Shown here: piece after piece, positions 1 to 64,000 of the stretch
Position numbering within the stretch: position 1 is the stretch's first letter
How the letters are laid out: each line of letters begins with the position of its first letter
Virus record (IMG/VR): IMGVR_UViG_3300043786_000977
Location: 144,909-208,908 of that record
Strand: one strand, 5' to 3'
Length of the DNA: 64,000 nt
The notes under the pieces: model-generated
The model's input: only the letters and a program-made list of their open reading frames with translations
The model's database searches: none
Told to the model about the DNA's origin: nothing
Position numbers and translations under genes: made by a program

Positions 1-82
1 TTGCCATGGATTGTTTGTTGGGCCGGCGTTTGCGTCCGGGTGAACGCATTGTTTTGTCGGTAAAGGAATTGATAGACGTTGC

Positions 83-159
83 CCAGGTGTAGCTCAGTTG
101 GTTGGAGCGCGTCCCTGATAAGGACGAGGTCGACTGTTCGACTCAGTCCACCTGGACCA
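83..159 (+). tRNA. trnI: tRNA-Ile(GAT)
   Basis: Acceptor CCAGGTG/CACCTGG, D-arm GCTC..GAGC, anticodon arm CGTCC-CTGATAA-GGACG, T-loop TTCGACT, encoded CCA. Confidence 0.95.
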
Positions 160-176
160 TTTTTGAAGTGGGTAAC

Positions 177-260
177 GGGCGAGTGGTGGAATCGCAGACA
201 CGTAGGCCTTAGGAGCCTATGCCGGAAGGCGTGTGGGTTCAATTCCCGCCTCGCCCACCA
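177..260 (+). tRNA. trnL: tRNA-Leu(TAG)
   Basis: Acceptor GGGCGAG/CTCGCCC, anticodon arm TAGGC-CTTAGGA-GCCTA, long variable arm, TTCAATT, CCA. Confidence 0.93.
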
Positions 261-360
261 TTTTAATGTAGCTTTACACGGAGTTGGTTTGTGAGCTGTT
301 TTCCTCGGGTGGTGAAATTGGCAGACACAAGGGACTTGATTGACATACGATAAGTGACCG

Positions 361-390
361 TTGACACTATGCCTACCGTTCTGTTATGAT
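361..390 (+). promoter_or_regulatory. Sigma70-like promoter inside the intron, upstream of the HNH ORF
   Basis: TTGACA-18nt-TATGAT; ATG follows 7 nt later at 397 with no SD (leaderless-like). Confidence 0.55.
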
Positions 391-396
391 GTTGTT

Positions 397-861
397 ATGC
401 GACGACATTACAAGCAGTATACGGACGACGACATAGTTCAAGCAGCAAAACAGGTCAAGTCAATAGCTGGTCTATTACGCATTTTAGGATTACGGCCTGT
501 CGGTGGAAATTACGGTAATATTAAACGGCATCTAAAACGTTTAGATATTGACTGTGCACACTGGACAGGTCGGGCTTGGAATCGTGGTAGCAGGGTTAAA
601 GATTGGGTGCAGTACAGGAAGATAGAACATTTGAAACGTCATATGATCAGACTGACGGGTCATCGGTGTCAACGATGTAGACGACGCCAGTGGCAGACGG
701 TTGATATACCGTTGGAAGTACACCATATTGACGGGGATCGATGTAACAATCGATTAACAAATCTAGAGTTATTGTGCCCCAACTGTCACGCGTTGACAGA
801 TTATTATCGTGGTCGCAAATTGAGCACCGTATCGGTGACGATAGGAGTGAATCCTGGCTAA
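397..861 (+). CDS. Intron-encoded HNH homing endonuclease
   Basis: CxxC...LEVHHIDGDRCNNRLTNLELLCPNCH HNH motif; lies inside the group I intron; ATG start at 397 preferred over TTG at 361. Confidence 0.9.
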   Translation: MRRHYKQYTDDDIVQAAKQVKSIAGLLRILGLRPVGGNYGNIKRHLKRLDIDCAHWTGRAWNRGSRVKDWVQYRKIEHLKRHMIRLTGHRCQRCRRRQWQTVDIPLEVHHIDGDRCNNRLTNLELLCPNCHALTDYYRGRKLSTVSVTIGVNPG

Positions 862-1063
862 GTCGGTAGAACCTAGGCTGTGGTAATGCCGAGCTAGGTC
901 GAAAGACCGAGTGTAGAGACTTTACACCAGGCACCTCGGGAGAGGTGAAGACAAAGTCCAGACCACAATGTGAAAACGATGTGGCAGGAAAATCCCTTAT
1001 CCGTATGGGTGTGCGGGTTCAAGTCCCGCCCCGAGGACCAATACAGCACGTATTATTACGAGA

Positions 1064-1270
1064 ATGACAATGAGTTTGGACAAGTCAATTGAATCTGGGC
1101 GTGAACGACGTCGTCAGTTCCGCGGTGTAAAAGCTGTCGATAGGACATGCCGGAATCATGGTACCTGTAATTGGTGCAAATCAAACAGGGGTTTCGCGAA
1201 TAAACAAGACGAAGAGGCTGCGGACGAACAACTCCGTGCCTGGAAACGAGGAGAACTAGATGAAGACTAA
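1064..1270 (+). CDS. Small basic hypothetical phage protein
   Basis: SD-preceded ORF with CRNHGTCNWC; overlaps the next start. Confidence 0.6.
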   Translation: MTMSLDKSIESGRERRRQFRGVKAVDRTCRNHGTCNWCKSNRGFANKQDEEAADEQLRAWKRGELDED

Positions 1271-2282
1271 AACGAAAATTGACAACTACATCAACCATGT
1301 GTTGTTTGTGTTGGACGAAAGCGGTTCCATGGGGTCCCTGGCGGACGCAGTCGTACAGGTGTTTGATGCACAGGTTGCGCATCTGGCCAAGCGATCACAA
1401 GAACTGGATCAGGAGACACGGGTAACGGTCGTGGTATTCAACGACTCGCAGTATACGCGCACGCTCATCTACGACAAGGATGTACTGCGGTTGCCCAGTC
1501 TGGCCGGTTACTATGTTCCGTACGGCGGGACGCCTTTGATTGACGCGACGCTGACTGCGGTGGCCGATCTACGTATGACGCCTGAGAAGCATGGTGACCA
1601 CGCCTTCCTGGGTTACGTCTTGACGGACGGGCAGGAGAACCGCAGCACTAACACGCCAGCGGCCTTGGCGAAGATGATCCGGGACCTCCCGGACAACTGG
1701 ACACTGGCAGTGTTGGTACCCAACCAGTACGGCGTGCACGAAGCGAAGCGTTTCGGGTTCCCTGCTGACAATATCGCGATATGGGATGCTACAAGCGCCA
1801 AGGGTCTCGACGAGGCCGTCGCAAAGATCCGTACTACGACCGAGACTTTCATGCAGGGTCGTACCCAGGGTATCCGCGGTAGCCGCAGTATCTTCAAGGT
1901 CGACACTTCGAACCTCAAGCACAGCACAGTCAAGCAGGTCTTGGACAAGTTGCCTGCGACTGACTATTCGATCTGGGATGTGCGTACGGACGCCGAGATT
2001 CGCGATTTCGTCGAGTCACGCACCAAACTCCCTTACAAGAAGGGGATGGCGTTTTACATGCTGACCAAACCCGAGATTGTGCAGGCGCGTAAGCGCGTAG
2101 CTGTTCACGAGAAAGCGACGGGCGCCGTGTACAGCGGCGATTCGGCGCGCCAGTTGATAGGGCTACCCGCGGACAAAGCGCGTGTGGTACCAGGTGACTT
2201 CAGTGCCTACGATATCTTCATACAATCCACAAGTGTAAACAGACGTTTGCTCGGTGGTACCAAGTTGTTACTGATTAGTTAA
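1260..2282 (+). CDS. von Willebrand factor A (vWA) domain protein
   Basis: MIDAS LDESGSM, GGTPLIDA, LTDGQEN. Confidence 0.85.
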   Translation: MKTKTKIDNYINHVLFVLDESGSMGSLADAVVQVFDAQVAHLAKRSQELDQETRVTVVVFNDSQYTRTLIYDKDVLRLPSLAGYYVPYGGTPLIDATLTAVADLRMTPEKHGDHAFLGYVLTDGQENRSTNTPAALAKMIRDLPDNWTLAVLVPNQYGVHEAKRFGFPADNIAIWDATSAKGLDEAVAKIRTTTETFMQGRTQGIRGSRSIFKVDTSNLKHSTVKQVLDKLPATDYSIWDVRTDAEIRDFVESRTKLPYKKGMAFYMLTKPEIVQARKRVAVHEKATGAVYSGDSARQLIGLPADKARVVPGDFSAYDIFIQSTSVNRRLLGGTKLLLIS

Positions 2283-2289
2283 GTATGGG

Positions 2290-2375
2290 GCCGGCGTGGC
2301 GGAATGGCAGACGCGATAGACTCAAAATCTATTAGTGGTAACACTGTGGGGGTTCAAGTCCCTCCGCCGGCACCA
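2290..2375 (+). tRNA. trnL: tRNA-Leu(CAA)
   Basis: Acceptor GCCGGCG/CGCCGGC, ATAGA-CTCAAAA-TCTAT, long variable arm, CCA. Confidence 0.95.
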
Positions 2376-2409
2376 GCATGCAGACTCATAGGGCTTCCAG
2401 TATTTTGAA

Positions 2410-2438
2410 TTGACACTTTTCGCAAGAAGTGATATTGT
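2410..2438 (+). promoter_or_regulatory. Sigma70-like promoter for free-standing HNH gene
   Basis: TTGACA-17nt-TATTGT, followed by SD GGAGG and ATG at 2464. Confidence 0.55.
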
Positions 2439-2463
2439 AGTTTCAGAAATGGGAGGAACCATA

Positions 2464-3135
2464 ATGAAACTACAAGACAGCGACATACTTGACGATGTGC
2501 GACGCGTTAGAGTTATGCTCGGTAGAGTTCCGACAGGAAATGACTACAAAGAACACGGACGATTTTGTTTAAATTCCGTGCGCCGGAGATTCAGTAATCA
2601 ATGGAATAAGTGTCTGTTGAAACTCTTCGGAGAAGTTGTGCATACCCAACAGAAAGCGTGGGTAAAGTCTGAATGTGAATTCTGTCATAAGCCGATAACT
2701 TTTCCTCGGAGTTCTTCGAAACGCTTTTGTTCAAAGTCTTGTTCCTGCAAGGGAATCAAGCGGCGCAAACGGAAGGTATGGATTTGCGTGGAGTGTGGTA
2801 AAGAAGCACCGTCAAGGCGCTCACGTTGTGCTGCGTGTTTTGCTGGTGCCGGAATAGCGCGTAAGACGATCGGGGAATACAGAAGTAAAAGGAATGACTC
2901 AAACCGGTACGCAGAAGTACGGGAACATGCGAGAAGGGTCGCACATGTGTTGCCAGATAAATGTCTCGTGTGTGGCTATGATAAGTCTGTGGTTGTGTGT
3001 CATAAGATTCCGATACCGGAGTTCTCTGATGATACGCTTGTGAGCGTAGTCAATGCATTGTCAAATCTGGTGAAGTTGTGTAGGAATCATCATTGGGAGT
3101 ATGACAAGGGATTGCTTAACATTAAGGGCTCGTAG
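2464..3135 (+). CDS. Free-standing HNH endonuclease with Zn-ribbon modules
   Basis: Multiple CxxC pairs; C-terminal VCHKIPI...NALSNLVKLCRNHH; stop codon lies inside the following tRNA. Confidence 0.8.
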   Translation: MKLQDSDILDDVRRVRVMLGRVPTGNDYKEHGRFCLNSVRRRFSNQWNKCLLKLFGEVVHTQQKAWVKSECEFCHKPITFPRSSSKRFCSKSCSCKGIKRRKRKVWICVECGKEAPSRRSRCAACFAGAGIARKTIGEYRSKRNDSNRYAEVREHARRVAHVLPDKCLVCGYDKSVVVCHKIPIPEFSDDTLVSVVNALSNLVKLCRNHHWEYDKGLLNIKGS

Positions 3136-3202
3136 CACAATAGGTTAGTGCTGTAGTCCCATAAACTACGGGTTCTCAGTTCGAGTCTGAGCGAGCCCAC
3201 CA
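3126..3202 (+). tRNA. tRNA(CAT), elongator Met or Ile2, with atypical C33
   Basis: Acceptor GGGCTCG/CGAGCCC (paired 1:72, so not fMet); GTAGT-CCCATAA-ACTAC; CCA. Confidence 0.85.
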
Positions 3203-3219
3203 ATTAACGGGAGAATACA

Positions 3220-3507
3220 ATGGGATGGTTCATGGTTGATCGCTGTCATCACCACAAGTTGACACAAGTCCAGAAAGATGGATACCAGTATTGCGAACAG
3301 TGCGGTAAGGCAATTGTACCTCCGCCTCTACCTCAGGTTCAGCCCACGTTGTGTAAACACAAACTTGAAACGACTGAGAGAGGTGTGCAGATCAAGACAA
3401 GTGCGGGTGCAACCCAAGTACAACATGTACAACGCTGTACCGAGTGTGGTCGTATGTTTACGTATAACGAAACAGTGGGGGCGTATAACGAGCGTAACGC
3501 TCCGTGA
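3220..3507 (+). CDS. Hypothetical Zn-ribbon protein
   Basis: SD GGAG; CEQC and CTEC motifs. Confidence 0.6.
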   Translation: MGWFMVDRCHHHKLTQVQKDGYQYCEQCGKAIVPPPLPQVQPTLCKHKLETTERGVQIKTSAGATQVQHVQRCTECGRMFTYNETVGAYNERNAP

Positions 3508-3606
3508 TACAGCAAAGCCAGTTGATTACACAACGGGTCAACTGGTATACGAATAACCGTTGCAAAACCACAAGCCGGTGACAAAACGGCTGGGACGACA
3601 TGACAG

Positions 3607-4359
3607 ATGAAAGATAAATTAGAAGAACAACCGAGTTTGAAGACGCTTACCGGGCGCACACTGATGCTCGTCGACACGCTGCAGGCGACAGTGAAGGCAC
3701 TCAACGAGTTCAGTACACGGGTGATGGCCACGCTGGTTCTCGGCGCGGAACAGGCTGATTCTGAGATCGAGGCCCTAGTTGACCTTGGTTCGATAGGTAA
3801 ACTCTATACGCAACTGCTGGAGGAACTGGATACGCTGCAGCTCGAAGAGTGCTGTAAGCAGGAGGTTATTACGGCTGCGTCGCACATGTGTAAGATACCT
3901 GATCCTGGTAGCGTAGGTACAGGTGTCGCACGGGCCTTGTTCCGTGGTAACCCGCGGAGCCGGCGATATGCTGTGGCGTTGAATCGACTCTTAGTCGCCG
4001 CACATGATCGGCAGCTACCGAATGCGGAACCAGCACCAGCAAAAGCACAGGCGCCTGCCGCTGCACCCGCGGTGCCAGCAAAAGCATCAGTGCCTGCAGC
4101 TAAACCCGCAGCGCCAGTGAGTAAGGCAGCCGGAGCAGATAAAGCTTCAACACCTAAGGCTTCTGTCTTGGCACGTCTGAAAGAAATCAAGATGGCCGGC
4201 CGCCGGACGAAGGGTGCGTTGACGCTGATTGTCACGGACCTAGAGGACAAAAAGCCCGTCACCGATAAGCAACGGAAGTATCTCACAGAGTGTGCGAGTA
4301 AGATGGTTGAACTTGCACCGTTGAAGACCGAACTTGTACGTCTTGCGCAGGCGACGTGA
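3607..4359 (+). CDS. Hypothetical protein with Ala/Pro/Lys-rich linker
   Basis: 250-aa ORF between genes on the coding strand. Confidence 0.65.
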   Translation: MKDKLEEQPSLKTLTGRTLMLVDTLQATVKALNEFSTRVMATLVLGAEQADSEIEALVDLGSIGKLYTQLLEELDTLQLEECCKQEVITAASHMCKIPDPGSVGTGVARALFRGNPRSRRYAVALNRLLVAAHDRQLPNAEPAPAKAQAPAAAPAVPAKASVPAAKPAAPVSKAAGADKASTPKASVLARLKEIKMAGRRTKGALTLIVTDLEDKKPVTDKQRKYLTECASKMVELAPLKTELVRLAQAT

Positions 4360-4435
4360 ACTGTGGTACCCTGACCCTCTGCCGTAGTTGGGTCAGGGTC
4401 CAACTAATACCAGTTAATCCTTCAGGAGTATTCGT

Positions 4436-6355
4436 ATGTCTACCCTTCCTTCGCTTTATTCGCAGTTTATTCATGTATCGCGGTATGCCAAATGGCAAGA
4501 TTCCGTTATGCGGCGTGAAACATGGGATGAGACTGTTACTCGATATCTTGACTTCATGTGTGAAGAACAATGTTCGGGTAAGATAGATGCAACGACGAAG
4601 AGTGAATTAAGAGATGCTATCGGCTCGTTGGCTGTGATGCCTTCTATGCGGTGCATGATGACAGCAGGCAAGGCACTGGCCAGGGATAACGCGGCTGGCT
4701 TCAACTGCAGTGCTGTGGTGATTGATAATCCCGTAGCCTTCGACGAAATGATGTACCTATTGATGTGTGGCGTTGGTGTGGGTTTCAGCGTCGAGCGCCA
4801 GTTCATCAATCAGCTACCTAACGTACCAGCGCTGCGTCGTTCCAAGACCGTAATCAAGGTCGAGGATTCGCGTATTGGTTGGTCCAATGCATTCCGTGAA
4901 CTGTTGAGCATGTTGTACTCCGGCCGGATCCCCGAATGGGATACGAGTGAGGTACGACCAGCCGGTGCACGTTTGAAGACCTTTGGTGGACGAGCTTCTG
5001 GCCCGGCCCCATTGGAAGACCTGTTTCGCTTCTGTATCGGCATATTCCGTGGTGCCGAGGGTCGCAAGCTGAATTCGCTGGAGTGCCATGACATATGCTG
5101 CAAGATCGGCGAAGTGATTGTCATGGGCGGTGTCCGGCGTTCGGCAGAGATCAGTCTGACGAATCCGTCTGATGATCGTATGCGTTACGCTAAGTCAGGT
5201 AATTGGTATGAGACTGCACCGTGGCGGCGCCAAGCCAACATATCGGCAGTGTATACCGAGAAGCCGGGTATGGATGTGTTTTTCCGAGAGTGGCTGGCAC
5301 TCTATGAGTCCAAGTCAGGAGAACGCGGGATCTTCAATCGTGAAGCTGCCCAGGTGCATATGGCCAAGTGCGGGCGACGGGATAACACACACGACTTCAT
5401 CGTTAATCCCTGTGGTGAGATCCTCCTGCGTTCGGGACAGATGTGTAACCTGTCCGAGGCAGTTGTACGTAAGGATGACAATGCGAAGACCTTGAAAGAG
5501 AAGGTGCGCCTTGCAACAATCCTAGGTACCCTGCAGGCTACCCTGACTAACTTCCGGTATCTCCGGCCACACTGGCAGGATAACACACGGGACGAAGCAT
5601 TACTTGGTGTGAGCCTGACAGGTGTCATGGATAACGCGCTGATGTCGGGGCAGAAGGGTAAGACGGAATTGGCAGGTACGTTGGAGGATCTGCGTAAGTC
5701 AGCAGTCCACGTCAATAAGCAGTGGGCTAAGACGCTTGGAATTAATCCAGCTACTGCCATCACAACCAATAAGCCCTCGGGTACTGTCAGTCAGTTGGTT
5801 GACTGCGCCAGTGGGTTGCACCCACGGTTCAGTGAGCATTATATCCGTACGGTACGTGGCGACATGCACGATCCTGTGACGAAGTTGATGCAGGCCTCAG
5901 GGTTTCCGCATGAACCTGATGTAACGAAACCCGATCATACTGTGGTCTTCAGTTTCCCGATAAAGGCGCCTGAGGGTTGTGAAACTGTGGCCGATGTGGA
6001 TGCGATCGCCCAGTTGGAACTCTGGCGTACCTACCAGGAACACTGGTGTGAACACAAGCCGTCCATGACTGTCTATGTAAAGGAACATCAGTGGATGGAA
6101 GTCGGTGCCTGGGTCTATAAGCACTTCGATGTGATCAGCGGTGTTACATTCCTGCCTGCATCGGATCACTGCTACGCTCAAGCCCCTTATCAGGACATAT
6201 CTGCGAAGGAGTATGAAGCACGCGTGGCTAAGATGCCCACGTCTGTGGATTGGGCGCAATTAGCCCAATACGAGAAGGACGACTCTTCCGTGAACACACG
6301 CGAATATGCTTGCAGCGGTGATAGTTGTGAGACCGTTGATTTGACTTCGAAATGA
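4436..6355 (+). CDS. nrdJ: Class II (adenosylcobalamin-dependent) ribonucleotide reductase
   Basis: PSMR, AGFNC, GGVRRSA, NPCGEI thiyl-radical motif, TTNKPSGTVSQL, C-terminal CSGDSC; no small subunit nearby. Confidence 0.93.
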   Translation: MSTLPSLYSQFIHVSRYAKWQDSVMRRETWDETVTRYLDFMCEEQCSGKIDATTKSELRDAIGSLAVMPSMRCMMTAGKALARDNAAGFNCSAVVIDNPVAFDEMMYLLMCGVGVGFSVERQFINQLPNVPALRRSKTVIKVEDSRIGWSNAFRELLSMLYSGRIPEWDTSEVRPAGARLKTFGGRASGPAPLEDLFRFCIGIFRGAEGRKLNSLECHDICCKIGEVIVMGGVRRSAEISLTNPSDDRMRYAKSGNWYETAPWRRQANISAVYTEKPGMDVFFREWLALYESKSGERGIFNREAAQVHMAKCGRRDNTHDFIVNPCGEILLRSGQMCNLSEAVVRKDDNAKTLKEKVRLATILGTLQATLTNFRYLRPHWQDNTRDEALLGVSLTGVMDNALMSGQKGKTELAGTLEDLRKSAVHVNKQWAKTLGINPATAITTNKPSGTVSQLVDCASGLHPRFSEHYIRTVRGDMHDPVTKLMQASGFPHEPDVTKPDHTVVFSFPIKAPEGCETVADVDAIAQLELWRTYQEHWCEHKPSMTVYVKEHQWMEVGAWVYKHFDVISGVTFLPASDHCYAQAPYQDISAKEYEARVAKMPTSVDWAQLAQYEKDDSSVNTREYACSGDSCETVDLTSK

Positions 6356-6364
6356 TACCCTTGA

Positions 6365-6416
6365 GGCAGAGTCAGTAATATTGGTTATTGACTCTGCCGT
6401 TCTTTATATCTATAGT
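6365..6416 (+). promoter_or_regulatory. Hairpin after nrdJ overlapping a sigma70-like promoter for the HNH gene
   Basis: GGCAGAGTCA/TGACTCTGCC 10-bp stem; TTGACT-17nt-TATAGT. Confidence 0.55.
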
Positions 6417-6482
6417 AAGCGCCATGAATAGGAAAAAACCTAGTTGTGTCTGTGCTTACTGCGGCGAGTCATCTGATCGACG

Positions 6483-7115
6483 ATGAAGAGTGGCAAACTT
6501 ACAATGGTAGAGGCCGGGCGATTGGGGCAGGCGAAATCGCGTGTTACGCAAGCTGCGCAGAAGATAGCGCGTATTCAGGCATATGATGCGCTGGGTAAAG
6601 GTTGTTTGCATTGTGGGACTAAGATACCGTATGTACGCCGGGACACGAAGTTTTGTAACCAGTCATGCGCGGCAAGTTATAATAACCGAGGGGTAAGGCG
6701 CCATGGAAACGCGCCTGCCGTTTGTAAGCAGTGCGCTAAACCGTTGGCGAAAAGTAAGAGGGAGTACTGTTCGGCAGGTTGCCATAAAAACCACATCTGG
6801 GTACAGACCAGGTTATTGATAGAAAAGCGCGGGGACGTTGCCATAAACAAGGTGGCCAATTCCAAATCGGCGCGTCGATATTTACGTGAAACACGTGGCG
6901 CGTGTTGCGCAGTCTGTCGCACAACCGAGTGGTGCGGGCGGGAAGTACCGTTAGTACTCGACCATATTGACGGGAATGCAGATAACTGGTTGCTCGGTAA
7001 CCTGCGCCTTATTTGCGGGAATTGTGATATGCAGACAGCGACTTATAAAGGGAAAAACCGTGGGCATGGGCGATTTGCGCGTCGGCAGCGGTATCACGAT
7101 GGGAAGAGTTTTTAG
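6483..7115 (+). CDS. Free-standing HNH endonuclease
   Basis: LVLDHIDGNADNWLLGNLRLICGNCD; upstream FCNQSC and YCSAGC Zn modules. Confidence 0.9.
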   Translation: MKSGKLTMVEAGRLGQAKSRVTQAAQKIARIQAYDALGKGCLHCGTKIPYVRRDTKFCNQSCAASYNNRGVRRHGNAPAVCKQCAKPLAKSKREYCSAGCHKNHIWVQTRLLIEKRGDVAINKVANSKSARRYLRETRGACCAVCRTTEWCGREVPLVLDHIDGNADNWLLGNLRLICGNCDMQTATYKGKNRGHGRFARRQRYHDGKSF

Positions 7116-7116
7116 T

Positions 7117-7192
7117 GCTCCTGTAGCTCAATTGGTAGAGCGGCTCACCTGTAATGAGCGGGTTGGGGATTCAATTTCCTCCGGGAGCTCCA
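7117..7192 (+). tRNA. trnT: tRNA-Thr(TGT) with atypical C33 and A53:U61
   Basis: Acceptor GCTCCTG/CGGGAGC, GCTCA-CCTGTAA-TGAGC, T-arm GGGGA-TTCAATT-TCCTC, CCA. Confidence 0.88.
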
Positions 7193-7207
7193 ATACGAAA
7201 GATTAAG

Positions 7208-7510
7208 ATGACACAGGATGACGAATTCACGTTAGTCTGCGAGGCCGGTGATACGGATGGCAGACCGGCCGAGACGAAGTTGTTGAGCCGCAGTGGCAAA
7301 GTGTATAAGGTGCTGGCTGCGACTGTACCTAGTATGTTTCGTCGTCTGAGTCCGGAAGACGAACGTGAGTTCATCGCATGGGCACGGAGCCACGCAGATC
7401 ATGAGATCCGTGCGATCTACCATCCAGTTATCCAGAATGAAATGTTTTTGATACGACAGAACCGCGCCTCTTTACAAGGACAAACTCATGGGAACGATAA
7501 CGCTGAATAG
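7208..7510 (+). CDS. Hypothetical protein
   Basis: ATG just after tRNA-Thr (the ORF-track start overlaps the tRNA). Confidence 0.55.
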   Translation: MTQDDEFTLVCEAGDTDGRPAETKLLSRSGKVYKVLAATVPSMFRRLSPEDEREFIAWARSHADHEIRAIYHPVIQNEMFLIRQNRASLQGQTHGNDNAE

Positions 7511-7655
7511 CAAGGGATCACGGAACCGTGTACGCAACCGCGACCAGTACCGTAAGAATTTCGACGATATAGACTGGAAGACCAAAGCACCAGTCAGCGG
7601 TAATGATTTGACTTCTGAAGCCGAACAACGTAACATGAAAAGGAAAACTAAATGA
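7488..7655 (+). CDS. Small basic hypothetical protein (55 aa, not in ORF track)
   Basis: MGTITLNSKGSRNRVRNRDQYRKNFDDIDW...; SD AAGGA; ATGA overlap with the next gene. Confidence 0.5.
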   Translation: MGTITLNSKGSRNRVRNRDQYRKNFDDIDWKTKAPVSGNDLTSEAEQRNMKRKTK

Positions 7656-7936
7656 GCACGATCGCGTTGGCTGTTATCTGTGGGTTGATCGGGTACGTAG
7701 TGGCTGTGGCCACATGCCTGTGGTTAGGACAGCGGTTATACTGGTTTCGGTCACCGGTGACGCTGTGGTCCCTTAACATGACATTCACCAATGATAATGG
7801 GCATGTGGCGGCCGGCGCCCACGGAATCGGTGGCTCGACGCATATTGTGTTCATGGACGAGCATAGTCGGACTTGCCTTGTGCCGATCGAGGAAGCCGAG
7901 AACGATCCGTTGATGTTCAAGTACATAGCAGGGTAG
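7652..7936 (+). CDS. Hypothetical membrane protein
   Basis: Hydrophobic N-terminal helix. Confidence 0.6.
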   Translation: MSTIALAVICGLIGYVVAVATCLWLGQRLYWFRSPVTLWSLNMTFTNDNGHVAAGAHGIGGSTHIVFMDEHSRTCLVPIEEAENDPLMFKYIAG

Positions 7937-7943
7937 GTGACAT

Positions 7944-8402
7944 ATGAGCCAGATAGTGCGTGCACGATATCAAGTAGAGGTTTTGTGTGTAGATGCCGTG
8001 GGTGTCATGAAGAACCGTTGCATTAAAGCCACGGCTTCTGGTATCTTGACTGTGCTGGCCACTGATGCCGTATTCGTGGTAGGTACGGGGTCACTCGTGG
8101 CACAGTTGGAATTGACTGCCCTTAGAGATCCGGACGGTGCGGATATACTGAATAAGGTACCCGCTGACAAACGGAAGACAGAGAGTAGCACGTATATGAT
8201 CAAGGATCAGGTACTAACACTCGATACATCGATCATGGACGGTGCAGTAGATCTCGCTATTAGTGTTCGGCTTGGAACCAAGGGTGAGACCCTGGATGAT
8301 GGTAAGGTAACTTGTACCATCAACAAATGGCTGTGGAAACTCATGTTGAAGAGTGCGACCGCTACCTTTACAGGGACGTGCAAGGAATTTATGGGGGCAT
8401 AG
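7944..8402 (+). CDS. Hypothetical protein
   Basis: 152-aa ORF; stop lies within the 5' end of tRNA-Ala. Confidence 0.6.
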   Translation: MSQIVRARYQVEVLCVDAVGVMKNRCIKATASGILTVLATDAVFVVGTGSLVAQLELTALRDPDGADILNKVPADKRKTESSTYMIKDQVLTLDTSIMDGAVDLAISVRLGTKGETLDDGKVTCTINKWLWKLMLKSATATFTGTCKEFMGA

Positions 8403-8468
8403 CTCAACTGGTAGAGCGCCAGCTTTGCAAGCTGGATGTTGCGAGTTCGACTCTCGCTGCTTCCACCA
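8393..8468 (+). tRNA. trnA: tRNA-Ala(TGC)
   Basis: GGGGGCA/TGCTTCC with G3:U70, CCAGC-TTTGCAA-GCTGG, CCA. Confidence 0.95.
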
Positions 8469-8474
8469 ATCTCT

Positions 8475-8562
8475 TGAGGGGTATGCCAAACGGCTGAAGG
8501 CAGCGGACTGTAAATCCGTGACGTAAGATACACTGGAGGTTCAAATCCTCTCCCCTCAACCA
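8475..8562 (+). tRNA. trnY: tRNA-Tyr(GTA)
   Basis: TGAGGGG/CCCCTCA, GCGGA-CTGTAAA-TCCGT, long variable arm, CCA. Confidence 0.93.
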
Positions 8563-8576
8563 ATCAAAGGAACAAA

Positions 8577-8810
8577 ATGAACTCGAAATTACAAATCACG
8601 CTATGTGTGTTGGCTTGTGGTGCCTATGTACTCATAACGGCTCTGGCCAGCGCCATGCTGATGAGTGCACGCAGTAATCGTGCGCTGCGTTCGGCTACGC
8701 AGACGTGCAGTCTGACTATCAGTAACCTCACGGTACGCGCTGCCGAGCATGAATACGTGTTGCGCGCATTGGTTCAGTTAGAGGCCCAGCGTGAGGTACA
8801 GAAGCAATGA
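8577..8810 (+). CDS. Hypothetical membrane-anchored protein
   Basis: N-terminal hydrophobic helix, SD AAAGGA. Confidence 0.55.
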   Translation: MNSKLQITLCVLACGAYVLITALASAMLMSARSNRALRSATQTCSLTISNLTVRAAEHEYVLRALVQLEAQREVQKQ

Positions 8811-9322
8811 TTAAGGCGATAGACATATATTCACGGATGGAAGTAAAGCGTCTTGTGCAGTCTGCATCTATTGTTCCTGTAACGCCGCTACCTTTTACTT
8901 GGCATCTGATTTCGGTATACACGGAGCCCCACGCAGAAATGTTGGTACCCGAATCCGTTATTCGTTTGAAACAGCTGGGTTTAGACGAGTCGCTGTCACT
9001 CCGGTTCAGCGATATTACAGACGTGGCCGATTATGAGCGCCGCAAGGAAGAGTATCCCAGTTATGTGAACCTGTTCGACACGACTCATGCCCAACAGGTT
9101 GTAGATTTCCTGCTGCGCATTCAAGCACGGCCCGGACCCGAAGTATTGTTCGTGCATTGCGACGCCGGCATATCGCGCTCGGGCGCAATAGGTACCTTTG
9201 CACGTCAGTTGTTCAATCTGGATATTGAAAAGTTTCTTCGACGCAACTCACAGATTCTGCCTAACGAGTATGTGCTTAAGTTGTTACATGCGGAGTTGGA
9301 CTCACGAGGCGGTGCAGTATGA
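8807..9322 (+). CDS. Protein-tyrosine/dual-specificity (CX5R) phosphatase family protein
   Basis: VHCDAGISRSGA P-loop; LRFSDI acid loop; PN motif near C-terminus. Confidence 0.85.
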   Translation: MIKAIDIYSRMEVKRLVQSASIVPVTPLPFTWHLISVYTEPHAEMLVPESVIRLKQLGLDESLSLRFSDITDVADYERRKEEYPSYVNLFDTTHAQQVVDFLLRIQARPGPEVLFVHCDAGISRSGAIGTFARQLFNLDIEKFLRRNSQILPNEYVLKLLHAELDSRGGAV

Positions 9323-9451
9323 GTAGCGGTTACGGCACCGGCCTTGAAGGTCTGGTTGTGATGGCATTCGTTGGTGTGACGCTCGGCGTGTGGAAGATCG
9401 TTGATATCATTATCTGGATCTGTCGTCATGTGCATGTGAGTTTCTAATTAC

Positions 9452-9527
9452 TCCAGGATAGCTCAGTTGGTAGAGCGCCTGACTGTTAATCAGGTGGTCG
9501 CAGGTTCGAGTCCTGCTCCTGGAGCCA
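9452..9527 (+). tRNA. trnN: tRNA-Asn(GTT)
   Basis: TCCAGGA/TCCTGGA, CCTGA-CTGTTAA-TCAGG, CCA. Confidence 0.95.
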
Positions 9528-9535
9528 ATCAATCT

Positions 9536-9612
9536 GCATCGGTGGTCGAGTGGTTTAAGGCAGCGGTCTGCAAAACCGCTTTTCACAGGTTCGAACCCTG
9601 TCCGGTGCTCCA
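9536..9612 (+). tRNA. trnC: tRNA-Cys(GCA)
   Basis: GCATCGG/CCGGTGC, U73 discriminator, GCGGT-CTGCAAA-ACCGC, CCA. Confidence 0.93.
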
Positions 9613-9827
9613 TTATGAGAAACGTGAAATGCCATGGTTGTAATGCACAACTGACAGTCGAGAAGCGTGCCTACCCTAGTCACTACTACTGTACAGCGCG
9701 CTGTCATGCCCCCGCATGTAAGTTACGCCAGTTCGAACAATTCGCTGGACAGCAATTACGCCGCGGATGGTGTTATAACGGTACTCGAATAGTTCGCATA
9801 ACATGATGTTGAACGACTCAATTTAAC

Positions 9828-9902
9828 GGCGGTTATTGTTTAGTGGTAGAACGACAGATTGTGGATCTGTCCGCACGAGTTCGATTCTCGTTAACCGCCC
9901 CA
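9828..9902 (+). tRNA. trnH: tRNA-His(GTG)
   Basis: 8-bp acceptor with encoded G-1 (GGCGGTTA/TAACCGCC), ACAGA-TTGTGGA-TCTGT, CCA. Confidence 0.93.
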
Positions 9903-9935
9903 CCTGCCTTTCCCTCTTTAATACTTCGTGATACT

Positions 9936-10904
9936 ATGTACGTACAAATAACAACCAAATGCAATTTCGCCTGCGACCATTGTATGTTCTCGTGCCGACC
10001 CGGCAAGGGTCAACACATGACCATGGATACCGTGCGGGCAACTGCGCGGTTCATTAGGTGGCAGGGTAACGAACACTTCTTTATCGGCGGCGGTGAACCA
10101 ACCCTCCATCCCAAGTTCTGGGATGTCGTCGATATCGTTAAGGACTGCAACGCTGACTGGGCAGAAGAGAATGGCTGCCCGCCTGTTCAGTTGGTTACGA
10201 ACGGCAGCAAGACCAAGACAGTGATGCGTCTGGTAGAGATGGCTGATAAAGACGAAGCCTCCGTGCGTTTGAGTCGTGATCAGTTTCATCTCAAGTACCC
10301 GATCGACCCGAGCGTCATCGCAGCTTTTCCGAAGCATTCGCACTTGTCTATCGGTTCGTACATCCATAACGTAGTGAACACGGGCCGAGCCCAGCGTTCC
10401 GTTTGGGCTGCAAATCCACGACCCGGTTGTGACGCCTGTGGACCTGTCGTTACACCTAACGGAAAGATCTGGCGTTGCACTTGCCGTCAGGAATGCATCG
10501 GTGATGTGTTCCGTGGTTACGACTGCGACTCAGAGTTGATCGACTACGACAGCGCAATCGGTTGTACTATCAGGGACGGTAAACTGGTCCGTGACCCCCG
10601 TAGCAATCTCTTAAGGCACAGGCACGAAATGGAAGCAGAAGGTTGGATCTTCAATCCAAACGTGTTTGAAGGCCAACTCGAATTTGATCTTAACAGCGAA
10701 CTATTCAAGGATACGCACCATGGGACGAATAACAGCACTAGGACTGCAGGATCCAATCCTGAAGTTAACGTTGACGGAACAAATACGGATGCATCTGCAG
10801 GGGAACCATTACCCGCCGGTGTCCAAGGTGTTCGTGCCGCTTTGCGTGAAGGCAATACGATTTGCGAACCGGGGAGCGGGGGAACACAAGTTGCGATTGC
10901 CTGA
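9936..10904 (+). CDS. Radical SAM protein
   Basis: CNFACDHC (CxxxCxxC), GGGEPTLHP, VTNG, C-terminal SPASM/twitch-like Cys; start at MYVQ. Confidence 0.88.
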   Translation: MYVQITTKCNFACDHCMFSCRPGKGQHMTMDTVRATARFIRWQGNEHFFIGGGEPTLHPKFWDVVDIVKDCNADWAEENGCPPVQLVTNGSKTKTVMRLVEMADKDEASVRLSRDQFHLKYPIDPSVIAAFPKHSHLSIGSYIHNVVNTGRAQRSVWAANPRPGCDACGPVVTPNGKIWRCTCRQECIGDVFRGYDCDSELIDYDSAIGCTIRDGKLVRDPRSNLLRHRHEMEAEGWIFNPNVFEGQLEFDLNSELFKDTHHGTNNSTRTAGSNPEVNVDGTNTDASAGEPLPAGVQGVRAALREGNTICEPGSGGTQVAIA

Positions 10905-10998
10905 GGGCTATAAGACGCGTGACGGCAAGCGACTTACTACAGTGAGTCATGTGATCGAGGTATATCACTTAGACTCGTGGCTGAAGGAGGCAGAATGA
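10720..10998 (+). CDS. Hypothetical phage protein (HLQGNHYPPV motif)
   Basis: SD AAGGA before ATG; protein-like composition; overlaps the radical SAM tail. Confidence 0.65.
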   Translation: MGRITALGLQDPILKLTLTEQIRMHLQGNHYPPVSKVFVPLCVKAIRFANRGAGEHKLRLPEGYKTRDGKRLTTVSHVIEVYHLDSWLKEAE

Positions 10999-11351
10999 CA
11001 CACGAACAATGGATGGAACTAACGACCGAAGAACAGAGGTTCAAGGTGGCTGAATCGTTGGGGCTTGCACCTTTCTACTGCGGGGATGGAACCATGGGTA
11101 GTCGTCCACCGGATTTACTCTATCGGGCGAGCCACGACGAATTGAAGCCAGTTCCCAATTTCCTTGCTGACCTCAACGCCATGCATGCGTGTATGTTAAT
11201 GGTACGGAATAGGCGTTTGTTCGCAAATTATTACAGGCATCTGCGAGATGTGTTTGCGCAACGCCGCTTGGATTTCAGTACTTGGGACGAACATAACACG
11301 AGTGCAGAGATCCGCGCAGAGGCCTTTGTAATGACCATGGAGGAGCAATGA
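10995..11351 (+). CDS. Hypothetical phage protein
   Basis: SD AAGGAGG; PNFLADLNAMH motif. Confidence 0.6.
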   Translation: MTHEQWMELTTEEQRFKVAESLGLAPFYCGDGTMGSRPPDLLYRASHDELKPVPNFLADLNAMHACMLMVRNRRLFANYYRHLRDVFAQRRLDFSTWDEHNTSAEIRAEAFVMTMEEQ

Positions 11352-11485
11352 CGAAGCGTGGAATGCAGGAAAAAGGGAAGAAGGGTCAGCTGTGCATTAA
11401 GTGTGGCAAGGAGCGCGCTTCACGTACGGGCATGGGTGGCCGGTTACTCTGCAACAAGTGTTTCACAAAAGAATGTGGACTATAA
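11348..11485 (+). CDS. Small Zn-finger protein (45 aa, not in ORF track)
   Basis: SD GGAGG; CIKC...CNKC. Confidence 0.5.
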   Translation: MTKRGMQEKGKKGQLCIKCGKERASRTGMGGRLLCNKCFTKECGL

Positions 11486-11486
11486 C

Positions 11487-12263
11487 ATGATATATCCAAA
11501 TGACATTGTACCTGTCGAGGTACAGCAGGAGATCGGGCCGCCGTATGACTGGTGTGTCCTGTCAGGTTACACAGGCAGTCACGCGTACGGTACCTATGTC
11601 CCGCCTGAACACGAGTTCGGTACGGATGACGTAGACATAATGGGTGTGATGATCCCGCCGGTTGAGTATTACCTGGGGTTCCGCAAGATGGATCACTGTC
11701 TCTACCAGAAGGGTAAGTGGGATATCCTGCTTTACGAGTTCAGACATTTCGTTAGTCTGTTACTCAAGGGTAATCCAAACGTCATCGGTATGCTCTGGTT
11801 ACGACCTGAGGACTACCTGATCAGAAGTCCAGCGATGGATGAACTAATTGCCAATCGACATCTGTTCTGCGGGAAGCATGTCTTCGACTCATTTCGTGGT
11901 TATGCCTCAGGCCAATTATATAAGATGCAGCATGCTGTACGTGAAGGGTACATGGGCGAGAAGCGGCGTAAACTCGTTGAGCGTTTCGGGTACGACGTAA
12001 AGAATGCTGCGCATATGATTCGGCTACTGCGTATGGGCCAGGAGTTCCTCAAGACTGGCACGTTACAGGTGTATCGTACAGACGACGCACAGCAGCTGAT
12101 CGAGATCAAGACAGGGCTGTGGCCGTTGGATCGTGTGATGGACTTGGCGCATGCTGAGTTTGATTGGTTGGATGCTGCCTATGCAGCAAGCACATTACCT
12201 GAGAAACCGCAAACAGCGGAAGTTGAAGCAAGGGTGATTAGCATACTGAAAGGTCGTATATGA
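11487..12263 (+). CDS. Nucleotidyltransferase (DNA pol beta superfamily, YcgL/Nuc-transf-like)
   Basis: GSHAYG...DDVDIMGV; KGNPN; YDVKNAAHMIRLL. Confidence 0.85.
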   Translation: MIYPNDIVPVEVQQEIGPPYDWCVLSGYTGSHAYGTYVPPEHEFGTDDVDIMGVMIPPVEYYLGFRKMDHCLYQKGKWDILLYEFRHFVSLLLKGNPNVIGMLWLRPEDYLIRSPAMDELIANRHLFCGKHVFDSFRGYASGQLYKMQHAVREGYMGEKRRKLVERFGYDVKNAAHMIRLLRMGQEFLKTGTLQVYRTDDAQQLIEIKTGLWPLDRVMDLAHAEFDWLDAAYAASTLPEKPQTAEVEARVISILKGRI

Positions 12264-12658
12264 GTTCGTTGGTAAAGTTGACAACATCCAAGGGTAGGGA
12301 GATTAATCTTGATGAGATTGACGGCTTGGCGGATCGCATCGAGGAACTGACAGACATGCTGGCCGCACGTAGTGAACAGATCACAGAGTTGCGGAGTGTA
12401 ATTCACGATCGTTCAACGTCTGTACCAGACCCGATCGAGTTACCGGCGGTTGCTGAGATCAAACGGGCGTTGGCCCCGGAAGTGCAGCACCAAGCTATGT
12501 ACAGGAAGGTTGCTGTCGAGAAGTACAAGAAGAGCGGTAGTTTCAGCGACGGGGATATCGACTTCGACGCTGAGCCCGAAGTTAGTGCAGCTGATGCTGA
12601 TGCAGACGGCGCTTACGTCGCTGCTTGGGTGTGGGTAAGTAAAGACGAAATCGAATAG
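12260..12658 (+). CDS. Hypothetical protein
   Basis: Overlapping start/stop; C-terminal GAYVAAWVWV motif. Confidence 0.6.
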   Translation: MSSLVKLTTSKGREINLDEIDGLADRIEELTDMLAARSEQITELRSVIHDRSTSVPDPIELPAVAEIKRALAPEVQHQAMYRKVAVEKYKKSGSFSDGDIDFDAEPEVSAADADADGAYVAAWVWVSKDEIE

Positions 12659-12666
12659 AGGTAAAT

Positions 12667-13755
12667 ATGGATCAAGGTCTTAGTCAGGTTGCTATACAGG
12701 GAATCATTCGCCGTAAGATAGGAGATTGGCTGGAGTCGATTGACAACATGGAGTTGCGGCTCTTCCTGTCTGATAAAATCATCGTTACGGGCGGCGCGAT
12801 CGCATCGTTGCTTCGCGGGGAGAAGGTGAACGATTACGATGTCTACTTCACAACGCGGGAAGCAGCCACACGCGTAGCCAGTTATTACTTGGCACGTTTC
12901 GCAGCGAATCCGCCAAAGAGTATGCAGCAGTCACCCGTACGTATGTACGTGGATGATAAGTCAGATCCCGACCGTGTACGTATTGTTATCCAGTCGGCCG
13001 GTGTGATATCTACCGACGGTGATGGCGGCAAGTACGAGTACTTCGAAACGACACCGCCCGCGAATGCCGCAGATTACGTTGCTGACGTGGTAGCCCCGGT
13101 CGTGGATGAAGACGAACAGCGGCTTACCAACGAACTCAGGGACTCGACTACGGATGCCGGTATACCCGACAGTGATAATCCCGAGCTCATGCGCCTCGTC
13201 GAACAGGCAGCCACTGAGGACCTGCCGCCGATGGCGACAGGTCCAGGGGCCAAGGCAAAGAACAGGTATCGGCCGATCTTCCTGTCCGGTAATGCCATCA
13301 CCTTGAGCGACGAGATTCAGCTCATCATCAGGTTCTATGGCCCCGCGGAGGAACTCCACAAGAACTTCGATTTCGTCCACTGCACGAACTACTGGCAGTC
13401 AGAGATGCGTGTCGGCGCGAAGTTCGGGGGTACCCTGGTGGTAAACACGCCAGCCCTTATGAGCCTGATGTCCAAACGTCTGGGGTATATCGGTAGCCGG
13501 TATCCGTTATGCAGTTTGATCCGGACCCGTAAGTTCGTCCGGCGCGGTTGGACGGCGCCGGCCGGTGTGTTCATCAAGGCGATGCACCAGTGCCTGGCCC
13601 TGGACTGGAATAAAATCGAAACCTGGAGAGAACAGTTGACCGGGGTGGATACCGCCTACTTTGCTGAAATCATCGAGATCCTCAAGCGGGATCAGGCAGC
13701 AGGGAAGTCCATAGACTCGGCATACGTCGTTGCCTTAATCGATAGGTTAATTTAA
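12667..13755 (+). CDS. Poly(A) polymerase/CCA-enzyme head-like nucleotidyltransferase
   Basis: VTGGAIASLL...NDYDVYF (GG...DxD) and FDFVH motifs. Confidence 0.7.
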   Translation: MDQGLSQVAIQGIIRRKIGDWLESIDNMELRLFLSDKIIVTGGAIASLLRGEKVNDYDVYFTTREAATRVASYYLARFAANPPKSMQQSPVRMYVDDKSDPDRVRIVIQSAGVISTDGDGGKYEYFETTPPANAADYVADVVAPVVDEDEQRLTNELRDSTTDAGIPDSDNPELMRLVEQAATEDLPPMATGPGAKAKNRYRPIFLSGNAITLSDEIQLIIRFYGPAEELHKNFDFVHCTNYWQSEMRVGAKFGGTLVVNTPALMSLMSKRLGYIGSRYPLCSLIRTRKFVRRGWTAPAGVFIKAMHQCLALDWNKIETWREQLTGVDTAYFAEIIEILKRDQAAGKSIDSAYVVALIDRLI

Positions 13756-13786
13756 CGCGTCTTCGCGTTATAACATATTGTTTAAG

Positions 13787-14348
13787 GATAGCGTTAGCAT
13801 CCTGATGACCAGGGGTATAACCCCTTCATTTCAGGACCAGTGCACCCTGACAGGCAGGTTTCGAGCTGACCCCATGCGGCGGCCGAGTAGCTGTAGCCGT
13901 GGCGGTGCACTGGTCTCTGATCTGACACCAACCCCTTCCCCGAGGCTGTACACATTCAGTTTGACCCCTATACGGGGCTCGGGGAGTCCTCGCCCGGTTG
14001 GCCCGCAGGGGCTTACCACAATATGTGGAGCCGGGTTACTTTCCTAGGTGAGCGACTGATGGGAACCGCATCTTCCTGTATCGTGCGTGTTCCTGATCGG
14101 CAGTCGCTCACTCCCGGTTACCGCGGGGTTCGTCTCATACGTACTCCTCCCCGCGGGTAACCGGGCTCCTTCTCTTCCTCCCTGCCCCTCAGGGGTTTGA
14201 CCACAATACGTGGGTGGGAGACGCTATTACACCGATGATCCCACGATCAAGCGACACCGTCGTGGGGGAGGTTGGGCCATTAGTTGGGCGGTCGATTGGT
14301 AGCGTTAACTGACCTCGACGCTGCTTAAAGTCACGGACCGTGAGGTCA
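13787..14348 (+). ncRNA. Large multi-stem structured non-coding element (family unassigned)
   Basis: Perfect 12-bp (13835-46/13904-15) and 11-bp (14048-58/14101-11) stems, 16-bp stem (14113-28/14149-65), long-range closing stem, 3' pseudoknot; G-U pairs favour the + strand. Confidence 0.65.
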
Positions 14349-14379
14349 TTCTTTCCCTCTGTCAACGCTGTAAAAGGTG

Positions 14380-14409
14380 TTGACAAGGGTTCATGCCCTG
14401 TGTTTTAAT
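14380..14409 (+). promoter_or_regulatory. Sigma70-like promoter upstream of the small-RNA array
   Basis: TTGACA-18nt-TTTAAT with upstream TG; the -35 sits in a hairpin TGTCAAC..GTTGACA. Confidence 0.5.
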
Positions 14410-14455
14410 ACACACGTTTACCCACTATAGGGCACCGATCTTTCATATTTTAACA

Positions 14456-14596
14456 TGCGGATAGTAGGAGTCAGGCAGCAGCATAAACTACAGGACCTAG
14501 ATGTCGTTGGTTCAAGTCCAACACCCTGCGCCAATACAGTTGCAGGGTTAGCTCAGTTGGTAGAGCACCAGGAAAAAACTGATTCTGTAATCCGCA
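14456..14596 (+). ncRNA. YrlA-like Y RNA (permuted tRNA mimic)
   Basis: T-arm GTTGG-TTCAAGT-CCAAC precedes a loop-closed acceptor (ACCCTGC-GCCA..GCAGGGT) and D-arm GCTC-AGTTGGTA-GAGC; 5' and 3' ends pair (TGCGGAT/ATCCGCA); lies upstream of the Ro-like gene. Confidence 0.75.
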
Positions 14597-14614
14597 CCAT
14601 CTTCGAGGTTGTTA

Positions 14615-15363
14615 AGAGTGGCACAGCAAAAACTCGTCCTCACGGACATTGCTTTCCCAGCAAACCAGAGTCCACTCTGTATTTTTCATTTTAGCTTCGG
14701 ACTGTAGAATTCGTACAGCAAACAACTACCTCCTGCATAAGGAGGTTTTCGCCCTCATATGCGAAAACTATATCGAATTCGTAGTCCTCTTTTTCTCATC
14801 GTTCGTAAGGATAGCGCAGCAATCAATCGCCCTTCGGGGCACTAGCCTGTTAAGCTAACCACAGTCTATCCTGTGACCTTTCATTTTCGTACACTCTGTG
14901 ACTTCAGCAACTATCGTAGGGATAGCGCAGCAATCAACCGCCCTTCGGGGCACTAGTTATTGGAACTAACCATAGCCTATCCCGTGACTTTTCACTTTTC
15001 AACGCACTCTGTGACTTAAGCGAGCACCGTAGGAATGAGTCGGCAGTCGGCCCTTAACCGGGCGCTACTTCGTCCGAAAGGATGCATGAAAAACTGTGGT
15101 ACCGGGCACATATGTGTTAACGGGCCACGCGGTGTGATCATTGATTACGCACACTGATATAATAAAAGGTAATCCGTTGCGCACGAGTCGTTATCTTGGG
15201 CGGTCCCGCCGAGGGACTTAAATAACCGTGCAAGTATTCTGTGGTGCTAGCTTATCTGTTCTTGTTAAGGATGACGCAGCAAATATCACCCCGCAAGGGG
15301 CGATGGGTTCGATTCCCATAGAGCCCGTTAGGGCTTTGTCAATGGCGACAAATAAGTCATCCT
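14615..15363 (+). ncRNA. Array of six CAGCAA-marked stem-closed small-RNA units (putative Y-like RNAs)
   Basis: Units at 14615-78, 14699-787, 14808-72, 14919-83, 15032-240, 15268-363. Each has a 5' stem strand, then CAGCAA (CGGCAG in unit 15032), internal hairpins, a 3' stem strand, then GT and a U-rich tail. Confidence 0.65.
14804..15020 (+). repeat. Diverged ~111-nt tandem duplication of two RNA units
   Basis: CGTARGGATAGCGCAGCAATCAAYCGCCCTTCGGGGCACTAG... repeated with compensatory substitutions. Confidence 0.9.
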
Positions 15364-15379
15364 GTACTTTGTTATGTAA

Positions 15380-15413
15380 GGCCTCGTCCGAGTGGACGGG
15401 GCCTTTGCCTTTT
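15380..15413 (+). terminator. Terminator-like hairpin between the RNA array and the Ro-like gene
   Basis: GGCCTCGTCC-GAGT-GGACGGGGCC followed by TTTGCCTTTT. Confidence 0.5.
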
Positions 15414-15441
15414 GTAGACGACAACAATAAGGAGACGATGA

Positions 15442-16935
15442 ATGCGTAAGACAACGTCAATGATCAGAGGTCACAATTCAGATCCCTTGCACGCGCACAG
15501 CGGGGATCATCACCTGGAGTTCTTCTCGAAGGCGGGTTCGCTCTTCGTGAAGGGCAAGGGTAAGAAAGGCGCCAGCTACTACGGTACCAGTTCCGAGACG
15601 ACAGCCCTGTCACTCTTCCAGCCCATGTGGATGTCGCCAGGCCTGGAGAACAAGACACTGGCCATGCAGTTGCTGTTCTGGTTACGTGATCCCCGCGGTG
15701 GCGCCGGCAATCGGTCGGGTTTCCGGGAAATCGTGCGCTGGTTGGCGCAGCAGCCTGAGACGTCGGTTGATCCGTCGGGTGCCACTTGGCTGGGTGTCAA
15801 CCTGTTGCGGGTTCCGGAATGGGGACGCTGGGACGATCTGGCAGAACTGTACGGTACGTCACTCGAGCCGCTTGTCGCGGGCGTCTGGACAGAAGCGATC
15901 ATGCGGAAGGAGCACCTGGCTTGTAAGTGGGCCAAGGTTGATATGGTACCGCTGCAGCGCGCCCTGAAAATCAATGAGCGTGGGTTGCGGATGTTGATCG
16001 TACCGCCCCGTGCCACGATCGTTGAGCGTGCTATGTGCGCGGGTGACTGGACTGCCGTGGACTACTCGAAGATTCCGAGTAAGGCGATGTCCATGTACAC
16101 GAAGGCGTTCCGGATGCACGACAAGCCCCGGTTCGACGAGTACAAGGCGGCACTGGTGCGTGGGGATAAAGGCGTGAAGATTAACGCTAGTGTGTTGTTC
16201 CCGCACGACTGTGTGAAGCAGGCGAAGACTGGTGATCAGATCATCGCTGAAGCGCAGTTTAAAGCGTTGCCCGATTTCATCGGTGGCACGGATCGGCGTA
16301 TCATCGTGTTGGCTGACCGGTCTGGTTCGATGGGTGCTATAGCGCAGGATACGATTACGAACGATAATGTGGCTGTGGCCTTGGCGCTGTATTGCAGCGA
16401 TCGGCTGGGTCCGCAGAATCCGTTCTATCGGCAGTATCTGGAATTCCAGAGTACACCGTTCTGGGTGGATTGGAAAAACGAGACGTTTGTGCAAGCCTGT
16501 CGGTCCGGTCAAGGATTCGCGGGTAGCACGAACTTACAAGGGGCGCTTGACGCTATATTGAAGCAGGGCAAAGCTTGGAGAGTCCCTCCGGCACAGATGC
16601 CTACGATGCTTCTGATCGTCAGCGATATGCAGTTCGATAACCACGTTACTGGGGGAACCCGGATGATAGCCTGTCACGGAACTGAACAGACTGTGGTTGA
16701 GAAATGTATGCAACAGTGGGAAGCTGCTGGTTATCAGCGGCCGACTATTGTTTTCTGGAATCTTGCAGGCTACGCAGGGCAACCTGCGCAAGCACAGACA
16801 CCGAACACTGCCCTTGTGTCCGGTTTCTCACCTGCCATACTGAAATCCATACTGTCTGGTAAAGAAGTTTTACCCCGAGAGGTCATGCTCCGGGCAATAG
16901 CTAAATATCAGGTAGAGGTCCCCTGCGTGGGGTAA
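15442..16935 (+). CDS. Ro60/TROVE-related RNA-binding protein (DUF2828-type, C-terminal vWA)
   Basis: LFWLRDPRGGAG, RWDDL, ACKW, DYSKIPSKAM, INASVLFPHD, vWA LADRSGSM, STNLQ, IVSDMQFD, IVFWNL, LVSGFSP. Confidence 0.85.
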   Translation: MRKTTSMIRGHNSDPLHAHSGDHHLEFFSKAGSLFVKGKGKKGASYYGTSSETTALSLFQPMWMSPGLENKTLAMQLLFWLRDPRGGAGNRSGFREIVRWLAQQPETSVDPSGATWLGVNLLRVPEWGRWDDLAELYGTSLEPLVAGVWTEAIMRKEHLACKWAKVDMVPLQRALKINERGLRMLIVPPRATIVERAMCAGDWTAVDYSKIPSKAMSMYTKAFRMHDKPRFDEYKAALVRGDKGVKINASVLFPHDCVKQAKTGDQIIAEAQFKALPDFIGGTDRRIIVLADRSGSMGAIAQDTITNDNVAVALALYCSDRLGPQNPFYRQYLEFQSTPFWVDWKNETFVQACRSGQGFAGSTNLQGALDAILKQGKAWRVPPAQMPTMLLIVSDMQFDNHVTGGTRMIACHGTEQTVVEKCMQQWEAAGYQRPTIVFWNLAGYAGQPAQAQTPNTALVSGFSPAILKSILSGKEVLPREVMLRAIAKYQVEVPCVG

Positions 16936-16960
16936 CACCATGATTCAGATTACATGACCA

Positions 16961-17001
16961 GGAGATGCGGGCTCATCCGAGCCCGCACTCCTCTTATCTT
17001 T
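16961..17001 (+). terminator. Rho-independent terminator-like hairpin
   Basis: TGCGGGCTC-ATCC-GAGCCCGCA plus pyrimidine-rich tail. Confidence 0.55.
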
Positions 17002-17030
17002 CAGAGTCCAACCAATAACAGGAGAAGAAC

Positions 17031-17552
17031 ATGAGAAGTATGAAGTGGCTCAGTGGCTGCGTGTTGATTACCGTCATCGTCGGACTGTTGTTCGCAGGCG
17101 GCTGTACATCGAATCAGAAGACAACGATCGCTCGGCACGCGGGCATGGCCTCGGCCGTGACGTGGCTCGGTGTGGACAATCCAACGACCGAGGAAATCGC
17201 AGCGGTTCAGGGCATCGTCAATTTGATCCAGACCAACGTGGCGCGTGTTGCCGTCGGCGGCTCGTACTACACGGTCATTATGCCCATCGCGCAGGATTAT
17301 ATCACGGTCTATGCGAAACCGAACATACAACCGATGTGCTCGTTGGGTGCCGCGTGGTTGTTATCCGGTATCGATCTCGTGTTCGCTTTGAATCCGTCCT
17401 GGGCTACAGAACAGCAGGAAGTGTGCGCGATTGCACAGGCATTCTGCGAAGGTGCCAAGCAGGGATTGGCGCTGGCTCCGGATAGCCCGGCAGTCATGGC
17501 AGCCAAGGGACAGACCGACGTACGTGTGGTGCGCAAGCGCCAGTTACGCTAA
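17031..17552 (+). CDS. Putative lipoprotein
   Basis: Signal peptide ending LFAGG-C; SD AGGAG. Confidence 0.7.
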   Translation: MRSMKWLSGCVLITVIVGLLFAGGCTSNQKTTIARHAGMASAVTWLGVDNPTTEEIAAVQGIVNLIQTNVARVAVGGSYYTVIMPIAQDYITVYAKPNIQPMCSLGAAWLLSGIDLVFALNPSWATEQQEVCAIAQAFCEGAKQGLALAPDSPAVMAAKGQTDVRVVRKRQLR

Positions 17553-17760
17553 TCTAGAAGCACAGGATACAGTATCGATGAACGTGCCTGGGCTTCTGTA
17601 CAACACGCGGGCACACACATGCCCGCGGTCCATGCCGGGTTAGACCCGGTGAGAGCCTACGGGCTCTCTTTACCTATTGGGGTTAATATCGTACATTGTT
17701 ACGTTATAACATACTGTTAGAGAATAGGTTTAGTTACCATCACAACAACAGGAGGTTCAG

Positions 17761-18030
17761 ATGAACGATGAACTGCGTATCGAGATTCAGCAGATGATGG
17801 CCACTGAGCGCCAGGCGATTTTCGCGGAGTTGGACCGGAAAATGCCGGCGTATCTGCAGTCGCCGCAGGTCGCGAAGGGCATCGTGAAGGTGGGCCTGGT
17901 TGCGTTGGCGAAAGCCGGCGTGCTGTACCCCATTGTCACGATCAAGTCGCTGTTCGGGGTGATGCCGAAGCGAGTGTCCGCGGCACAGCCGGCGGATGTA
18001 ATGCCTGACGGCGTGCCGCTCCCGGCCTGA
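17761..18030 (+). CDS. Hypothetical protein
   Basis: SD AGGAGG. Confidence 0.65.
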   Translation: MNDELRIEIQQMMATERQAIFAELDRKMPAYLQSPQVAKGIVKVGLVALAKAGVLYPIVTIKSLFGVMPKRVSAAQPADVMPDGVPLPA

Positions 18031-18116
18031 ACACAATACAAGGGTTACCTTGTCGAGTGGCCCCCACCCGCGTGGTGGGGGCGCTCGTTTCATTTAGTAT
18101 TGACTGGAGTATCACC

Positions 18117-18551
18117 ATGATCATGAAATGGATGTTGATTGCGCTATTGACAGCGACGTACAGTATGGCTGACATGCTGCCGTACCAAGAGAGACAGATC
18201 CTGGAGTCAGTCGCGGCGCAGGTCGGGCTATCGCAAGATGGCACAGAACTGTTGCTGGTTATCCGTAAGATAGAAAACGGTGGACCAGGCCGGGAGATGG
18301 GCGTAATGACACCCAGGGCACAACGGTATAAAGGTAACTCCGAGCGCTCATTGCGCCTGCAAGCCCAGTGGGCCGCAGGGACGATCAAGCGACATTACCG
18401 GGGTGACGTCCTTAGTTTCGCCAAACGTTATTGTCCACCACGGTGGGCATGGTGGAACAGTACAGCGCAGCAGTATCTGCGCGAACTACAGAACACAGAC
18501 GCGGATACGATAAACCCGCGACTGCCTGACAGTGTCATGCGTAGACAGTGA
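18117..18551 (+). CDS. Secreted lysozyme-like (SLT/muramidase-type) protein
   Basis: Signal peptide, IRKIENG (candidate catalytic Glu), FAKRYCP...W. Confidence 0.55.
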   Translation: MIMKWMLIALLTATYSMADMLPYQERQILESVAAQVGLSQDGTELLLVIRKIENGGPGREMGVMTPRAQRYKGNSERSLRLQAQWAAGTIKRHYRGDVLSFAKRYCPPRWAWWNSTAQQYLRELQNTDADTINPRLPDSVMRRQ

Positions 18552-18870
18552 TAGTAAAGTGTAGTAGGTGCCCCGGGAAACGTGTACTACCCGTACGCGT
18601 TTCTCTTAGATAACGGAGGTCTGATGGCGTATTATTGCGAGGCATGTCGTGCAAAACGCAAGTTGATCACACGGTCTGAGCACCAAGTGTGTCATTGTGC
18701 GTTTTGTGGTGAAACGCATATCTGTCATAACTCAGATTCGCTTGAGTTATCTCAGTGTAGTTCAGAATACGTTGTAGCTTACTGGGTGCCTAGTCGCCCT
18801 GTCAGCCCCGACAATACAACAGCAGACGATACGCAACCAGACGAAATAAAACGAAAGGAAGACCCAAAAC

Positions 18871-19185
18871 ATGATCACATTCAAACTCGTGCCGAGGAGC
18901 AAGGATATCCACGTCGTCGTAGGCGCCGCCGTGGTGGGAAGCGTCACAAGGAAAGACTTGAACGAGCCCGTTTACGTGCCCAAGAAGCTGGTGCCGTTAA
19001 CCACCCTGGACATGATTCGCTTACTGCGCCAGATGGGCGTGACGCTCGACGTGAAACTCGAAGCAAAGATCGAGACAGCAGCAACTGAACAACAGGCAGT
19101 GCTATCCCAGGCACGGGCGCTAAGGTTCGGTAAGAAGACTACGCCGGCTCCCGTTAAACGCAGTCACAAGAAGAAGGTCAAATGA
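18871..19185 (+). CDS. Hypothetical protein
   Basis: SD-like AAAGGA; overlaps the next start. Confidence 0.55.
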   Translation: MITFKLVPRSKDIHVVVGAAVVGSVTRKDLNEPVYVPKKLVPLTTLDMIRLLRQMGVTLDVKLEAKIETAATEQQAVLSQARALRFGKKTTPAPVKRSHKKKVK

Positions 19186-20681
19186 TTCTGCGTCACTTCC
19201 AACCTAAGCGAGTTGGATACGGCTGGCCGCAGTCTGAACTGATCCGGCTCAAAGAGGAATATGCACGTGGTGCTTCCATAGCAGAAATGATGTGGTTGCA
19301 CCAACGTGATGCTGATACGCTACGCATGCGTATAGTGGCACAGGGGTGGGATCCGGACAGAGATGATATTGACACGCCTTATCCATTTACTAATGACCAT
19401 GGTATGGTCGAGTATCTGTACCCTGACGGTACCATCCACAGTAGTAGGCAGCACAAGCGGACAAAGCTTGATGTATTACGAACCGGGCGGCCGCGGGCGA
19501 AGGTGGTAGTCTCGGCAGATGTCCACATGGGGAGTATTGGTCAACAGTTTGAGGCGGGGTACAATGAAGTACTGAGCACGATTAAGACCGCTGCGACCCA
19601 GTCTAGCTTGTCTCACTTGATTGTGAATAGGGGTGATAGTCACATGTCCTGGGAACAGCGGTTAGCACCAGTCGTCTCTAGTGCAACGGGGTGCCACGAC
19701 TCCGTGGACGAAGAGGCACTGATTTCAGATATCATGCTCACGCTTACGAACGAACGGCTGTTCTACGATACCGTGCGTCCTATCCTTGTGGCAATGTCAC
19801 ACGAGTTCCACGAGCAAGGCCGCTTGCGCTCAGCTATAGTGTTTCTACCTGTAGTGAAGTGGTGGATGCGATATAACCCCAAGAACTATTGTGGTCTCGG
19901 CTATCGTGTCGCTTCTGAGTGCCCTACATGGGATGCACAAGGTCTAACGACAGCTATAACCGCTGAACGCATGTTAGAGCTTGCGGAGTGTATACACTCC
20001 CAGTATCTCGAAGAGGTACGCACGGAGGCAACAATGTCGGGTGTCGTTTTCGTAGACCTAGATGCACTGTGCGCTGGTGTCGAGTTACGAGCGCCTGACG
20101 GGTTCAATGTGCTACCTTCGTTAAGAGACCGCCCCAAGGTCGTAGAGGTGTCTGCGGAAAGCGAAGCCTTTCGCCAAACGCATTTGGGTATTGACCCAAC
20201 GATGGATGAGCAGGTTGATAGCTTGACGGCGGGTGTCGTCGAGTGTGTGGGAGAGTTGGAAGAACTAGAGGCCGGTCTTAGAAAAGATCTTGGCCGCAAG
20301 ACAAGGAGAAGATCAATGAGTGAAGTTATGTTGAACAAGGAATCGGTAATGGCGACGGCCATGAAGAACAAGGCAGCGAATCAGGCGGCAGTTGCCGCGG
20401 CCATCGAGGAAGCCAAGGAGAAGATCACCAAGTACGCCGCGGCGCTCGCCGAGGCATTGGCCCTGGGTGACATTCGCAAGTGCAAGGTCATGCCGCCCGT
20501 GATCGACGTGGTGGCAAACCATGCCGCCAAGTTCGATAAGCTGATCACGCTGGTCGTGCACGTCAACGGTACCGAAGTGCCTCCGTCAGCGGACATGCTG
20601 TGGCTCCTGATCGATCCCAATGAGTTGAACGTACCGACGCAGCGCAAGGTCACGTTCGATCTGGTTGACGCAAGGGGCTAA
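19182..20681 (+). CDS. Multi-module hypothetical protein, N-terminal Myb/HTH-like
   Basis: WPQSELIRLKEEYARG; internal SD and in-frame ATG at 20316. Confidence 0.6.
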   Translation: MILRHFQPKRVGYGWPQSELIRLKEEYARGASIAEMMWLHQRDADTLRMRIVAQGWDPDRDDIDTPYPFTNDHGMVEYLYPDGTIHSSRQHKRTKLDVLRTGRPRAKVVVSADVHMGSIGQQFEAGYNEVLSTIKTAATQSSLSHLIVNRGDSHMSWEQRLAPVVSSATGCHDSVDEEALISDIMLTLTNERLFYDTVRPILVAMSHEFHEQGRLRSAIVFLPVVKWWMRYNPKNYCGLGYRVASECPTWDAQGLTTAITAERMLELAECIHSQYLEEVRTEATMSGVVFVDLDALCAGVELRAPDGFNVLPSLRDRPKVVEVSAESEAFRQTHLGIDPTMDEQVDSLTAGVVECVGELEELEAGLRKDLGRKTRRRSMSEVMLNKESVMATAMKNKAANQAAVAAAIEEAKEKITKYAAALAEALALGDIRKCKVMPPVIDVVANHAAKFDKLITLVVHVNGTEVPPSADMLWLLIDPNELNVPTQRKVTFDLVDARG

Positions 20682-21546
20682 TTGTGGCACCACAAGATCT
20701 GCTTAGTAACGCTGTCGGTGTCCTGAATGCGTTTATTCAGGACATCGCAGCGGTTGGCGTCGAGCACACAGGCGAAGTCTGGCCTGACTTAGTACCGACC
20801 TACCGGGATGCTGTGATTGTGTTCAATCGCATCGTCAAGGAGGTACCGTTGTGCCGCTGTGCCAATTGTAACACGTTCTGGTCACAGGACGTGGTAACGC
20901 CTTTGGGGTGTGTAGTTGACCTCAATCAACGACTTGATCCTGGAGGTGAAGTGCCGTGCGGTGAATGTCCTAGATTCAAATGCCGGGCACTAGTGTATCT
21001 CGTTAAACCTATTGAGGTGGAGGAACCATGAAAGAGTATGATCGGGCTAGTTTTGATGCGGCCTTCAAGGACAAACCGTTGACCATGAACAACTTGTTCG
21101 TATTTATGCTGCGCAATACGAGCGATGAAAACGGTCAGCCAGCACCGGGTCTCATCCTGGCCTCGTATCTCAGCATGCTTCACACGTTGACCGTGAAGCT
21201 GATCGATGCGTGGCCTGAGGCACTGAAGACGACGAAACCGGAGTTCACGGGGTATGTGGTTTCCCTGGCGTACTACCTGGGTATGTTGTCTGCTAATACC
21301 AAAGACTTGGACAAAGAGTCATGGGCAGCGTCGGTGACACACTGGGCTGATAAGATGCTCGGGGACGAACCCGGACGTCATGCCGTGGTCATGGAGTTGG
21401 TTAACGCCCGCGTGGAGGTCGATAAGCTGTACGTCGAGCCGGCACAGACGTAGTTCATATCAGGTGTTGTACGACAGGCTGTCGTACTTTTGAAAGTCGC
21501 TGGACGTGTGTTTGGCGCAAATGGTTAAACAAAACGGAGGTATTCA

Positions 21547-22530
21547 GTGAGCGTAGCAAAGACGACGAAGACGACGAAGACGATGGATCTCCTGGTCGCG
21601 TTCGAGGGCGCCTGTGTAATGCGGGGGCTCGTCATCACGCGTGCCGTCGAGGAGTATGTAGCGACGACCGAAGCCGCGATGGTTGGTCTGCATGGCTGGG
21701 GTAAGTTGGATCGTGGATTGAAGCCGCAGATCCAGGCATTGATTCCCATCCTGGAAGCCGGTCGTGCTGCACATGTGCAGTATCATGCCCGGGTCTTGGG
21801 ACTATGCGCGATTCATCACGTGGAAACACTCAAGGCTGCGAGCGAGACATTCGAGCAGGATCCTGCCGTTGTGCAGCACAACGCACACTACGGGAAGCAG
21901 CTCATACTGGCGACGCCCGCCGAATTGGAGGGTCTGCCGGACTACACGGGCAGCGAGACGTTGCGTGCGCAGGTGTGTGATGCCTTCATCGCCCAGTTGA
22001 ACGAAGCGTTAAGCCTGACGACCTCCACTACGCTCGGGAAGATCGCCAAGATGGTCAAGGGCCTGCACAAGGCCATTTCGTGGCTTCCGGAAGAGCTGAC
22101 GCCCAAGGCCCACGAGATCCTGGGTACCTATGCGGCGGCATGGTGCAATGAAATGCTTGTGACACCCATGCTGCGTGACGATCAGAAGGTCACCGTGGAG
22201 AAGACCAAGATACTCTGGGGTGCATGTCAGGAGAACATGGCCCAGGGTATGGCGCCGGACGAGGCGTTGTCACGCTCGCTGATGAAACTCAGTTTCTCAG
22301 CGATGACGGAAGCCCTCTCCGACATGTCGGGGGGAAGCCTCAGGTCCATGCTGGGCCTGTTGGATGCCTGTACGAAGCCGGGGGATGATGCGGAAGGAGG
22401 CCTCAAGAGGATGATATCCATGATGGATGACATCATGAAAGAGATGCCGCCGCAGGATCAGCCGACGCGTGACCCGGCGGTAGTGGATGCACCGCCGCTG
22501 CGTTTCGTGGAGAGTGCAAACCCGGTCTGA
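21547..22530 (+). CDS. Hypothetical protein (327 aa)
   Basis: SD GGAGG, GTG start, followed by a terminator. Confidence 0.7.
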   Translation: MSVAKTTKTTKTMDLLVAFEGACVMRGLVITRAVEEYVATTEAAMVGLHGWGKLDRGLKPQIQALIPILEAGRAAHVQYHARVLGLCAIHHVETLKAASETFEQDPAVVQHNAHYGKQLILATPAELEGLPDYTGSETLRAQVCDAFIAQLNEALSLTTSTTLGKIAKMVKGLHKAISWLPEELTPKAHEILGTYAAAWCNEMLVTPMLRDDQKVTVEKTKILWGACQENMAQGMAPDEALSRSLMKLSFSAMTEALSDMSGGSLRSMLGLLDACTKPGDDAEGGLKRMISMMDDIMKEMPPQDQPTRDPAVVDAPPLRFVESANPV

Positions 22531-22542
22531 GCAATCACTGGG

Positions 22543-22580
22543 GGACGGGGCATGGGAGGTAACACTCCCATGCCCTGCTT
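22543..22580 (+). terminator. Rho-independent terminator
   Basis: GGGCATGGGAG-GTAACA-CTCCCATGCCC plus TGCTTCTT. Confidence 0.65.
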
Positions 22581-24915
22581 CTTATTATGACATTAACAAA
22601 AATACCCCGGCCTATAAGAGATCGTTTAGTCACGCTGCTCGGTGGCGTCAAATGCACGCACCCCGTGTCCGGTGTTGACTTTTCACAATCTGCATCATGT
22701 ACCGATCGTGTAACGCGTGCCACCAGGACGTGGCATACGCTCAGTGGCAAGGAACGCCTCAGTTATTTACATACTGTACACATGGCGTACCTTGAAGAGT
22801 TGAGGGACCTCGCTGCGGTGATGTGTCATACAGCAAGTAGTGAAGAGTAGCTTAAACCAAGGAGATGTGTATGCCGCAAGAACTCAAGTGCGCTACATGC
22901 AGGGATATGGAAGCGCGTATAGGATGCGGTGTTAAGACAGCGGTGAAGGCGGATGGGCATCGTTGTCTGCTACGCAGACGTGGCGTTGGGATTTATGTAC
23001 AGAAAGGTACGGTACCGTCATGGTGTCCAAAACTGCGGTAAGCTATCCGCCCATCAAACCAGGTACGGCAGTCGTTACACTCAGTCCTGACCTCAGTGAA
23101 CAGAATGAATGGACTGAGGCAGGTTGGCTCGCTCGTCGTTGGGGTGTTGAAGGTACTGTGTTGGCCCACAGTGACTCGCACGGTTTGTGTTATCACGTGC
23201 AACACGCTGATGGTTCGGATGCGTGGTATAACCCTTCTGAAATTCAGGTGGTGCAGCGCGATGAAGCCTAAACTACGTCTCATAAGTCATGGGACCAAGA
23301 CCTCAAAGAAGGAAACGGCGCGACTTGTTAAAGCAGGTACCTTCGTAAACGGTACGACGTTTGCACACCGTGTAGGGTGGTATGTTCATCCGGATACCAA
23401 GGGGCAGCAAAGGAGAATGAGGTGATGGGTTACGATCATTCAGACTGTGCAGCACTGGTTGGGTTTTGTAAGTGCGATGTGTGTGTGGCAGCAAGGATGC
23501 CAAAACAATGCATAAAGCATACTGCGGCTACTAACTTGGATATGTGGCACCTCTGGACAATTCGAGCAGAGAGCTTAGCAGAACTGGCTTACCATAGAAG
23601 AGATATGGAAGATATGGGGTTTATTGTCGGTCCAATCGAAGTGTCAAAAGGTTGGCGTGAGCATTGTCTACCGTGCGGATGGTATTTCTTCTCAGCACGT
23701 ATAATTAAGCATGTTCTAGCCAAACACATTTTTGAAGCACTTTGTGCGTGGGATCGCGTATTTGGAGAATTACCTCCTGTTCCAACAAGCAATGGAGAAT
23801 GCTGTAATGACTAAGAAAAAGAACAAACTGCCACGGCGCTGGCCATCACGTTATCCGCTGGTGATATTCAAAGGACCGACGGGTACCTTGTACCCCGAGT
23901 GTATGTTCTGTCACGGTACAGGACGCAAGTGGCTTAAGTTCAGTGACTCGGATTCACCCGATGCCGCAGCCATGCACCAGACAAAGCACAAGTGCGGGCA
24001 CTGTAAGGGCCTCGGATATGATTTAAACGGGCGCGTTATCGTGAAGGAGGTTCCATGACTATTGCCTGTATTTGCTGCGGTGTGCTAGAAGTGCCGTTGT
24101 TGCTTGGCATCTTAGGTGCCGTTATTGCTGGCCTGCGTAAGTTACGCCGTATGTGTGACAAGAATGGGTGCAAATGTGCGTGTCACGACGCGCATAAGGA
24201 GGAGCAATGAGACTGGATGATATCGCATTGGAGTTTCCGCGGCTGCGTAACGCAGATGTACGTGGTATGGCAGTCAGGTATCCTAAAGACGGTTTACCCT
24301 ATGACGCAACCGGACCGCAACCCGGTGATAAGGTGTATGTGCAGTCGACCTGGATGGCCGGCATATGGTTTGCCAAGGAACGTAATCAGACGCACGGGCG
24401 TATATGGCCTTATACGGGTGCGGTTCCCGCACACGCGTTGACGCTACATCCAGACTTCTTTAAGGAGTATAACGTTAAGAAGCCAGCACCCGTGCGCCGT
24501 AAAAGGGAAAGGTGTCAGGTATGAAGTATATCCAGATAGGCATGATATGCTGCCTCTTTGGCATACTTTTCACTTCACTTAGGCAGCAGGACAAGCCGAG
24601 CATATCACAACCGACAGTGTTGCAGGCGAGTCCGATGCTGTCAGCTGATGCTGCGCCTGTAACGGCGGCACCAAACCAGAAGGAACCCGTGTATGCTGTT
24701 GTCGTGACGGCCTGGAACGAAAACAACAGTTATAGCTGGGAGGTGTACTTCTACCACGCCTCCACACCGGAGGCAGCTCAGAAAGCAGCCATCGGCGAAT
24801 ACATGATTACGCATCGAAACTGTCGGAGTCCGATGGCCACGGTACGTGTGTGTCCGGAGTGAGTTAACTCGTAAGGGCCAATACCAATGAATGTTCGTAA
24901 TGAGAGGAACGTTGA

Positions 24916-25785
24916 ATGACAAGGTTTACACAATTGATGGTGATGATGGGGTTCTGCGCGGTCATGGTCGGCTGTCGTACTACTGATAGTTGGCAGCCAC
25001 CCGTAGGTACAGGATCGAGTGCAGTGGCCGTGTGTCTCGGCATTAACGACTACCCGGGTCAGGCGAATGACCTGGGTGGTTGTGTTAATGATGCCCAGGA
25101 TTGGGCTTCATGCCTGCAGACGTATGGTTTCGCTACTAAGATCTACACAGATGCTGAGGTAACCAGTTCACTATTCGCTACCCTCCTAACGTATATAGCG
25201 GATAGCGCAGTAAGTGGTGATCGTATCGTGATCACATACTCTGGGCACGGGACACAGGTAAAGGACACTGACGGCGACGAAACTGATCAGCGGGATGAGG
25301 CCCTTTATCTATATGATAACGTTGTCACCGATGACATGATCAAAGAGCATCTGAGTCGTATACCTAACGGCGTATCCGTTACGTTGATATTCGACTCTTG
25401 TTTCAGTGGTAACGCGGTGAGAGCGCTCAATGCGGAGTCTAAGATCAGGTACGTGTGGAAACCATCACCGGCAGGTATAATTGATTATAACGGTAATCGG
25501 TCAGGTGACGTATTCATCATGGATAACACCACGACGGGTGAAATGCGTGAAGTCTACCTGGCTGCGTGCAGCGACACGGAGTATGCGTACGATGCCGTGT
25601 TTAACAGTCGGCCGAATGGCGCGTTCACATACTACGCCCTGAAGTCATTGCTACAGACGCCTGATCCACAGACCTACGTGACGTGGAAGATTTCGCTGGA
25701 TAAATACCAGAACGTTATGAAGCAGACGCCTCAATTCGAGGGTCTGCCAACGAACTTGAGTAAACGTGTGTTCCAAACAAAATGA
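24916..25785 (+). CDS. Caspase-family (peptidase C14, metacaspase-like) lipoprotein
   Basis: Lipobox VMVG-C; GINDYPG..LGGCVNDA; catalytic YSGHG and FDSCFSG. Confidence 0.88.
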   Translation: MTRFTQLMVMMGFCAVMVGCRTTDSWQPPVGTGSSAVAVCLGINDYPGQANDLGGCVNDAQDWASCLQTYGFATKIYTDAEVTSSLFATLLTYIADSAVSGDRIVITYSGHGTQVKDTDGDETDQRDEALYLYDNVVTDDMIKEHLSRIPNGVSVTLIFDSCFSGNAVRALNAESKIRYVWKPSPAGIIDYNGNRSGDVFIMDNTTTGEMREVYLAACSDTEYAYDAVFNSRPNGAFTYYALKSLLQTPDPQTYVTWKISLDKYQNVMKQTPQFEGLPTNLSKRVFQTK

Positions 25786-25795
25786 GGAGAAGACA

Positions 25796-26758
25796 ATGCC
25801 TAGAAATGCGATGATTCTGAAGGAGTGTGACATCTGTGGCGCGGATGTCGTGTTGACTCAGCCGGGCGGTGCTGCGCGGTACATGTGCACAAAGTGTAAG
25901 GCCGTGTACTATCACAGCGGCACCCGGGATATGTCCTATCCAAGCCTGTACGATGCCCCACCGTCCAACCAACAGCAGTTCCGCGTCATGCACAGTCAGC
26001 TGTTGGCAGCTATGGCTGCGGCGGGAGGGATGAGGAAGGTCGATACACTGTCGCACTTGCGCCACGATGCTGATTATTACATGCGTGCGTTGACGGGTAG
26101 CGTTTTTACCTACAACGATGTGGTACAGTGGCGTCGGTCAGATCACGCCAACTGGCAGTACGGCATCGTCAAGGGTTACGATCCGGCACAGAGCCTATTC
26201 TGTGTGGAAACGGGAAACAACACCGTGTTGTGGCTCGATCATACCCAGGTCCGCGTGAGCACGCAGTCTATGCCTCAGCCTGTGGTGGCCCCGCCCTCCA
26301 AGGCAAAGGAAGCCCGCACGTCGAAGAGTCAGGCCCGTGCTGTGAAGCTGCGTGTGCGTGCGCCCGCGTATCCGGGGTCTTGTTATATGGCAGCGCCGAT
26401 ACCGGTATTGCCATCTACCCTCACGGTCTGGACGTACCAGCTTGCCGGGGGTAAGTCAACACCTATCAAGACAGAGATCCCGTTCAATACGACAAGATGG
26501 ACTCCAGTATCTGGTGTTTCGTGTGTGGTGTACTTCAACCCGCACCAGAACACGTACCATGTCTTCGCAGAGAATTCGGGGGCAATGCTGGGTACGGGCA
26601 AGAACAGACGCGACCTGATGCGTCGGGTAAGACGTGAACTATGGGAGTCGTCACCGGAAGACGTACTGCATGAACTGGAAAAGGCCACTGTCGTGTGTAA
26701 CACGCAGGCAGTACCCGTGCCGTTGGATGTGTTCTTCAATCGTGTGTTTGCCGATTGA
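25796..26758 (+). CDS. Hypothetical protein with N-terminal Zn ribbon
   Basis: CDIC...CTKC; SD GAGGAG. Confidence 0.65.
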   Translation: MPRNAMILKECDICGADVVLTQPGGAARYMCTKCKAVYYHSGTRDMSYPSLYDAPPSNQQQFRVMHSQLLAAMAAAGGMRKVDTLSHLRHDADYYMRALTGSVFTYNDVVQWRRSDHANWQYGIVKGYDPAQSLFCVETGNNTVLWLDHTQVRVSTQSMPQPVVAPPSKAKEARTSKSQARAVKLRVRAPAYPGSCYMAAPIPVLPSTLTVWTYQLAGGKSTPIKTEIPFNTTRWTPVSGVSCVVYFNPHQNTYHVFAENSGAMLGTGKNRRDLMRRVRRELWESSPEDVLHELEKATVVCNTQAVPVPLDVFFNRVFAD

Positions 26759-27890
26759 CATCTGGTTATAAGCCGGGTGGCCTATGCTCGGTGCATAGGT
26801 CACCCGTAGCTTTTCCCTTTTATCTGTCAGAAAGGAATCCGAGTATGAAAGAAGTACAAGTGGAAGTCGATATACCTGAACTGCGCAGGTTCACCCGGCG
26901 TGATCTGTTTGCAGCTGTGGCGCTTCATGCTGCATTGTCAAAGGGTATGACTCACCGAGTTGCGGTTGATATTGCAGAGAAGTCAGCACGTCTTCTGTGC
27001 GAATGTCTGCCCGCCGAGGTGGATGAAACAGCTGCGGGGTAACTATGGGTATTAAAGTAACATATACGAGTACGGGCAGCCCAGGTGCTGGAAAGCGTTG
27101 GTACGTATGGACAGAGATCAAGCCCCGGACGTGGCGCAAGGAACGGCTGGCCACATACGTACGACACTTGCAAGAACAAGGACATCATGAACAAGTTTCA
27201 TTTGTATTGTCGCGGGCAATACGGAAAGGATACAGATTACGGACATGAAAACAAAGGCCAGTGATTTCTCAGTTGGTGATCCCGTGACATATGTTCCGCA
27301 TCATGCCCATGGAGATGTGAACCATCCGGATTGTGAACAGGGTCACGTGTCGACGATCAAGGAAGGCATCGAAGATCGAATCTGGGTACGTTTCAAGGCT
27401 GCCACAGGTGCCTGTTGTGACATCGAGAACATTCAGTAAAAGGAGACAAGGGATGAGTATGAAAAGACAAATGACTGAAGAGGATTTGCGAGACAAGGGG
27501 ATGCCGTTCAAGTGCAACAACTGCGGACAAAAGCCAATGTTGGACGACGTAATAAAGCACGGAGCCGAGTGCCAGGTGTGTGGGGACGAAGTGATCACCT
27601 ACACGCTTGAAGCCGCAAAGTTAATAAGACAGCTGTTGGCTGTTCCCACCGCCCGTGTGCCACCTGTGGACTCTGTTCATCTCCTCCCGCACCCGACGGA
27701 TGTACGTCTAGATCTTCATCGCGTGCGTCCAGAAGACAACTGGCAGTTTATGTTGCGCGTAAACAATGTTGTGTTCACTATCGGCCCAGAGTGTAAGACG
27801 CTGCAGGAAGCGCAGGATATACGGACCGCATTTAAGAAGGCATTGTTTGACCTACAGTGTACTTTTATAAACGCAAACTGAGGTTTTGTA

Positions 27891-28700
27891 ATGAGCAAGA
27901 AAACAGATCAGGTTAGTCGTATCCAGTTGTGTGATGTAAAACCCCCGCAGGACTGGATGCAGGTAACCTGTGGGGTGTCACAGTTATATGATATGTACTG
28001 GAATGCACTCTTTCAGGCATTTGCACCTGTGAGCGTATACAGTATAGGGTTGCCAGTTACCAGTTTCGATTACCTCGTAAGGAACCTGAAGCCTGGCAAG
28101 GATGCACAGGCGACTGCTACCTGGTGGTCGTGCAAACTCAGTTTTAGCGGTAAGCAAGTTACGCCCCTATCGTTTGCTGAAACGGCGCACGGCTGTATCA
28201 ATCAGCGACGTAAGTACACCGATGCCCCGTACATCTGTCACCCGATAGCCGTGGCTGACATTGTTGCAAGTGTCCCGCACACAGATAACATGCTCGCAGC
28301 AGCCTTGTTACATGATACGGTTGAGGATACGCCGGTTACACTACATGAGATCCGTGAATATTTTGGACCCGACGTCGCGACACTGGTTGAGATGCTGACT
28401 GATGTAAGTAAACCGTCAGATGGCAACAGAGCTGCACGCAAGGCAATTGACCGTGCGCATACTGCAAAGGCAAGTCCTGAAGCGATGACAATCAAGTTGG
28501 CAGACTTGCTGGATAATACACGTAGTATCGTGGAACACGATCTGAATTTCGCCCGCGTGTATCTTCGAGAGAAGTTAGATCTCTTGGATGTGCTAGGGGC
28601 GGGAGATAAGACGTTATATCAACTGTGCTGGGAGACGGCAACAGCTGGTATGAGAAAGGTGGCGGACGCCGATGAACAACGGCAAGCCGAAGCGCAGTGA
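27891..28700 (+). CDS. HD-domain hydrolase, RelA/SpoT-HD (MESH1-like)
   Basis: AH..QRRKY...[30 protein letters not shown]. Confidence 0.88.
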
Positions 28701-31700
28701 TATTCATTTTTAACCACAACACAGAAGGATCGACACATGACAGTAGAACTCCACTCTAAATACATGCACGGTAACCACAACATCGAGATTGTCCAGTACG
28801 CCATGGGTGGCAACTGCATCCGCATTACCGACGCCTTGGATGGCAGTCCCGCTGCTACAGCAACAGTGTGCATCCCCGAGGCTCCGCTGCCTCCTGGGCA
28901 AGTGTGGCTCAAGGGCTGGTCGGAGAATGAAGGTCTGCCTGAGGCCCTCGCTGCGGCCGGCGTCGTAGAACTGCTGACACAGGTCTATCGGTGCGGTCAC
29001 GCATACGCCCAGTTGGCCCGCTTGTTAGTAAAGGAGTAAGACGATTGGAAGCTAGTAATCAGCCCGTTTTAACCGTAGATCAGGCAGACAAGTTAATGCG
29101 TCGGGCAGAGCACGAGGTTTGTTACGGCGCCAAGAGAGCAGTGGAGATGTATCTGCCGGTGTATGCACAGGAAGCAGCGTTCTATCTGTTTCGCAAGTGC
29201 GCAGAGCATTATGGACTCAGTGAATCTGAGATCTTGAAATGCAGGGATATCATGGATCAATTTGGAATGTTGGAAGAACAGGAGAAGAAACATGGGAGCG
29301 TATAGAGCGAGTCCGAAATCGACGAAGATCAAGAACGGATGCACCCGGACTAAGAGGAGTTCGGGGAACATCGGTTCTGCGATTGCCAAACAGCGAGCAC
29401 GTCGTCGTGCTAAATAACCTGAGGAGAAAAAGCAATGTCGACAGTGACCGTTGAACAGATAGCTGCCATTCGTTGCGCCTATGCGGACTTAATAGGCGCT
29501 AGGCAGGCGCAAGAACAGATGGACTTCGGAGCCCATGATTGGAAGGCACACGACCTTTCGATAGCTGAACTCGAAACCGAATTCCCGTTTGTACTCGAGC
29601 CGGTTCATGAGGCCCCACCTATAAGCAAGGGTCAGATTGATCCTGACGATGCACCGGAGGGTTGTATTGCGGTTCCGTATACTGACTGTGGCACTTGTGC
29701 ACTTACTGATATAAAAGATTGTCACAAAGGGGAGTGCTTCGCCGACGAACGTAAGGACGGTCGGTCAGTTCAGTTTAAACGACGAACGGAGTAACCAATA
29801 TGAACTGCACCATCTGTGAGAAACCAATCGTTCTTGTGCCTAGTGCACAGGAACGAGCCCGCAAGGATATGGCCGGACACCCGGCAAGTTACTACATCAA
29901 GCTCTTCACCACGCACACGGCTTGCTTTCTGCGGAAACGGAAGGAAGAAACGTCAGCGTTGATGAAGAGAATAAGGGAGCAGCAAGCACACGATACCGTT
30001 GTGGTTAACCTAATGTGAAGGAGATAACAGCATGAAACATTGCTATACGATGATCTGTGTAATCTGTATCTATCTACTGGTTCCGACAACGCGGGCCGGT
30101 AACACCGACGACATTGCGCGGCTCAATCTTGCCACCAACGTGATGGCGATGCTGATGACGTCGATGGCGACAAATGGGATACATTACGTTCTGGAGGCGA
30201 CAAACTTTCCCTACGGCGTAGAGTATATGGTCACCCGGGGCACCCTGACCAATGTGGTTAAGCAGCTACTTGCCGAGGGACATGTCTGTGCCATCATGGG
30301 CGGACACAGGTGGGTAATCACGCAGGCTGTAGCCACTGGACCAGATGGTGGGTACATGTACCGGCGCAGATGCGAAATCTGCAATAAGTGCGAAGTAAAA
30401 GAACCCGGTACGTGGAAGTGAAGGAGGTAACCATGTTAATAGATGAGACCCCTTTGACTATTACGAAAGCTGACTTCTGTGCCGGCACATTAGCATTCTT
30501 TTGTGTTATTGTGCTGATCATTGGTATATGCCTGTCCTTGCACGGGGGCTGTGCGGATCAGCATCCGGTACCACAACCCGCGGGCCTGATCGAGAGTGAT
30601 TAATGACTGCACGCAAGAAGCAGATCCTTAAACAAGTCCAGAAGGAACAGATGAAACGTGCTGCCTTCCGGATACAGATGAAAAACAGAAACAGGAGAAG
30701 TCATGAGCAAACCGAAAGCACCCGGTCGCGGGTATCGTTGGCTCCGGTCCACCGAGACACTGCGTGAGACTGATGAATACAAAGTCAACGACGGTTGGCG
30801 GCCCACTAGTTGGCCAGGACAGAAAGCAGACGATTGTTGGACATATCGTCGCAAGATCAAACCCAAGCCCCACAAGGTCCCTAGACCCCCGCGGTTGTCA
30901 ACCCTCTGGCGGCGTGTCGAGCAGATTGGTCTTGCCCTTCGCAAGAACCACATCGCGCTCGTCCGCCTGACACGGAGAGAAGCAACACTCGGTAATAAGT
31001 TTAATATAGCTCACGAGGCCCATCGTGTGGCGAAACGAAACCAGGAGGCACAATGAGAAGACGATACCCACTTTCACCCGAACAGAAAGCAGAACGTATA
31101 CGCCGCATTGACGCGGCTAAAGCGTTAGGCTGGAAAGGTCCATGGCGCTTTGGTAACGAGCACCTTCACGGCACCCCACCTAATGGCAAACGCACAGATG
31201 CCGAAGGAGACCATGTTCCGGAAGAGGAGACCCCTCAAGCCCGTCGCCTGTGCCTCTACCACGAAGGCATACGCCAACGGGCACACGAATTCGATGAAAT
31301 GCGCGATGCCATTGTGGCGTTCGCGAACGGGCAGGAATGGGCTGATAAGTCATGGAAAGAACAACCGCACATCAAGCGGCTATTCGACATTGCCAAGGCG
31401 ATCCCTACGTCGGAGTCTCCACATGGATCCAGCATACAAAACCCGGCCCCGTGAGGTCTGGTCACGCAAGCAATGTCTTGCGGCGGTCAAGCACCGTCAC
31501 ACCGACAGCTACGGATCCAAAGGCCCCGCCGGTCTGATCCAAGGCAGCGCTGATCCATACCCTCAGTATGGCACCCAGCGATTCAACGGCGGGATCATAG
31601 CCGGTGATGTGTGGTACACCATAGGTACGCGCTACCCGTGGCCCAAGATCCCCGCCGAGTTCGGTCTCTATCACCTGTGCTCGTGGGGCGTCATCGTCAG

Positions 31701-33462
31701 CGCACGTGAAGACGCAGTCCTACGCAAGCTAGATCAACACGAACTCGTCTTGGACGAGGAAGGATACGAGAAATGAACCTGACAACAGAACAAATTGCGA
31801 TTCTAGATCACACCACGTACCGTGCTGCCCGTGGTTGCTTCTGCGGAGACAGCCCTGACATGCAGGTACTGGTCGCTGCGGGCCTGATGAAATCGGCTGG
31901 CCGCATCCCTATATGCCCCGATGAATACTTCCGTATAACATTGGAGGGCCTAGCAGCACTTCGTGAGGCTAAGGAAGCCCAGCCGTTGCCCATGCATGAG
32001 GTGTTACTACAACCCAGCGAGGCCCGTAACCCCATCTACATTGAGTACTACGCGCACGCGGCCTGTGATTGTTACAAGATCGATGTGCCGTGGACTAAGT
32101 TTGCTAAGCATACCGTCGTCCTGTGTCGGGAATCGCTCGGCTACGAGCATGCCAAGAAACTGGCGCAAATGGCCATTGGGGAACATCTCGCCGGTGCACT
32201 AAACCAACCCGTGGAACAGAAATGAACAGAACTACAAGCATCACACAGGTTATCCTAAAAGGTGTACAAGATGCGGGTGGTGCGCTCTCGATAGCAGATA
32301 TCGATCGCATCGCCCTCACTGCCTTTAAGAAACGAGCTAACAAGCGCCGCGGCGTGAACGTGGAAGTGGCCGAAATGGTTAAACAAGGGCAGCTGCGGAT
32401 CGGTACCGATGGTCTGTATCGTATTCCGAAGACACGCAAGGATGCCTATCCGATTCACATCGGTACGACGTTTTACACACTTCCACCCACTACGGGGACC
32501 ACATGGTTAGATCGCCCCTTACCGCAGGGTAAAACGCACCGGTTTGAGGATTAGACGTATGAAGACACTTCTTCTTCTGCTATTTGCCCCTGGGTATGAT
32601 GCGCAGATGCCCCCGGACGACGACAAGACGTATATCGCCGGGGCCTACGTGTACTCACCCTGGTACAAGCAGTGGCCTGTTGAGCGCACCGTGACAGGGC
32701 GCAGGAAAGCGTATAAGGCTGCACGTTGGGAGGCCCTGATGCTGGACTGGTCTACCGTCAGCCGTATGTGCGGTGTGGACTGGTACCTTAAAGAAGTAAA
32801 GGAGAATCACAATGTCATTCACTGACGGCAAACCGTTCATAGCGACTGAGGCACACTGCAAGGGCAAATGGGGTGGTGTCCCGAATGGATTACACTTCCG
32901 CTGTGCTTTCTGCGGCTACAAGTTCGTACTCGGAGATACAGTCCGTTGGCAATACACCAATGAATACCGCGGTGCTTCCGGCAATCCGCTGGTGTGTGTT
33001 AAATGCGACTGTCCTAAGGACGAACTTATCGCCAAATGGAGAGCCATGCATGAAGAAGCCAACGGGCGCATGTGGTGGTTTACACAAAGGTAGAACTATG
33101 AGTAAAAGGATCACAGCACCTGGAACAGGCGTACACCCCAGCACCAAATGCAGCCAGTGCAGAATCACCGCGGCGGAAAGTTCCAAGCTACCCTCCGTAG
33201 CGACCGGCATCGACCACCCCGTCTACAACCAGACTAAATCATTCTACCGAAGCGGTGGTTGCAACACGGGCGTACCAGTCACACACATGTGCCCCCGGTG
33301 CCACCGGGAGGAAGCACTGGAAGGCGCCATGCGAGCCATGGACGCCTACGCAAAGAAACACGGCGAGAAAGCACTCGGTAAACTGATGGTCGGATGACCA
33401 CCATACCCCCGCCGGCGTCAAACCCGGCGGGCCTCTTTCACGACAGAAACAAGGAGATCACG

Positions 33463-33951
33463 ATGGACATCATGAAGATGAAATGGAAGATCGACCCTGA
33501 CGAACCCTGTCAGATCATCACAGATGAACCTGACGGCGGCTATTGGAACGTGTTCTTGGCTAACGCCTGCCTGCCGGGCGACAGGGACGGACATCAAGCC
33601 GCCGCTGACTTAGTCGCGGAGCACAATGCGCACCTCGAATCCGTATTGGCTGTCAAAACACAACAGCCGAAGTACCGCCTGTACGTTGAAACAGACTTCG
33701 ACTTCTCTCTGATATTCCACGGTGTTCTCTATGCCGCTAGTGAGATTGATCTGGGCATCAACGACGTCAAAGAACTTGACGAGATCGTGTTACGGGGACC
33801 ATTCGGAGCACCAGAAGACCCGGAGAAAAGATGGGAATGGGATGAAGCCATGGCGGCGATCCGGGAAAACCCGGAAGAAGACTTCAATAACACCGGTGGT
33901 AATCGCGGTGTTCTGTGGTCAGTGCGGCTACAACAAAGGACAGAACCATGA
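33463..33951 (+). CDS. Hypothetical protein (paralog of 41156..41494)
   Basis: Shared MKMKW...TDE...LPGD.DG...HNA segment. Confidence 0.65.
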   Translation: MDIMKMKWKIDPDEPCQIITDEPDGGYWNVFLANACLPGDRDGHQAAADLVAEHNAHLESVLAVKTQQPKYRLYVETDFDFSLIFHGVLYAASEIDLGINDVKELDEIVLRGPFGAPEDPEKRWEWDEAMAAIRENPEEDFNNTGGNRGVLWSVRLQQRTEP

Positions 33952-35524
33952 AACAAGGTCTCGCTGGCAGGATCGAGGCTACACAGAACGCGCTGACTTC
34001 CCCGGCGAATATGTCCTGCTCGTACACCCGGAGACGCGGGTACGCGGGTCCGTGTCCTAGTGACAAGAAATGCCCGGCGTGCAAACTGATCAAAGAACTG
34101 GAGGAAGTGAAACTATGAACAAGATCGACTCGAACAAGATTGACTTGAACACCTGTAAACAGGGTGACAGACTCCACGCCAAGTGTGGGGACGTTTACAT
34201 CTACAAGGCCAAGAACAGCACAGGCGCGGATTATGCGCACTCGGCCACGATAACTGAACCCTACGGCCACACATGGACCGGAACGTTCACCGACGACGGG
34301 GTATATTGCAGGTTAGTTGATTCCGGCATGAGGAACATCGTGAAGATCGAACACGTTGAATCGGTGGACCTTCCGACTCAGGCGGGTTTCAAAGTCCCGG
34401 CTCTGCGACCGAGGCGTGAAGATTCCCGTGGCCCGGAATACGGGTTCTACGAGGCCCACTTCATCAACGAGGGCACGCGCCATAACTACATCGTGACGAA
34501 GTTCAACCGGGACGGCAAGAAACAATGGGATGTCCTTGTGCATGTCGAGAACTTCTTGGCCTTTATGGCCGATCAACACTGAGGAGCAGCATGAGAAGAT
34601 GTAAGTGTGGCCATGCTGGTGAACACCATCCCAAAAGCTATTGGTGTGGGAAGTTTTGTGGTCGTGGCCCGTGTAATTACCGCAAACGGACAATGGTGTG
34701 CACTTGCGCATATTATCGGCCCGCCAAGGTCCGTAAAAGCGCTGTAGCAGTCCGGGGGAAACCATCATGAAATATGGAATGCAGCACAAGATCAACCGAG
34801 ACCACATCATATGTGAGACGAAGTCTGCTATCGAGACGCTCTGCGCCTTCGCAGGGTATTTGGTGGCACACGTGCCGACCGACAAGGCGGAATTCGAGCG
34901 CACAATGTGGTGCATGGTAGAGTTGCCGAAAGGTAAACCTATCCGTTTCCACAAACCTCTGATTAAACACCGGCAGGTCGAGGTGAATGTCTGCAATCAG
35001 CACCTGGATATGTTGTCACATGCTTACTCAATGTACGAGGCGTGTATGGCAGGTTATGTCAGAGGCGTCGATATCTAAACAACCAAACAGGCACTCTGGA
35101 ACAATTCGCCCAGCGACTGACGGAATCACGTTACCACAAGGCGTATCACATCTTCCTGCCTGCGTTTTATGAATGGGTCAAAACACTAACAAAGGAGAAG
35201 CACACATGAGTAAAGAGTATCGGACGCTGACCGCTGGAGAAACACTGCAAGCGGGAGATCAGTTCATGTCTATCGGTGTTTGGGTGGGTACCTATGATAT
35301 AGGTAAAAAAGTACCAAGGGTAGAGCCGGTATACCGCCGACTCTTATCCGCACTTCCGCCAGTCGTCGCAGCACTACGTGATATGATCCTACTCGCTCAG
35401 AGTGAATACCCCCGGACTGAGTGGGAGGAACGCGGTATTACTGAGGCTGTCCGGATTTACCGGGAGACCTATAGGCATACCGGAACTGAACCCGATCCCC
35501 GTGTGGAATAGAAAGGACGATAAC

Positions 35525-36079
35525 ATGAAAGCAGTAGGACTGGTAGTGGTTAATGGTGGCGTAGCATACGACTATGCACCGACGCACGTTGACATTCGGG
35601 TTGTTGACGTTGATGGCATTAAGGCTGGCGACGCGAAAGTTCAGTTGCCAATCGGCGTAGGCTTCGAGCACCTGGTAGATCAGGCAGACGTCCGTGAATA
35701 TGTTGACTTCATCTGTCCGCAATGTGGTGCCCTCGCTGGTACTGAGCCTTGTAAGGATGAACAGGACAAACCAAGGCAGAGACTAGTAGTAGTGAAGCGC
35801 CTTACGTACCTCGAATGGGTAGACACGTATAAGCCTGTCACGAACCGGGTGGTGAAGGATGCACCCTACGACGGACACATGTACACTCCAACTGGACTAG
35901 AACTAGCGGTCGTACAGGACCAGTATGACAGGCGCCCGAGATGTGTGTGGACTTTGATAGAGACAGCAGGTGACCACCGTACGATAGTCAACGGTTATCG
36001 GCGGGTGAATAGTGTCGGGTACTTCGTCACCGAGGAACCCTATTGCACCCGTGTAAAGGTCAGTTTCAACTATGGCTAA
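35525..36079 (+). CDS. Hypothetical protein (C-terminal paralog of 37101..37406)
   Basis: YKP..N....A.YDG.M....G.EL..VWTLI...VN..GYF.TE.P. Confidence 0.65.
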   Translation: MKAVGLVVVNGGVAYDYAPTHVDIRVVDVDGIKAGDAKVQLPIGVGFEHLVDQADVREYVDFICPQCGALAGTEPCKDEQDKPRQRLVVVKRLTYLEWVDTYKPVTNRVVKDAPYDGHMYTPTGLELAVVQDQYDRRPRCVWTLIETAGDHRTIVNGYRRVNSVGYFVTEEPYCTRVKVSFNYG

Positions 36080-36268
36080 ATCAAAATGGATTGATCAACG
36101 GGACATTCCCGCCGCTGGGCGTTACGGAAAGATCAAGACACCGGGATGTGAATGCACCACCCTATTCACGTGTGGTGCGTGCCTCGCTCGTGCACATGCC
36201 CGAAACATGGCGGAACGTGAGGCGTCTCCGTATTGTCGGGACGCCCCTACCCGCCGGAAGGAGACATC

Positions 36269-36646
36269 ATGAGCATAGATGCGATGCCCGGCTGTTACGG
36301 ACACGAACAGCGCAAGGCGCGTAAGACCCACAAATGCTGCGAATGCGACGGCATTATTCAGGTTGGTGAACCCTACCACTACCACCATGGTATCTGGGAC
36401 GGTGAAGCGTCGGACTTTAAGGTATGCCTCGACTGTGAGGTACTAAGGCACGAATACGACGCCGACTCACATCCAGACGAATGCACAGCGTTTGGCGAGT
36501 TAAGTGAGACGGTTGCAGGATGCGGCGCGCATGAGAAAGAACTCTTCGTGCGGTTCGTGGAGATTAAACGCAAGCGTGGAGCGTCCGTATCTGACTGGAT
36601 GGCAGAGGATGCTGTTGCATATGCAACGAAAGGCCCCACACCATGA
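36269..36646 (+). CDS. Zn-binding phage protein
   Basis: ARKTHKCCECDG...CLDC. Confidence 0.65.
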   Translation: MSIDAMPGCYGHEQRKARKTHKCCECDGIIQVGEPYHYHHGIWDGEASDFKVCLDCEVLRHEYDADSHPDECTAFGELSETVAGCGAHEKELFVRFVEIKRKRGASVSDWMAEDAVAYATKGPTP

Positions 36647-36870
36647 CAAGGAGACAGTAAAATGAGCATCAACAAGAAGCAGACCCGCATTACCATACCG
36701 GCGACGAAGAAGGTGGTACTTGAATTCATCGAGTATCATACCGAATTAAAAGCAAGATGTTTCAAATGTTATTACCAGACACGATCCTGCGGGGACGTGC
36801 CATGTGGTGTCGGCGATCGCATCGACGGGAACACCGGGTATTATCGGGTAGTCAAACAAAAGGCAAGACA

Positions 36871-37104
36871 GTGAGTAAACCAAATGACGGTGGACCGGCG
36901 TTTCCAGCGCTGTACCCCGTCGAGGATGAGACTGGACGGTTGGGTATGTCCCTGCGCGACTGGTTCGCCGGGCAAGCATTGGCGGGGATACTGGCGAATC
37001 CAGCGCTTGTAGATGTCAAGGCGGCAAAGTGGGTTGCGTCATATGCCTATGAGATTGCCGACACGATGTTGGCCGAACGTGACAAACCACGGGTGACACC
37101 GTGA
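36871..37104 (+). CDS. Conserved small phage protein (GGPAFP/GMSLRDWFA family)
   Basis: DGGPAFP...GMSLRDWFAGQAL. Confidence 0.7.
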   Translation: MSKPNDGGPAFPALYPVEDETGRLGMSLRDWFAGQALAGILANPALVDVKAAKWVASYAYEIADTMLAERDKPRVTP

Positions 37105-37406
37105 GTAAATCAATGCCTGCCTTATGTTCGCAGGTTAAGCGTATGCGCTATGCCACATGGTTGGTACGGTATAAGCCCATTGTAAACTCGTTGGTGGAAG
37201 ACGCGTCCTATGATGGTTATATGTTCGAGACCTATGGCGCCGAATTGCAAGTTGTCCAGGCTGCCCGTAAGAAGCACGTATGGACTCTAATCGACACCGG
37301 CCGTAAGCGCCCAACTATAACCAGCGGTTTTCACTTCGTTAACCGCCTGGGTTATTTCCTCACAGAGAAACCCTGCAACGACGAATTCCTAGAAGTCAGT
37401 GCATAA
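37101..37406 (+). CDS. Hypothetical protein
   Basis: Paralog of the 35525 C-terminus. Confidence 0.65.
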   Translation: MSKSMPALCSQVKRMRYATWLVRYKPIVNSLVEDASYDGYMFETYGAELQVVQAARKKHVWTLIDTGRKRPTITSGFHFVNRLGYFLTEKPCNDEFLEVSA

Positions 37407-37802
37407 AAGGAGACAACAGATGGACAAGTTAGCGTGTTTAGGTTTGGGCTGGTTCCTTGGGTGTCTTGTGATGACGATCCACTACCACGCAAGCGGATTA
37501 ATTCGTTCGCGCAGTGAATGGTATCGTTATCGCAAGCTGAAAGGGTACACGGTGCCCGAATAACTCACGCAGGCGCCAAATGAAGAAAAAGCAAATCATC
37601 CAAGCCCTTGCGTCTTTTGACGATGAAGACGACGTTGCAATAGGTGACGTCGTCTATCTAGGGACCGTTTGCCGCATCTGCGGAAAGAGGCAATACGGTA
37701 TGTCATACATATGCGTATTAGCACCTGGACATAAGGGGCGCTGCTACTGCTCCTGTAAGAACGTATTCTTTGACCCTGATATACCACTGAAGGAGATTCC
37801 AC

Positions 37803-38630
37803 ATGAGCGAGACACTGAACATTGAATGGTTTATATCCGCGCTTCAACACGCTGGATGGCGGGCGCCGCTGGATGCACAACACGACCAAGCGGCAGCCCT
37901 ATGGGCCCGGATAACGGAAACCCACAACCGCGAACGCGCTAATCTGATCAAGGAACGGGACGGGTACCGTTACGCTCATGTGTGTGCGGAAGCAGATTGT
38001 GAAACGGTTAAGGAACGGTGGAAGAAGACCGAAGCCGAACGTGACGAGGCACTTGCAGCTAAGGAGCGGTATCGTTTGGAGAACAAGGAACTGCTTAAAA
38101 GTTTATCCGGGTCAGGGTTTACCCGAGAGATGGACTTTTTGAGAAGTCAGCTTACTGCGATGACTGCAGACCGCAACAGGTTTAGGTCCCAGGCAGGAGA
38201 GTTGCACCGCCGACTAAACGAGATGATCGCGGCTAAGGAATTGGCCGAGCGCCGCGTTGAAGATGTAATGTGCATTCAAATGGCGAATTACGGCAATGCG
38301 TCAGCCACACACATGGCCTTATTGGATTGGGCAAAGCTGATAAACGCCGAAGCGACGAACAAACCGCAGGAAACCCCTGCATTGACCATCAAGATCGTCT
38401 GCACGTTCACGGAATCGCCTTCGTTTAACGTTCGACTTCTGCATAATGGGTTAACCTTCTTTTATAACAGCGAGCGTCTACAGGGGAATGAACGCATTCA
38501 GAAGGTCGGAAAGATCCTGGGCATCACGACACTCTCTGTGGGTGAGCACGAGATGCAGATCACACAGGAGCAGTACAACGCCATATGTGACGTTGAGGTT
38601 GGAAGAGAGCAAGGTAAGGAGACAGTATGA
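37803..38630 (+). CDS. Coiled-coil hypothetical protein
   Basis: Heptad-rich E/R/A segment. Confidence 0.65.
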   Translation: MSETLNIEWFISALQHAGWRAPLDAQHDQAAALWARITETHNRERANLIKERDGYRYAHVCAEADCETVKERWKKTEAERDEALAAKERYRLENKELLKSLSGSGFTREMDFLRSQLTAMTADRNRFRSQAGELHRRLNEMIAAKELAERRVEDVMCIQMANYGNASATHMALLDWAKLINAEATNKPQETPALTIKIVCTFTESPSFNVRLLHNGLTFFYNSERLQGNERIQKVGKILGITTLSVGEHEMQITQEQYNAICDVEVGREQGKETV

Positions 38631-39056
38631 ACACACTCGAAAAGATTAAAGAACAGGGACTCACAGCGGACAAGTTGTTTGAACAGATGGGTAGGCGTGC
38701 GATCAGAAAGGATTGTGGCGGCATCCGTCTGATGTATCGACATACCCGTTTAAACAGGCAGCAGGACAGTTTCTGCTGACTTCGTAATCAAACACTGAAG
38801 GAGGACACACGTGAACAAGATTGATCTAAGCAAAGCCAAGCCAGGTGATTGCTTCTGTTGTCGTAACAGGATGGTAATGCGCTTCTTGGGGCCTAACACG
38901 TTAGTAAACAAGGAGCTGTACCCGTATGCTCTGGAGAAGGTATCTGGACGAGGTGGGGGCTGTGCGTTCACCTACAAGATAGACGGCAAGTATACGCAAT
39001 CGGGATTGGTGTCTCTCTTTGATCTGGTATCAGCTGTCCAGATGTCCACCCTCCAG

Positions 39057-39330
39057 CACAGGTACGTAAAGCAGAACGGGTACTGATCACCCCTAAGCTT
39101 AACACTCACAGGTACCCCGCACAGGTACCTGTGACATATTGGCATACCTGTGACATATTGTCACACCTGTCGTCACATGTGCACTTACCCGGTAGGTGTT
39201 CATTTATGTACAGGCATATAACAGGTTAATAGACAGCCCCGGCCTCACTGGTACAGTAAACATTTGGGGGTATGAGGAACCAAAACCCAAAACCCTTAAT
39301 CGTATACCGTTATACGTTATAACAGGTACA
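39057..39330. repeat. Intergenic cluster of ACAGG(TAC) direct and inverted repeats
   Basis: CACAGGTAC x3, 16-nt direct repeat TACCTGTGACATATTG x2, inverted repeat TGTGAC-ATATT-GTCACA. Confidence 0.75.
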
Positions 39331-39409
39331 AGGTCTGGTATATCCGTTAGTGACTGGCATGATGATCGGATATAACCAATAGGTAAAACAAAGGCAAAGG
39401 AGGCAAGCA

Positions 39410-40273
39410 ATGCTTAAAGCAAAATACAAATACGCTGTTACACACGAGGGACGTGTGCACAGGGACGACCTGATGACCACCGCCATCGTACTGGCATCGG
39501 ATGCGGTGACCATGGTTAGCAGGCGTCCCCCGACAGCCGATGAACTGGAAGATCCCGAGGTTCTGGTGTTTGATACGGGCCACCGGCATGAACCGGAAAA
39601 GGGTAACTTCGATCACCATCAGTTGCACGATTCGCACGAAGCCACGTGTGCGTTGTGGATGGTTATGCAGCATATGGGGCTCCACGAGGCCATGATGGAC
39701 CTGTTCTCATGGTACAAGATCACGGCAGTGGTAGACAGCAAGGGTCCGTTCCGTTTCGCTGAATCAGTTGGCGCCCGGTGGGATAACATCTGTGGGTTGA
39801 TCGGGCCGTTGGATGACTACTTGTCCGATAAACTGCGCAAGGTGACGACGGTTGACAAGTCCACTGCTCCCTGGCTGGTTGAGGTTGGCGAGTCTGTGAT
39901 GGCTACGGTCAACGGGTACCTGCCGTTCGTACAGAAAGCAGAACAGGGTGCCGTTCGATCGGTTGAGATACGGGACGTACATGGTCTGGTTGCACTGGAC
40001 TGTGACCCTGCGGATATCGAGGCGTATCTTGCTATATGGCGGCGCCGGCTGCAGGCGGCCACAGGTCAGACATATGCGTTCTCGGTCACCCGGGACGATC
40101 GGGGTCCGGGTCTGTGTCTCTACCGCTATGCGGATGACAAACGGGTCAACTTCCAGCAGTGTACTGGGGATCCGGCAACCGTGTTCGTCCACGCTGGAGG
40201 TTTCCTTGTCAAGACCAAGGAACCAGACATGGACGAAGCCAAACGGTTGATTCTACGGTCAATCAAAGTGTAG
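39410..40273 (+). CDS. MYG1-like (DHH-type) nuclease/phosphoesterase
   Basis: VTHEGRVHRDD, FDTG, FDHHQ, FVHAGGF. Confidence 0.75.
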   Translation: MLKAKYKYAVTHEGRVHRDDLMTTAIVLASDAVTMVSRRPPTADELEDPEVLVFDTGHRHEPEKGNFDHHQLHDSHEATCALWMVMQHMGLHEAMMDLFSWYKITAVVDSKGPFRFAESVGARWDNICGLIGPLDDYLSDKLRKVTTVDKSTAPWLVEVGESVMATVNGYLPFVQKAEQGAVRSVEIRDVHGLVALDCDPADIEAYLAIWRRRLQAATGQTYAFSVTRDDRGPGLCLYRYADDKRVNFQQCTGDPATVFVHAGGFLVKTKEPDMDEAKRLILRSIKV

Positions 40274-40330
40274 ACGTCGCAGGTACCGGGCGGTATCTGC
40301 GCAAGTAAAACGAAACAAGGAGACTGAATC

Positions 40331-40828
40331 ATGGCAAAGATTACGATTATGCAGTTGGGTGAGGGCTTGGTTACGGACACAGCGACAGGGATGAAAGGCA
40401 TGCTCACGCACTGCCATGTCAATCCCATGGGTCACACCATGTACGTGTTCCAGCCCAAAGGCCTCAATCCGGAAACCGGACATCCGCTGGAGCGTACCTT
40501 CATCGACGAATCGCGTATCCAGGGCGGCACGGCGGAAGAGATCGAAGTGCCCACGGAAGCGCTCGGCACGGATGTCGAGGACAAGGCCTCCGGGCTGAAG
40601 GGCAAGGCAGTCGGCCTGGTGGTACACCTGTCCGGCTGTGTGCACATCGACATCCAGCCCACGGGCAGGGTGGCCAAGACTGGCGGTGCGCCGGAACGTG
40701 TGGATGTGGATATCCGCCGGCTCAAGGGTGCCAAGATCCCCGATCTCACGAAGGCCGAACGGGCCAAGGATCAGAAGGTGAAGCCGAGTCCGTCGGCCAT
40801 GCCGAAGGGCAACGCCTGGGGATTCTAA
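40331..40828 (+). CDS. Hypothetical protein with internal duplicated domain
   Basis: Two halves: VTDTATGMKG..QPKG and VEDKASGLKG..QPTG. Confidence 0.7.
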   Translation: MAKITIMQLGEGLVTDTATGMKGMLTHCHVNPMGHTMYVFQPKGLNPETGHPLERTFIDESRIQGGTAEEIEVPTEALGTDVEDKASGLKGKAVGLVVHLSGCVHIDIQPTGRVAKTGGAPERVDVDIRRLKGAKIPDLTKAERAKDQKVKPSPSAMPKGNAWGF

Positions 40829-40852
40829 CCGTATAACAACCAAAGGAGCAGA

Positions 40853-41146
40853 ATGAAACACGAAGCAATCACAGAAGCCTGGGAAGCACGTGACAAGCGC
40901 CACGTCGAGGGCCGCAAGCTCTACGCCGAGGGCGACAAGTGCCGCGCCGAGGGCGACAAGTGCCGCGCCGAGGGCGACAAGCTCTGCGCCCAGGGCAACA
41001 ACCTCTGCGCCCAGGGCAACAACCTCTCCGACGCGGGCGACAACCTCTCCGACGCGGGCGACAAGCTCTACGCCCACGCCGTTATTGAAAAACACGGTGG
41101 CAAGGCCATTATTGACTGGACGACCGGAGAAATCGAGACAGAGTAA
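40853..41146 (+). CDS. Heptad-repeat small protein (AEGDKL-type repeats)
   Basis: Eight 7-aa repeats. Confidence 0.75.
   Translation: MKHEAITEAWEARDKRHVEGRKLYAEGDKCRAEGDKCRAEGDKLCAQGNNLCAQGNNLSDAGDNLSDAGDKLYAHAVIEKHGGKAIIDWTTGEIETE
40904..41071 (+). repeat. 8 x 21-nt coding tandem repeat
   Basis: GCCGAGGGCGACAAGTGCCGC-type units. Confidence 0.95.
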
Positions 41147-41155
41147 AGGAGAACG

Positions 41156-41494
41156 ATGAAAGAGAAAGAAAAGAACGCTGAGCCCGAGCCGATTCCGAAG
41201 CTTGAGCACATGAAGATGCGGTGGAGGATGGATACGAGCCATCCCACGATCGTGCGTATCGTGACGGATGAGAGTGATCCCTGGCACATCTGTCTGATGG
41301 ATATGGGCTTGCCTGGAGATGATGACGGCGAAGTCGCGGCCAAGGCGATCGTGGACCAGCACAACGCCGGGCTTACCAAGACGGCGGTGAACCACGTCGA
41401 CGCCTTGCCGGAAGACGAGGCTGGGGCACGCCACAGGACATCGGTGATCCGCCGCACCGGGCTTAAAGTCAAGGCAGCCAAGAAGAAAGGATAA
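41156..41494 (+). CDS. Hypothetical protein (paralog of 33463..33951)
   Basis: SD AAAGGAG; shared motif. Confidence 0.65.
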   Translation: MKEKEKNAEPEPIPKLEHMKMRWRMDTSHPTIVRIVTDESDPWHICLMDMGLPGDDDGEVAAKAIVDQHNAGLTKTAVNHVDALPEDEAGARHRTSVIRRTGLKVKAAKKKG

Positions 41495-41497
41495 GCC

Positions 41498-41899
41498 ATG
41501 GGTGCGCCTACCGTTACATGTGCGATCTGCGGCAGTCAGGTTTCGAAGCGTAGCACGATGCTCGTCGAACCTCACGGCCGCATATGTCGTACACATCCTG
41601 AAGTGGAACAACACGAAGCGAAGCTTGCGGAGATGGCAGCTAAGGTCCGTGATGATCGAAAGATCGAGAAAGCACTGCGGTCGCTGCATGTCATAAGCCT
41701 CGTCGAGTACGTCCGTATGGCGGCCTATATGCAGGATGTGGCGCTTGAACTCGTGCTCTCTGCTTTTGCTTGGCGAATACCTCAGTCGATCAGGGCAGAG
41801 GTTGAGCGCCGGGTGAGGGAACTGGGGCCGATCACGCCTAAGGAATACGGGGAAGCAGTGAACATGGCTGCGTACCTGGCGTCCGAGGGCATGGCGTAG
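41498..41899 (+). CDS. Hypothetical Zn-ribbon protein
   Basis: CAIC...ICRTH. Confidence 0.6.
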   Translation: MGAPTVTCAICGSQVSKRSTMLVEPHGRICRTHPEVEQHEAKLAEMAAKVRDDRKIEKALRSLHVISLVEYVRMAAYMQDVALELVLSAFAWRIPQSIRAEVERRVRELGPITPKEYGEAVNMAAYLASEGMA

Positions 41900-42272
41900 A
41901 GCCAGGAGAAAGGGGTCACACCCTTTCTCTTAATTATCAGAGCATACGGGTTATAAGAAATAATGGTACCGATCTATATCAATTAACGTCCACAGATGTG
42001 ACGCTCAATTTGGTATGGTGGAGATGTGCCGGATACGAAGAGGTGTTTCATGAGCGTGTTTACCAATCGCAACGGGATCATGTACTATGTGGTCCATGGA
42101 CTCGTATTCTTCTCCCGACAGGCTGCACTTGAAGAGTGCCAGCAGTAGGGTACGATAAGCCGACCTGGCTCCCTGAACTCAATAGGCCAGTACAAACCGC
42201 AAACGATGAAGGGTTAGTTTGCGGCCGACAATCCCGACACCTGTCGGGCTTCTTTCTTTTTAGCTATTGCAG

Positions 42273-42301
42273 TTGACATTGATGCATAGATAACATAGGA
42301 T
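42273..42301 (+). promoter_or_regulatory. Sigma70-like promoter at the start of the virion/RNAP module
   Basis: TTGACA-17nt-TAGGAT directly after a hairpin and T-tract terminator. Confidence 0.6.
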
Positions 42302-42347
42302 GTAAACATTGTATTGGGCCATATAGGCTCTAACCCGGAGGATTAAC

Positions 42348-42950
42348 ATGAGTCAAGCATTACCGACAGCAACACCTGAACAGATTCTGGAATTCAAGAA
42401 GGGTGCTGCTGCCCGTTACAAGGAACAAGGTATCAGTCCGGCTGATGCCACCCGTCTATTCGACGCACATATGTCGAAGCTGGCCAACGATCTCGGTTTA
42501 ACGAGTAAACCGTTGAGCCCCAAGGCACAGAAGATTGCTGCAGCGATGAAGACGATCATCAAGCAAGCAAAGCCTAAACATGACTTTACTCTTGCCGAGG
42601 TTGCACGGCAGCGGGCCAAGAAGGGCCCGTGGTGGAAGGTCCAGCGCGTTAAGGGTACAGATGTGAGTGATGAAGAACGCGCTTCAGCTGAGAAATCTCT
42701 CGCAGCCCAGAAGAAGGCTGAAGAAGCCAAGGATAAAGATAAGGATAAAGAAAAGAAACCTGGCCGCATTCGTTCAGCTGCTGTCGGAGCCGGGCGTGGC
42801 GCACTAGCAGGTGGAGCGAGCGGGGTTGCGTTATCCGCCCTCGCCGAACTTCTTCATAGCCGTCGGTATCCCCACGATCCTTTTGCCGGCGCTGGTATAG
42901 GTGCTGGAGCTGGTGGCCTCATAGGTAGCGTCATCGGCGCAAATAAGTAA
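42348..42950 (+). CDS. Glycine-zipper protein with shared N-terminal module
   Basis: C-terminal GxxxG-rich segment. Confidence 0.7.
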   Translation: MSQALPTATPEQILEFKKGAAARYKEQGISPADATRLFDAHMSKLANDLGLTSKPLSPKAQKIAAAMKTIIKQAKPKHDFTLAEVARQRAKKGPWWKVQRVKGTDVSDEERASAEKSLAAQKKAEEAKDKDKDKEKKPGRIRSAAVGAGRGALAGGASGVALSALAELLHSRRYPHDPFAGAGIGAGAGGLIGSVIGANK

Positions 42951-42994
42951 ATACTAATACACCGAAATACGAATAGTTGACACAGGAGTCAAGA

Positions 42995-43627
42995 ATGCGC
43001 ATTACCAATATATTACCGAATCCCCGTTACTTCTCTTACGCCAACACCGTAGGCACGACATTGAAGCCGGGTGAGACGTCGATTGAGTTACCGCTTACCG
43101 CCATTCATAACACGTCACTGTGGAAGGATATCGATGGCGGGTGTGTTAAGCTGACACTCAACGAGGCCGATAAGTTGTTCCTCAACAAGTTACTGCGTGT
43201 AACCGCGGCCGATGCTGTGCCTGAGGTTAAGACCAAAGCGGGTAAACAAACAACACGGCAACGGCGTCAACAACAGGCCAAGCTACAGCGTATAGCCCGT
43301 GAGGCTGAGGCAGCAGAGATAAGGAAGAAGGCGCCCAAGCTGATAAATCCGGGTGGGGCTACAGGGCAGCCTGTCTTCGGTAAAGATACACCGATTCCCG
43401 TTGTAGAGTTAGGCAAGGCCGAGTCACTTGAACAACTCAAGCGGCACAATCACGGTGTCGAACTTAAACGTGCAACGATACCCACCGGGGTACCCAGTAA
43501 TCCAGCAGGTTCGGCCGCAGGGCAACCTGTCTTCAGTCCCGGCCCTGGCCCGGGTACGGAGAACAAGGGTATAGGCAAGGCGATACCGACGACCGTTGAC
43601 AACATGAAGCGAGGCAAGCTGGTATGA
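42995..43627 (+). CDS. Hypothetical protein
   Basis: SD CAGGAG. Confidence 0.65.
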   Translation: MRITNILPNPRYFSYANTVGTTLKPGETSIELPLTAIHNTSLWKDIDGGCVKLTLNEADKLFLNKLLRVTAADAVPEVKTKAGKQTTRQRRQQQAKLQRIAREAEAAEIRKKAPKLINPGGATGQPVFGKDTPIPVVELGKAESLEQLKRHNHGVELKRATIPTGVPSNPAGSAAGQPVFSPGPGPGTENKGIGKAIPTTVDNMKRGKLV

Positions 43628-44448
43628 GAAAAAGAACCCCGTTAGGCACTAAACCGGGTGCTGTTTGGGGGTCCGAAAAGAGTGGGTATCGTCACGAGGT
43701 ACTCCCGGGAGAAGGACCACCCGACAGACTTACAATACCTGTAGCAGCAATAAGTGGACGACAGGCAGGACGTCTAACGCCGGCCGAACGGAAATACCAC
43801 GCAGGAGTATACGAAGTCGTAGATGCAAGAGAGGCAGCAGTACGTATGGCAGCTAGATCAAAAGGACAGTTGAGACCCATCAATGGTGGGCTGGATGACG
43901 CACAGGTACCCCTGACGCGTAAGCAGGCGCAGCCGCGGCAGGTGATAACCCAACCACAACCGATCATAGGGGACGATACAGAGGTCATTGAATCAAACGA
44001 ACTGGATGCCTTTGAGCCGGGTATGCAGCAGACTGCAGACCCGCGATCCGTGAAGGGCTGGGTGGAGGCGGTACCTGGTTTTGCACAACCACCGAGTCAT
44101 AGGGTGCAGTTACCCGGAACGTATTCCAATCTGGAGGCTCAGACACGGGCAGAACAAAGCATAGGTATACAGCAGAAGTACCTGGCCCAGCGGCGCCGTA
44201 TCATGCTTGAGTTGACGGATACGACACTCACTATGTCAGCGATCGACGTGATCGTTAACAAGTACAGCGTAACTGTGCTCTTGCCTCAACTCGCAGATGG
44301 TGGTACATTTATACCGCGCTGTGGATCCGAATTGACCATATCGATGGCAGACGAGTCCATCGGTTGTTACTTTCCCGGAGCCCACTTCGAGATCCCGCAG
44401 CTGAAACTAATCGGATTGACATTCATCCGTAAGGAAGAAGGTACATGA
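43624..44448 (+). CDS. Hypothetical protein
   Basis: Overlapping start/stop. Confidence 0.65.
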   Translation: MRKRTPLGTKPGAVWGSEKSGYRHEVLPGEGPPDRLTIPVAAISGRQAGRLTPAERKYHAGVYEVVDAREAAVRMAARSKGQLRPINGGLDDAQVPLTRKQAQPRQVITQPQPIIGDDTEVIESNELDAFEPGMQQTADPRSVKGWVEAVPGFAQPPSHRVQLPGTYSNLEAQTRAEQSIGIQQKYLAQRRRIMLELTDTTLTMSAIDVIVNKYSVTVLLPQLADGGTFIPRCGSELTISMADESIGCYFPGAHFEIPQLKLIGLTFIRKEEGT

Positions 44449-44583
44449 TAGACGCAGCCCTGATTCAGGATCTGGCACATGCCACAGGCTGTGCCAGAGT
44501 GCTATCTGCGGATGAGATTAAAACAATCCGGCAGAAGCTGGCCAATGCGTATGTAGATGACATTTTGGATAAGGAGGCACCCG

Positions 44584-44763
44584 ATGGAGAAGCGCAATGT
44601 AGTGGAAGGCAGGCGGACGCCACCCACCGAACTTGACCGTATAGACGGTGACTGGGATAAAGAGGCCTCGGCCGGCATGCAGATAGCCGATAGCCTGATG
44701 AGTACCATGGGTTATAAGCGTGTCGCTGGCCCGGTGAAGAAAGATACTAAGAAGCGCGACTAA
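44584..44763 (+). CDS. Small hypothetical protein
   Basis: SD AAGGAGG; RRTP...KEAS. Confidence 0.55.
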   Translation: MEKRNVVEGRRTPPTELDRIDGDWDKEASAGMQIADSLMSTMGYKRVAGPVKKDTKKRD

Positions 44764-44772
44764 GGAACATCT

Positions 44773-46719
44773 ATGGCGACCCAAAACGCAATGCGCGGTT
44801 TCTTTAACTGGGATGAGGCGAGTGGTATCACTAAGGCCGGCGCGGGCAAGTACCCGAATCCGTTCTGCGATATCGCAAGCGAATATATCCCCAAGGATAT
44901 CAAGGAAATCTTCGAGTGGTGCGAATACTTGATGTTAAGTGTCACGCCCTTCCGTACTGTATCCCAACGCGTGGTACGGTACTTCCTGACTGAATTGGTA
45001 CTGGAAGGCCAGTCCGATAACGAGCGTGAGCAGTACGAAGACTTCTTGAATGACCAGCTACATATCCTGCAGCAACTCGCTGAAATCGGCGACGATTATA
45101 TGTGCTACGGGCAATCATTCATCAGCATATACTTCCCCTTCGACCGGTTCCTTATCTGTCCCCAATGCAATACGACCTATCACGTCGCAACACTGCAGTA
45201 TAAGTTTGAGCGTACCAAGGGTACCTTTAAGGTACACTGTCCGCGGTGTGACGCACAGGTTGAGATGCGGCGTGAAGACAGGCGCAGTTCTGATACGTCC
45301 CGGGTTAAACTGATTCGCTGGAACCCTAAGGAAATACGCCTGCGCGTACATCCGATCAGCGGGCATATCGAGTACTACCTCAAGCTGGACAGCGAGTTCG
45401 TAAGCAAGATTCTGGACGGCGAGCCGTTCTATCTGAACGAAACACCGTGGGCGATCATTGACGCTTGTATCAAGAGCGATAAGTCCAAGAAGGAGTACCT
45501 GTTTAAGTTCAAGGATGATTCGATTTATCATCTACGGTGCAGCACCCTGGCCGGCTTACCCATCAAGGGTTGGGCCATCCCGCCTATTCTGCCCAACTTC
45601 AAACTGGCCTACTATGTGCAGTTACTACGCCGGTACGACGAGGCCATCGCCTTGGATTTCATTATACCGTTCCGTATTCTGTTCCCGAACAACACATCGC
45701 CCCAGGGGCAAGACGCATTGTCTGCGATCAGCATGTCATCCTTTATCGGACACATGCAGGGCATGATTAACGCCAAGCGCAAGAACCTGACGGATATACA
45801 GGTATCACCGTTCTCGATCGGTTACGAGATGTTGGGCGGCGAAGCGAAGACACTGGCACCCAAGGACAATATAGCCTTGGCTGTAGATGAACTGTTGAAC
45901 TCGTTGGGTTATCCGGCTGAGATGTATAAAGGTACCCTGGCCTTCCAGGCGTTCCCCGTTGCCTTGCGGCTATTCGAGAAGCAGTGGAACAGTTTGGTAG
46001 ATGGTTATGACGACTTTCTTTCGTGGTTATTGAAACGGTTATCACGTCACTTCATGTGGGGTGAGATAAAGGGATCGTTGCGCAGCGTTACCTTGGCTGA
46101 CGATATCGAACGTAAGGCCTTATCCTTGCAGGGTGCGGCCGGCGGCGATGTGTCCAAGCAGACGGCTTATCGGCCTATGGGCATCGATTACATGGAAGAA
46201 CAGAAGCGTGTGGTGGAGGAACAGGAAGCCATCCAGAAGTTGCAGCAGGAAGCCATGGCCCGTCAACAGGCCCAGGCTGGCCAGCCGCAGGGTGGGCAGG
46301 AGAGCGGTCCGTCGTACGGCGCGACACCCGGAGACGTACAGGAACAGGCCAAGGCTTTGGCCCAACAGCTGTTGCTACAGACACCAGAGACTATGCGTCG
46401 CGGTGAACTGATCAAGATCAAACACAGCAACCCCACGCTTCACGCGCTGGTGTTGCAGGCGATGGATGAGATGCGTAAAGAGATGGCGCGACAGGGTCAG
46501 GCCCAGATTATGGAACAGGCCAAGTCCGCGGAGATCATCGGTTTTGGTCCTGCGAATACGTTGCCGAGTCCTATTCGTATTGGTCTGCTTGTAGCTGACC
46601 AGTTAACCGAATTCGGACCACATGAACTACGTAAGATGGCTATGGACATTCGTGATAAGATACCCCATGCGGATGAGGCATTCCGTTATGTCTATCGGCG
46701 TATGATGGGTTGGGCATAA
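44773..46719 (+). CDS. Putative portal protein with Zn-ribbon insertion
   Basis: 648 aa; DYMCYGQSF (YGNAF-like), IRWNPKEI, IYHLR, helical stem segment; CPQC/CPRC insert. Confidence 0.6.
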   Translation: MATQNAMRGFFNWDEASGITKAGAGKYPNPFCDIASEYIPKDIKEIFEWCEYLMLSVTPFRTVSQRVVRYFLTELVLEGQSDNEREQYEDFLNDQLHILQQLAEIGDDYMCYGQSFISIYFPFDRFLICPQCNTTYHVATLQYKFERTKGTFKVHCPRCDAQVEMRREDRRSSDTSRVKLIRWNPKEIRLRVHPISGHIEYYLKLDSEFVSKILDGEPFYLNETPWAIIDACIKSDKSKKEYLFKFKDDSIYHLRCSTLAGLPIKGWAIPPILPNFKLAYYVQLLRRYDEAIALDFIIPFRILFPNNTSPQGQDALSAISMSSFIGHMQGMINAKRKNLTDIQVSPFSIGYEMLGGEAKTLAPKDNIALAVDELLNSLGYPAEMYKGTLAFQAFPVALRLFEKQWNSLVDGYDDFLSWLLKRLSRHFMWGEIKGSLRSVTLADDIERKALSLQGAAGGDVSKQTAYRPMGIDYMEEQKRVVEEQEAIQKLQQEAMARQQAQAGQPQGGQESGPSYGATPGDVQEQAKALAQQLLLQTPETMRRGELIKIKHSNPTLHALVLQAMDEMRKEMARQGQAQIMEQAKSAEIIGFGPANTLPSPIRIGLLVADQLTEFGPHELRKMAMDIRDKIPHADEAFRYVYRRMMGWA

Positions 46720-47021
46720 GGTACCGCCAGTAACGGTCAAATGGATAAGGGAGGATGATATGCGCAGATATTGTTGGATCTTCGGTGTGATTCTGGTAGC
46801 CGGTATAGTGCTGGTGAGCTAGTCAAAAAGGGACAAGCTTGGCAAGACGGAGACGGTGCTCATGAAGGAACTCTGAAGGCTAGCGGACAACACAGCTCGG
46901 CAGGGGCTGGATAACACCAGGCGGGATTTCGTACTTGAAGTACCAAGCAAAACGGTATAATGTAATCATACAGTTTGGTTCTACACGTAATACCGTGCGT
47001 CGAGAGATCTGGAGATAAGAC

Positions 47022-47513
47022 ATGTTAATGATTGGCGGCAAGACTGACCAGGGACACACTATACATTTGATCGTCGGACCTGAGAGTGAGTTCTACATGG
47101 ATATCCATGGTACACAAGCCATAGATATCACGCAGTTACTTGTGGCCATGAACGGCACCAAGAAGGTAGTACTTTCGTTGACACGCAGTAAGAGTGAAGT
47201 TCAGACGTCACAGCAAATGATCGCTGCTGAGATACCGCACCTTAATTCATTCGGGCAGGTGCGCACGGTTAAACCCACAGAAGGACCAGACCTCGATACT
47301 ATCCTGAGTCAGCCGGCGAACCCACAACCTGTAAAGAAGCCGATCAAGTCCGTTATAGGTCGGTGCAGTTATTGCGGTACACCGGATAGCACACTGATGG
47401 ACATTCCGAATTTCAAGATCTGCAAGTCGTGCATACAGATTGAGCTAGGTAAGTCGCGCTCGCAAAGTGACCAACAGGTAACAGCGGAAGCCGACAAGGT
47501 ACGTGGAGAATAG
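47022..47513 (+). CDS. Hypothetical protein with C-terminal Zn finger
   Basis: CSYC...CKSC. Confidence 0.6.
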   Translation: MLMIGGKTDQGHTIHLIVGPESEFYMDIHGTQAIDITQLLVAMNGTKKVVLSLTRSKSEVQTSQQMIAAEIPHLNSFGQVRTVKPTEGPDLDTILSQPANPQPVKKPIKSVIGRCSYCGTPDSTLMDIPNFKICKSCIQIELGKSRSQSDQQVTAEADKVRGE

Positions 47514-47515
47514 TC

Positions 47516-48166
47516 ATGACCCAATACAGTGGTTTGTTATACGCAATGGAACGACAGGAGAAACGCGCTTTCCTTGACGGTTATGAGGCGTGGCAGAACC
47601 GTAATCCCGTAGCTAGTACGGCAGCTTACTTTCTACCTTTCGGCGTGGGCTCGGCACTAAGCTTAGCCGATGCCGGTCGTTCATTCTCCAAGGGTAATAT
47701 AATGGGCGGCATCGGTAACACGCTGTTGGCCGGTGCCTCCTTCATCCCGGGCGGCGGGATCCTCGGTCAGGGCATTGTGAGAGGCGGTAAAGCAATAGCC
47801 AGGTTGCTGAGACTCGGGAAAGCCGGCGGCCGGCTCAGCAGAGTGGCTGCGGCGGGTAGTCGAGTTGCGCCTAAGATTATAAATGCAAACAACCGTATGG
47901 CAGGATTTACGGCACCGATACGTGGTTGGAAACCGACGACAGCTGCTGTAGGCTTGACTGTAGGTGGTGGTATGATGGAGGCGGGGCAGGGTGGTGGTAC
48001 TCCGTATGGGCCAGGCAATTATCACGGGCCTAATCTCAATGCTCGTATGGCAGAACCCTTCGACGAGGCAGGATTCTTCACACCACGCAGTGGGCCACCG
48101 ATGTTCCGGGGCCTAGCCGCGTTCAATCCAGGTGCAAACAGGAATACGTTACCATTTGGCGGATAA
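47516..48166 (+). CDS. Gly/Ala-rich putative virion-internal protein
   Basis: EKRA motif, glycine zipper. Confidence 0.6.
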   Translation: MTQYSGLLYAMERQEKRAFLDGYEAWQNRNPVASTAAYFLPFGVGSALSLADAGRSFSKGNIMGGIGNTLLAGASFIPGGGILGQGIVRGGKAIARLLRLGKAGGRLSRVAAAGSRVAPKIINANNRMAGFTAPIRGWKPTTAAVGLTVGGGMMEAGQGGGTPYGPGNYHGPNLNARMAEPFDEAGFFTPRSGPPMFRGLAAFNPGANRNTLPFGG

Positions 48167-48170
48167 ACCC

Positions 48171-48563
48171 ATGTTGTTACCTTCTGACATAGCTGGGCTG
48201 TTTAAACGGGCATCGGACTACGATACCAGTTTCAGTGGTGGTTCTCGTAGTCCCGGACTTCCTACGTTGGCAGACCTGGTACAGGCTGTGCGCCAGGACC
48301 GCGGTTTAACACCCGGGGAACAGGCACAGTTGCTTAGTCAGGTCCGTTCATTGGTGGGCAATGCGTCAGCGAATACCGATCTAGCTGCACTAGTTCATAA
48401 GGGACTGGGTGCCGGTTTGGGTTATCTGGTTGGTAAATACTTCGGAATGGGGATGATGGGTCGGTTGGTGTCTGCGGCTGCCGGTTTCGGCCTCGGACGT
48501 GTTCTGTATAACAAACTGAATGAACCGCCGAACCCGTATAGGGGATACAAGATCCTAGGTTGA
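48171..48563 (+). CDS. Glycine-zipper protein
   Basis: GLGAGLGYLVGKYFGMG. Confidence 0.6.
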   Translation: MLLPSDIAGLFKRASDYDTSFSGGSRSPGLPTLADLVQAVRQDRGLTPGEQAQLLSQVRSLVGNASANTDLAALVHKGLGAGLGYLVGKYFGMGMMGRLVSAAAGFGLGRVLYNKLNEPPNPYRGYKILG

Positions 48564-48582
48564 ACAATGAAAGGGTTGAACA

Positions 48583-48885
48583 ATGAAGGCATTCGTGTTA
48601 TTGTTACTTGTGATGGCGGCAGGTTGTGCGACGCAGGGTCGTTTAACAGGCGCCGATCTCGATCTGCGTGACCCGCAACAGATTGAGGCTGGACGTATGG
48701 ACGCATTAACGCCATACTTGACGCAGGTGGGTATACCGAATACGGACGAGTTGGTAAAGGATCCTAAACCACGGGCTACACTCATCTGGTGGGAAAAGAT
48801 TCTGGAACAACTGCCGTTAATGAAGTGCAGGTTCCGTTTGATAGTTATCGAATGGAAAGACGATGTGCCCGTGAAAGCACAATAG
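48583..48885 (+). CDS. Putative lipoprotein
   Basis: MKAFVLLLLVMAAG-C. Confidence 0.65.
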   Translation: MKAFVLLLLVMAAGCATQGRLTGADLDLRDPQQIEAGRMDALTPYLTQVGIPNTDELVKDPKPRATLIWWEKILEQLPLMKCRFRLIVIEWKDDVPVKAQ

Positions 48886-48921
48886 CGTTTACGGGAATGG
48901 TACAAACACAAGGAGAAGGCG

Positions 48922-49353
48922 ATGATTGACATAAAAAAGCTGAGTAACAACGACCTAGCGTATATCGAGGGTTTCATCAAGACGTGTGCCGATAAGGGTG
49001 TAGACCCTGAACCCATGCTCGCCAAGTTGGCAGGCGAAGAACCACCGGCCGAGGATAAACCCGCGTCGAAAGCCAAGTCAACAGTGAAGCGTGTGGCAGG
49101 CGGTGCAGGTAAAGGTGCATTGGCCGGCGGCGCTATAGGTGCTGGACTTGGCGCCGTCGGAGGCGCGGTCGCAAAGGCGGGGATCAACAGCCGGCTTAAA
49201 CAAGCGCCAGGGATGCGGGCTTATGCACGATCACACAAGGGTGAAGTGCTTGCAGGGTATCTGAAGGCCATGCTACAAGGTGGCACAGGTGGCGCGCTGT
49301 TGGGTGCAGCTGGTGGTGCAGTAACGGGCGGTGCTGTTCGCGCTGTATCGTAA
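48922..49353 (+). CDS. Glycine-zipper protein with shared N-terminal module
   Basis: AYIEGFIKTCADKGVDP. Confidence 0.7.
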   Translation: MIDIKKLSNNDLAYIEGFIKTCADKGVDPEPMLAKLAGEEPPAEDKPASKAKSTVKRVAGGAGKGALAGGAIGAGLGAVGGAVAKAGINSRLKQAPGMRAYARSHKGEVLAGYLKAMLQGGTGGALLGAAGGAVTGGAVRAVS

Positions 49354-49364
49354 GGGGATAGTTT

Positions 49365-49721
49365 ATGGCGACACAATACAGAGAAGTACTGGAGCCTCAG
49401 GAGCGCCTTGCCGCATTTCGGCTTGGCGCTTGTCTGAAGTTTGCTTCAATTGGTGTGCGTCCGTCTGAGATCGACGCCTTCGTCAAACAGGCCGGCCCGG
49501 GTGCGACATCTGCATTGTTTTCGCCGACGGGTGCAGCTAAGATGGTTGCGACTGTAGCGATACTCACGGGAGTACCGCTTGGTGTTGCAGCACATGTGAT
49601 TGGTAAGCGTATCACGGGTGCACGCGGTCGGGAGAAGGAACTGCAAAGTCAGATTGGATACTATCGTAATGCATCACAGCAACTCGAGACCGGGTTGGCG
49701 GGTGCACAAACATCGATGTAA
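49365..49721 (+). CDS. Protein with shared N-terminal module
   Basis: AFRLGACLKFASIGVRP..KQAG. Confidence 0.65.
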   Translation: MATQYREVLEPQERLAAFRLGACLKFASIGVRPSEIDAFVKQAGPGATSALFSPTGAAKMVATVAILTGVPLGVAAHVIGKRITGARGREKELQSQIGYYRNASQQLETGLAGAQTSM

Positions 49722-49730
49722 GGATTCAAT

Positions 49731-50099
49731 ATGTTAGCAGGTATGCAGGGAACAGGGCTGTCTATGTTTAGTTCGATGGCTGCACCTAATCTCGGGCCTT
49801 CGCCCGAGGAGATGGATGCCGAACGGCAACGGATACTGTTTAAGAAAAACGTTCAGTTGAAGGCGCATCATGTACGTATTTTCGATCTGCATGATCCTGC
49901 TGACGTGAAGGCATACGAGAAGCAGATGAAGATTCTGATCGCCGGGGTGCAGGCAAAGAGTCATGTGATCTGGGATAATGATCGGCAGTTGGTGACACGC
50001 AAGGGTGAACAAGGATGGCAGCGATACATGGAGTGGAGTGAGTTTGTCTTGAATGAGGAAGCCACAGCCCCAGTCGGTGTCGCAATTGAAGGGAAATGA
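49731..50099 (+). CDS. Hypothetical protein
   Basis: ORF in a tight operon. Confidence 0.65.
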   Translation: MLAGMQGTGLSMFSSMAAPNLGPSPEEMDAERQRILFKKNVQLKAHHVRIFDLHDPADVKAYEKQMKILIAGVQAKSHVIWDNDRQLVTRKGEQGWQRYMEWSEFVLNEEATAPVGVAIEGK

Positions 50100-50100
50100 T

Positions 50101-51573
50101 ATGCAAAAACAAGGGATGGGTACTGTAACACGGCATGCGATCGGCGGGGCTGCGATCGGTGGCGGTGCAGCTGCACTCGTAAATCTGGTTCATATGATTA
50201 ACCAGATGCGTGAGGCACGAGCCAAGGCATTGAAACCTACAGAGACAGACGAGAACACAATCGTACTGACACTGCCCAATAAGCGTGCCGAGATTAACGA
50301 TAAGCATACCAAGGTCACGTCTGTTGAGGGACCCGAGTCTGCGGACTTCGTGCTTAATCGTAAAAATGGACAGAGTCGGCGTATGGGCAGCATGCAATTC
50401 GGTCCACGCCTATGCTCTACGGACAAACAGGCAGGCATGAACCCCGGTTGGCAAACACTCACAGCGTCGGCCTTGGCCGGGTTAGGTGGCGGTGTCGGTG
50501 GTTATATGCTGGTCAACAAGTTATATGAGCTGCAACGGGCACGACGTCTGCAACAGGATCTGGACGCGGCCAAGAAGGAATATATGGATCTGCTCTCGGG
50601 TAACGCGGTCAAGGGCGCCTCCTGTATCGAGAACGCGTTCGGTTGGCAGGTACCCGGTGACGAGAAGCAAGCTGGTTCCACTTTTGGTCTAGTAAACTAT
50701 CCATTGGCTGCAATGGCCCTTTTATCGGTCCTTGGTGCTGGTGCGACCGGTTATATCACGAAGCGTATCCTAGATGAAAAGTTCAGGGCCGTACAGGATA
50801 AGTCACTGGATATACCGAAAGTGAAGCGTATTGTTTTCCGTAGCGCACCTGCCACTGACCAGGATCCGGAGAAGGTTGCTTCGGTCGAGGACAGTGAAGC
50901 GATCATGGGTGGCCTCATGGTCATGATGGACCGTGTTTCCGGAACAGATCGTTTTACCGGTTCGCCAGAATTGCAACCTGTCCTTGAGAAGATCGGTATG
51001 ACCAAGGAAGCTCTGGTGAAGGAGGCTGGTGATTGGGACACGCTTTATAATCATTTAGAGCAGGCGCCTGATCTACGCAAGGCACTCTACGGTTTGTATA
51101 CGCGGTACACATCTAATCCCGTTACCGGTTTTTTTAAGCGGCTTGCGTTGAACGTCCCCGCGGTTCAACGCAAGGCTGATCAACGTCTGTACTCTATGTT
51201 GGACACGATGCGTAACCAGATGCCGCGGGGCGGTATGAAGTGGCAACCGGCGGTACCGCAGACCGGCATGCAGCCTAAAGTCGCACAGGATGCGACAATT
51301 ACCCCGTCACCTCTTGTAGCTCTGGCGTCAGGTTTGTTCGGTCGTACTGTAGGTCAAGGCCTGACTGACAATGAACGGACACCCGAGGAAATGGCGCAGT
51401 TAATCGTAGCTGCCCAGGAACAGGCGGCAAACCGGCGTCGTATGCAGGGTACCAAGGTCCGTGATGACGTAAAGGTAGACGGCGCAGATCCTAAGGCTAA
51501 GACGTATGTGATCAAGAACAGGGCGGCAATTCAAGCCCTGGTAAAACGACTGGCCGCTGAAGGACAGGTATAA
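50101..51573 (+). CDS. Multi glycine-zipper putative virion-internal protein
   Basis: Repeated KQAG/KVAS/KEAG segments preceding hydrophobic Gly-rich helices. Confidence 0.7.
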   Translation: MQKQGMGTVTRHAIGGAAIGGGAAALVNLVHMINQMREARAKALKPTETDENTIVLTLPNKRAEINDKHTKVTSVEGPESADFVLNRKNGQSRRMGSMQFGPRLCSTDKQAGMNPGWQTLTASALAGLGGGVGGYMLVNKLYELQRARRLQQDLDAAKKEYMDLLSGNAVKGASCIENAFGWQVPGDEKQAGSTFGLVNYPLAAMALLSVLGAGATGYITKRILDEKFRAVQDKSLDIPKVKRIVFRSAPATDQDPEKVASVEDSEAIMGGLMVMMDRVSGTDRFTGSPELQPVLEKIGMTKEALVKEAGDWDTLYNHLEQAPDLRKALYGLYTRYTSNPVTGFFKRLALNVPAVQRKADQRLYSMLDTMRNQMPRGGMKWQPAVPQTGMQPKVAQDATITPSPLVALASGLFGRTVGQGLTDNERTPEEMAQLIVAAQEQAANRRRMQGTKVRDDVKVDGADPKAKTYVIKNRAAIQALVKRLAAEGQV

Positions 51574-52047
51574 ATGCGTGATCGTACAATACAGTATAGC
51601 CGTGTAACGGAGATCGTAACCAAGTGGGCGCAACAGGCAGAAGAACAACCTCTGCATGCTGACGAGAAGTTGCGGCGTAAGGAGCGTGTACGGCGCATAC
51701 TCGGTACCATGTTGGGCGCGGGTTACGGTACACTGGCAGGTGGTTTCGTCGGGGGTCAGGTGTTGGGCCGCGGTCCCGGGTTCGACCGGCAACGGGCTGT
51801 TAAAGGCATGCTGCTTGGCCTGATCGGTGGTGGTAGTCTTGGTTATGCAGGCGGCGCCGCTGTGAATAAGATTCAGCGCTATACAGGGGATCATAGACCA
51901 CAGCCTCAATCACAGACCATTCAGATCATCGTGCCGCCGGATAGCAATATCGTACAACGGGCGGCAGATGCAATGGATGATGGACAGGGGTCCAAGACAG
52001 CGGCAGTGTTAAGAAAACGTTTTAGGAGGTTCCTAAGTAGCGTATGA
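51574..52047 (+). CDS. Glycine-zipper protein
   Basis: GTMLGAGYGTLAGGFVGG. Confidence 0.65.
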   Translation: MRDRTIQYSRVTEIVTKWAQQAEEQPLHADEKLRRKERVRRILGTMLGAGYGTLAGGFVGGQVLGRGPGFDRQRAVKGMLLGLIGGGSLGYAGGAAVNKIQRYTGDHRPQPQSQTIQIIVPPDSNIVQRAADAMDDGQGSKTAAVLRKRFRRFLSSV

Positions 52048-52092
52048 ATAATGACAGCGATGCTTCACCACAAGAATTGACGCAGGTGCCTG

Positions 52093-52386
52093 ATGATGAC
52101 CAACCTCCTCTTGTTAACAATCGTATTCGGGGTAGCCTGGATCGATTGGTTCATTTATGGCAAGAAGGGCGACGCTCTGATAGATCGATCCCCTTGGCTC
52201 ATATTTTGGGCATGCGGGGAGGCTTCATTGGGCGTAGTAGCGGGCTTTGTGGTATGGGACGCTTACCAGTCACGGGAATGGTTTAGGATAGTCGGCGTAC
52301 TCGGAGCGACAGTTGTCGGCTGCGCGTTAGGTATAATCACCAGTAGGGTAATCGATTGGAAGAAATGGAGGATGCGACATGGATAA
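52093..52386 (+). CDS. Small multi-TM membrane protein (holin-like candidate)
   Basis: Three hydrophobic segments, basic C-terminus KKWRMR. Confidence 0.5.
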   Translation: MMTNLLLLTIVFGVAWIDWFIYGKKGDALIDRSPWLIFWACGEASLGVVAGFVVWDAYQSREWFRIVGVLGATVVGCALGIITSRVIDWKKWRMRHG

Positions 52387-53308
52387 ACAAGCATACATAC
52401 GGGGCGTGTTAACAAAGTACGCCGAGCAGAAGCAAGCAGCAGGGTGGGGAGCCGTAGGCAGGGGTATTGGTCGGGTGGTCGGCGGATGGGGCGATGATGC
52501 GGTACGTGCCGCCACAAAGCCAGGTATCGGGTCACGGATCGGTCAAGCCGTTGCAGCCAAGGCACCAATGGCTGGAAGTGCACTAGACCGCATCCTTGCA
52601 CAGTCTAAGGGCCTAACCAGTCGCCTTATAAACGATCCTGGTTTGCGGAGTTTCTTGGCCCGTCACGGTACTCAGGCAAGCACGGGTGCACAGGCTATGG
52701 GGTCAGAGTTTATGCGGGGCATGGGACGGGCGGTACGTCCGTTCAGTAATAGTGCTGCGGACCAATTGTTTGCCCGTCAGATTATCAGTCCTGAGGTCCT
52801 AAAGTACATCGCAAGTCATGTGCCTCAAGCAACAGGGGCACGTAGTTTGCGCAGTGCATTCAGTCTTCCGAATATTGGTTTTCAGGCAGGACGGTATTCA
52901 CCACTTGCTGCCGCGTTAAGTATAGGCAATCAAATCGGCGCCAGCGGCAACCCTGACAAGTACGCCGCGGCTCCCGATAACGATCGAGCATTGACGGGTA
53001 ATATCCTGGGTGGTCTGGGTGGTTTATCTGTAGGTAGTAATGCCGGGCAGTTACTGGAGTCGGGCGTGGGGGCACAGGCCGCGGGTGGTAACTTCCTAGG
53101 CGGAGTCAGGCATGCGGTACGAAATCCAGTGCAAGCACGTAAGCTAAATACGGCCGAGTTAGTGCGGGCCATACTCATGAAGGACAAGCACACTTTAAGA
53201 AAGTTGATGGGCGCTAAGTTAGGTGGTTTGGCCTTGGCGGGTGCAGGTATCTACGGTGGTATCCGTGGCGGCGGTGCATTACAACGGAAATTGCGTCAAC
53301 CGAAATAG
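52379..53308 (+). CDS. Gly/Ala-rich protein with shared N-terminal module
   Basis: MDKQAYIRGVLTKYAEQKQAAG. Confidence 0.7.
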   Translation: MDKQAYIRGVLTKYAEQKQAAGWGAVGRGIGRVVGGWGDDAVRAATKPGIGSRIGQAVAAKAPMAGSALDRILAQSKGLTSRLINDPGLRSFLARHGTQASTGAQAMGSEFMRGMGRAVRPFSNSAADQLFARQIISPEVLKYIASHVPQATGARSLRSAFSLPNIGFQAGRYSPLAAALSIGNQIGASGNPDKYAAAPDNDRALTGNILGGLGGLSVGSNAGQLLESGVGAQAAGGNFLGGVRHAVRNPVQARKLNTAELVRAILMKDKHTLRKLMGAKLGGLALAGAGIYGGIRGGGALQRKLRQPK

Positions 53309-53310
53309 AC

Positions 53311-54192
53311 ATGAATCCCTTACTTCTACGTTATCTAAAGTTGCTCAGTGGTTCAGGTATACGTACCTCGAAGGCCACGGGTGCGCCTATTGGTAAAGAG
53401 GTAGCGAAGACAGTTGGTACACAGTTGGGTACGGCTGGTGCTATTGCAGGTCTAGGTTACGGTGGGAAGAAAGTGGTAGAACATTATCCCGAACTCAAGG
53501 ATATGTTGGACAACGTATTTCACAAGAGTCGCATCGGCCGCGTGATGGACGGACTCGGTATAAAGACGAGTCAATATCAATATCAAGATCCGGACACACA
53601 ATTACGGACGTCGTTGTTGAGTTTGCTCGCCGGTGGTGTACCTGCTGGATTAGGTCAGTTTGCGCACGAGACGTTACCGGACTTGAAGCCACGTGAGCGT
53701 ATTGCCAAGCGTATACTTGCGCTATCACAGAAGCACCACAAAGGTGTTATAGAGGGCAGTCAGTACGCCTTCGATTCAAATACACGTAAGATTCACTCAC
53801 CAGATGGTCTCAAAGGTAATGTCGGAGCTATTGCTCATGAGGCAGGACATGCGATGGATCCGGTACTCAAGCGTACTGGACGTCTTCACAATATATTGCG
53901 CGGTGCTGGAGGTTTCGCAGGTAGTTGGGGTGCGATGGCAGCTTCTGATCGTGATACAGCACGGAACTACGCACTTGGCGGCAGTGCGCTTGCCTTACCC
54001 ACTTTAGCGCACGAGACCTATGCAGGAATCAAAGGTATGCAGTTGTTACGTCAGACATCACGGAAGATACCAACCAAGGTTTTGCTACGTGCCATGAGCG
54101 GACTACCATCTTATGCAGGTGCAGCCCTAGCACCTTTGGCAGTTTACGGCACCCGGTCAGCATTGGGAGGCTTCGGAGATAAAAATGATTAG
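53311..54192 (+). CDS. Putative Zn-metallopeptidase (HExxH) with glycine zippers
   Basis: AIAHEAGHA plus downstream LAHE. Confidence 0.6.
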   Translation: MNPLLLRYLKLLSGSGIRTSKATGAPIGKEVAKTVGTQLGTAGAIAGLGYGGKKVVEHYPELKDMLDNVFHKSRIGRVMDGLGIKTSQYQYQDPDTQLRTSLLSLLAGGVPAGLGQFAHETLPDLKPRERIAKRILALSQKHHKGVIEGSQYAFDSNTRKIHSPDGLKGNVGAIAHEAGHAMDPVLKRTGRLHNILRGAGGFAGSWGAMAASDRDTARNYALGGSALALPTLAHETYAGIKGMQLLRQTSRKIPTKVLLRAMSGLPSYAGAALAPLAVYGTRSALGGFGDKND

Positions 54193-57100
54193 TACACCAC
54201 CGGCATCGCCATTACCATCACACTTGCGGGATTTCGACGATACCGACAAGGCACGGGAACTGATTTATTCCGGTGCCCTGGATGCGGTATCGAAACGTTT
54301 TCCTGTCGAAGATGACGAGTATCGCGTTGAGTTACACAAACCACGATATACCGGGGTTCAGACCTATTCGCTGGAGCAACAGAAGCAGGCGCTGATGAAG
54401 GAGCGTCGTCTGACTACACCGATCACGGGTACCTGGAAACTGGTGCACAAGCCCACGGGTGCTGTGCTGGATGAGCGTGAGGATGTCGTGATGAATGTGC
54501 CCTATTACACGCAGCGGGGTACTTTCATTCACGGCGGTAACGAGTACAGTGTTGTGAACCAGGCACGCTTGCGTCCTGGCGTGTACATTCGGCGCCAACG
54601 TACGGGTGAGATAGAAGGCCACGTCAACGTCAAGTCGGGTTCGGGTAAACCATTCCGCGTGCAGCTGGAACCCAACACTGGTGTGTTCAAGTTACACGTG
54701 GGGCAGTCCAACGTACCGCTTTATCCGTTAATGCGTGCCGTAGGTGTCACGGATCAGCAACTGATCAAGGCGTGGGGTGCTGACCTTGTGGCAGCCAATA
54801 TCAAGAAGCAGGATCCGCGGTCAATCGCGAAGTTGTATGATCGCTTCGCCGGTTATAAAGCTGAACCTGGTATAGATGAAGCGGGTCAGACAAAGTATCT
54901 TCGAGATTCATTACCGTTATTTGAGTTGGACGAGGATGTCAACGCACGTACGCTCGGTCTTACAGGAGCTAAGGGTGTAACGCCTGATGTACTCCTGCGT
55001 ATGACTTCGAAGATGTTGGGTGTATCGCGTGGCGAAGAGGATCCGGATGATCGTGACTCTCCACAGTTCAGTCATATCTACGGCGTGGAAGATCTCATAC
55101 GTGAACGTATTGATAAGGATGCGGGTAAGCTGACACAGAGTATGCTGCGCAAGGTACGGCGTTCGCGTAATCTCCAGGCTGTGCGCCGTGGTGCCTTGAA
55201 CTCTTATCTCGATAGCCTGTTGTTAGGCTCAGGGCTGGCAATGCCTTTGGAGGAAACGAACCCGTTGCATACACTTGAGCAGCTGAATCGTATCACCAAA
55301 CTCGGTGAAGGCGGTATTGGATCGGCTGAGGCCATTACAGATGAGGCCCGTGACGTTAACTCAGGGCAGTTCGGTTTTGTGGATCCGATCACTGGACCAG
55401 AGGGTTGCCAAGCTTCTTCAATGCAAGTACTTACGTATGATGGTTGGGTATCGTGGCCGAACGTAACTATGGATATGCGTTTGGCATGCAACATTGACGG
55501 TCAATTGGAATACCATAAGCCTACTGAATTACATGCGTTTGATCACGATGGTTGGATCTATGAGGCCCGTACTAAGCACCTAGCGTTCAGTGTAACAGGT
55601 GATCATAAGATTTGGAATCGTGCGTACGATCCGGGATCCGCGTATCGCTGGGAGCGTGTAGGTGCGTCATTTGAGCGTGATCGGCATATCTGTATAGGCG
55701 GACATTCGCCCGTGTCTGGTTGCGATACTGACTTCGAACTTCCGATTGTCGAGGGTGGTCATGCGCTTAAACTTACGACGACAACCATCCCTATGTTACT
55801 GTGGGCCGAATTCATGGGGTGGTTTCTAAGCGAGGGTAGCACCTGTGTTAGATCCGACGGACAGATTCAGGTCAGTATCGCGCAACACGATCCGGAGAAC
55901 CAGGAGCGGATACGTCGTGTTTTGACACAACTTCCATTTGAGTTTTCGGAGAATCGAGTTCATGGTGAGTTGCACGCTTTTATAATTGTGCGTAAACAGC
56001 TTGGAGTGTATCTGCAACAGTTCGGTCGTTCTGCAGACAAGTATATTCCACAGTATTTGCTTGATGCCAGTATTGAAGCCCGTAAGGTGTTGTTGTCGTC
56101 TTTGTGCGCGGGCGACGGGCGGCGTAAAGGTTCTACGTACACATATTGCACGACAAGTCATCGACTTGCACTTGATGTTGAGCGTCTTGCGTTTTCGTTG
56201 GGTTACTCCGTACGTGTACGTTTCGAGAAGGACGATCGACCCCAGGCATTACAGGGCGGCACGTGGTGCGTGCATTTGCATCTCACCAAGGAACGCTGTG
56301 TCCTAAAACGTCATATGTCTCGTCGTCCTTACACTGGAAAGGTTTACTGCGCCACGGTACCCGGTAGTCAACTGTATGTACGTTTGGGTGACTACGGTGG
56401 GCACTGGTCCGGGAACATGAACATCGGTATTGACGTGCGTGCAGCCTATCGTACGTTCAAGGGTAACGATAACAACATGTACGCCGAGTTCAACGACATA
56501 GGTACGGGGAAGCCCGTTTATCTGCGCCCTGACGAAGCCGCGTCACGTGTCGTGGCATTTCCCGGGCAAGACCCCAAGGCGGCTACGATATACGCTATGC
56601 GTCGTGGGAAGGTTGAACGTGTACCGCGGGCGGAAGTTGACCTCGCTGTACCTTCGTTCGCACACATGATGTCCAGTCATACCAATCTCAATCCGATGCC
56701 GACAGCTGTACAAGCCGGTCGTCAGTTCTACGGTGCCAAGTTCTGGAGCCAGTACATGCCACAAGTGGCAGGTGAGGTACCTCTTGTTGACTCGCTCATG
56801 CCTGATGGCAAGACGACGTGGACTGAGCACTACGGGCGCAAGGTGGGTACGTTAAAGAGTGACGTGGGTGGTACGGTCGTTAAGGTGACTGATAAGGGTG
56901 TGACCGTCATGGATGCCGATGGTAAAAAGCATCTGAACGAGTTGGTGAAGGACTTCCCGTTTAATCGGTTGACAGGTATCAGTTACTTCCCGACTGTAAA
57001 AGTAGGTGACCAAGTCAATGTTGGTGATATGGTTGCCCACTCTAATTTCACGGACTCTAAAACAGGGGCGTTGAATCTTGGCCGCAATTTGCGTACAGCC

Positions 57101-59584
57101 ATCATCCCGTACAGGGGACACTCGTATGAGGATGCTTACGTGATCTCCAAGACCGCGGCTGATAAGCTGGCTTCGGAGCGTTTACAGGGCTTCGATCTGG
57201 ATGCACGCCACGGTGTCGAGATGGGACGTAACAAGTACATCTCTGCATTCCCGCGTGCGTATACGACGGAGCAGATAGATAATCTGGATGATGATGGCGT
57301 GGTTAAACCCGGTACTGTGTTGAAAAAGGGTGACCCGATCGCTTTAGCCGTAGGCCCGCGTCTACTTACAAGCGCCGACGCCCAGTTAGGTAAACTGCAT
57401 AAGGTATTACGAAGTGCCTATACCGATAAGTCATTGACATGGGATTACTCAGGCCCGGGCACAGTTACGGATGTCGCACTGACACGGAACGGTGTTCGTG
57501 TGAATATAAAGAGCACACCGCCTGTAAGCCAAGGTGATAAACTGTCGACACGCTTCGGACTGAAAGGTGTTGTTGGTACCATTTTGGATGACGATAAGAT
57601 GCCCAGGGATCCAGTAACCAATCAGCCCTATGAACTGTTACTGAATCCGATGGCCGTACTCTCACGCGTGGCGCCGAACCAGATCATGGAAATGGCGCTC
57701 GGTAAGATCGCAGCTAAGACAGGCAAGCAGGTTCGTATACCCCAGGAGCCACCACCAGAGGGTTGGATGAACTGGGTACAGGCGCAACTCGACGAAGCAG
57801 GTATAAAGGATTCTGCGGATATCTTTGATCCGGAGAGCGGTAAGACGATCCGTAACATCGGTGACGGTAGCGTATACGTGTCCGCCTTCCATCACTTGGC
57901 CGAGAAGAAGTTATCGAGCCGCGGTGACATCGGCAGTTATTCAGCTGACGAACAGCCAGCCCGCGGTGGTAGTACCGGGGCAAAGAAGTTTTCACAGATG
58001 GACGTTAACGCGGCCCTGGCTCACGGGGCGACAGATGTCATCAAGGACGTGATCACCATTCGTGGTACCAAGAACGAGGAGTTCTGGAAGGCCCTTAAAC
58101 TTGGCCGGCCGCTACCTGAACCCAAGGTGCCGTTCATATACGACAAGTTCCTGAATACCTTACGTGCCGGTGGGATCAACGTTGTAGAGAAAGGCGACAT
58201 GACACAGTTGTTGCCTATGATGGACGACGACGTTAAACAGTTGTCGAAGGGTGTTGTGACCAGTAGTGATATGGTTGATTCTGATTTTGAACCGATGGCT
58301 GGTGGTCTCTTCGATGTCGGACGTACAGGTGGTATGGCAGGTAACCGGTGGACACATATCGAGTTGCCTGAACCACTCCCTAACCCCGTAATGGAAGAAC
58401 CGATCCGTCGTTTGCTCGGGCTCAAGATACAGGATATGGAAGATATCGTGGCTGGGCGTAAGGAGTTGAATGGTCAAACGGGTGGCGGTGCGTTAAAGGC
58501 TGCACTTGAGAAGATAGACCTGGATGCCATGATCACAGAGCACAGGCAGAAGGTACGGGTACTGCGTGGTGCTAATCGCGATAACTCGGTAAAGGTGTTG
58601 GGCTATCTTGCCTCTGCCAAGGAGCAAGGTATTCATCCCGCGAAATGGATCATCAGCAAGGTACCTGTATTGCCACCTGTCTTCCGTCCTATTTCGCGTA
58701 TGGGTGACGTAGCCTTGTCTGCAGACTTGAATGAGCTATACCGTGACGTGTTGGAGAGTTCTAAGACATTCAAGGAACTCAAACCAGATCTGCCAGATTC
58801 CGAGTTGGCAGATGAACGCTTGAACATATACAACTCTGTGCGTGCGGCATACGGCTTCGGCGATTCGATTACACCTGAGGGTCGATCGAAGCATCTTAAG
58901 GGCGCCGTACGTCAAGTCATCGGTACGTCTCCGAAGTTCGGGTTGTTCCAGTCCAAGGTTATATCAAAGCCGGTTGATGTTGTGGGACGTGGTGTGGTTA
59001 TACCCAACCCCAACCTGGATATGGATCAGCTCGGTATTCCTGCCGATTCGGCGTGGACATTGTACAAGGACTTCGTGATGCGCGCCCTCGTTCGCCACGG
59101 GTACCCGGCGATACGTGCAGCCGAAATGCTTGAGAACCGAACACCGGAAGCCAAGGAGATGCTGGAGAAGGAAATGTCAACACGGCCGGTGATTATGGAT
59201 CGGGCACCGACGTGGCATAAATTCAACCTGTTGGCGTTCTACCCGCATATCGTTGAGGGTCATACGCTCCAGGTCAGCCCATTGGTGACCAAGGGTTTCA
59301 ATATGGACTTCGACGGAGACCAGGCCAACTTCCATGTACCGGTCTCAGATAAAGCCGTCAGCCAAGCGACACGTAAGATGCTACCGTCAGCAAATCTATT
59401 CAGCTTAACGGATCTACAGTCGGTCCGGCATGCACCGTCAATGGAGATGACATACGGACTGTACCAACTTACACGGGAACAAACGAAGAAACCGACACGT
59501 GTATTTAAGACAGCAAAGGAAGCAAGGGCAGCATATAAAGCGGGAGAAATCGCCGCGAACGATCCAATTGAAATACTTGCCTGA
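54185..59584 (+). CDS. Phage multisubunit RNA polymerase: beta fused to the N-terminal half of beta', intein-containing
   Basis: Beta motifs QRGTFI..NQARLRPGVY, PEG..NIG, YEDAYVIS, GDKLSTRFGLKG, LNP..VLSR, HH..KKLSSR; beta' motifs HIELP, VPVLPPVFRP, DLNELY, KPVD..GRGV, RAPT, catalytic NMDFDGD. Confidence 0.93.
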   Translation: MISTPPASPLPSHLRDFDDTDKARELIYSGALDAVSKRFPVEDDEYRVELHKPRYTGVQTYSLEQQKQALMKERRLTTPITGTWKLVHKPTGAVLDEREDVVMNVPYYTQRGTFIHGGNEYSVVNQARLRPGVYIRRQRTGEIEGHVNVKSGSGKPFRVQLEPNTGVFKLHVGQSNVPLYPLMRAVGVTDQQLIKAWGADLVAANIKKQDPRSIAKLYDRFAGYKAEPGIDEAGQTKYLRDSLPLFELDEDVNARTLGLTGAKGVTPDVLLRMTSKMLGVSRGEEDPDDRDSPQFSHIYGVEDLIRERIDKDAGKLTQSMLRKVRRSRNLQAVRRGALNSYLDSLLLGSGLAMPLEETNPLHTLEQLNRITKLGEGGIGSAEAITDEARDVNSGQFGFVDPITGPEGCQASSMQVLTYDGWVSWPNVTMDMRLACNIDGQLEYHKPTELHAFDHDGWIYEARTKHLAFSVTGDHKIWNRAYDPGSAYRWERVGASFERDRHICIGGHSPVSGCDTDFELPIVEGGHALKLTTTTIPMLLWAEFMGWFLSEGSTCVRSDGQIQVSIAQHDPENQERIRRVLTQLPFEFSENRVHGELHAFIIVRKQLGVYLQQFGRSADKYIPQYLLDASIEARKVLLSSLCAGDGRRKGSTYTYCTTSHRLALDVERLAFSLGYSVRVRFEKDDRPQALQGGTWCVHLHLTKERCVLKRHMSRRPYTGKVYCATVPGSQLYVRLGDYGGHWSGNMNIGIDVRAAYRTFKGNDNNMYAEFNDIGTGKPVYLRPDEAASRVVAFPGQDPKAATIYAMRRGKVERVPRAEVDLAVPSFAHMMSSHTNLNPMPTAVQAGRQFYGAKFWSQYMPQVAGEVPLVDSLMPDGKTTWTEHYGRKVGTLKSDVGGTVVKVTDKGVTVMDADGKKHLNELVKDFPFNRLTGISYFPTVKVGDQVNVGDMVAHSNFTDSKTGALNLGRNLRTAIIPYRGHSYEDAYVISKTAADKLASERLQGFDLDARHGVEMGRNKYISAFPRAYTTEQIDNLDDDGVVKPGTVLKKGDPIALAVGPRLLTSADAQLGKLHKVLRSAYTDKSLTWDYSGPGTVTDVALTRNGVRVNIKSTPPVSQGDKLSTRFGLKGVVGTILDDDKMPRDPVTNQPYELLLNPMAVLSRVAPNQIMEMALGKIAAKTGKQVRIPQEPPPEGWMNWVQAQLDEAGIKDSADIFDPESGKTIRNIGDGSVYVSAFHHLAEKKLSSRGDIGSYSADEQPARGGSTGAKKFSQMDVNAALAHGATDVIKDVITIRGTKNEEFWKALKLGRPLPEPKVPFIYDKFLNTLRAGGINVVEKGDMTQLLPMMDDDVKQLSKGVVTSSDMVDSDFEPMAGGLFDVGRTGGMAGNRWTHIELPEPLPNPVMEEPIRRLLGLKIQDMEDIVAGRKELNGQTGGGALKAALEKIDLDAMITEHRQKVRVLRGANRDNSVKVLGYLASAKEQGIHPAKWIISKVPVLPPVFRPISRMGDVALSADLNELYRDVLESSKTFKELKPDLPDSELADERLNIYNSVRAAYGFGDSITPEGRSKHLKGAVRQVIGTSPKFGLFQSKVISKPVDVVGRGVVIPNPNLDMDQLGIPADSAWTLYKDFVMRALVRHGYPAIRAAEMLENRTPEAKEMLEKEMSTRPVIMDRAPTWHKFNLLAFYPHIVEGHTLQVSPLVTKGFNMDFDGDQANFHVPVSDKAVSQATRKMLPSANLFSLTDLQSVRHAPSMEMTYGLYQLTREQTKKPTRVFKTAKEARAAYKAGEIAANDPIEILA
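55406..56416 (+). mobile_element. Intein (337 aa) with LAGLIDADG homing endonuclease in RNAP beta
   Basis: Starts CQASSMQVLTYDGW; blocks FMGWFLSEGS and LCAGDG; ends VYCATVP...WSGN; interrupts PEG|xNIG. Confidence 0.9.
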
Positions 59585-59592
59585 GGTTAGTC

Positions 59593-59621
59593 TTGCAAAA
59601 GTGAGACCAGGGTTGTACTAT
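59593..59621 (+). promoter_or_regulatory. Sigma70-like promoter
   Basis: TTGCAA-17nt-TACTAT. Confidence 0.5.
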
Positions 59622-59656
59622 TGTGTTGGTTGATGGCTAAAGAAAGGGTTCATACT

Positions 59657-60145
59657 ATGGTTAAACTAGATCGTGCATTGTTAGCAGAAGTCAAGCGGGC
59701 CTTCGTCCCACAACCTGGTGGCGGTGGTGAACCGGTTGCTGGAGCGAGTCAGATGACCGCAGGAATGGGTGCTCCGATGGGCGCGCCCCCGGGCGGTGAT
59801 CCAGCGGCTGCGGGCGGTGCTATGCCTGCTCCTATGCCTCCCGCGGGCCTCGATCCTGCAATGGCGGGAATGATGGGCGGTGGCGGGGCAGCACCGGATC
59901 AGGGAATGACAGGATCATCACAGTTGAACCTCACTGTTGACGACCTGATCAAGTTGTTCAAGGTCTTCCAGCGGAACTCGGGTGGTGGCGGGGCGCCAGC
60001 AGCGGCACCAGCCGCAGCGCCGGCAGCAGCAGCTCCGCAAGGTGGTGACCCGCGTATTGATCGTCTTGTGACTATACTGGAACAGGCGCTCGGACAAGGT
60101 GGCGGAGGTGGCGGGGGCAGTGAGTTTGACAGCCAGCAGGCGTAA
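59657..60145 (+). CDS. Low-complexity Gly/Ala/Pro/Met-rich protein
   Basis: EVKRAF then GAPM/APAAAP repeats. Confidence 0.7.
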   Translation: MVKLDRALLAEVKRAFVPQPGGGGEPVAGASQMTAGMGAPMGAPPGGDPAAAGGAMPAPMPPAGLDPAMAGMMGGGGAAPDQGMTGSSQLNLTVDDLIKLFKVFQRNSGGGGAPAAAPAAAPAAAAPQGGDPRIDRLVTILEQALGQGGGGGGGSEFDSQQA

Positions 60146-60158
60146 GGCAGATTAACCT

Positions 60159-60440
60159 ATGGCAACAAAGGCACAACATGTGATCGTTCATGGTGGTGAC
60201 ATCCGGAAGCCCCCGCTATTGGACAGTGCCGAACCACGGTTGGTTGTATTCAATGATACAGAAGGTTTACCGATGGCATTCTTTGCGCGGTTACCTGATA
60301 ATCTTTGGGGCCTGGCGACACGCGGTGATCCCGATTGGGCTGAGATGCTTGTTAAGTATGGATTGGTCGGAATGCATGCTGGAACAAAACCACAAGATGT
60401 TATTACAGATGGCGTAGCGCCTTTTATAACGGAGGAGTAA
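60159..60440 (+). CDS. Hypothetical protein
   Basis: ORF in operon. Confidence 0.6.
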   Translation: MATKAQHVIVHGGDIRKPPLLDSAEPRLVVFNDTEGLPMAFFARLPDNLWGLATRGDPDWAEMLVKYGLVGMHAGTKPQDVITDGVAPFITEE

Positions 60441-60442
60441 CA

Positions 60443-60940
60443 ATGGCACCAAATGACGATAGTAGCAGAATCATACATCACAACAAACTGGCTGCGATTC
60501 GAGCAGAGATCTCAGCTAGTGGGCTATCGCCAGAGATTTGTGATTTAATGCAGACGAAGATCGACGATGCTGATCTGATCTATAGTCTATCACAGATAGA
60601 GGCCCCGTCTGCCGAGGAGATTGTCCAAAATGTGCGGACTATTGCCCGATTACTTAGCGATAAAATCTCAACTGACGTGCGACATGAAGTAAGGTCACAG
60701 GCAAAACTAAGGGCGACGATTATTGAAGCCGTTCAGTCTTCTGTTCCGGGTTCGGTTACTTCAGCTTTTTCAAACCTAACTGAATGTCCTGTGCGTATTA
60801 AGCGTCAAGCTTGCACATGGCGCGATACGTTAAAGATGGCTGTCGGTAAAAGTCCACTTGCAATTGCACTCATAGTAGCAGCGTTGGCTCTTTCCGGTCA
60901 TTTGAATTGGGTAGCTAAACTGATCGGACTTGGTCTGTGA
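60443..60940 (+). CDS. Hypothetical protein with C-terminal TM helix
   Basis: SD GGAGG; LAIALIVAALAL. Confidence 0.6.
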   Translation: MAPNDDSSRIIHHNKLAAIRAEISASGLSPEICDLMQTKIDDADLIYSLSQIEAPSAEEIVQNVRTIARLLSDKISTDVRHEVRSQAKLRATIIEAVQSSVPGSVTSAFSNLTECPVRIKRQACTWRDTLKMAVGKSPLAIALIVAALALSGHLNWVAKLIGLGL

Positions 60941-60966
60941 TCCTCACATTCTCAGGTTAATATATA

Positions 60967-62814
60967 ATGCGAACCACTGTCGGTCAACTGCTTGTCAACG
61001 ACGCACTCCCGGAAGAATTCCGGGATTACACACGTGTATTGACTAAGGGCGACACCGATAAGTTATTGGCCGCTGTTGCAAAGACGCGGCCAGATGATTA
61101 TCGTGATATTTCACACAAGCTGGTACAGCTTGGGCGTAACGCAGCGTTCGAAGAAGGTACTACCTTGCGTTTGGGCGATCTACGAGCCCCTGTTGATAAG
61201 GCGGAGTTGTTAGATCATATCACGCAACAGGAAGACCGGATTACCGCAGATAAGACCATGACGCCGGCCGATAAGCAGGAAGCACGGGAGACCGTGTACT
61301 CTGAAGTCAATGATGCTTTGAAGAAGATGACCATGGACGCGTCTCTGGCTTCCGAGAATCCGTTTGCCTTACAGGTGAAGTCCAAGGCACGTGGTAATCC
61401 CGATCAGTTGGCAGCCATGCTTACGACGCCTGGTGTATACCAGGACGCCAAGGACAATATCATACCCGTGTTCATACGTCACAGCTACGCCGAGGGTCTA
61501 CAACCCCACGAGTACTGGGCAGCCACGTACGGGGCGCGTAAGGGCGTTATATCCTCGAAATTCGCCACTCGTCAAGCCGGGGCTCTTGGGAAGTTATACG
61601 GTATGGCCGTAATGGATTCTGTCGTCACCCAGGACGATTGTGAATCCCCGTATGGTATACCGGTAAAAGCGGACGATAATGACAATCTAGGTTCGGTTTT
61701 ATCGCGTCCCGTCGCCGGATTTACCGCGGGGACGGTAATAGATAAGCATGTTATGGCTGCGTTGCAGAGTAAGAAGATCGATCAGATCGTTGTGCGTTCG
61801 CCTATTACTTGTACGTTATCCAAGGGTGTATGCAAACACTGTGTGGGTCTACGGGAAGGCGGCGAGTTCCCGCCCATTGGGTACCACATCGGATTGAATG
61901 CCGCGTCTGCGATGGCAGAACAGATTGCCCAGGCATCGCTCAACGTAAAGCACTCCGGAAAGAAAGCTAAGGGTCAGACGACCTACTCTGGTTTTAACGT
62001 CATCAAGAATCTATCCACGGTACCGCAGACATTTCCGGATCGTGCGACAGTCGCCGAACGCGACGGTAAAATCACTAAGGTTGCTGAGGCGCCACAGGGT
62101 GGTTATCACGTCTACATCGACGACGAGGAACACTACGTCCCGGCCGGTATGGACCTGCACATCAAGGAAGGGGATACGGTTGAGGCCGGTGATCAGTTGT
62201 CGGACGGTATCGTCAATCCTTCAGACGTTGTACGTTTGAAGGGTTTGGGGGAAGGCCGGCGATACTTTGCAGAACGGTTGACACAGGCATTCCGTGAAAC
62301 CAATTTCGGGGTGAACCGCCGTAATGCTGAGGTCCTGGCACGTTCGATCGTGAATCACATACAGGTCGACGACGACGGTGCCGCGGGCGAACATCTACCG
62401 GGGGATGTTGTTACATACGGATCATGGGCCTACGGATATCGGCCGCGCAAGGATGCGAAGCGTTTAACGCCCAAGGCTGCGCTGGGGCAGTACTTGGAAG
62501 AACCCGCCATGCATTATACGGTCGGTACCCGTGTCACAAAAAATATGGCGAATATGTTACAACAACAAGGGACACAGGATATACTTACACACACGGCACC
62601 TGTGGGTGTTTCGCCTGTGATGATGTCTGTTGTTAAAACGCCCGAGTATACGGATGACTGGATGGCACGTTTGAGTTCAACCTACTTGAAGACACGGTTG
62701 CTGGAAGATGTACACGCCGGCGCCAAGTCAAACGTACACGGGATTCATCCGATCCCGGGTATTGCGAAGGGCACGGAGTTCGGACAGCAAAAGGGTAAGA
62801 CGTTCACGTACTAA
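60967..62814 (+). CDS. Phage RNA polymerase beta' C-terminal half
   Basis: TTVGQLL, SKARGN, SYAEGL..Y....YGARKG (bridge helix), DDC, VRSPITC..GVCKHCVG Zn site, IG..AA.A.AEQ..Q..L..KH (trigger loop). Confidence 0.92.
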   Translation: MRTTVGQLLVNDALPEEFRDYTRVLTKGDTDKLLAAVAKTRPDDYRDISHKLVQLGRNAAFEEGTTLRLGDLRAPVDKAELLDHITQQEDRITADKTMTPADKQEARETVYSEVNDALKKMTMDASLASENPFALQVKSKARGNPDQLAAMLTTPGVYQDAKDNIIPVFIRHSYAEGLQPHEYWAATYGARKGVISSKFATRQAGALGKLYGMAVMDSVVTQDDCESPYGIPVKADDNDNLGSVLSRPVAGFTAGTVIDKHVMAALQSKKIDQIVVRSPITCTLSKGVCKHCVGLREGGEFPPIGYHIGLNAASAMAEQIAQASLNVKHSGKKAKGQTTYSGFNVIKNLSTVPQTFPDRATVAERDGKITKVAEAPQGGYHVYIDDEEHYVPAGMDLHIKEGDTVEAGDQLSDGIVNPSDVVRLKGLGEGRRYFAERLTQAFRETNFGVNRRNAEVLARSIVNHIQVDDDGAAGEHLPGDVVTYGSWAYGYRPRKDAKRLTPKAALGQYLEEPAMHYTVGTRVTKNMANMLQQQGTQDILTHTAPVGVSPVMMSVVKTPEYTDDWMARLSSTYLKTRLLEDVHAGAKSNVHGIHPIPGIAKGTEFGQQKGKTFTY

Positions 62815-62923
62815 GGTGATTATGGATAAACAAGCATATTGGTGAGACAAAACGTCACATCATCATTGCATTGTATATGCCGAGTGTGATATAGATAGAG
62901 TATTCGGAGCTAAGGAGTAAGAT

Positions 62924-63199
62924 ATGACAGCACAAGAACAGGCGTACCAAGCAGGTTTTCAACAGAAGTGCGCCGAGCGCGGCGTGGATCCAGTCGCTTT
63001 GATCAAGTGGGCACAGGCAGTGGCTCCAGATCCCGATACTACTCTCGACGGCAAACGCCCGCTCAACCCGCGCTTACCTGATAACGTGATGTTCCGGAAT
63101 CCTCCGGTTAAAGGGACCAATGTACTGGGACGTACAGTCGCGCCGACGGCCACAAAGAAAGCACCGCAGCTTGCACCTAAATTACCAGTACGGAAGTAA
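62924..63199 (+). CDS. Small protein with shared N-terminal module
   Basis: QAYQAGFQQKCAERGVDP..IKWA. Confidence 0.7.
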   Translation: MTAQEQAYQAGFQQKCAERGVDPVALIKWAQAVAPDPDTTLDGKRPLNPRLPDNVMFRNPPVKGTNVLGRTVAPTATKKAPQLAPKLPVRK

Positions 63200-63211
63200 G
63201 GAGACAGAGAT

Positions 63212-64000
63212 ATGACAAAGACTTTCAATTCATTGTTGGCGCAGGTACCAAAGAGCCTGGAGCCTTTTGGTTACGTCAAGCAGGCAGGGCCTGGGGGCGT
63301 CGAGAGCCCTGACGAGAACCAACTAGAACAGGACTTCTCACGGTTGGCGTATATGTTCGTACAGGATCGTGCGTCGCCATTGATGAAGTATATGCTGGGC
63401 TTCGAGGTCGTTAACCGTGAGGAAGACGGCTCAAGAGCGGTAGGTCTGTTTGGCTTCAAGATCGGCAAGGACTATTACTATGTCCCGGCCTTCTTCGTGA
63501 ACAACCAGATCAAGGGTGTGGATCTTCTATTCTCCAAGCGCACGAACATGTTCGTACCTCTCCAGGAAGACTGGATCAATTATATCGTCAATCGCCAGAC
63601 GATCGAACTCGGCGGACAGGCCGAGGATAAGGTACAACGTGACTTTGAGAATCCGAACTTCGATTTCTTATCACGGCCACCTATCGGACCGAAGACGGCC
63701 GAAGCACCCTGGTCGTTCAAGGAAGCATGGTACCAGCTCCAGATGCAGTTAAATGAAAAACTGGAGAAGGATGCCGCGTTCCAGGAGGCCTGGGGCGGTC
63801 TCGTATGCAGCATAATGAACAAGGACCTACCGTTTGAAAAGACAGGCGAAGCGAGCCCGTTGAAGACGTGGCTCGAAAAGCGCGGCGGACCTAAGGCAGT
63901 AAGTACGTTCCTGAATACGTTAACCAGGAATCCCAAGTACGCCAACGCCGCCCTTACATTTTACCCATCAGTCGAGTCCCTGTACGTGCATCAGTTCGCG
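63212..64000 (+). CDS. Large hypothetical (putative virion) protein, truncated by the window end
   Basis: SD AAGGAG; open frame of 263 codons to the window end, MTKTFNSLL...YVKQAG. Confidence 0.75.
   Translation, partial: MTKTFNSLLAQVPKSLEPFGYVKQAGPGGVESPDENQLEQDFSRLAYMFVQDRASPLMKYMLGFEVVNREEDGSRAVGLFGFKIGKDYYYVPAFFVNNQIKGVDLLFSKRTNMFVPLQEDWINYIVNRQTIELGGQAEDKVQRDFENPNFDFLSRPPIGPKTAEAPWSFKEAWYQLQMQLNEKLEKDAAFQEAWGGLVCSIMNKDLPFEKTGEASPLKTWLEKRGGPKAVSTFLNTLTRNPKYANAALTFYPSVESLYVHQFA

Follow-up and report, generated by a model that had tools for sequence, protein, structure and literature searches.

We found that a 209-kb lake-water phage carries its only tRNA-Leu(UAA) gene split by a group I intron, of the self-splicing type, which houses an HNH homing endonuclease gene in its P1 loop. 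This intron is one example of a large set of phage tRNA introns that we could not find described in the literature searched, which was limited to open-access papers and bioRxiv, so that a prior description elsewhere cannot be excluded. The stretch of DNA analysed here (the window, 64,000 nt) is the last 64 kb of the 208,908-bp IMG/VR virus record IMGVR_UViG_3300043786_000977 (positions 144,909 to 208,908), a genome with direct terminal repeats and 52% G+C whose DNA is found in lake and freshwater metagenomes. All parts of the intron-bearing tRNA gene described below lie on the given (+) strand. An earlier note, made from the sequence alone, had proposed a split tRNA-Leu(UAA) gene with an HNH-bearing group I intron at 303-1040, and this observation proved correct, including its boundaries. 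Its interpretation, that the intron is a mobile, endonuclease-bearing member of the cyanobacterial/plastid trnL(UAA) lineage, was only partly supported, as discussed below.

The 5' exon (303-337) comprises the acceptor 5' strand, the D arm and the 5' half of the anticodon arm, and ends in GGGACUU, with U34 as the last exon base. The 3' exon (989-1040) starts with AAAAUCCCU and comprises AAAA, the 3' half of the anticodon stem, a long variable arm, the T arm, the acceptor 3' strand, A73 and an encoded CCA. Joined, the two exons give an 87-nt class II tRNA with the anticodon loop CUUAAAA. ARAGORN in intron mode returned tRNA-Leu(taa) at [303,1040] with a 651-nt intron, whereas standard ARAGORN and the Rfam tRNA model missed the gene. 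The intron mode has its own shortcomings, since it shifts some boundaries by one base (it called Phe GAA where the gene is Leu UAA) and fuses neighbouring tRNAs, which accounts for its other "intron" calls in this genome. We therefore corrected boundaries with the rule that U precedes the intron and G ends it. The phage has 26 intact tRNA genes in addition to the split one, and a tmRNA (record positions 130368-130758, tag GKQPSKAEPMKLAA), all within one 32-kb region (record positions 122906-154810, of which window 83-9902 is the end). Among these 27 tRNA genes, the split gene is the only tRNA-Leu(UAA), so that, as the note had stated, the phage's own UUA-reading tRNA depends on splicing.

The 651-nt insert (338-988) is a group I intron of the bacterial tRNA-intron (IC3-like) type. 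The general Rfam model RF00028 matched 804-982 over its whole length but at only 24 bits, well below the cut-off of 50 (E 8.5e-4 on 851 nt; E 5e-5 on the whole genome, where it was the single hit), and no intron was found in the window at the gathering threshold. Comparison provides much stronger evidence. The locus L012 (L-numbers denote the loci compared here) has the same arrangement of tRNA-Leu(UAA) exon, HNH gene, core at 41.8 bits, omega-G and exon. Even this 41.8-bit match went unreported when ten loci were scanned together, because the filters tighten with more sequence; the silence of a pooled Rfam scan was thus not taken as evidence of absence. A core motif shared by the window and L012 (GTAGAGACT, a gap, TGAAGRCAWAGTCC) found at least 119 stretches in IMG/VR, and in 96 of these an intron-split tRNA spans the motif. 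After boundary correction, 34 distinct introns, the window's included, sit at the same CUU|AAAA site of tRNA-Leu(UAA). A covariance model (R1) built from 17 other phage tRNA-Leu intron cores, with the window excluded, hit 818-962 at 108 bits (E 7.3e-23) over the full model length, and this was the only hit in 64 kb. The general model is weak on this compact subgroup, and the match is not due to chance.

The position of the endonuclease gene follows from the location of the guide sequence. ORF-less relatives are 185-290 nt long and carry the guide sequence GAGC, within the motif AAAUUGAGCACC, 6-13 nt after their splice site. In the window the same AAAUUGAGCACC lies 484 nt downstream of the 5' splice site, with the guide sequence GAG at 822-824, which places the ORF in the P1 loop, as the note had proposed. 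The 5' strand of P1 (335-341, CUU|GAUU, with the splice site after U337) pairs with the 3' strand (818-824, AAUUGAG) as C-G, U-A, U.G, G.U, A-U, U-A and U-A, that is, three exon-side and four intron-side pairs, including the U337.G822 wobble at the splice site. GAG is invariant in 19 aligned phage tRNA-Leu introns. We also looked for an alternative guide sequence near the 5' splice site, which would put the ORF outside P1, but none gives a U.G pair, and homology fixes the guide sequence at 822-824. About 12 other distinct phage introns share this layout (see also loci L013, L018 and L020).

The rest of the core is compact. The P2 hairpin (825-849) has a GNRA loop, GUGA (835-838). The 5' strand of P3 (853-857, CCUGG) pairs with 927-931 (CCAGG). 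P4 (863-868 with 887-892) encloses a reduced P5 (869-886), and is followed by a P6 hairpin (894-911) with a GAAA loop (901-904). The 5' strand of P7 (918-923, GACUUU, within the conserved GUAGAGACU) pairs with 953-958 (AAAGUC), which is preceded by J8/7 AAGAC (948-952). P8 (932-947) has a GGGA loop, and P9 (963-984) has a GAAA loop (972-975) and is followed by CAG and the terminal omega-G988, directly before AAAAUCC of the 3' exon. P2, P6, P8 and P9 also appear in the minimum-energy fold. On an alignment of 19 cores we tested 32 pairs in P2, P3, P4, P7 (including the P3/P7 pseudoknot), P8, P9 and P9a; P5 and P6 were left out because the MAFFT register varies there. Of all cells, 98.5% are paired, against 25-45% when partners are slid by 1-3 columns; 19 pairs show compensatory changes, in 102 cells, and no shuffle of 500 reached the observed covariation score. 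In P2 the outer pairs covary, in P3 all five pairs show compensatory changes across the family, and in P7 the 922/954 pair is U-A in 5 sequences and A-U in 14. The window has compensations of its own in P3 (CCUGG/CCAGG), at the U-A/A-U switch in P7, and at A868-U887 in P4, the last found only in the window.

These data also bear on the possibility that the ribozyme no longer splices, that the tRNA-Leu(UAA) is a pseudogene and that only the selfish HNH gene is alive. In favor of such decay are the sub-threshold Rfam score, the weak and poorly paired P5 and the fact that the window is the longest branch among the tRNA-Leu introns in the tree, while splicing itself is inferred in the absence of RNA evidence. 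However, every tested helix is intact, with lineage-specific compensatory pairs, the conserved J6/7-P7 and J8/7 motifs, omega-G and the U.G pair are all present, the exons form a flawless tRNA with encoded CCA, and the family model scores 108 bits. We consider a decayed intron unlikely, and the feature very probably a functional intron with a homing endonuclease.

The ORF at 397-861 encodes an intact HNH endonuclease of 154 aa, full length relative to its homologs, with CxxC at residues 91-94, HH at 109-110 and CxxCH at 127-131. Pfam HNH_3 (30.1 bits) and HNH (23.5 bits) both match residues 91-131 over their cut-offs, and PHROG 10822 matches at 1.9e-31, whereas a PDB sequence search returned nothing meaningful, revealing no solved or characterised close relative. 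Homology to free-standing relatives ends near residue 141. The last ~13 codons read through the guide sequence, P2 and the 5' strand of P3, as the note had claimed, and the stop codon TAA (859-861) lies in J3/4. In all other P1-loop cases the ORF end likewise abuts or overlaps the guide sequence. The best sigma-70-like site in 1-3500 lies inside the P1 loop at 361-390 (TTGACA, 18 nt, TG-n-TATGAT; 11 of 12 matches with an extended -10), although it is a consensus match only. The predicted transcript start falls at about the ATG at 397, which has no Shine-Dalgarno sequence before it, so that a leaderless HNH mRNA may be inferred. A second, unrelated HNH gene (2410-3135; HNH_repeat plus HNH_2) sits between tRNA-Leu(CAA) (2290-2375) and tRNA-Met (3126-3202), overlapping the latter by about 10 nt, and it also starts at a sigma-70-like site (2410-2438).

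The intron shares its gene, its U34|A35 insertion site and its overall fold with the classic cyanobacterial/plastid trnL(UAA) intron (Kuhsel et al. 1990, as cited in PMC3984707), which favors the note's reading of it as a member of that lineage; it would then be a direct offshoot that gained an endonuclease gene, for example in a cyanophage. The two also share the short 3-bp exon part of P1 and the compact core architecture, and the P1 motif AAAUUGAGC resembles the cyanobacterial AAAAUUGAGCC. A looser pattern ending in the 3' exon, however, found 56 tRNA-Leu(UAA) introns among bacterial genomes, from Alphaproteobacteria, Gammaproteobacteria, Acidobacteriota, Bacteroidota, Planctomycetota, Bacillota and Cyanobacteriota. 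In trees of 104-105 cores, the five cyanobacterial introns (L198, L236, L259, L279, L285) form one clade (100/100) on a long branch inside a bacterial tRNA-Leu group. The window lies elsewhere, on a long branch whose nearest row is L096, a phage tRNA-Leu intron that also has a P1-loop ORF; in the quick tree it falls in a 97% supported set of 24 rows, 22 of them from phages. Forcing the window to be sister to the cyanobacterial clade costs 21.9 lnL (AU p 0.044), a marginal rejection that rests on about 200 columns, a long branch and a sampling biased by the search patterns. Mean core identity to the window is 59% for phage Leu introns (maximum 66%), 59% for other phage tRNA introns, 57% for bacterial Leu introns and 53.5% (52-55%) for cyanobacterial ones, the lowest of any group. 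P4, P7 and J8/7 carry the phage and other-bacterial motifs rather than the cyanobacterial ones. Membership in the cyanobacterial/plastid lineage in particular is thus not supported and appears very unlikely. The note's remark that introns at this site are normally ORF-less holds for the cyanobacterial introns sampled, but at least 19 of the 33 distinct other phage tRNA-Leu(UAA) introns sampled are long enough to carry an ORF, mostly of this HNH family.

The closest homologs of the endonuclease (L002-L010, 50-58% identity) are free-standing genes. Each lies within about 25 nt of a tRNA gene with a Leu anticodon in a phage tRNA cluster, and both a motif search and the family model found no intron core nearby. 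In the protein tree the window sits in a 99% supported clade with seven such genes. Other intron-borne members (41% identity or less) fall elsewhere, with free-standing, P1-loop and other-loop states intermixed, and intron-embedded and free-standing states interchange at least 4-6 times. HNH-bearing trnL introns also occur on contigs binned with Bacteroidales and other MAGs, and in the 595-kb phage LR756511, where the ORF is in the P6 loop. The closest homolog of all (58% identity, free-standing; L002:3001-3553) lies 11 nt upstream of a tRNA-Leu(UAA)-like gene that carries a 38-nt insert, a perfect 11-bp hairpin, at exactly the CUU|AAAA site. The insert is far too short for a group I ribozyme and could be a scar, a mini-intron of unknown removal or a spoiler of the endonuclease target.

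Taken together, these results lead us to view the locus as a composite mobile element, a reading to which we assign a probability of about 0.8. The identity of the element, namely an IC3-like group I intron inserted between U34 and A35 of the phage's only tRNA-Leu(UAA) gene and carrying an HNH gene in the loop of P1, is shown by sequence and comparison; splicing and exon ligation, endonuclease expression and its promoter, site-specific cleavage, mobility and the origin of the endonuclease are inferred. In this view, the tRNA cluster is transcribed, the 5' splice site pairs over 480 nt with AAUUGAG, and the compact core (825-988) folds into P2-P9. Exogenous G would attack after U337, omega-G988 would define the 3' site and ligation would restore the anticodon loop CUUAAAA, although a 484-nt P1 loop closed by so few pairs could slow folding. 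The HNH would probably be made from its own promoter as a leaderless mRNA, and because the ORF reads through the guide sequence, P2 and P3, translation and ribozyme folding would exclude each other on one RNA molecule. The enzyme would cut or nick intron-less tRNA-Leu genes of co-infecting relatives, and repair would copy the intron in. Finally, the endonuclease gene would have been recruited from a lineage of free-standing HNH genes that sit beside tRNA-Leu genes in phage tRNA clusters.

It is also possible, though in our view unlikely, that the intron splices but the HNH is not matched to its insertion site. In such a safe-harbour or collaborative variant, a free-standing-type endonuclease would cut elsewhere in or near tRNA-Leu genes and merely lodge in the P1 loop, and the intron would move only by co-conversion (trans or collaborative homing). 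On one hand, the nearest homologs sit next to tRNA-Leu(UAA), (CAA) and (UAG) genes alike, so the cut site need not be the intron insertion site; the repeated interchange between embedded and free-standing states and the apparent promoter of the ORF's own point in the same direction. On the other hand, the same HNH family recurs inside tRNA-Leu(UAA) introns in two different loops (P1 and P6), as one would expect if its target were the anticodon region of that gene.

As for mobility, contigs of four independent lake or freshwater metagenome runs (listed years 2016-2024) carry the same allele, 100% identical, across the exon-intron junctions. No intron-less allele of this phage appeared in these DNA runs; the intron-less and ORF-less tRNA-Leu genes seen there, which account for the joints at 337, belong to other organisms. 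At the family level the distribution is patchy. The note's idea that phages could shuttle such introns between tRNA genes gained support: a phage tRNA-Leu(UAA) intron (L082:1572-1756) and a phage tRNA-Lys(UUU) intron (L158) are 95% identical over 180 nt, although their host tRNAs are unrelated apart from the shared flank CAGACUU, which suggests a recent move between tRNA genes. Introns with the same core interrupt many other phage tRNAs (among IMG/VR loci L052-L170), including Lys UUU (34/35), Asn GUU (35/36), CAU Met/Ile (36/37, ending in CAAACCGG), Gln, Thr, Ser, Arg, Leu CAA and tRNAs with stop-codon anticodons (cta, tta: L054, L060, L167). A few tRNA-Leu(UAA) genes have the intron one base earlier, after U33 (L062, L135, L136, L168). 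The 479-nt tRNA-Leu(UAA) intron at L152:2900-3378 has inserts in P6 and P9 without a long ORF, and its P6 insert begins with a stretch that resembles the 5' half of a tRNA-Leu gene.

Several known systems resemble this element in part. The Azoarcus tRNA-Ile(CAU) and related IC3 introns of proteobacterial tRNA genes share the core motifs GUGUAGAGACU and GGUGAAG-CAUAGUCC, the UUCGGYG P4 and GNRA-capped P2 and P9, and the Azoarcus intron ends in CAAACCGG, as do phage introns after CAU (e.g. L063); they differ in tRNA and insertion site (36/37), are ORF-less and reside on bacterial chromosomes. The Synechocystis tRNA-fMet intron encoding I-Ssp6803I (Bonocora and Shub 2001, cited in PMC3984707) is likewise a tRNA group I intron carrying a homing endonuclease aimed at the anticodon region of a tRNA gene, but it interrupts a different tRNA on a cyanobacterial chromosome. 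I-Ssp6803I is a PD-(D/E)XK nuclease, not an HNH. Phage group I introns with HNH endonucleases (I-HmuI in SPO1, I-BasI in Bastille, I-TevIII; PMC3706429, PMC2790892, PMC3984707) also hold the gene in a peripheral loop, and the ORF can extend into core sequence (PMC3984707), but all of those interrupt protein-coding genes. Free-standing homing endonucleases, such as F-CphI with the psbA intron, T4 mobE with I-TevIII and T4 SegB in the tRNA cluster (PMC3984707, PMC2790892, PMC2330249), are comparable in that the window's HNH clade otherwise consists of free-standing genes wedged between phage tRNA genes, as SegB is; here, however, the gene is already inside the intron, and SegB is a GIY-YIG enzyme. 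The models of endonuclease-gene invasion and collaborative homing summarised in PMC3984707 fit the observed pattern, any cleavage by this HNH clade being inferred.

In the textbook view, group I introns of bacterial tRNA genes, above all the trnL(UAA) intron shared by cyanobacteria and plastids, are a standard case in the debate over ancient versus mobile introns, whereas phage introns are known from protein-coding genes only. A 2014 review states that all phage introns observed to date are in protein-coding genes, despite many phage tRNA genes (PMC3984707). We found no later report of phage tRNA group I introns in the literature searched, nor in papers on crAss-like phages, jumbo phages, Bastillevirinae introns, archaeal group I introns and phage ZZ1. 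Our results indicate that phages carry the tRNA type of intron in numbers, often with an HNH gene and sometimes nearly identical in different tRNA genes, which provides a plausible vehicle for horizontal spread. Close relatives of one endonuclease are found free-standing beside the target gene family, inside the P1 loop and inside the P6 loop, a natural series that can test the invasion and collaborative-homing models for how mobile introns arise. A broader reading, tentative and somewhat less likely than not, is that phage tRNA clusters are a major, overlooked reservoir and exchange arena for the compact group I introns of bacterial tRNA genes. Introns would hop between different tRNA genes, one HNH lineage specialised on tRNA-Leu genes would cycle between free-standing, P1-loop and P6-loop positions, and the window would capture a recent recruitment of a free-standing endonuclease gene into an ORF-less intron. 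If so, how composite mobile introns originate and whether the "ancient" trnL intron spreads horizontally would become directly testable with natural intermediates.

Standard tRNA finders and phage annotations miss these genes (the window, Atu_ph07, Daredevil), so that phage tRNA complements are under-counted and spurious "hypothetical proteins" are called over intron cores. A nucleotide search of GenBank phages with the window stretch gave no match, but cultured phages do carry unannotated intron-split tRNA genes: Agrobacterium phage Atu_ph07 (MF403008; L293:1253-1614) has a tRNA-Leu(UAA) gene with a 278-nt intron, over whose core a "hypothetical protein" CDS is annotated, and Gordonia phage Daredevil (NC_048021; L292:1040-1351) has a tRNA-Lys(UUU) gene with a 238-nt intron. 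In Pelagibacter phage HTVC120P (L291:981-2155), a similar compact core lies between two ORFs both annotated as "capsid protein", which is probably a group I intron in the capsid gene. Phage tRNA clusters near the HNH homologs also hold a ROOL RNA (280 bits), a skipping-rope RNA (77.9 bits) and an RNase P-like match below the cut-off (58 bits), at L014:4577-5169, L013:5444-5523 and L010:2091-2535. In the window itself, a vWA-domain protein (1260-2282; PHROG 26613, 1.2e-104) is encoded directly downstream of the intron-bearing tRNA, inside the tRNA cluster.

What the first reader, a model, noticed from the sequence alone, without database searches (positions are those of the whole stretch)
13787..14348. 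~560-nt ornate non-coding RNA upstream of the Y-RNA/Ro locus
Seen: no credible ORF. Perfect stems GACCAGTGCACC/GGTGCACTGGTC and GTGAGCGACTG/CAGTCGCTCAC, a 16-bp stem, and long-range closure GATAGCGT(13787)/ACGCTATT(14221). A twice-repeated module CAGGGG..ACCACAATAYGTGG. A 3' H-type pseudoknot (14298-305/14318-25, loop 14310-16 pairing with 14342-48). Two alternative partners for GTAACCGGG (possible switch). Its start AAGGATAGCG is identical to that of an array unit at 14808. Known: phage tRNA regions host giant RNAs such as GOLLD and ROOL. Inference: this is a member of one of those families or a new large ncRNA, possibly also bound by the Ro-like protein.
Basis: partly seen in the sequence, partly recalled or inferred. 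Interest (0 to 1): 0.75.

Follow-up and report, generated by a model that had tools for sequence, protein, structure and literature searches.

The report
Orphan structured RNA beside phage Y-RNAs
A freshwater jumbo phage has a real, unusually well-folded non-coding stretch of about 530 bases beside its Ro60-like/Y-RNA genes, but it belongs to no known RNA family, only its 270-base core stays constant between strains, and nothing like it was found outside a very narrow phage lineage.

Summary
The stems are real. The stretch is the most strongly folding ORF-free gap of this 209-kb freshwater jumbo phage: z -7.45 on the + strand, -4.04 on the - strand.

It is not GOLLD, ROOL or any Rfam family (no match at E<=10).

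Close relatives redraw it:
- 13784-13830 is a conserved leader behind a phage promoter motif. It also occurs in relatives that lack everything downstream.
- Hairpin H1 (13834-13916) and the 3' "pseudoknot" domain (14229-14346) are each missing or replaced in some strain.
- The constant part is a 270-nt core (13959-14228). It has three copies of a pentaloop hairpin found nowhere else in the genome, and two long hairpins.
- One of those, H3, matches the terminator-like hairpin of relatives that lack the rest, with two compensatory pair changes.

The core uses 11 G-U pairs on the + strand against 1 on the - strand, which points to RNA.

No homologue turned up in IMG/VR, JGI metagenomes, GTDB genomes or about 1.1 Mb of related loci. 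No RNA run was listed.

Best reading: an accessory, promoter-driven, lineage-specific structured RNA at the 5' edge of a Ro60-like/Y-RNA cassette. It probably presents repeated hairpins to a binding factor. Function is unproven.

The parts
13747..13775 (+). P1: promoter-like motif TTAATT-N16-GTTATAACA, overlapping the end of the Gad2-family gene. The inferred transcription start is about 13782-13785.
   Evidence: CGTTATAACA occurs 4 times in the window against 0.21 expected. Five genome sites share both boxes. The same motif precedes the analogous non-coding regions in L023 and L029. Transcription itself is inferred, not shown.
13784..13831 (+). Conserved leader, not part of the variable element. 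It has the hairpin GGAUAGC-GUUA-GCAUCC (13786-13802) and the small hairpin AGGGGU-AUA-ACCCCU (13811-13825) followed by UCAUUU. Its 5' end and its 3' flank (AUCCUG(A)UGACC...UUCAUUU) resemble the Y-like unit at 14807-14890.
   Evidence: It is present at about 88-90% identity in relatives that lack everything downstream (L016, L017) or carry a different sequence there (L018, L019, L021). The first hairpin keeps pairing through a U-A to A-U change in L019. The 10-mer is shared with 14807-14816. Alignment.
13834..13916 (+). H1: a long hairpin with a perfect 12-13-bp base. It is peripheral and dispensable.
   Evidence: Inverted repeat I1 and the MFE fold. In run X6 a contig replaces 13833-13958 with 45 other bases yet continues into the core (table 8, record 6).
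13959..14228 (+). The core. A long-range helix (13963-13986 with 14178-14197) closes a multi-branch domain that holds the M1 domain, H2 and H3. Imperfect 27-nt direct repeats flank it (13959-85 and 14195-221). This is the only part present in every strain that carries the element.
   Evidence: Both variant boundaries coincide with the core's ends: X6 rejoins at 13959 and X9 leaves at 14228. Closing-helix pair probabilities are 0.72-0.96. Direct repeat D1. Fold: 88 pairs with 11 G-U on + (-129.4 kcal/mol); 79 pairs with 1 G-U on - (-117.7).
13965..13977 (+). M0: pentaloop hairpin CCCC-UAUAC-GGGG. Relative to M1 and M2 the third stem pair is changed on both sides.
   Evidence: The local hairpin is not in the MFE fold (probability 0.02); there its 5' arm takes part in the closing helix.
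14016..14028 (+). M1: pentaloop hairpin CCAC(A)-AUA-(U)GUGG, inside the domain 13992-14036.
   Evidence: pair probability 0.78. No substitution in X6, X7, X9 or X10.
14047..14112 (+). H2: a long hairpin with a 12-bp base and a variable tip.
   Evidence: In the X9 contig 13 of its 17 substitutions fall here. Unpaired positions change at 7 of 20 and paired positions at 6 of 46 (Fisher p=0.05). There is one compensatory double change (14066C>U with 14089G>A), three changes that keep pairing only on the + strand or improve a wobble, and one break (14052G>A). The X9 allele still folds at -27.2 on + against -21.1 on -.
14113..14190 (+). H3: a 16-bp hairpin with one bulge (14113-14165), followed by a pyrimidine tract CUCCUUCUCUUCCUCCCUGCCCCUC. 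It is the counterpart of the terminator-like hairpin plus U-run of relatives that lack the rest of the element.
   Evidence: Covariance model R1 aligns it to L019 2316-2430 and L021 515-629. The pairwise alignment is 77% identical, with G-C to A-U and C-G to U-A compensatory pairs and one A-U to G-U change. In the window the U-run has degenerated.
14201..14213 (+). M2: pentaloop hairpin CCAC-AAUAC-GUGG.
   Evidence: pair probability 0.80.
14229..14346 (+). 3' domain: hairpin 14298-306/14317-325, and a loop segment 14310-16 complementary to 14342-48. It is peripheral and dispensable.
   Evidence: The X9 contig passes from 14228 directly to sequence like 14347 onward (table 7). The pseudoknot complementarity was read directly from the sequence and has not been tested by covariation.
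14361..14409 (+). P2 region, outside the element and marking its right border: inverted repeat GTCAAC...GTTGACA, a terminator-like hairpin at 14386-14399, and a TTTAAT box. It is conserved upstream of the Y-like arrays of relatives.

Best explanation
The finding is a real, lineage-specific, structured non-coding unit. It sits at the 5' edge of an accessory cassette (Y-RNA-like array plus a Ro60-fold protein gene) that is inserted into the 5' leader of a 173-aa gene of a freshwater jumbo phage.

**Shown**
- It lies directly behind a promoter motif that recurs in this genome and in relatives.
- Its constant part is a 270-nt core (13959-14228). A long-range helix closes the core, which carries three copies of a unique pentaloop hairpin and two long hairpins.
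- H3 corresponds to the terminator-like hairpin that stands alone at this spot in relatives.
- H1 and the 3' domain are optional additions.
- The pairing is better on the + strand, and the few natural substitutions mostly keep it.

**Inferred**
- It is transcribed rightward from P1 as an RNA of about 0.45-0.6 kb.
- The original terminator has lost its U-run and has been built into a larger fold.
- The RNA works as a stable scaffold or decoy that presents the three identical hairpins to a sequence-specific binding factor, phage or host. It may act alongside the neighbouring Ro60-like/Y-RNA system in RNA-damage counter-defence.

It is not a member of GOLLD, ROOL or any other curated RNA family.
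For: - **Fold:** z -6.47 and -7.45 on + against -4.77 and -4.04 on -, the best of 17 ORF-free gaps. The core has 11 G-U pairs on + and 1 on -, and is 11.7 kcal/mol more stable on +.
- **Promoter motif:**
- **Not coding:** no gene calls and no protein relatives. A 1-nt insertion in the X9 allele also argues against coding.
- **Core boundaries:** two independent strain variants define them.
- **Hairpin module:** three copies, all on +, 0.09 expected in the genome, and 1 in 1.2 Mb of other loci.
- **H3:** matches the L019/L021 hairpin with two compensatory pairs.
- **H2:** the substitution pattern favours pairing on +.
- **Conservation against flank:** the X9 core has 3 changes in 216 nt outside 14040-14096, while its right flank looks like the roughly 80%-identical L019 lineage. 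The core is therefore either strongly conserved or recently exchanged as a unit.
- **Cassette:** present or absent as a block in relatives.
- **Neighbour:** the adjacent protein has a Ro60/Rsr fold.
Against: - No transcription evidence: no RNA run was listed.
- No homologue was found outside a narrow lineage, so there is no statistical covariation test.
- The element is dispensable. 84-90%-identical relatives lack it.
- Long perfect stems also fit DNA-level palindromes.
- One substitution in X9 and one in X10 break predicted pairs.
- The binding factor is purely hypothetical.
- The local M0 hairpin is not favoured in the predicted fold.
Confidence: 0.42

Rival explanations
1. It is a cis-acting leader or attenuator. 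The element controls read-through from P1 into the Y-RNA/Ro60-like cassette. H3 is the former terminator. CCGG-containing segments offer competing pairings, and the three pentaloop hairpins act like nut/boxB-type sites for an antitermination factor.
For: - H3 corresponds to a hairpin plus U-run that sits alone between P1 and P2 in L019/L021.
- The alternative helix 14029-35/14113-19 has ensemble probability 0.24, against 0.67 for the H3 base. A fold that uses it is only 2.6 kcal/mol above the MFE.
- The element lies between a promoter and downstream genes.
Against: - H3 in the window has no U-run, so there is little left to regulate.
- P2 gives the array its own promoter.
- The full anti-terminator conformer (13992-99 with 14158-65) is 11.8 kcal/mol worse than the MFE.
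- No riboswitch or leader family matches.
- None of the switch segments varies, so there is nothing to test them with.
Confidence: 0.2
2. It has no sequence-specific RNA function. It is an accretion of palindromes and duplicated hairpins in a recombination-prone intergenic hot spot at a cassette border, comparable to the promoter-stem-loop cassettes of T4-type phages. Alternatively it is a small selfish DNA module.
For: - Near relatives show large indels at exactly this spot: the whole cassette, the whole element, H1 and the 3' domain.
- L018 carries a third, different sequence after the leader.
- The stems are very long and perfect, and the - strand also folds significantly.
- The analogous position in L023 holds 1.2 kb of unrelated, equally palindromic sequence, z -9.2 on + and -8.8 on -.
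- 27-nt direct repeats flank the core.
- The element is dispensable in relatives.
Against: - The core shows strand asymmetry: 11 G-U pairs on + against 1 on -.
- Wobble-type and compensatory changes keep + strand pairing.
- Unpaired linkers in the core are invariant in X9 while the H2 tip varies.
- All three hairpin copies have the same orientation.
- No terminal inverted repeats or target-site duplications were seen.
Confidence: 0.22
3. It is a giant Y-RNA-like molecule. Its 5' end (AAGGAUAGCGU) pairs with 14221-14228 (ACGCUAUU) as in the neighbouring Y-like units, and the closing stem is bound by the Ro60-fold protein.
For: - The 10-mer is shared with the unit at 14807.
- The 8-bp closure ends exactly where the X9 allele ends. 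In X9 the following U residues would lengthen it to about 10 bp.
- The Ro60-fold gene lies 1.1 kb downstream.
Against: - An 8-bp match to the leader somewhere in 560 nt is expected by chance (my estimate, about 2-3).
- The leader forms a local hairpin that is conserved, with a compensatory change, in relatives without the element, and the MFE fold uses it.
- The element has no (G)CAGCAA motif and no tRNA-like arm.
- The YrlA model does not match it.
Confidence: 0.1
4. It is a member of GOLLD or ROOL, the large ornate RNAs of phage tRNA regions.
For: Only general likeness: a size of about 0.5 kb, many hairpins, a phage setting, and tRNA genes 4-14 kb upstream.
Against: Neither family's covariance model matches at the gathering score, nor at E<=10 with relaxed filters on 2 kb.
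Confidence: 0.01

Closest known systems
GOLLD (RF01998) and ROOL (RF03087) large ornate RNAs
   Same: Several hundred nucleotides long, multi-branched, encoded by phages near tRNA or RNA genes, function unknown.
   Different: There is no covariance-model match. The distribution is extremely narrow instead of spanning many taxa. Peripheral domains are gained and lost between near-identical strains. No multimer-forming conserved core can be recognised.
Bacterial and phage Y RNAs (YrlA, RF02553) with Ro60/Rsr
   Same: It lies in the same non-coding block as about 7 Y-like units and next to a Ro60-fold protein. The leader shares the 5' 10-mer of one unit. A 5'/3' closing helix can be drawn.
   Different: It is four to five times longer than Y RNAs (80-130 nt, PMC4201824). 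It has no tRNA-like domain, lacks the (G)CAGCAA motif of the local units, and does not match the YrlA model.
Rho-independent terminator / attenuator leaders
   Same: H3 corresponds to a GC-rich hairpin followed by a U-run in relatives. Competing pairings exist. It sits between a promoter and downstream genes.
   Different: The U-run is lost in the window. About 450 nt of extra structure surround the hairpin. No known leader or riboswitch family matches.
Phage processive-antitermination RNA sites (lambda nut boxB, HK022 put), from general knowledge
   Same: Small hairpins with 5-nt loops are repeated in a promoter-proximal transcript upstream of terminator-like hairpins.
   Different: The loop sequence (WAUAY) is unlike boxB (GNRA-like pentaloops). 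No N-like protein was identified, and nothing was tested.
PeSL-type promoter-stem-loop cassette borders of T4-type phages, from general knowledge
   Same: A promoter plus stem-loop stands at the border of a gene cassette that is present or absent between close relatives.
   Different: That would explain the leader and the cassette indel. It does not explain the 270-nt core with its strand-specific pairing.

Membership tests
GOLLD (Rfam RF01998) | Match to the family covariance model at or above the gathering score | tested here: not met
   No match at gathering over the whole window, nor at E<=10 on 13600-15600.
ROOL (Rfam RF03087) | Match to the family covariance model at or above the gathering score | tested here: not met
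   no match.
tmRNA / RNase P / group I and II introns / riboswitches (Rfam) | Covariance-model match | tested here: not met
   ARAGORN finds no tmRNA or tRNA in 13700-14400.
Y RNA / YrlA | Match to the YrlA model, or a tRNA-like domain | tested here: not met
   The only YrlA-like hit is 14478-14591, outside the element, at 32.8 bits against a gathering score of 69. No T arm or tRNA was found in the element.
Y RNA / YrlA | A long stem formed by the 5' and 3' ends that carries the Ro60 binding site | tested here: inconclusive
   An 8-bp complementarity 13787-94/14221-28 exists. It is at chance level and competes with a conserved local hairpin. Its 3' end coincides with the X9 boundary.
Y RNA / YrlA | Bound by Ro60 | not testable with these tools
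   Needs immunoprecipitation. The neighbouring protein has a Ro60 fold.
Local Y-like array units (this phage group) | GUARG + stem + (G)CAGCAA ... stem + CYGUR unit architecture | tested here: not met
   Read. The leader shares only the 5' 10-mer and the 3' flank. The core contains no GCAGCAA.
Intrinsic terminator | GC-rich hairpin directly followed by a U-run | tested here: not met
   The H3 hairpin is present, but its tail is CUCCUUCUCUUCC. The counterpart in L019 has ACUUCUUCUUUUU. The scan tool flags neither, because their loops exceed 8 nt.
Structured non-coding RNA in general | Statistically supported covariation among homologues | tested here: inconclusive
   Only a few alleles are available. 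There are 2 compensatory pairs in H3. In H2 there is 1 compensatory change, 3-4 changes that preserve pairing and 1 break. There are not enough sequences for R-scape.
Structured non-coding RNA in general | Transcription of the predicted strand | not testable with these tools
   No RNA run was listed. Only a promoter motif supports it.
Replication origin / DNA cruciform | AT-rich unwinding element, iterons, GC-skew switch | tested here: not met
   The region is 58-59% GC with no skew inflection. The only direct repeats are the hairpin modules. Cruciform formation cannot be excluded by computation.

The most novel reading that the evidence does not exclude
Jumbo-phage Ro60-like/Y-RNA cassettes carry large ornate RNAs at their 5' edge that keep their position but not their sequence: 0.5 kb here, about 1.2 kb in L023 and about 0.9 kb in L029. 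Each lies between the same P1-type and P2-type promoter motifs. In this reading they form a new class of exchangeable RNA modules that work with the Ro60-like ribonucleoprotein, as substrates, decoys or scaffolds in counter-defence against host RNA damage. The 270-nt core here would be one such module, and it moves between phage lineages as a unit.
Probability: 0.15. Interest if true: 0.75.

Novelty: new variant of a known kind. Interest (0 to 1): 0.4.

Why it matters
If the core is a working RNA, it would add a new partner to the little-studied phage Ro60/Y-RNA systems. Those systems sit here among RNA-repair and anti-defence genes (RlaP, Gad2, tRNAs). It would also be a natural example of a terminator hairpin built into a larger fold that presents three identical hairpins.

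The strain-level variants already show which parts are optional, which gives a ready-made dissection for experiments.

If it is not functional, the locus is still a clear case of rapid hairpin turnover at a cassette border. It also warns that an "ornate" fold in a single sequence can be a mosaic of independent pieces.

Tried and rejected
- **Rfam:** searched at gathering and at E<=10; nothing found for the element, for relatives, or for the second structured region.
- **BLAST:** blastn of 13756-15441 against INPHARED phages gave no match. blastn and nhmmer against 14 Gad2-linked IMG/VR loci gave nothing.
- **Module pattern:** CAGGGGN{3,4}ACCACAATAYGTGG gave 0 hits each in IMG/VR, JGI metagenomes and GTDB genomes.
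- **Other patterns:** the H3 pattern gave 0 hits in IMG/VR. The leader 19-mer gave only chance hits plus L116, which is the same contig as L021.
- **Covariance model R1 (core):**
  - No hit in 92 loci (995 kb), in further relatives, or in five complete related jumbo-phage records.
  - The only exception was the H3 counterpart in L019/L021/L022.
  - A run with filters off failed internally.
- **Spurious-ORF trick to fish out diverged copies:** the exact look-up found nothing. The search of 1.84 billion representatives returned only low-complexity hits.
- **RNA runs:** none was listed.
- **Paralogues in the genome:** none found.
- **Rejected readings:**
  - A protein-coding remnant: no relatives, a frameshifting indel in X9, and no codon periodicity in the substitutions.
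  - A replication origin: GC-rich, no iterons, no skew switch.
  - A decayed tRNA or Y unit for the core: no matching motifs.
- **Relatives search:** The genome search 'relatives' is not available for virus records.

Full report
**Setting**

The window is the last 64 kb of a 208,908-bp virus record with direct terminal repeats. The same sequence turns up in freshwater, lake and sediment metagenomes. An independent Logan assembly is identical over 7.5 kb around the finding.

The finding lies in a 1,686-nt stretch (13756-15441) with no long ORF and no called gene.
- Upstream are an RlaP nucleotidyltransferase gene (11358-12263) and a Gad2-family gene (12667-13755; PF26128).
- Downstream is a DUF2828/DUF7788 gene (15442-16935). 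Its predicted structure matches Ro60/Rsr over its whole length. The hits include D. radiodurans Rsr at E 1.5e-6 and Thermus phage phiLo Ro60 at E 5.6e-6, with TM about 0.5.
- Between the finding and that gene lies an array of about seven Y-RNA-like units. One gives a weak YrlA hit at 14478-14591.
- Ten tRNA genes lie 4-14 kb upstream.

Jumbo phages with ROT/TROVE proteins, RlaP and RNA ligases have been described as carrying RNA-repair systems (PMC7824862). Y RNAs next to phage Ro60 genes are also known (PMC4201824).

Mostly yes.
The third extends to a 16-bp stem with one bulge.
- The stretch folds much better than dinucleotide shuffles, and better on + than on -: z -6.47 against -4.77, or -7.45 against -4.04 for 13756-14359. 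It is the most structured of the 17 ORF-free gaps I tested in the genome.
- The repeated module is real and occurs three times, not twice. The hairpin CCNC-WAUAY-GN'GG occurs at 13965, 14016 and 14201, all on the + strand, and nowhere else in 209 kb, against 0.09 expected. It occurs once in 1.2 Mb of other phage loci. The first copy differs from the others on both sides of one stem pair.

Two items are not more than chance would give.
- The 8-bp closure 13787-94/14221-28 is one.
- The 7-nt pseudoknot complementarity is the other.

The 10-mer AAGGATAGCG is shared exactly with the unit at 14807.

**Not a known family**

No Rfam 15 model reaches its gathering score in the window apart from tRNAs. 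With relaxed filters and E<=10 on 13600-15600, nothing touches 13787-14348. GOLLD, ROOL, tmRNA, RNase P, introns and riboswitches are therefore not supported.

**What close relatives show**

I fetched relatives through the two flanking proteins and compared them.

| Relative | Similarity to the window phage | What it has at this spot |
|---|---|---|
| L016/L017 | 90% nt identity | Jump from 13830 straight to 16986. They lack the element, the Y-like array and the Ro60-like gene. The cassette therefore sits in the 5' leader of the 173-aa gene (17031-17552). |
| L019/L021/L022 | 84-88% nt identity in the upstream flank | Keep the array and the Ro60-like gene. In place of 13802-14358 they have about 92 nt: a leader hairpin, then a GC-rich hairpin followed by ACUUCUUCUUUUU. 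|
| L018 | 87% nt identity | Carries yet another sequence after 13830, then ends in a sequencing adapter. |

The first 44 nt of the finding (13787-13830) are thus a conserved leader shared by all of these, not part of the variable element. The leader's first hairpin keeps pairing in L019 through a U-A to A-U change.

Contigs of four other runs were laid on the locus.
- In X6, 13833-13958 (hairpin H1 and its linker) is replaced by 45 other bases, and the contig rejoins at 13959.
- In X9, a contig covers 13956-14228 and then continues directly into sequence like 14347 onward. The 3' "pseudoknot" domain is therefore absent.
- X9's right flank resembles the L019 lineage more than the window.

The constant part is therefore 13959-14228. 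Its ends coincide with a pair of imperfect 27-nt direct repeats that contain hairpin copies M0 and M2.

**The core**

The predicted fold has a long-range closing helix, 13963-86 with 14178-97, at pair probabilities of 0.72-0.96. It encloses a small domain with hairpin M1, the long hairpin H2 (14047-14112) and the long hairpin H3 (14113-14165). M2 follows just outside.

A covariance model of the core (R1) found one thing in relatives. H3 and its pyrimidine tail align with the terminator-like hairpin of L019/L021/L022. The pairwise alignment shows G-C to A-U and C-G to U-A double changes, plus one A-U to G-U change. So the hairpin that stands alone in those phages is built into a larger fold here, and its U-run has decayed to CUCCUUCUCUUCC.

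**RNA or DNA?**
- The core's + strand fold has 88 pairs including 11 G-U, at -129.4 kcal/mol. The - strand fold has 79 pairs with 1 G-U, at -117.7 kcal/mol.
- Of the 17 substitutions in X9, 14 fall in 14040-14096 and 13 of those lie within H2.
- Within H2, unpaired positions change at 7 of 20 and paired ones at 6 of 46 (p=0.05).
- Of the seven changes at paired positions in X9, six keep or improve pairing on the + strand. These include one compensatory double change. One breaks a pair.
- The X9 allele of H2 still folds at -27.2 kcal/mol on + against -21.1 on -.
- One change in X10 breaks a weak 3-bp helix.
- Outside 14040-14096, X9 differs at only 3 of 216 positions, although its flank is of the roughly 80%-identical lineage.

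This is suggestive but thin. It rests on a handful of alleles.

**Transcription**

No RNA run was listed. The indirect evidence is a bipartite motif, TTAATN-N15-16-GTTATAACA.
- It occurs five times in the genome with both boxes.
- One copy sits at 13747-13775.
- The same motif stands at the start of the analogous non-coding regions of L023 and L029.

A second conserved motif closes the element on the right and opens the Y-like array in all lineages. It is an inverted repeat GTCAAC...GTTGACR, followed after about 17 nt by TTWARK.

**Distribution**

I found no homologue of the core beyond this narrow lineage.
- INPHARED phages: no match.
- IMG/VR, JGI metagenomes and GTDB genomes, searched by pattern: no hits.
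- R1 searches of 92 loci (995 kb) around DUF2828 and Gad2 genes, of further relatives, and of five complete related jumbo-phage records: nothing.
- Paralogues in the genome: none.
- Relatives of the longest ORF at protein level: none.

Near-identical records may be hidden from some collections, as the tools warn.

**Analogous regions**

More distant relatives hold long, highly structured, unrelated sequence at the same place, between the same two promoter motifs.
- L023 has Gad2 at 58% and the Ro60-like protein at 73% identity. Its region is about 1.2 kb, with z -9.2 on + and -8.8 on - for 3640-4600.
- L029 has the Ro60-like protein at 62% identity. Its region is about 0.9 kb, with z -5.0 on + and -3.0 on -.

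L029 and L123 also have GC-rich hairpin blocks between Y-like units. A structured block at the head of the array is thus a recurring feature of this phage group, but its sequence is not conserved.

**Mechanism**

What is shown:
- a discrete 270-nt core with + strand-specific pairing
- a triplicated unique hairpin
- an embedded former terminator
- optional peripheral domains
- a promoter motif upstream
- membership in an accessory cassette

From this I infer a P1-driven, stable non-coding RNA whose core presents three identical hairpins to a binding factor. It may act with the neighbouring Ro60-like/Y-RNA system (confidence about 0.4).

The rivals are:
- A cis-acting attenuator or antitermination leader. 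A competing helix 14029-35/14113-19 has probability 0.24, and a fold using it is only 2.6 kcal/mol above the optimum. However, the full anti-terminator conformer is 11.8 kcal/mol worse, and H3 has lost its U-run.
- Non-functional hairpin accretion, or a selfish DNA module at a recombination hot spot.
- A giant Y RNA closed by 13787-94/14221-28.
- GOLLD or ROOL membership, which is effectively excluded.

**Verdict**

The feature is real and unusually structured, and it is probably an RNA. It is an orphan, strain-variable element with a 270-nt constant core.

The interest is moderate. The anatomy is clean and testable. But the distribution is very narrow, there is no transcription evidence, and there are too few alleles for a covariation test.

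Noticed in passing
G000:C1:68550-69112 (outside the window; locus L112 551-1113): A second ORF-free stretch of about 560 nt folds strongly and mainly on one strand: z -5.7 on +, -2.0 on -. It has no Rfam match at E<=1 and no similarity to the core model.
   Followed up: partly
window 14460-15377: An array of about seven Y-RNA-like units, each built as GUARG + stem + (G)CAGCAA ... stem + CYGUR. Two carry tRNA-like T arms: 14478-14591 (weak YrlA hit at 32.8 bits) and 15272-15377. A terminator-like hairpin at 15378-15405 ends the array. Relatives have much longer arrays (L029 3380-5950, L123 1-2130).
   Followed up: partly
window 15442-16935: The DUF2828/DUF7788 protein has no significant sequence match to solved structures (Ro60 at E 0.77). 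Its predicted structure nevertheless matches Ro60/Rsr and phage phiLo Ro60 over the full length. At least 548 relatives are encoded in IMG/VR contigs.
   Followed up: yes
window 13831-16985: The whole block (structured element, Y-like array and Ro60-like gene) is absent from 90%-identical relatives L016/L017. In those, the leader joins directly to the 5' region of the 173-aa gene. It is an accessory cassette inserted into a 5' leader.
   Followed up: yes
window 12667-13755 and 11358-12263: The gene just upstream belongs to the Gad2 family (PF26128; named after an anti-Gabija protein) in precomputed annotations, although the local Pfam copy did not list it. An RlaP RNA-repair nucleotidyltransferase gene precedes it. 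Together with the tRNAs this looks like a counter-defence / RNA-repair island.
   Followed up: partly
window 13747-13775, 17683-17711, 39296-39324; genome 46757-46789, 120271-120303: A bipartite motif TTAATN-N15-16-GTTATAACA recurs on the + strand. It is probably a phage promoter class.
   Followed up: partly
L029 5674-5814 and L123 1823-1960: A small ORF of 45-46 aa with two CxxCxGxG-like motifs sits inside the Y-like arrays of two relatives. The window has no counterpart.
   Followed up: no
L018 3779-3800: The Logan contig ends in a Nextera adapter sequence (CTGTCTCTTATACACATCT). Its last bases are therefore not phage sequence.
   Followed up: no
L023 3640-4600: About 1 kb of non-coding sequence made almost wholly of long perfect hairpins, folding equally well on both strands: z -9.2 and -8.8. 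It occupies the same position as the finding but is unrelated in sequence.
   Followed up: partly

What the first reader, a model, noticed from the sequence alone, without database searches (positions are those of the whole stretch)
14615..15363. Array of CAGCAA-marked small RNAs with covarying scaffolds and swappable anticodon-like loops (possible decoy cassette)
Seen: six stem-closed units share a 5' stem followed by CAGCAA (CGGCAG in one) and a 3' stem followed by GT and a U-tail. The duplicated units 14808 and 14919 show compensatory changes: AGGATAG/CTATCCT becomes GGGATAG/CTATCCC, and TAGC/GCTA becomes TAGT/ACTA. The enclosed 7-nt loop is replaced wholesale: CT-GTT-AA (identical to this phage's tRNA-Asn loop) versus TA-TTG-GA. 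Unit 14699 carries ACCTCC-TG-CAT-AA-GGAGGT (CAU loop). Unit 15268 carries a T-arm (ATGGG-TTCGATT-CCCAT), an acceptor-like stem and a D-like loop. Inference: a constant protein-binding scaffold displays variable tRNA-mimic modules, for example as decoys for host anticodon nucleases or as adaptors for the Ro-like ring. I know of no named family for this arrangement.
Basis: partly seen in the sequence, partly recalled or inferred. Interest (0 to 1): 0.88.

Follow-up and report, generated by a model that had tools for sequence, protein, structure and literature searches.

The report
Phage Y-RNA-like array displaying tRNA mimics
Just upstream of a phage gene for a Ro60-shaped RNA-binding protein lies an array of seven small RNAs that share one conserved "handle" but each display a different look-alike of part of a tRNA; the same kind of RNA sits beside this protein family in many unrelated phages and appears not to have been described.

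Summary
Window 14464-15365 (+) holds seven units, not six. Each has a 7-bp closing helix, two bases, CAGCAA (CAGCAG/CGGCAG in two), a variable module, the complementary strand and GU. A strict pattern finds six copies in 128 kb of both strands, all here.

The adjacent ORF (15442-16935, DUF2828+DUF7788) is predicted to fold like Ro60. The units are therefore Y-RNA-like partners, a known kind, but they lack the canonical GNCGAA site and fall below every Rfam threshold.

The same scaffold sits next to DUF2828 genes in metagenomic loci and in isolates (Listeria AG20, Felix-O1-like EC6, Campylobacter NCTC12673, mycobacteriophage LeBron): 247 units on the gene strand versus 20 opposite.

Modules are tRNA parts: T/D/acceptor elbows (U0, U6), anticodon-arm mimics with loop C-U-NNN-A-A (53 versus 0.45 expected), and near-complete tRNAs. 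Orthologous or duplicated units differ mainly in the anticodon loop.

Protein binding and a decoy or adaptor function remain untested. A Felixounavirus Ro60-like protein, probably of this family, is a reported counter-defence factor. I rate it a new variant of a known kind.

The parts
14362..14417 (+). Promoter-like region with a conserved palindrome (GTCAAC ... GGTGTTGAC; TTGACA as a -35-like hexamer) 5' of the array
   Evidence: Conserved in the relatives L082 and L162. The consensus promoter scan did not call it because the -10-like hexamer is TTTAAT. Function is inferred.
14464..14588 (+). Unit U0: GUA, closing stem GGAGUCA(G), CAGCAG, then T-arm, acceptor-like stem-loop and D-arm, then UGAUUCU-GU. 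An outer helix GCGGAU/AUCCGC lies beyond it. YrlA-type module.
   Evidence: Rfam YrlA 32.8 bits, E 8e-5, below the gathering score of 69. Strict scan hit. Constrained fold. Compensatory change against L082.
14612..14680 (+). Unit U1: UUA, AGAGUGG, CA, CAGCAA, two small hairpins, CCACUCU, GU
   Evidence: 35 bits. Orthologues in L082 and L162 keep the stem through G-C to U-A changes.
14699..14787 (+). Unit U2 with outer helix GGACU/AGUCC: GUA, GAAUUCG, UA, CAGCAA, hairpin ACCUCC-UGCAUAA-GGAGGU, second hairpin, CGAAUUC, GU
   Evidence: Fold z = -6.2. Strict scan. CM hit of 28.6 bits although not in the training set.
14805..14874 (+). Unit U3: GUA, AGGAUAG, CG, CAGCAA, UUCG-tetraloop hairpin, anticodon-arm mimic UAGC-CUGUUAA-GCUA (loop identical to the tRNA-Asn loop), CUAUCCU, GU
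14916..14985 (+). Unit U4, tandem duplicate of U3: GGGAUAG/CUAUCCC stem, arm UAGU-UAUUGGA-ACUA
   Evidence: 89% identical to U3 with its spacer. Two compensatory pairs; loop changed at 5 of 7 positions.
15029..15242 (+). Unit U5, long (about 214 nt): GUA, GGAAUGA, GU, CGGCAG, about 190-nt module of unknown kind, GUAUUCU, GU. Outer helix AGCACC/GGUGCU.
   Evidence: one mismatch, two G-U. Long units at the same array position in L162, L168 and L169 conserve only the closing helix.
15265..15365 (+). Unit U6: UUA, AGGAUGA, CG, CAGCAA, GCAA-tetraloop hairpin, T-arm AUGGG-UUCGAUU-CCCAU, acceptor-like hairpin, D-like hairpin, UCAUCCU, GU
   Evidence: z = -4.6; 26.4 bits, not in training set
15378..15415 (+). 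Intrinsic-terminator-like hairpin and U-rich tail between the array and the Ro-like gene
   Evidence: 12 pairs, 8 G-C. An equivalent hairpin is seen in L162 and L082.
15442..16935 (+). Ro60-fold protein gene (497 aa; DUF2828 + DUF7788; vWA/MIDAS DxSxS at residues 292-296)
   Evidence: Pfam. PHROG 850 'RNA-binding protein'. AlphaFold model pLDDT 84, pTM 0.85. The top nine Foldseek PDB hits are all Ro60/Rsr. The MIDAS residues are invariant in the alignment.

Best explanation
The array is a set of seven Y-RNA-like small RNAs, the likely partners of the Ro60-fold protein encoded immediately downstream.

Each RNA has two parts:
- A constant handle: the helix formed by its 5' and 3' ends, plus the adjoining A-rich junction that carries CAGCAA on the 5' strand and a G (usually GU) after the 3' strand. 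I infer that this is the docking site for the Ro-like ring protein. It would play the role that the GNCGAA-bearing helix plays for canonical Ro60.
- A cassette that copies part of a tRNA. This is a T-arm/acceptor/D-arm elbow in U0 and U6, and an anticodon arm in U3 and U4. In related phages it can be a nearly whole tRNA.

The array is probably transcribed from its own promoter, ends at the hairpin before the Ro-like gene, and is cut in the pyrimidine-rich spacers.

The most likely function is counter-defence by tRNA mimicry. The RNPs would offer look-alikes of anticodon loops and tRNA elbows to host factors that recognise tRNAs, above all anticodon nucleases. That would occupy or divert those factors while the phage's own tRNA genes and repair enzymes keep translation going. 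Swapping loops by duplication and recombination would retarget a unit.

Shown here: the family exists, its helix is kept while its sequence varies, it co-occurs with the DUF2828 gene on the same strand, and its modules are tRNA-like.

Inferred: protein binding (about 0.7), a role in conflict over tRNAs (about 0.6), and decoy rather than adaptor (about 0.4).
For: Specificity:
- Strict motif: 6 hits of 6 inside the array in 128 kb.
- The CM finds only the array in the window.

Link to the gene:
- Across 169 loci found through the protein, 247 units lie on the gene strand against 20 opposite; 189 are upstream, most within 500 nt.
- 51% of upstream CAGCAA sites have the closing helix + GU, against 2-3% inside genes or on the other strand.
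- In the reverse direction, a DNA-only pattern found 61 stretches in the viral and genome collections. 26 of them hold a DUF2828 gene, always on the same strand.
- Close relatives carry arrays of about 4 to 14 units.

Protein: predicted Ro60 fold.

Modules:
- U0 and a LeBron unit give sub-threshold YrlA matches.
- 32 T-loop hairpins and 23 CUNNNAA loops occur among 222 modules, with none in shuffles.
- 53 CUNNNAA against 0.45 expected, with 29 different triplets among the 68 anticodon-like loops, in 247 short modules.
- Three orthologous units hold tRNA-like bodies that are 91% identical. Their differences fall mostly in the anticodon loop and in the stretch after CAGCAA.
- The U3/U4 loop swap.

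Context:
- 10 tRNA genes, an RlaP repair nucleotidyltransferase and a Gad2-like gene lie upstream.
- Listeria phage AG20 has an RtcB-type ligase nearby.
- Units are interleaved with tRNA genes in EC6.

Literature:
- Ro60 with tRNA-like Y RNAs (PMC4201824).
- A phage Ro60 binds upstream Yrl RNAs and host PNPase (PMC12135203).
- Gp130 of the Felixounavirus Bas63 is Ro60-like, lies directly upstream of the tRNA stretch, and counters the ppl defence gene (PMC11482910; genus).
Against: No binding, expression or processing data exist for any CAGCAA unit.

The canonical Ro60 site (GNCGAAN0-1G) is absent, so docking on the ring is inferred from position alone.

The pairing count on alignment A2 is circular, because the units were selected for pairing.

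Many modules are plain tetraloop hairpins with no tRNA likeness. The 214-nt U5 module is unexplained.

U4's loop (UAUUGGA) and U2's loop (UGCAUAA) lack U33, so they are poor anticodon-loop copies.

35 of the 61 pattern hits showed no DUF2828 gene in the stretch fetched. At least two of those lie on contigs known from other calls to carry one. One identical 70-nt sequence seen in 5 stretches, next to an integrase in two of them and a transposase in a third, may be unrelated.

The only functional datum concerns ppl, an ATPase-PHP protein that the authors propose degrades DNA, not tRNA. I did not check by sequence that Bas63 gp130 belongs to the DUF2828 family.

The abundant Listeria-phage transcript is ROOL RNA, not these units.
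Confidence: 0.45

Rival explanations
1. Adaptor or repair platform rather than decoy. The units bind the Ro-like ring as above, but their tRNA-like cassettes recruit or gate enzymes that handle tRNAs (RtcB-type ligase, RlaP, CCA-adding enzyme, RNase P, PNPase). The RNP would then inspect, repair or degrade damaged tRNAs during infection, as proposed for Rsr-YrlA in the bacterial RtcBA operon.
For: - RlaP lies 3 kb upstream in the window.
- An RtcB-type ligase lies 1.2 kb downstream in Listeria phage AG20.
- Canonical Y RNAs tether Ro60 to PNPase, and M. smegmatis YrlA is processed by RNase P and receives CCA (PMC4201824).
- The phage phiLo Ro60-Yrl complex binds host PNPase (PMC12135203).
- TROVE proteins in jumbo phages are viewed as an RNA-repair platform with a tRNA-like partner (PMC7824862).
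- RlaP restores nucleotides lost from cut anticodon loops (bioRxiv 10.64898/2025.12.29.696909).
Against: An adaptor for one enzyme would not need many units with different anticodon triplets (29 triplets among the 68 anticodon-like loops), nor wholesale loop swaps. Repair enzymes are absent from many DUF2828 loci examined.
Confidence: 0.3
2. Cis-acting elements without a function in trans. They would be processing or stability punctuation of a tRNA-type polycistronic transcript, or binding sites through which the Ro-like protein controls its own gene.
For: Units lie directly 5' of the gene in most loci, are interleaved with tRNA genes in EC6, and are separated by pyrimidine-rich spacers.
Against: - A terminator-like hairpin separates the array from the gene.
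- Units also lie 3' of the gene in LeBron, EC6 and S13.
- Arrays of up to about 14 units with elaborate, diversifying modules are more than punctuation or an operator would need.
Confidence: 0.08
3. Decaying tRNA genes or a selfish repeat that happens to accumulate in tRNA regions.
For: Some modules are tRNA fragments. Unit number varies between close relatives, and L082 carries an apparent recombinant between two units.
Against: The handle (conserved A-U, G-C and U-A positions in the helix, invariant CAGCA, G after the helix) is kept across phages of Actinobacteria, Firmicutes, Proteobacteria and Campylobacter while the rest diverges. The strand and the neighbourhood of one protein family are also conserved.
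Confidence: 0.03

Closest known systems
Bacterial and phage Y RNAs of the YrlA type with Ro60/Rsr (Rfam RF02553; Chen et al. 2014, PMC4201824)
   Same: - Small RNAs encoded within a few kb of a Ro60-fold gene, on the same strand.
- The 5' and 3' ends pair into a helix carrying a conserved motif on the 5' strand.
- The variable part mimics tRNA (T-arm, acceptor-like stem, D-arm) in U0 and U6.
- Several Y RNAs occur per locus.
   Different: - The protein is DUF2828/DUF7788, not Pfam TROVE.
- The motif is CAGCAA in an A-rich junction, not GNCGAAN0-1G.
- No unit reaches the Rfam threshold (best 32.8 against 69 bits).
- There are about 4-14 units per array instead of 1-4.
- Many units carry an anticodon-arm mimic, the one tRNA part that YrlA is not described as mimicking.
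Thermus phage phiLo Ro60 with Yrl1/Yrl2 (PMC12135203)
   Same: A phage-encoded Ro60-fold protein with Y-like RNAs directly 5' of its gene. The proposed role is in escaping host defence.
   Different: phiLo's protein is a recognisable Ro60 homologue, and its two RNAs carry the CGAA motif. No tRNA-part cassettes or arrays were described.
Phage tRNA gene clusters that replace or outlast host tRNAs cut by anticodon nucleases (van den Berg et al. 2023, PMC10264068)
   Same: Same genomic neighbourhood and the same presumed conflict. Anticodon-loop sequence is the variable, selected feature.
   Different: Those are functional tRNAs. Most units here lack acceptor, D or T arms and cannot be charged. 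They are held in a foreign closing helix.
Bas63 gp130, a Ro60-like counter-defence protein of a Felixounavirus (PhageMaP preprint, PMC11482910)
   Same: Probably the same protein family. It is Ro60-like by structure, lies directly upstream of the tRNA stretch as in EC6, and Bas63 is a Felixounavirus. The authors speculated that some annotated tRNAs are Y RNAs.
   Different: No RNA partner was identified there. The defence countered (ppl) is not known to target tRNA. I did not confirm by sequence that gp130 is a DUF2828 protein.
ROOL and GOLLD large phage RNAs found near tRNA genes
   Same: Abundant structured non-coding RNAs in phage tRNA regions. ROOL lies about 1 kb upstream of the DUF2828 gene in Listeria phage AG20.
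   Different: They are unrelated in size, sequence and structure. None is present in this window.

Membership tests
Y RNA (Ro60-associated small RNA, general class) | Encoded close to, and on the same strand as, a Ro60-type protein gene | tested here: met
   The array ends 77 nt before ORF 15442-16935 on the same strand. The model of that protein matches only Ro60/Rsr at full length. At Pfam level the protein is DUF2828/DUF7788, not TROVE.
Y RNA (Ro60-associated small RNA, general class) | Helix formed by pairing of the 5' and 3' ends, enclosing a variable effector module | tested here: met
   Folds. Closing helices are kept through different sequences in orthologous units. The helix is present at 51% of upstream CAGCAA sites against 2-3% of control sites.
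Y RNA (Ro60-associated small RNA, general class) | Physically bound by the Ro60-type protein | not testable with these tools
   Needs immunoprecipitation or a gel-shift assay.
YrlA (Rfam RF02553) | Score at or above the family's gathering threshold (69 bits) | tested here: not met
   U0 scores 32.8 bits and the other units give no match. The LeBron unit scores 39.8 bits.
YrlA (Rfam RF02553) | GNCGAAN0-1G motif on the 5' strand of the Ro-binding helix | tested here: not met
   The motif does not occur in 14440-15380. CAGCAA takes its place.
YrlA (Rfam RF02553) | tRNA-like module: T-arm, acceptor-like stem-loop and D-arm in that order | tested here: met
   Met for U0 (alignment, fold) and in looser form for U6. 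Not met for U1-U5.
tRNA | Complete cloverleaf recognised by tRNA finders | tested here: not met
   ARAGORN and Rfam tRNA find nothing in 14440-15380. Three units in relatives do contain a near-complete tRNA.
DUF2828-associated CAGCAA units (family defined here) | A/U-rich 5' flank, 7-bp helix (A-U, G-C and U-A favoured at pairs 1, 2 and 5), 1-3 nt, CAGCAA, module, complementary strand, G(U) | tested here: met
   All seven units fit; U5 has a degenerate core and one mismatch. Consensus from 247 units and alignment A2. CM R1 hits.
DUF2828-associated CAGCAA units (family defined here) | Co-occurrence with a DUF2828 gene on the same strand | tested here: met

The most novel reading that the evidence does not exclude
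DUF2828 Ro-like proteins and their CAGCAA-handled RNAs form a widespread, RNA-based counter-immunity repertoire. Each unit of an array would present one anticodon-loop (or tRNA-elbow) look-alike that neutralises one host tRNA-directed nuclease. Phages would retarget units by swapping 7-nt loops through duplication and recombination. The arrays would then record which tRNAs the hosts attack.
Probability: 0.3. Interest if true: 0.9.

Novelty: new variant of a known kind. Interest (0 to 1): 0.8.

Why it matters
The DUF2828 'Ro-like RNA-binding protein' is annotated in 693 sequenced phage records. These include Felix-O1-like coliphages, P100/A511-like Listeria phages, Campylobacter phages and cluster-L mycobacteriophages. 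I found no report of an RNA partner for it.

This locus, with its relatives, supplies a candidate partner that has a simple searchable signature. It also suggests that a Ro-type ring has a second recognition code (CAGCAA rather than GNCGAA).

The finding extends tRNA mimicry by Y RNAs from the tRNA elbow to the anticodon arm, with a variable triplet. That makes one question directly testable: why do Ro-type RNPs and tRNA mimics sit in phage tRNA and repair regions, and do they blunt tRNA-targeting defences?

It also flags likely annotation gaps in phage tRNA regions, such as spurious small ORFs called over the arrays.

Tried and rejected
- Megablast and blastn of the array against 50,697 phage records: no near match. 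Only short tRNA-like similarity at the T-arm-to-D-arm junction of U0.
- Rfam at gathering and at permissive thresholds: nothing but the sub-threshold YrlA match on U0.
- Profile-sequence search of the protein against PDB sequences: Ro60 only at E = 0.65, which is inconclusive. The fold comparison settled it.
- The strict window-type pattern (2-nt gap) on 161 loci found only the window's own contig and L082. The distant loci use a 3-nt gap, seen once the 5' half-motif was searched alone.
- Contigs encoding P0003 had no DNA on file.
- Aligning the long unit U5 with its positional counterparts: no conserved interior, so its module stays unexplained.
- The pair counts on alignment A2 are not used as evidence of structure, because the sequences were chosen for pairing. 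One search is the non-circular substitute.
- I considered that the three 'highly transcribed non-coding regions' of Listeria phage CKA15 were the units. The one with published coordinates corresponds to ROOL RNA, so I claim no expression evidence. A near-consensus TTGACA-17-TATCAT promoter does precede the three AG20 units.
- CRISPR-like, retron-like and riboswitch readings were rejected. There are no identical repeats or spacers, no reverse transcriptase, and units occur on either side of the gene.
- Aeromonas phage Aeh1 showed no CAGCAA units and Vibrio phage phi-pp2 no convincing ones within 3 kb of their DUF2828 genes, so the association is not universal.
Full report
**1. What is in the sequence**

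Window 14440-15440 has no convincing ORF. It lies between a cluster of tRNA and RNA-metabolism genes and a 497-aa ORF at 15442-16935. Each has a 7-nt stem, two bases, CAGCAA (CGGCAG at 15041), a variable interior, the complementary 7-mer, GT and a pyrimidine-rich spacer.

Five units are preceded by GTA and two by TTA. U0, U2 and U5 also have an outer helix beyond the GUA/GU internal loop (read directly; table). Each unit folds with its ends paired. Fold z-scores run from -1.3 to -6.2.

**2. More than chance**

A strict pattern (perfect 7-bp helix, at most two G-U pairs, NN, CAGCA[AG], partner + GT within 40-260 nt) has six matches in the 64 kb on both strands. All six are in 14467-15365 on the + strand. 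U5 fits with one mismatch and two G-U pairs.

A covariance model built from 95 short units, 92 of them from other phages, hits only this array in the whole window. That includes U2 (28.6 bits) and U6 (26.4 bits), which were not in the training set.

**3. The neighbouring protein**

ORF 15442-16935 matches DUF2828 and DUF7788 and PHROG 850 'RNA-binding protein'. Homologues in cluster-L mycobacteriophages are annotated 'Ro-like RNA binding protein'.

Sequence profiles barely reach Ro60 (E = 0.65). An AlphaFold model (pLDDT 84, pTM 0.85) does better. Its nine best PDB matches are all Xenopus or human Ro60 or Deinococcus Rsr, aligned along the whole chain (probability 1.0, E 4e-7 to 5e-6, TM 0.45-0.60). 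vWA/MIDAS domains follow. The MIDAS DxSxS residues are invariant among 26 homologues. So the neighbour is a Ro60-fold protein of a family distinct from Pfam TROVE.

**4. Relatives**

The window comes from a 208.9-kb IMG/VR contig. No sequenced phage is close at the DNA level.

Metagenomic contigs whose DUF2828 protein is 54-93% identical carry the same arrangement 5' of the gene:
- 4 units in L082
- 5-6 in L162
- about 6 to 14 in L165, L167, L168 and L169

All have GUA, helix, NN, CAGCAA ... helix, GU. Helix sequences differ between orthologous units while pairing is kept. For example, U0 changes A-U to G-C against L082, and U1 changes G-C to U-A against L162. L082 carries what looks like a recombinant between a U3-type 5' half and a U6-type 3' half. 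Unit number therefore changes by recombination between handles.

Loci with only 33-47% identical proteins carry the same element with a 3-nt gap. Its consensus is (U/A)A-AGGAUGN-NUA-CAGCAA ... A-rich ... NCAUCCU-GU.

Over 169 loci (989 kb):
- 247 units are on the gene strand and 20 on the other.
- 189 lie upstream of the gene, most within 500 nt, and 28 downstream.

The pairing statistics on alignment A2 are circular, because the units were selected by pairing. The fair test is conditional. Of 396 CAGCAA sites upstream on the gene strand, 51% have the closing helix + GU. The figures are 3% inside the gene and 2% on the opposite strand.

In the reverse direction, a DNA pattern that uses no protein information was searched across the viral and genome collections. 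It gave 61 stretches. 26 of them contain a DUF2828 gene, always on the same strand as the unit. At least two of the others lie on contigs already known to carry the gene outside the stretch fetched.

Isolated phages have the units too:
- Listeria phage AG20: three units 70-340 nt upstream, behind a TTGACA-17-TATCAT promoter.
- Felix-O1-like EC6: at least four units downstream, interleaved with tRNA genes, with GG after the helix.
- Campylobacter phage NCTC12673: two units upstream, with GA after the helix.
- Mycobacteriophage LeBron: two or three units downstream of gp53.
- Cronobacter phage S13: one unit.

Aeh1 showed none and phi-pp2 none that was convincing.

**5. What the variable modules are**

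*Elbow type.* U0 contains a T-arm (GUUGG-UUCAAGU-CCAAC), an 8-bp acceptor-like stem-loop and a canonical D-arm, in YrlA order. It gives the only Rfam signal. U6 has a tetraloop hairpin, a T-arm, a 6-bp hairpin and a D-like hairpin. A LeBron unit scores 39.8 bits on YrlA.

*Anticodon-arm type.* U3 carries UAGC-CUGUUAA-GCUA. Its loop equals that of the window's tRNA-Asn.

Among 247 distinct short modules from all loci, 159 have a hairpin of at least 4 bp closing a 7-nt loop, against 65 in shuffles. The loop composition is that of anticodon loops:
- C 49% at position 32
- U 66% at position 33
- near-uniform at positions 34-36
- A 70% at position 37
- A 68% at position 38

53 loops are exactly CUNNNAA (0.45 expected), and the 68 anticodon-like loops carry 29 different triplets. 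The commonest are UUU, UCU, CAU, GAA, UGA and GUU. An MFE-based count gave the same picture and mostly 5-bp stems.

*Near-complete tRNAs.* One unit each in L165, L167 and L168 holds a tRNA called by ARAGORN and, in L168, by Rfam. These three orthologous units are 91% identical. Their differences fall mostly in the anticodon loop (ACGCAAA, CUUCCAA, AUUCAAA) and in the stretch just after CAGCAA.

The window's own duplicate pair U3/U4 behaves the same way. It is 89% identical overall, has two compensated helix changes, and differs at 5 of 7 loop positions against 5 of 58 elsewhere (p = 5.5e-4).

Not everything fits. U4's loop and U2's loop lack U33. U2's orthologue has a 6-nt loop. Many modules are plain tetraloop hairpins. 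The 190-nt interior of U5 is not conserved among its positional counterparts.

**6. How it most likely works**

Established knowledge covers four points:
- Ro60 rings bind Y RNAs through a helix formed by the RNA ends.
- Bacterial YrlA RNAs add a tRNA-like module. They are encoded beside rsr, often with RtcB repair genes (PMC4201824).
- A phage Ro60 binds two upstream Yrl RNAs and host PNPase (PMC12135203).
- TROVE proteins in jumbo phages are regarded as part of an RNA-repair platform with a tRNA-like partner (PMC7824862).

By position, strand, architecture and module content, the units here are the counterpart RNAs of the DUF2828 branch of Ro-like proteins. They have a different handle.

The context points to conflict over tRNAs:
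- Ten tRNA genes lie in 83-9902.
- RlaP is at 11358-12263. That enzyme family adds back nucleotides lost from cut anticodon loops (bioRxiv 10.64898/2025.12.29.696909).
- A Gad2-like gene lies upstream.
- In Listeria phage AG20 an RtcB-type ligase is nearby.

In the Felixounavirus Bas63, the Ro60-like gp130 sits directly upstream of the tRNA stretch. It was needed to overcome the ppl defence gene, and its authors guessed that some 'tRNAs' there are Y RNAs (PMC11482910; genus). In Listeria phage CKA15, the protein predicted by HHpred to resemble Rsr was found in virions (PMC12282133).

I therefore favour RNPs that present tRNA look-alikes to host tRNA-directed factors. The diversity and rapid replacement of anticodon triplets favours a decoy role over a single-enzyme adaptor role, but only weakly. 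Binding, expression, processing and function are all inferred.

**7. Comparison and novelty**

It works like a Y RNA / YrlA system. Two membership tests for YrlA itself fail: the Rfam threshold and the GNCGAA motif. A third, the tRNA-like module, is met only by U0 and U6. The protein is not a Pfam TROVE member.

New here are the CAGCAA handle, the array format, the anticodon-arm and whole-tRNA cassettes with swapped loops, and the breadth across phages of at least four bacterial phyla. I found no paper linking DUF2828 to an RNA and no Rfam family for the units. The literature library is incomplete, so earlier mention elsewhere cannot be excluded. Verdict: a real feature and a new variant of a known kind.

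Noticed in passing
It is the only part that any Rfam model touches (32.8 bits).
   Followed up: yes
window 12667-13755 (+): The 362-aa ORF upstream of the array matches PHROG 4400 (unknown function). ORFs of 362 aa (L162) and 406 aa (L169) in the same upstream position carry a precomputed Pfam Gad2 (anti-Gabija) hit, whereas my Pfam scan of the window protein found nothing.
   Followed up: partly
window 9843-12263 (+): A radical-SAM protein (9843-10904) and an RlaP-family RNA-repair nucleotidyltransferase (11358-12263) sit between the tRNA cluster and the array.
   Followed up: partly
window 13756-14340: About 600 nt lacks a convincing gene but has three perfect inverted repeats of 10-12 nt (13835/13904, 14048/14101, 14113/14156). 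The relatives L162 and L169 have 1.3-2.5 kb of gene-free sequence in the same place. This may be further structured RNA or terminators.
   Followed up: partly
window 14362-14386; L082 about 655-685; L162 about 1893-1920: A palindrome, GTCAAC ... GGTGTTGAC, overlaps a -35-like TTGACA and is conserved 5' of the array in three relatives. It looks like an operator on the array's promoter.
   Followed up: partly
L175 1449-2000 (Listeria phage AG20, record about 26193-26744): ROOL RNA (Rfam 90.1 bits, just under the gathering score of 99.1) lies about 1 kb upstream of the DUF2828 gene. Its coordinates match the region reported in the near-collinear phage CKA15, whose spurious ORFs draw up to 67% of phage transcripts and which that paper left unidentified.
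   Followed up: partly
L173 4737-4857 and 4867-4979 (Cronobacter phage S13): Two over-long annotated 'tRNAs' (121 and 113 nt, one labelled tRNA-OTHER) lie immediately before a CAGCAA unit (4995-5131) downstream of the DUF2828 gene. They may be tRNA-like cassettes rather than ordinary tRNAs.
   Followed up: no
L180, L184, L207, L212, L214: An identical 70-nt sequence matches the unit pattern. It lies near an integrase in L180 and L214 and a transposase in L212, with no DUF2828 gene in the stretch. It may be an unrelated element or a chance match counted five times.
   Followed up: partly
L162 2265-2555: A 96-aa ORF with a good ribosome-binding site is inserted in the middle of the unit array of a 73%-identity relative. 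It is absent from the window.
   Followed up: no
L169 1986-2058: ARAGORN calls a tRNA with an undetermined two-base 'anticodon' inside the array of a 54%-identity relative. It is probably another tRNA-like cassette with an altered loop.
   Followed up: no

What the first reader, a model, noticed from the sequence alone, without database searches (positions are those of the whole stretch)
42348..64000. Family of Gly-zipper proteins sharing an N-terminal module ending in K-x-A: candidate capsid-targeting and protease-processing signal
Seen: EFKKGAAARYKEQGISP..SKLA (42348), AYIEGFIKTCADKGVDP..AKLA (48922), AFRLGACLKFASIGVRP..VKQA (49365), QAYIRGVLTKYAEQKQA (52379) and QAYQAGFQQKCAERGVDP..IKWA (62924). 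K-x-A (KQAG, KRAF, KVAS, KEAG, KTAA) also recurs in 47516, 48171, 50101, 51574, 59657 and 63212, usually just before Gly-rich hydrophobic helices. Known: T4 internal proteins carry a cleaved capsid-targeting peptide, and phiKZ-type head proteases cut many internal proteins at a short motif. Inference: a K-x-A-processed set of internal or ejection proteins that release membrane-active peptides.
Basis: partly seen in the sequence, partly recalled or inferred. Interest (0 to 1): 0.65.

Follow-up and report, generated by a model that had tools for sequence, protein, structure and literature searches.

The report
Shared leader and K-x-A head-protease motif
In an uncultured ~209-kb phage, several small glycine-rich head-region proteins start with the same 33-residue helical leader ending in Lys-x-Ala, a motif marking most head proteins of this phage group and probably the cutting signal of its capsid-maturation protease.

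Summary
The shared leader (AYxxGFxxKCAExGVDPExLVKxA) is certain for 48922 and 62924, probable for 49365, and unproven for 42348 and 52379. Another copy lies just past the window end, at genome 1695-2360.

The leader defines an unannotated family: 165 clusters among 1.84 billion proteins, with no Pfam or PHROG match. All eight genomic contexts I examined lie in the portal / virion-RNA-polymerase / head-gene block of one phage clade.

- It is the most over-represented of all 400 gapped dipeptides in head-block proteins of five genomes (z 4.5-6.7).
- It is not enriched in RNAP, portal, tail or replication genes.
- It is the most positionally conserved dipeptide between distant orthologues.

I identified the head protease at genome 5828-7249. 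Its fold matches T4 gp21 (Z 10.1) and herpesvirus assemblins. Invariant K-x-A sites sit in the disordered segments on both sides of its catalytic domain. The capsid protein also carries K-x-A near residue 26.

Best reading: K-x-A is the prohead-protease site, closer to assemblin's x-x-A|S than to phiKZ's A-x-E, and the leader is a T4-CTS-like propeptide. Cleavage, packaging and membrane activity are all untested.

The parts
42348..42950 (+). 200-aa protein with two C-terminal Gly-zipper segments (res 143-166, 176-200). Its N-terminus only weakly resembles the leader. K-L-A at res 44-46 and four more K-x-A sites.
   Evidence: (hhalign probability 18%); Pfam Gly-zipper_YMGG E 0.096, below cut-off
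44773..46719 (+). Portal protein. Marks the start of the head / virion-RNAP block.
   Evidence: 27-30% identity to the annotated portal of Salmonella phage Arash and to Vibrio phages D181/D148/D69
47516..48166 (+). 216-aa Gly-zipper protein with K-R-A at res 16-18.
   Evidence: (the L009 orthologue has K-V-A at the aligned place)
48171..48563 (+). 130-aa Gly/Ala-rich hydrophobic protein with K-R-A at res 12-14.
   Evidence: K-R-A conserved in L009
48922..49353 (+). 143-aa protein: leader module (res ~9-37, ending K-L-A at 35-37, nt 49024-49032), acidic/Pro linker, then two Gly-zipper segments.
   Evidence: (E 5e-18 against the family profile)
49365..49721 (+). 118-aa protein: diverged leader (K-F-A at res 25, K-Q-A at res 41-43, nt 49485-49493) followed by one hydrophobic helix.
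   Evidence: hhalign probability 90%, E 2e-6; both K-x-A sites invariant in three orthologues down to 25% leader identity
50101..51573 (+). 490-aa protein with Gly-zipper or hydrophobic segments. Eight K-x-A sites, four of them conserved in variable linkers just upstream of the hydrophobic helices.
51574..52047 (+). 157-aa Gly-zipper protein with K-W-A at res 17-19 and K-T-A at res 141.
52379..53308 (+). 309-aa Gly-zipper protein. Its N-terminus has only the first helix of the leader, then K-Q-A (res 18-20).
   Evidence: (leave-one-out E 0.29)
53311..54192 (+). 293-aa Gly-rich protein with no K-x-A at all.
54185..59584 (+). Multisubunit RNA polymerase beta fused to the N-terminal part of beta', interrupted by a LAGLIDADG intein-like insert (about nt 55436-56425). 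K-x-A is not enriched.
   Evidence: Pfam Rpb2_2/3/6, Rpb1_1/2, LAGLIDADG_3; the insert is absent from homologues; K.A z 0.8
59657..60145 (+). 162-aa Gly/Ala/Pro/Met-rich protein with K-R-A at res 13-15.
   Evidence: K-Q-A at the aligned place in L015
60967..62814 (+). RNA polymerase beta', C-terminal part.
   Evidence: Pfam Rpb1_5; homologous to Arash gp216
62924..63199 (+). 91-aa protein with the canonical leader (res 1-33; helices 3-18 and 23-33; K-W-A at res 28-30, nt 63005-63013). No Gly-zipper.
   Evidence: AF2 pLDDT 92-96 over res 1-30; E 8e-19
63212..64000 (+). First 263 aa of a 782-aa head protein that runs on to genome 1-1687. Homologue of Arash gp218. K-Q-A at res 23-25 closes a short variable N-terminal peptide.
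   Evidence: an N-terminal K-x-A lies at or within a few alignment columns of this place in four orthologues

Best explanation
Window 42.3-64 kb is the portal / virion-RNA-polymerase / head-assembly block of a complete, circularly assembled 208.9-kb uncultured phage. It is distantly related to Salmonella phage Arash. The block continues for about 12 kb past the window end into the genome start.

The phage's prohead protease lies at genome 5828-7249. It has an N-terminal catalytic domain with the T4-gp21 / herpes-assemblin fold, a linker, and a C-terminal helical domain. I infer that it recognises Lys-x-Ala, preceded by a hydrophobic or beta-branched residue and followed by Ser, Ala, Gly or Gln. 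By analogy with assemblin's x-x-A|S, I infer that it cuts after the Ala.

Under this model the protease would:
- free itself at K34-x-A36 and K219-x-A221;
- trim about 28 residues from the capsid protein;
- remove short N-terminal peptides from many head-block proteins.

A subset of the small proteins (48922, 62924, probably 49365, and genome 1695-2360) carries a dedicated 33-residue helix-turn-helix leader whose second helix ends in this K-x-A. I infer that the leader acts like T4's capsid-targeting sequence: it takes variable cargo, often Gly-zipper helices, into the assembling prohead and is then clipped off. The hydrophobic cargo would stay inside the head to leave with the DNA and the packaged RNA polymerase.

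Shown: the module family and its restriction to this gene block; the enrichment and positional conservation of K-x-A; the protease fold and the placement of its invariant K-x-A sites.

Inferred: cleavage itself and its exact bond; targeting; packaging; any membrane activity.
For: 1. K.A ranks first of 400 gapped dipeptides, by observed against composition-expected counts, in head-block proteins of five genomes:
- G000: 56 against 29.7
- Arash gp218-224: 37 against 17.9
- D181: 51 against 24.8
- L016: 64 against 30.2
- L015: 58 against 24.4.

2. It is not enriched in the controls:
- RNAP and portal, z below 1;
- the rest of the G000 proteome, 181 against 202;
- non-head genes of Arash and D181, and L016 tail genes, 1 against 5.2.
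R.A, K.S and K.G are not enriched. Codon usage at the sites is ordinary, so the constraint acts on the protein.

3. 40 of 70 K.A sites keep their place between G000 and orthologues of 20-64% identity. This is rank 1 of 36 dipeptides; R.A keeps 25%.

4. Protease:
- AF2 model, pLDDT 85. Residues 48-210 match T4 gp21 (5jbl_B; Z 10.1, rmsd 3.1 A, 128 aa), then about 20 herpesvirus protease entries at Z 5.1-7.3.
- In 67 homologues, K34 and A36 are invariant and K219/A221 are 99-100% conserved. Both sites lie at the edge of or inside segments with pLDDT below 50 that flank the catalytic domain.
- These proteins carry 14.3 K-x-A on average, against 3.5 expected.

5. The capsid protein has K-x-A in the first 55 residues in 120 of 120 homologues, 88% in the same column. 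D181 (29% identity) and L016 have it too.

6. 20 of 36 head-block proteins have K-x-A at residues 8-50, against 25 of 184 elsewhere in the genome (odds ratio 8, p 2e-7).

7. Module:
- 165 clusters at E<=1e-3.
- 123 of 150 are N-terminal, and 78% end in K-x-A.
- All eight contexts lie in the same portal/RNAP/head block: L008, L009, L011, L013, L016, L017, L018 and the contig of P0039.
- Copy number and position vary, as in a paralogous leader family.
- Multi-module proteins look like repeated leader-cargo units. In P0018, modules 2 and 3 are also preceded by GEK-x-AS.

8. In Arash, the Gly-zipper proteins gp213, gp221, gp224 and gp4, and the homologues gp218, gp220, gp222 and gp223, were all detected in purified virions by MS (PMC10585845).
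Against: - There are no proteomic or biochemical data for any K-x-A site.
- In the AF2 model of the module, K28-W29-A30 lies inside helix 2 (res 23-33) at high confidence. It could therefore be conserved purely for packing.
- Several conserved K-x-A sites of the protease family lie inside folded parts (K78, K330). Not every site can be a cleavage site.
- The Arash MS reports 100% coverage for gp221, gp223 and gp224. It also lists 116 'virion' proteins including many enzymes, so it neither shows loss of propeptides nor cleanly defines the virion.
- Arash and D181 lack the module. The leader is therefore not required for K-x-A function or for Gly-zipper proteins to be present.
- 53311 is Gly-rich but has no K-x-A.
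- The complex prediction of protease with leader could not be run.
Confidence: 0.5

Rival explanations
1. K-x-A is a structural or binding motif that is not cleaved. The 'L-V-K-x-A' helix end would be a recurring contact element by which head-interior proteins (scaffold, protease tail, leader proteins) bind each other or the inner capsid surface. The leader is then a small folded assembly or docking domain that stays attached to its cargo.
For: - K-x-A of the module lies within a confidently predicted helix.
- Many K-x-A sites of the scaffold-like proteins of Arash and D181 sit in repeated helical units such as '..ELVKEAS..' and 'LEKAAAV'.
- Some conserved sites lie inside folded domains of the protease.
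- The Arash MS gives 100% coverage of gp221 and gp223.
Against: - The invariant sites flanking the protease domain and the one in the capsid protein's N-terminal arm lie in disordered or variable segments, where only K and A are kept.
- There is a preference for a small or polar residue right after the Ala: S is 4-fold enriched in Arash and D181, A in G000, and Q/A/G in the module.
- The protease-linker-helical-domain layout mirrors herpes pUL26 with its release site (PMC4498786).
Confidence: 0.27
2. The leader and Gly-zipper proteins are not virion components. They would be membrane proteins made late in infection (lysis control, superinfection exclusion, an envelope anchor for assembly), or small accessory factors of the phage RNA polymerase that happen to be encoded in the same late block.
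For: - Gly-zipper and single-pass hydrophobic helices are typical of membrane proteins.
- A lipoprotein-signal ORF (48583) sits inside the block.
- Several module genes directly flank RNAP genes (62924; L011 16174; P0013).
- No homologue has a tested function.
Against: - Module genes also sit between pure head genes: genome 1695, and P0007 between the g2364 and g3344 homologues.
- They share the head-specific K-x-A signature and its N-terminal placement.
- Gly-zipper proteins of Arash were detected in virions.
Confidence: 0.15
3. Chance or composition: Ala- and Lys-rich low-complexity proteins produce K-x-A often, and the 'module' is a loose resemblance among short helices.
For: - In the Gly-zipper set alone the excess is modest (z 3.1, rank 7 of 400), and that set was chosen partly for having K-x-A.
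- Two of the five quoted modules are not statistically supported.
Against: - All expectations were computed per protein from its own composition.
- K.A ranks first of 400 in five genomes, with clean negative controls.
- Site positions are conserved.
- The module finds 165 clusters at E<=1e-3 in 1.84 billion proteins, ten of them at E<=1e-10.
Confidence: 0.03

Closest known systems
T4 capsid-targeting sequence (CTS) of the internal proteins IPI-III, removed by the prohead protease gp21 (Mullaney & Black 1996, as cited in PMC10052503)
   Same: Several unrelated or variable cargo proteins of one phage share a short N-terminal leader. The leader ends at the head protease's recognition motif. The genes lie in or near the head block. 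The protease has the same fold (T4 gp21, Z 10.1).
   Different: The leader here is about 33 residues and predicted to fold as a helical hairpin, whereas the T4 CTS is about 10-19 residues. It can be internal or tandem. The motif is K-x-A rather than [LI]-x-E, which is not enriched. Targeting and cleavage are untested. There is no sequence similarity.
phiKZ / SPN3US head maturation: protease gp175 / gp245 cutting many head and ejection proteins after A/S/G-x-E (PMC10052503, PMC5694885)
   Same: A large phage with a virion-packaged multisubunit RNAP. One short motif recurs in many head proteins. There are N-terminal propeptides of 20 or more residues, self-processing of the protease, and multiple motifs within propeptides.
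   Different: The motif differs (K-x-A); [AGS]-x-E is at expectation here (106 against 104). No homology was detected for portal, capsid or protease at the sequence level (PHROGs and Pfam blank). No shared helical leader has been described for phiKZ-type proteins.
Herpesvirus assemblin (pUL26 / UL80a): Ser-His-His protease fused to a scaffold, cutting at release and maturation sites ending in Ala (PrV YLQA-T and VQA-S; PMC4498786)
   Same: The fold matches (Z 5.1-7.3 to about 20 entries). The layout is a protease domain, then a linker carrying the site, then a C-terminal helical assembly domain. The inferred P1 is Ala with a small P1' residue, and specificity is carried at P3/P4.
   Different: Lys at the inferred P3 instead of a hydrophobic residue or Gln. 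[VLI]-x-A is not enriched here. This is a bacterial virus. The catalytic residues are only inferred from invariance (H98, H127, S149 and others).
Glycine-zipper families (Pfam Gly-zipper_YMGG, Gly-zipper_Omp, Rick_17kDa_Anti)
   Same: GxxxG-type Gly/Ala-rich hydrophobic helices. The ESM-Atlas neighbours of 48922 include a YMGG-bearing cluster and a 'glycine zipper family protein'.
   Different: No window protein reaches a Pfam threshold; the best is 42348, E 0.096, 12.9 bits against a cut-off of 28.9. Those families are bacterial envelope proteins with signal peptides, and none has this leader.

Membership tests
T4-type capsid-targeting leader with protease-removed propeptide | Several otherwise unrelated proteins of one phage share a conserved N-terminal leader | tested here: met
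   48922, 62924 and genome 1695 are clear and 49365 is probable. The C-terminal parts are unrelated. The same holds family-wide: 123 of 150 are N-terminal with diverse tails.
T4-type capsid-targeting leader with protease-removed propeptide | The leader ends at the recognition motif of the phage's own prohead protease | tested here: inconclusive
   78% of modules end in K-x-A. The same motif flanks the protease domain and marks the capsid protein and other head proteins. That this is the protease's site is inferred, not shown.
T4-type capsid-targeting leader with protease-removed propeptide | The leader is necessary and sufficient to package cargo into proheads; mature cargo is found in virions | not testable with these tools
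   Indirect only: Gly-zipper proteins of Arash, which lack the module, were detected in virion MS.
Prohead protease of the T4 gp21 / herpesvirus assemblin fold (for genome 5828-7249) | Assemblin-like fold of the catalytic domain | tested here: met
   5jbl_B: Z 10.1, rmsd 3.1 A, 128 of 164 residues; Foldseek probability 0.95. Herpes proteases: Z 5.1-7.3. Model pLDDT 85.
Prohead protease of the T4 gp21 / herpesvirus assemblin fold (for genome 5828-7249) | Conserved Ser and His catalytic residues | tested here: inconclusive
   S149, H57, H85, H98, H127 and H177 are invariant in 67 homologues. I did not superpose them on the gp21 or assemblin triad.
Prohead protease of the T4 gp21 / herpesvirus assemblin fold (for genome 5828-7249) | Gene placed with the scaffold and major capsid genes | tested here: met
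   Gene order: protease, Ala/Glu-rich scaffold-like 411-aa protein, 118-aa protein, decoration-like protein, capsid protein. The order matches Arash gp222-gp226 and D181 0277-0282.
phiKZ/SPN3US-type or T4-type cleavage motif | [AGS]-x-E or [LI]-x-E recurring in head proteins | tested here: not met
   106 against 104 expected, and 54 against 52.6 expected, in 31 head-block proteins.
Pfam Gly-zipper_YMGG (PF13441) | Score at or above the gathering threshold | tested here: not met
   Best is 42348, 12.9 bits against 28.9. The others gave no hit.
Any curated family for the leader module | Match in Pfam-A or PHROGs | tested here: not met
   No hit at E<=0.1 (48922, 49365) or E<=0.01 (62924, genome 1695) in Pfam, and none in PHROGs. 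Cluster members are named only 'hypothetical protein'.

The most novel reading that the evidence does not exclude
The 33-residue hairpin is a portable capsid-targeting domain of an abundant, uncultured clade of ~200-kb phages that encode a multisubunit RNA polymerase (found in virions of the cultured relative Arash). Their gp21/assemblin-fold protease has evolved a herpesvirus-like 'cut after Ala' specificity keyed by Lys at P3. The released Gly-zipper peptides are ejected and assemble a membrane conduit through which DNA and the packaged polymerase enter the cell.
Probability: 0.25. Interest if true: 0.8.

Novelty: new variant of a known kind. Interest (0 to 1): 0.62.

Why it matters
**A directly testable prediction.** The work predicts a new prohead-protease specificity, with K at P3 and A at P1. 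Cultured relatives are at hand (Salmonella phage Arash, Vibrio phages D181/D148/D69), and their existing virion MS data could be re-searched.

**Unannotated genes get a role.**
- The protease is unannotated in the clade. Arash gp222 is listed only as 'structural protein'.
- About 165 clusters of 'hypothetical' small proteins gain a candidate role.

**A link between phage and herpesvirus maturation.** If the Ala-P1 cut is real, it ties phage and herpesvirus capsid maturation together at the level of substrate choice, not only of fold.

**A possible packaging tag.** A folded, portable packaging leader would be a useful tool for loading proteins into large phage heads, as the T4 CTS has been.

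**Virion RNA polymerase delivery.** It would also begin to address how phages that carry their own multisubunit RNA polymerase in the virion deliver it into the cell.

Tried and rejected
- **Pfam, PHROGs.** Scans of all block proteins gave nothing useful for the small proteins, protease, scaffold or capsid.
- **PDB sequence search with the protease.** Only azurin noise at E>=0.006. The fold search was needed.
- **P0006.** The top hit of the module search is a bacterial chromosomal repeat protein. It matches 12 profile positions eight times over, so I rejected it as a false positive.
- **Module in Arash and D181.** None at E<=1. One weak look-alike in Arash gp220 (E 3.8) was not pursued.
- **Relatives by portal in IMG/VR.** Only two short contigs.
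- **DNA-level explanation of K-x-A.** Rejected: Lys and Ala codon usage at the sites equals the genes' overall usage.
- **phiKZ, T4 and generic assemblin motifs; R.A, K.S, K.G.** None is enriched.
- **Arash supplement.** It holds gene and protein tables only, with no peptide lists, so termini could not be read.
- **ESM Atlas look-alikes of 48922.** Only unnamed viral clusters and Gly-zipper leads below 0.9.
- **Scaffold-repeat idea.** I considered that the second half of the module is homologous to the scaffold repeats of Arash and D181 ('G-[VI]-x-F-x-E-A-V-E-L-V-K-E-A-S'). I noted the resemblance but did not test it with profiles.

Full report
**Where the window lies.** The window is the last 64 kb of a 208,908-bp IMG/VR viral record. 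Its two ends overlap by 127 bp, which indicates a circular assembly. Almost all genes are on the + strand.

From 42.3 kb onward the order is: small proteins, portal (44773-46719), about 7.5 kb of small and mostly Gly-rich proteins, an RNA polymerase beta/beta' fusion with a LAGLIDADG intein-like insert (54185-59584), three small genes, the beta' C-terminal part (60967-62814), the 91-aa protein 62924, and a head protein that runs off the window end.

Beyond the junction, at genome 1-12,000 (locus L010), come the rest of that head protein, more head genes, a scaffold-like Ala/Glu-rich protein, a decoration-like protein and the major capsid protein.

The only named relatives are Salmonella phage Arash and Vibrio phages D181/D148/D69, at 27-39% identity for portal, RNAP, capsid and four head proteins. 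They keep the same gene order.

In Arash the RNAP beta subunit gave the most spectra in the virion preparation (PMC10585845). The RNAP encoded here is therefore plausibly packaged in the virion.

The clade is abundant in metagenomes: there are 734 homologues of one head gene, many on contigs of about 200 kb. It probably belongs to the RNAP-encoding Caudovirales lineage of PMC7481178. I did not test that.

**The module.** All five quoted strings are present. I built a profile from them and tested it leave-one-out against every ORF of the genome.
- It recovers 62924 (E 5e-6) and 48922 (E 5e-4).
- It does not recover 49365, 52379 or 42348.
- In four of the five leave-one-out runs it finds a further copy at genome 1695-2360 at E 0.001-0.02.

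An exhaustive HMM search of 1.84 billion representative proteins with a 10-sequence module alignment found 165 clusters at E<=1e-3. The top hit is a bacterial repeat protein and a false positive. The rest are short proteins, median 162 aa.
- In 123 of 150 the module starts within the first 15 residues.
- 30 have two to five copies.
- The consensus is AYxEGFxxKCAExGVDPExLxKxA.

AF2 on a 98-sequence alignment gives two helices (3-18 and 23-33) joined by the G-V-D-P turn. pLDDT is 92-96 up to residue 30 and disordered after that.

Against this deeper profile, 49365 is a probable diverged member (hhalign probability 90%, E 2e-6). 42348 is not supported (probability 18%). 52379 has only helix 1.

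No Pfam or PHROG family matches, and the cluster members looked up (ten of the hits) are named 'hypothetical protein' or have no name.

The module is not always N-terminal. In P0003, P0004 and P0017 it follows a DUF3008 domain.

**Genomic context of the module.** Every context I could read is the same gene block of the same clade.
- L009 and L018 are syntenic with 47022-51574.
- L011 has a two-module protein between the 50101 homologue and RNAP beta, and another module protein between split RNAP genes.
- L013 and the contig of P0039 have a module protein where genome 1695 sits. L013 has a second one between two head genes.
- L016 has three module proteins in a row at that place.
- L008 has one right after the portal.
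- L017 has a three-module protein next to the RNAP.

Number and position vary between genomes, and one relative (L015) has none at the genome-1695 position. Arash and D181 have none at all.

43% of module proteins of 80 aa or more carry a Gly-zipper-like segment, against 3.5% of this genome's other proteins.

**K-x-A.** Within the Gly-zipper set the excess is modest: 41 against 26.7 expected from each protein's own composition, rank 7 of 400 gapped dipeptides. That set was partly chosen for having the motif.

The unbiased test is the rest of the head block. In 17 non-Gly head-block proteins, K.A is the most over-represented of all 400 X.Y pairs (56 against 29.7, z 4.8). The same holds in four other genomes:
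- Arash gp218-224: 37 against 17.9
- D181 0273-0285: 51 against 24.8
- L016: 64 against 30.2
- L015: 58 against 24.4.

The controls are flat or depleted:
- RNAP and portal, z below 1;
- the remaining G000 proteome, 181 against 202;
- non-head genes of Arash (19 against 26.4) and D181 (18 against 19.6);
- L016 tail genes, 1 against 5.2.

The spacing is specific: K-A, K-xxx-A and K-xxxx-A pairs are at or below expectation in all three sets. K-xx-A shows a weaker excess (z 2.6) in G000 only. R.A, K.S and K.G are not enriched. Codon usage at the sites is ordinary.

In Arash and D181 the motif extends to G-[LMI]-[EV]-K-x-A-[SA].

Sites keep their place. 40 of 70 are conserved within two alignment columns between G000 and orthologues of 20-64% identity. 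This is the best of 36 dipeptides; R.A keeps 25%.

In 50101, four sites are conserved in otherwise variable linkers just upstream of the hydrophobic helices. In 63212, an N-terminal K-x-A is kept at or near the aligned place in four orthologues.

20 of 36 head-block proteins have K-x-A at residues 8-50, against 25 of 184 elsewhere in the genome (p 2e-7).

**The protease.** The 473-aa protein at genome 5828-7249 is the homologue of Arash gp222, which is annotated only as 'structural protein'. It sits directly upstream of the scaffold-like gene.

With a 67-sequence alignment AF2 gives pLDDT 85. The model has four parts:
- residues 1-34, disordered;
- a beta-rich domain at about 48-210;
- a disordered linker at 215-226;
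- a helical C-terminal domain.

The beta-rich domain matches the T4 prohead protease gp21 (Z 10.1, rmsd 3.1 A, 128 aligned residues; Foldseek probability 0.95). It then matches pseudorabies, HSV, HCMV, KSHV and EBV proteases (Z 5.1-7.3).

S149 and several His residues are invariant.

K34 and A36 are invariant and lie at the edge of the disordered N-terminus. K219 and A221 are 99-100% conserved and lie in the inter-domain linker. Family members carry 14.3 K-x-A on average, against 3.5 expected.

This layout is that of herpesvirus pUL26. There the protease frees itself from a C-terminal scaffold part at a release site ending in Ala (PrV YLQA-T; the maturation site is VQA-S; PMC4498786).

The capsid protein has K-x-A in its first 55 residues in 120 of 120 homologues, 88% in one column at about residue 26. 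The distant D181 and L016 proteins have it too.

**Interpretation.** The simplest account is that K-x-A is this clade's prohead-protease site. The leader would then be a propeptide that ends in that site.

This makes the leader proteins formally analogous to T4's internal proteins with their capsid-targeting sequence. It makes the whole system analogous to phiKZ/SPN3US, where gp245 cuts many head and ejection proteins after A-x-E and removes N-terminal propeptides of 20-254 residues (PMC10052503).

The phiKZ and T4 motifs themselves are not enriched here.

Multi-module proteins then read as strings of leader-cargo units. In P0018 the second and third modules are additionally preceded by GEK-x-AS.

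Weak support for virion residence comes from Arash. The Gly-zipper proteins gp4, gp213, gp221 and gp224, and the homologues gp218, gp220, gp222 and gp223, were all detected in purified particles. That study lists 116 'virion' proteins, however.

**Caveats.**
- Nothing here shows a cut.
- The module's K-x-A lies inside helix 2, so it may be conserved for packing.
- Some conserved sites lie inside folded domains.
- 100% MS coverage of several Arash homologues does not show loss of propeptides.
- The protease-leader complex prediction could not be run.
- The bond cut (after Ala) is an analogy with assemblin.
- The membrane-active role of the Gly-zipper cargo is a guess from composition.

**Verdict.** The K-x-A processing idea gains strong indirect support and a named protease. 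The capsid-targeting and ejection parts remain inference. I file it as a new variant of a known kind: leader-plus-protease head maturation.

Noticed in passing
window 54185-59584 (insert about 55436-56425): The RNAP beta and beta' N-terminal parts are fused in one 1,799-aa ORF. It is interrupted by an insert of about 330 aa with a LAGLIDADG_3 match (intein-like). The insert is absent from the Arash, D181 and L018 homologues. In L011 the same polymerase is split into separate genes, with three genes between them, one a leader protein.
   Followed up: partly
L007 723-872 + 1992-3791; L008 385-732 + 1750-3396: The portal genes of two close relatives match the window's portal in two pieces about 1.0-1.1 kb apart. 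This suggests an insertion (intron, intein or homing element) in the portal gene.
   Followed up: no
window 48583-48885: A 100-aa ORF with a lipoprotein-type signal (MKAFVLLLLVMAAGC) sits in the middle of the Gly-zipper block. It is conserved in relative L018.
   Followed up: no
L013 1744-2790: A relative encodes a protein with a Volactin (PF25216, actin-like) match two genes upstream of RNAP beta'.
   Followed up: no
P0003, P0004, P0017 (homologues of window 48922): In some relatives a DUF3008 domain (PF11450, E 3e-6) is fused in front of the leader module. The leader is then internal.
   Followed up: partly
L017 6878-8290 (P0018): A 470-aa protein with three leader modules also has a collagen-like G-x-y repeat. 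Modules 2 and 3 are preceded by GEKEAS and GEKAAS.
   Followed up: partly
L010 10528-10965 and 5175-5834 (genome start, outside the window): Two more Gly-zipper proteins lie among the head genes. The first has a leader-like start (WLNGFNKAAEAMGLTPEQ..) that is not detected by the profiles. The second sits in the position of Arash gp221, immediately upstream of the protease.
   Followed up: partly
L005 (Arash gp223), L006 (D181_0278): The scaffold-like proteins of the cultured relatives consist of repeated units of the type G-[VI]-x-F-x-E-A-V-E-L-V-K-E-A-S and L-E-K-A-A-A-V. These resemble the second half of the leader module. Possible common origin; not tested.
   Followed up: no
window 40259-41689 (- strand): A 476-aa ORF lies on the minus strand in a locally GC-richer stretch (0.58), overlapping several + strand ORFs. 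I did not examine it.
   Followed up: no
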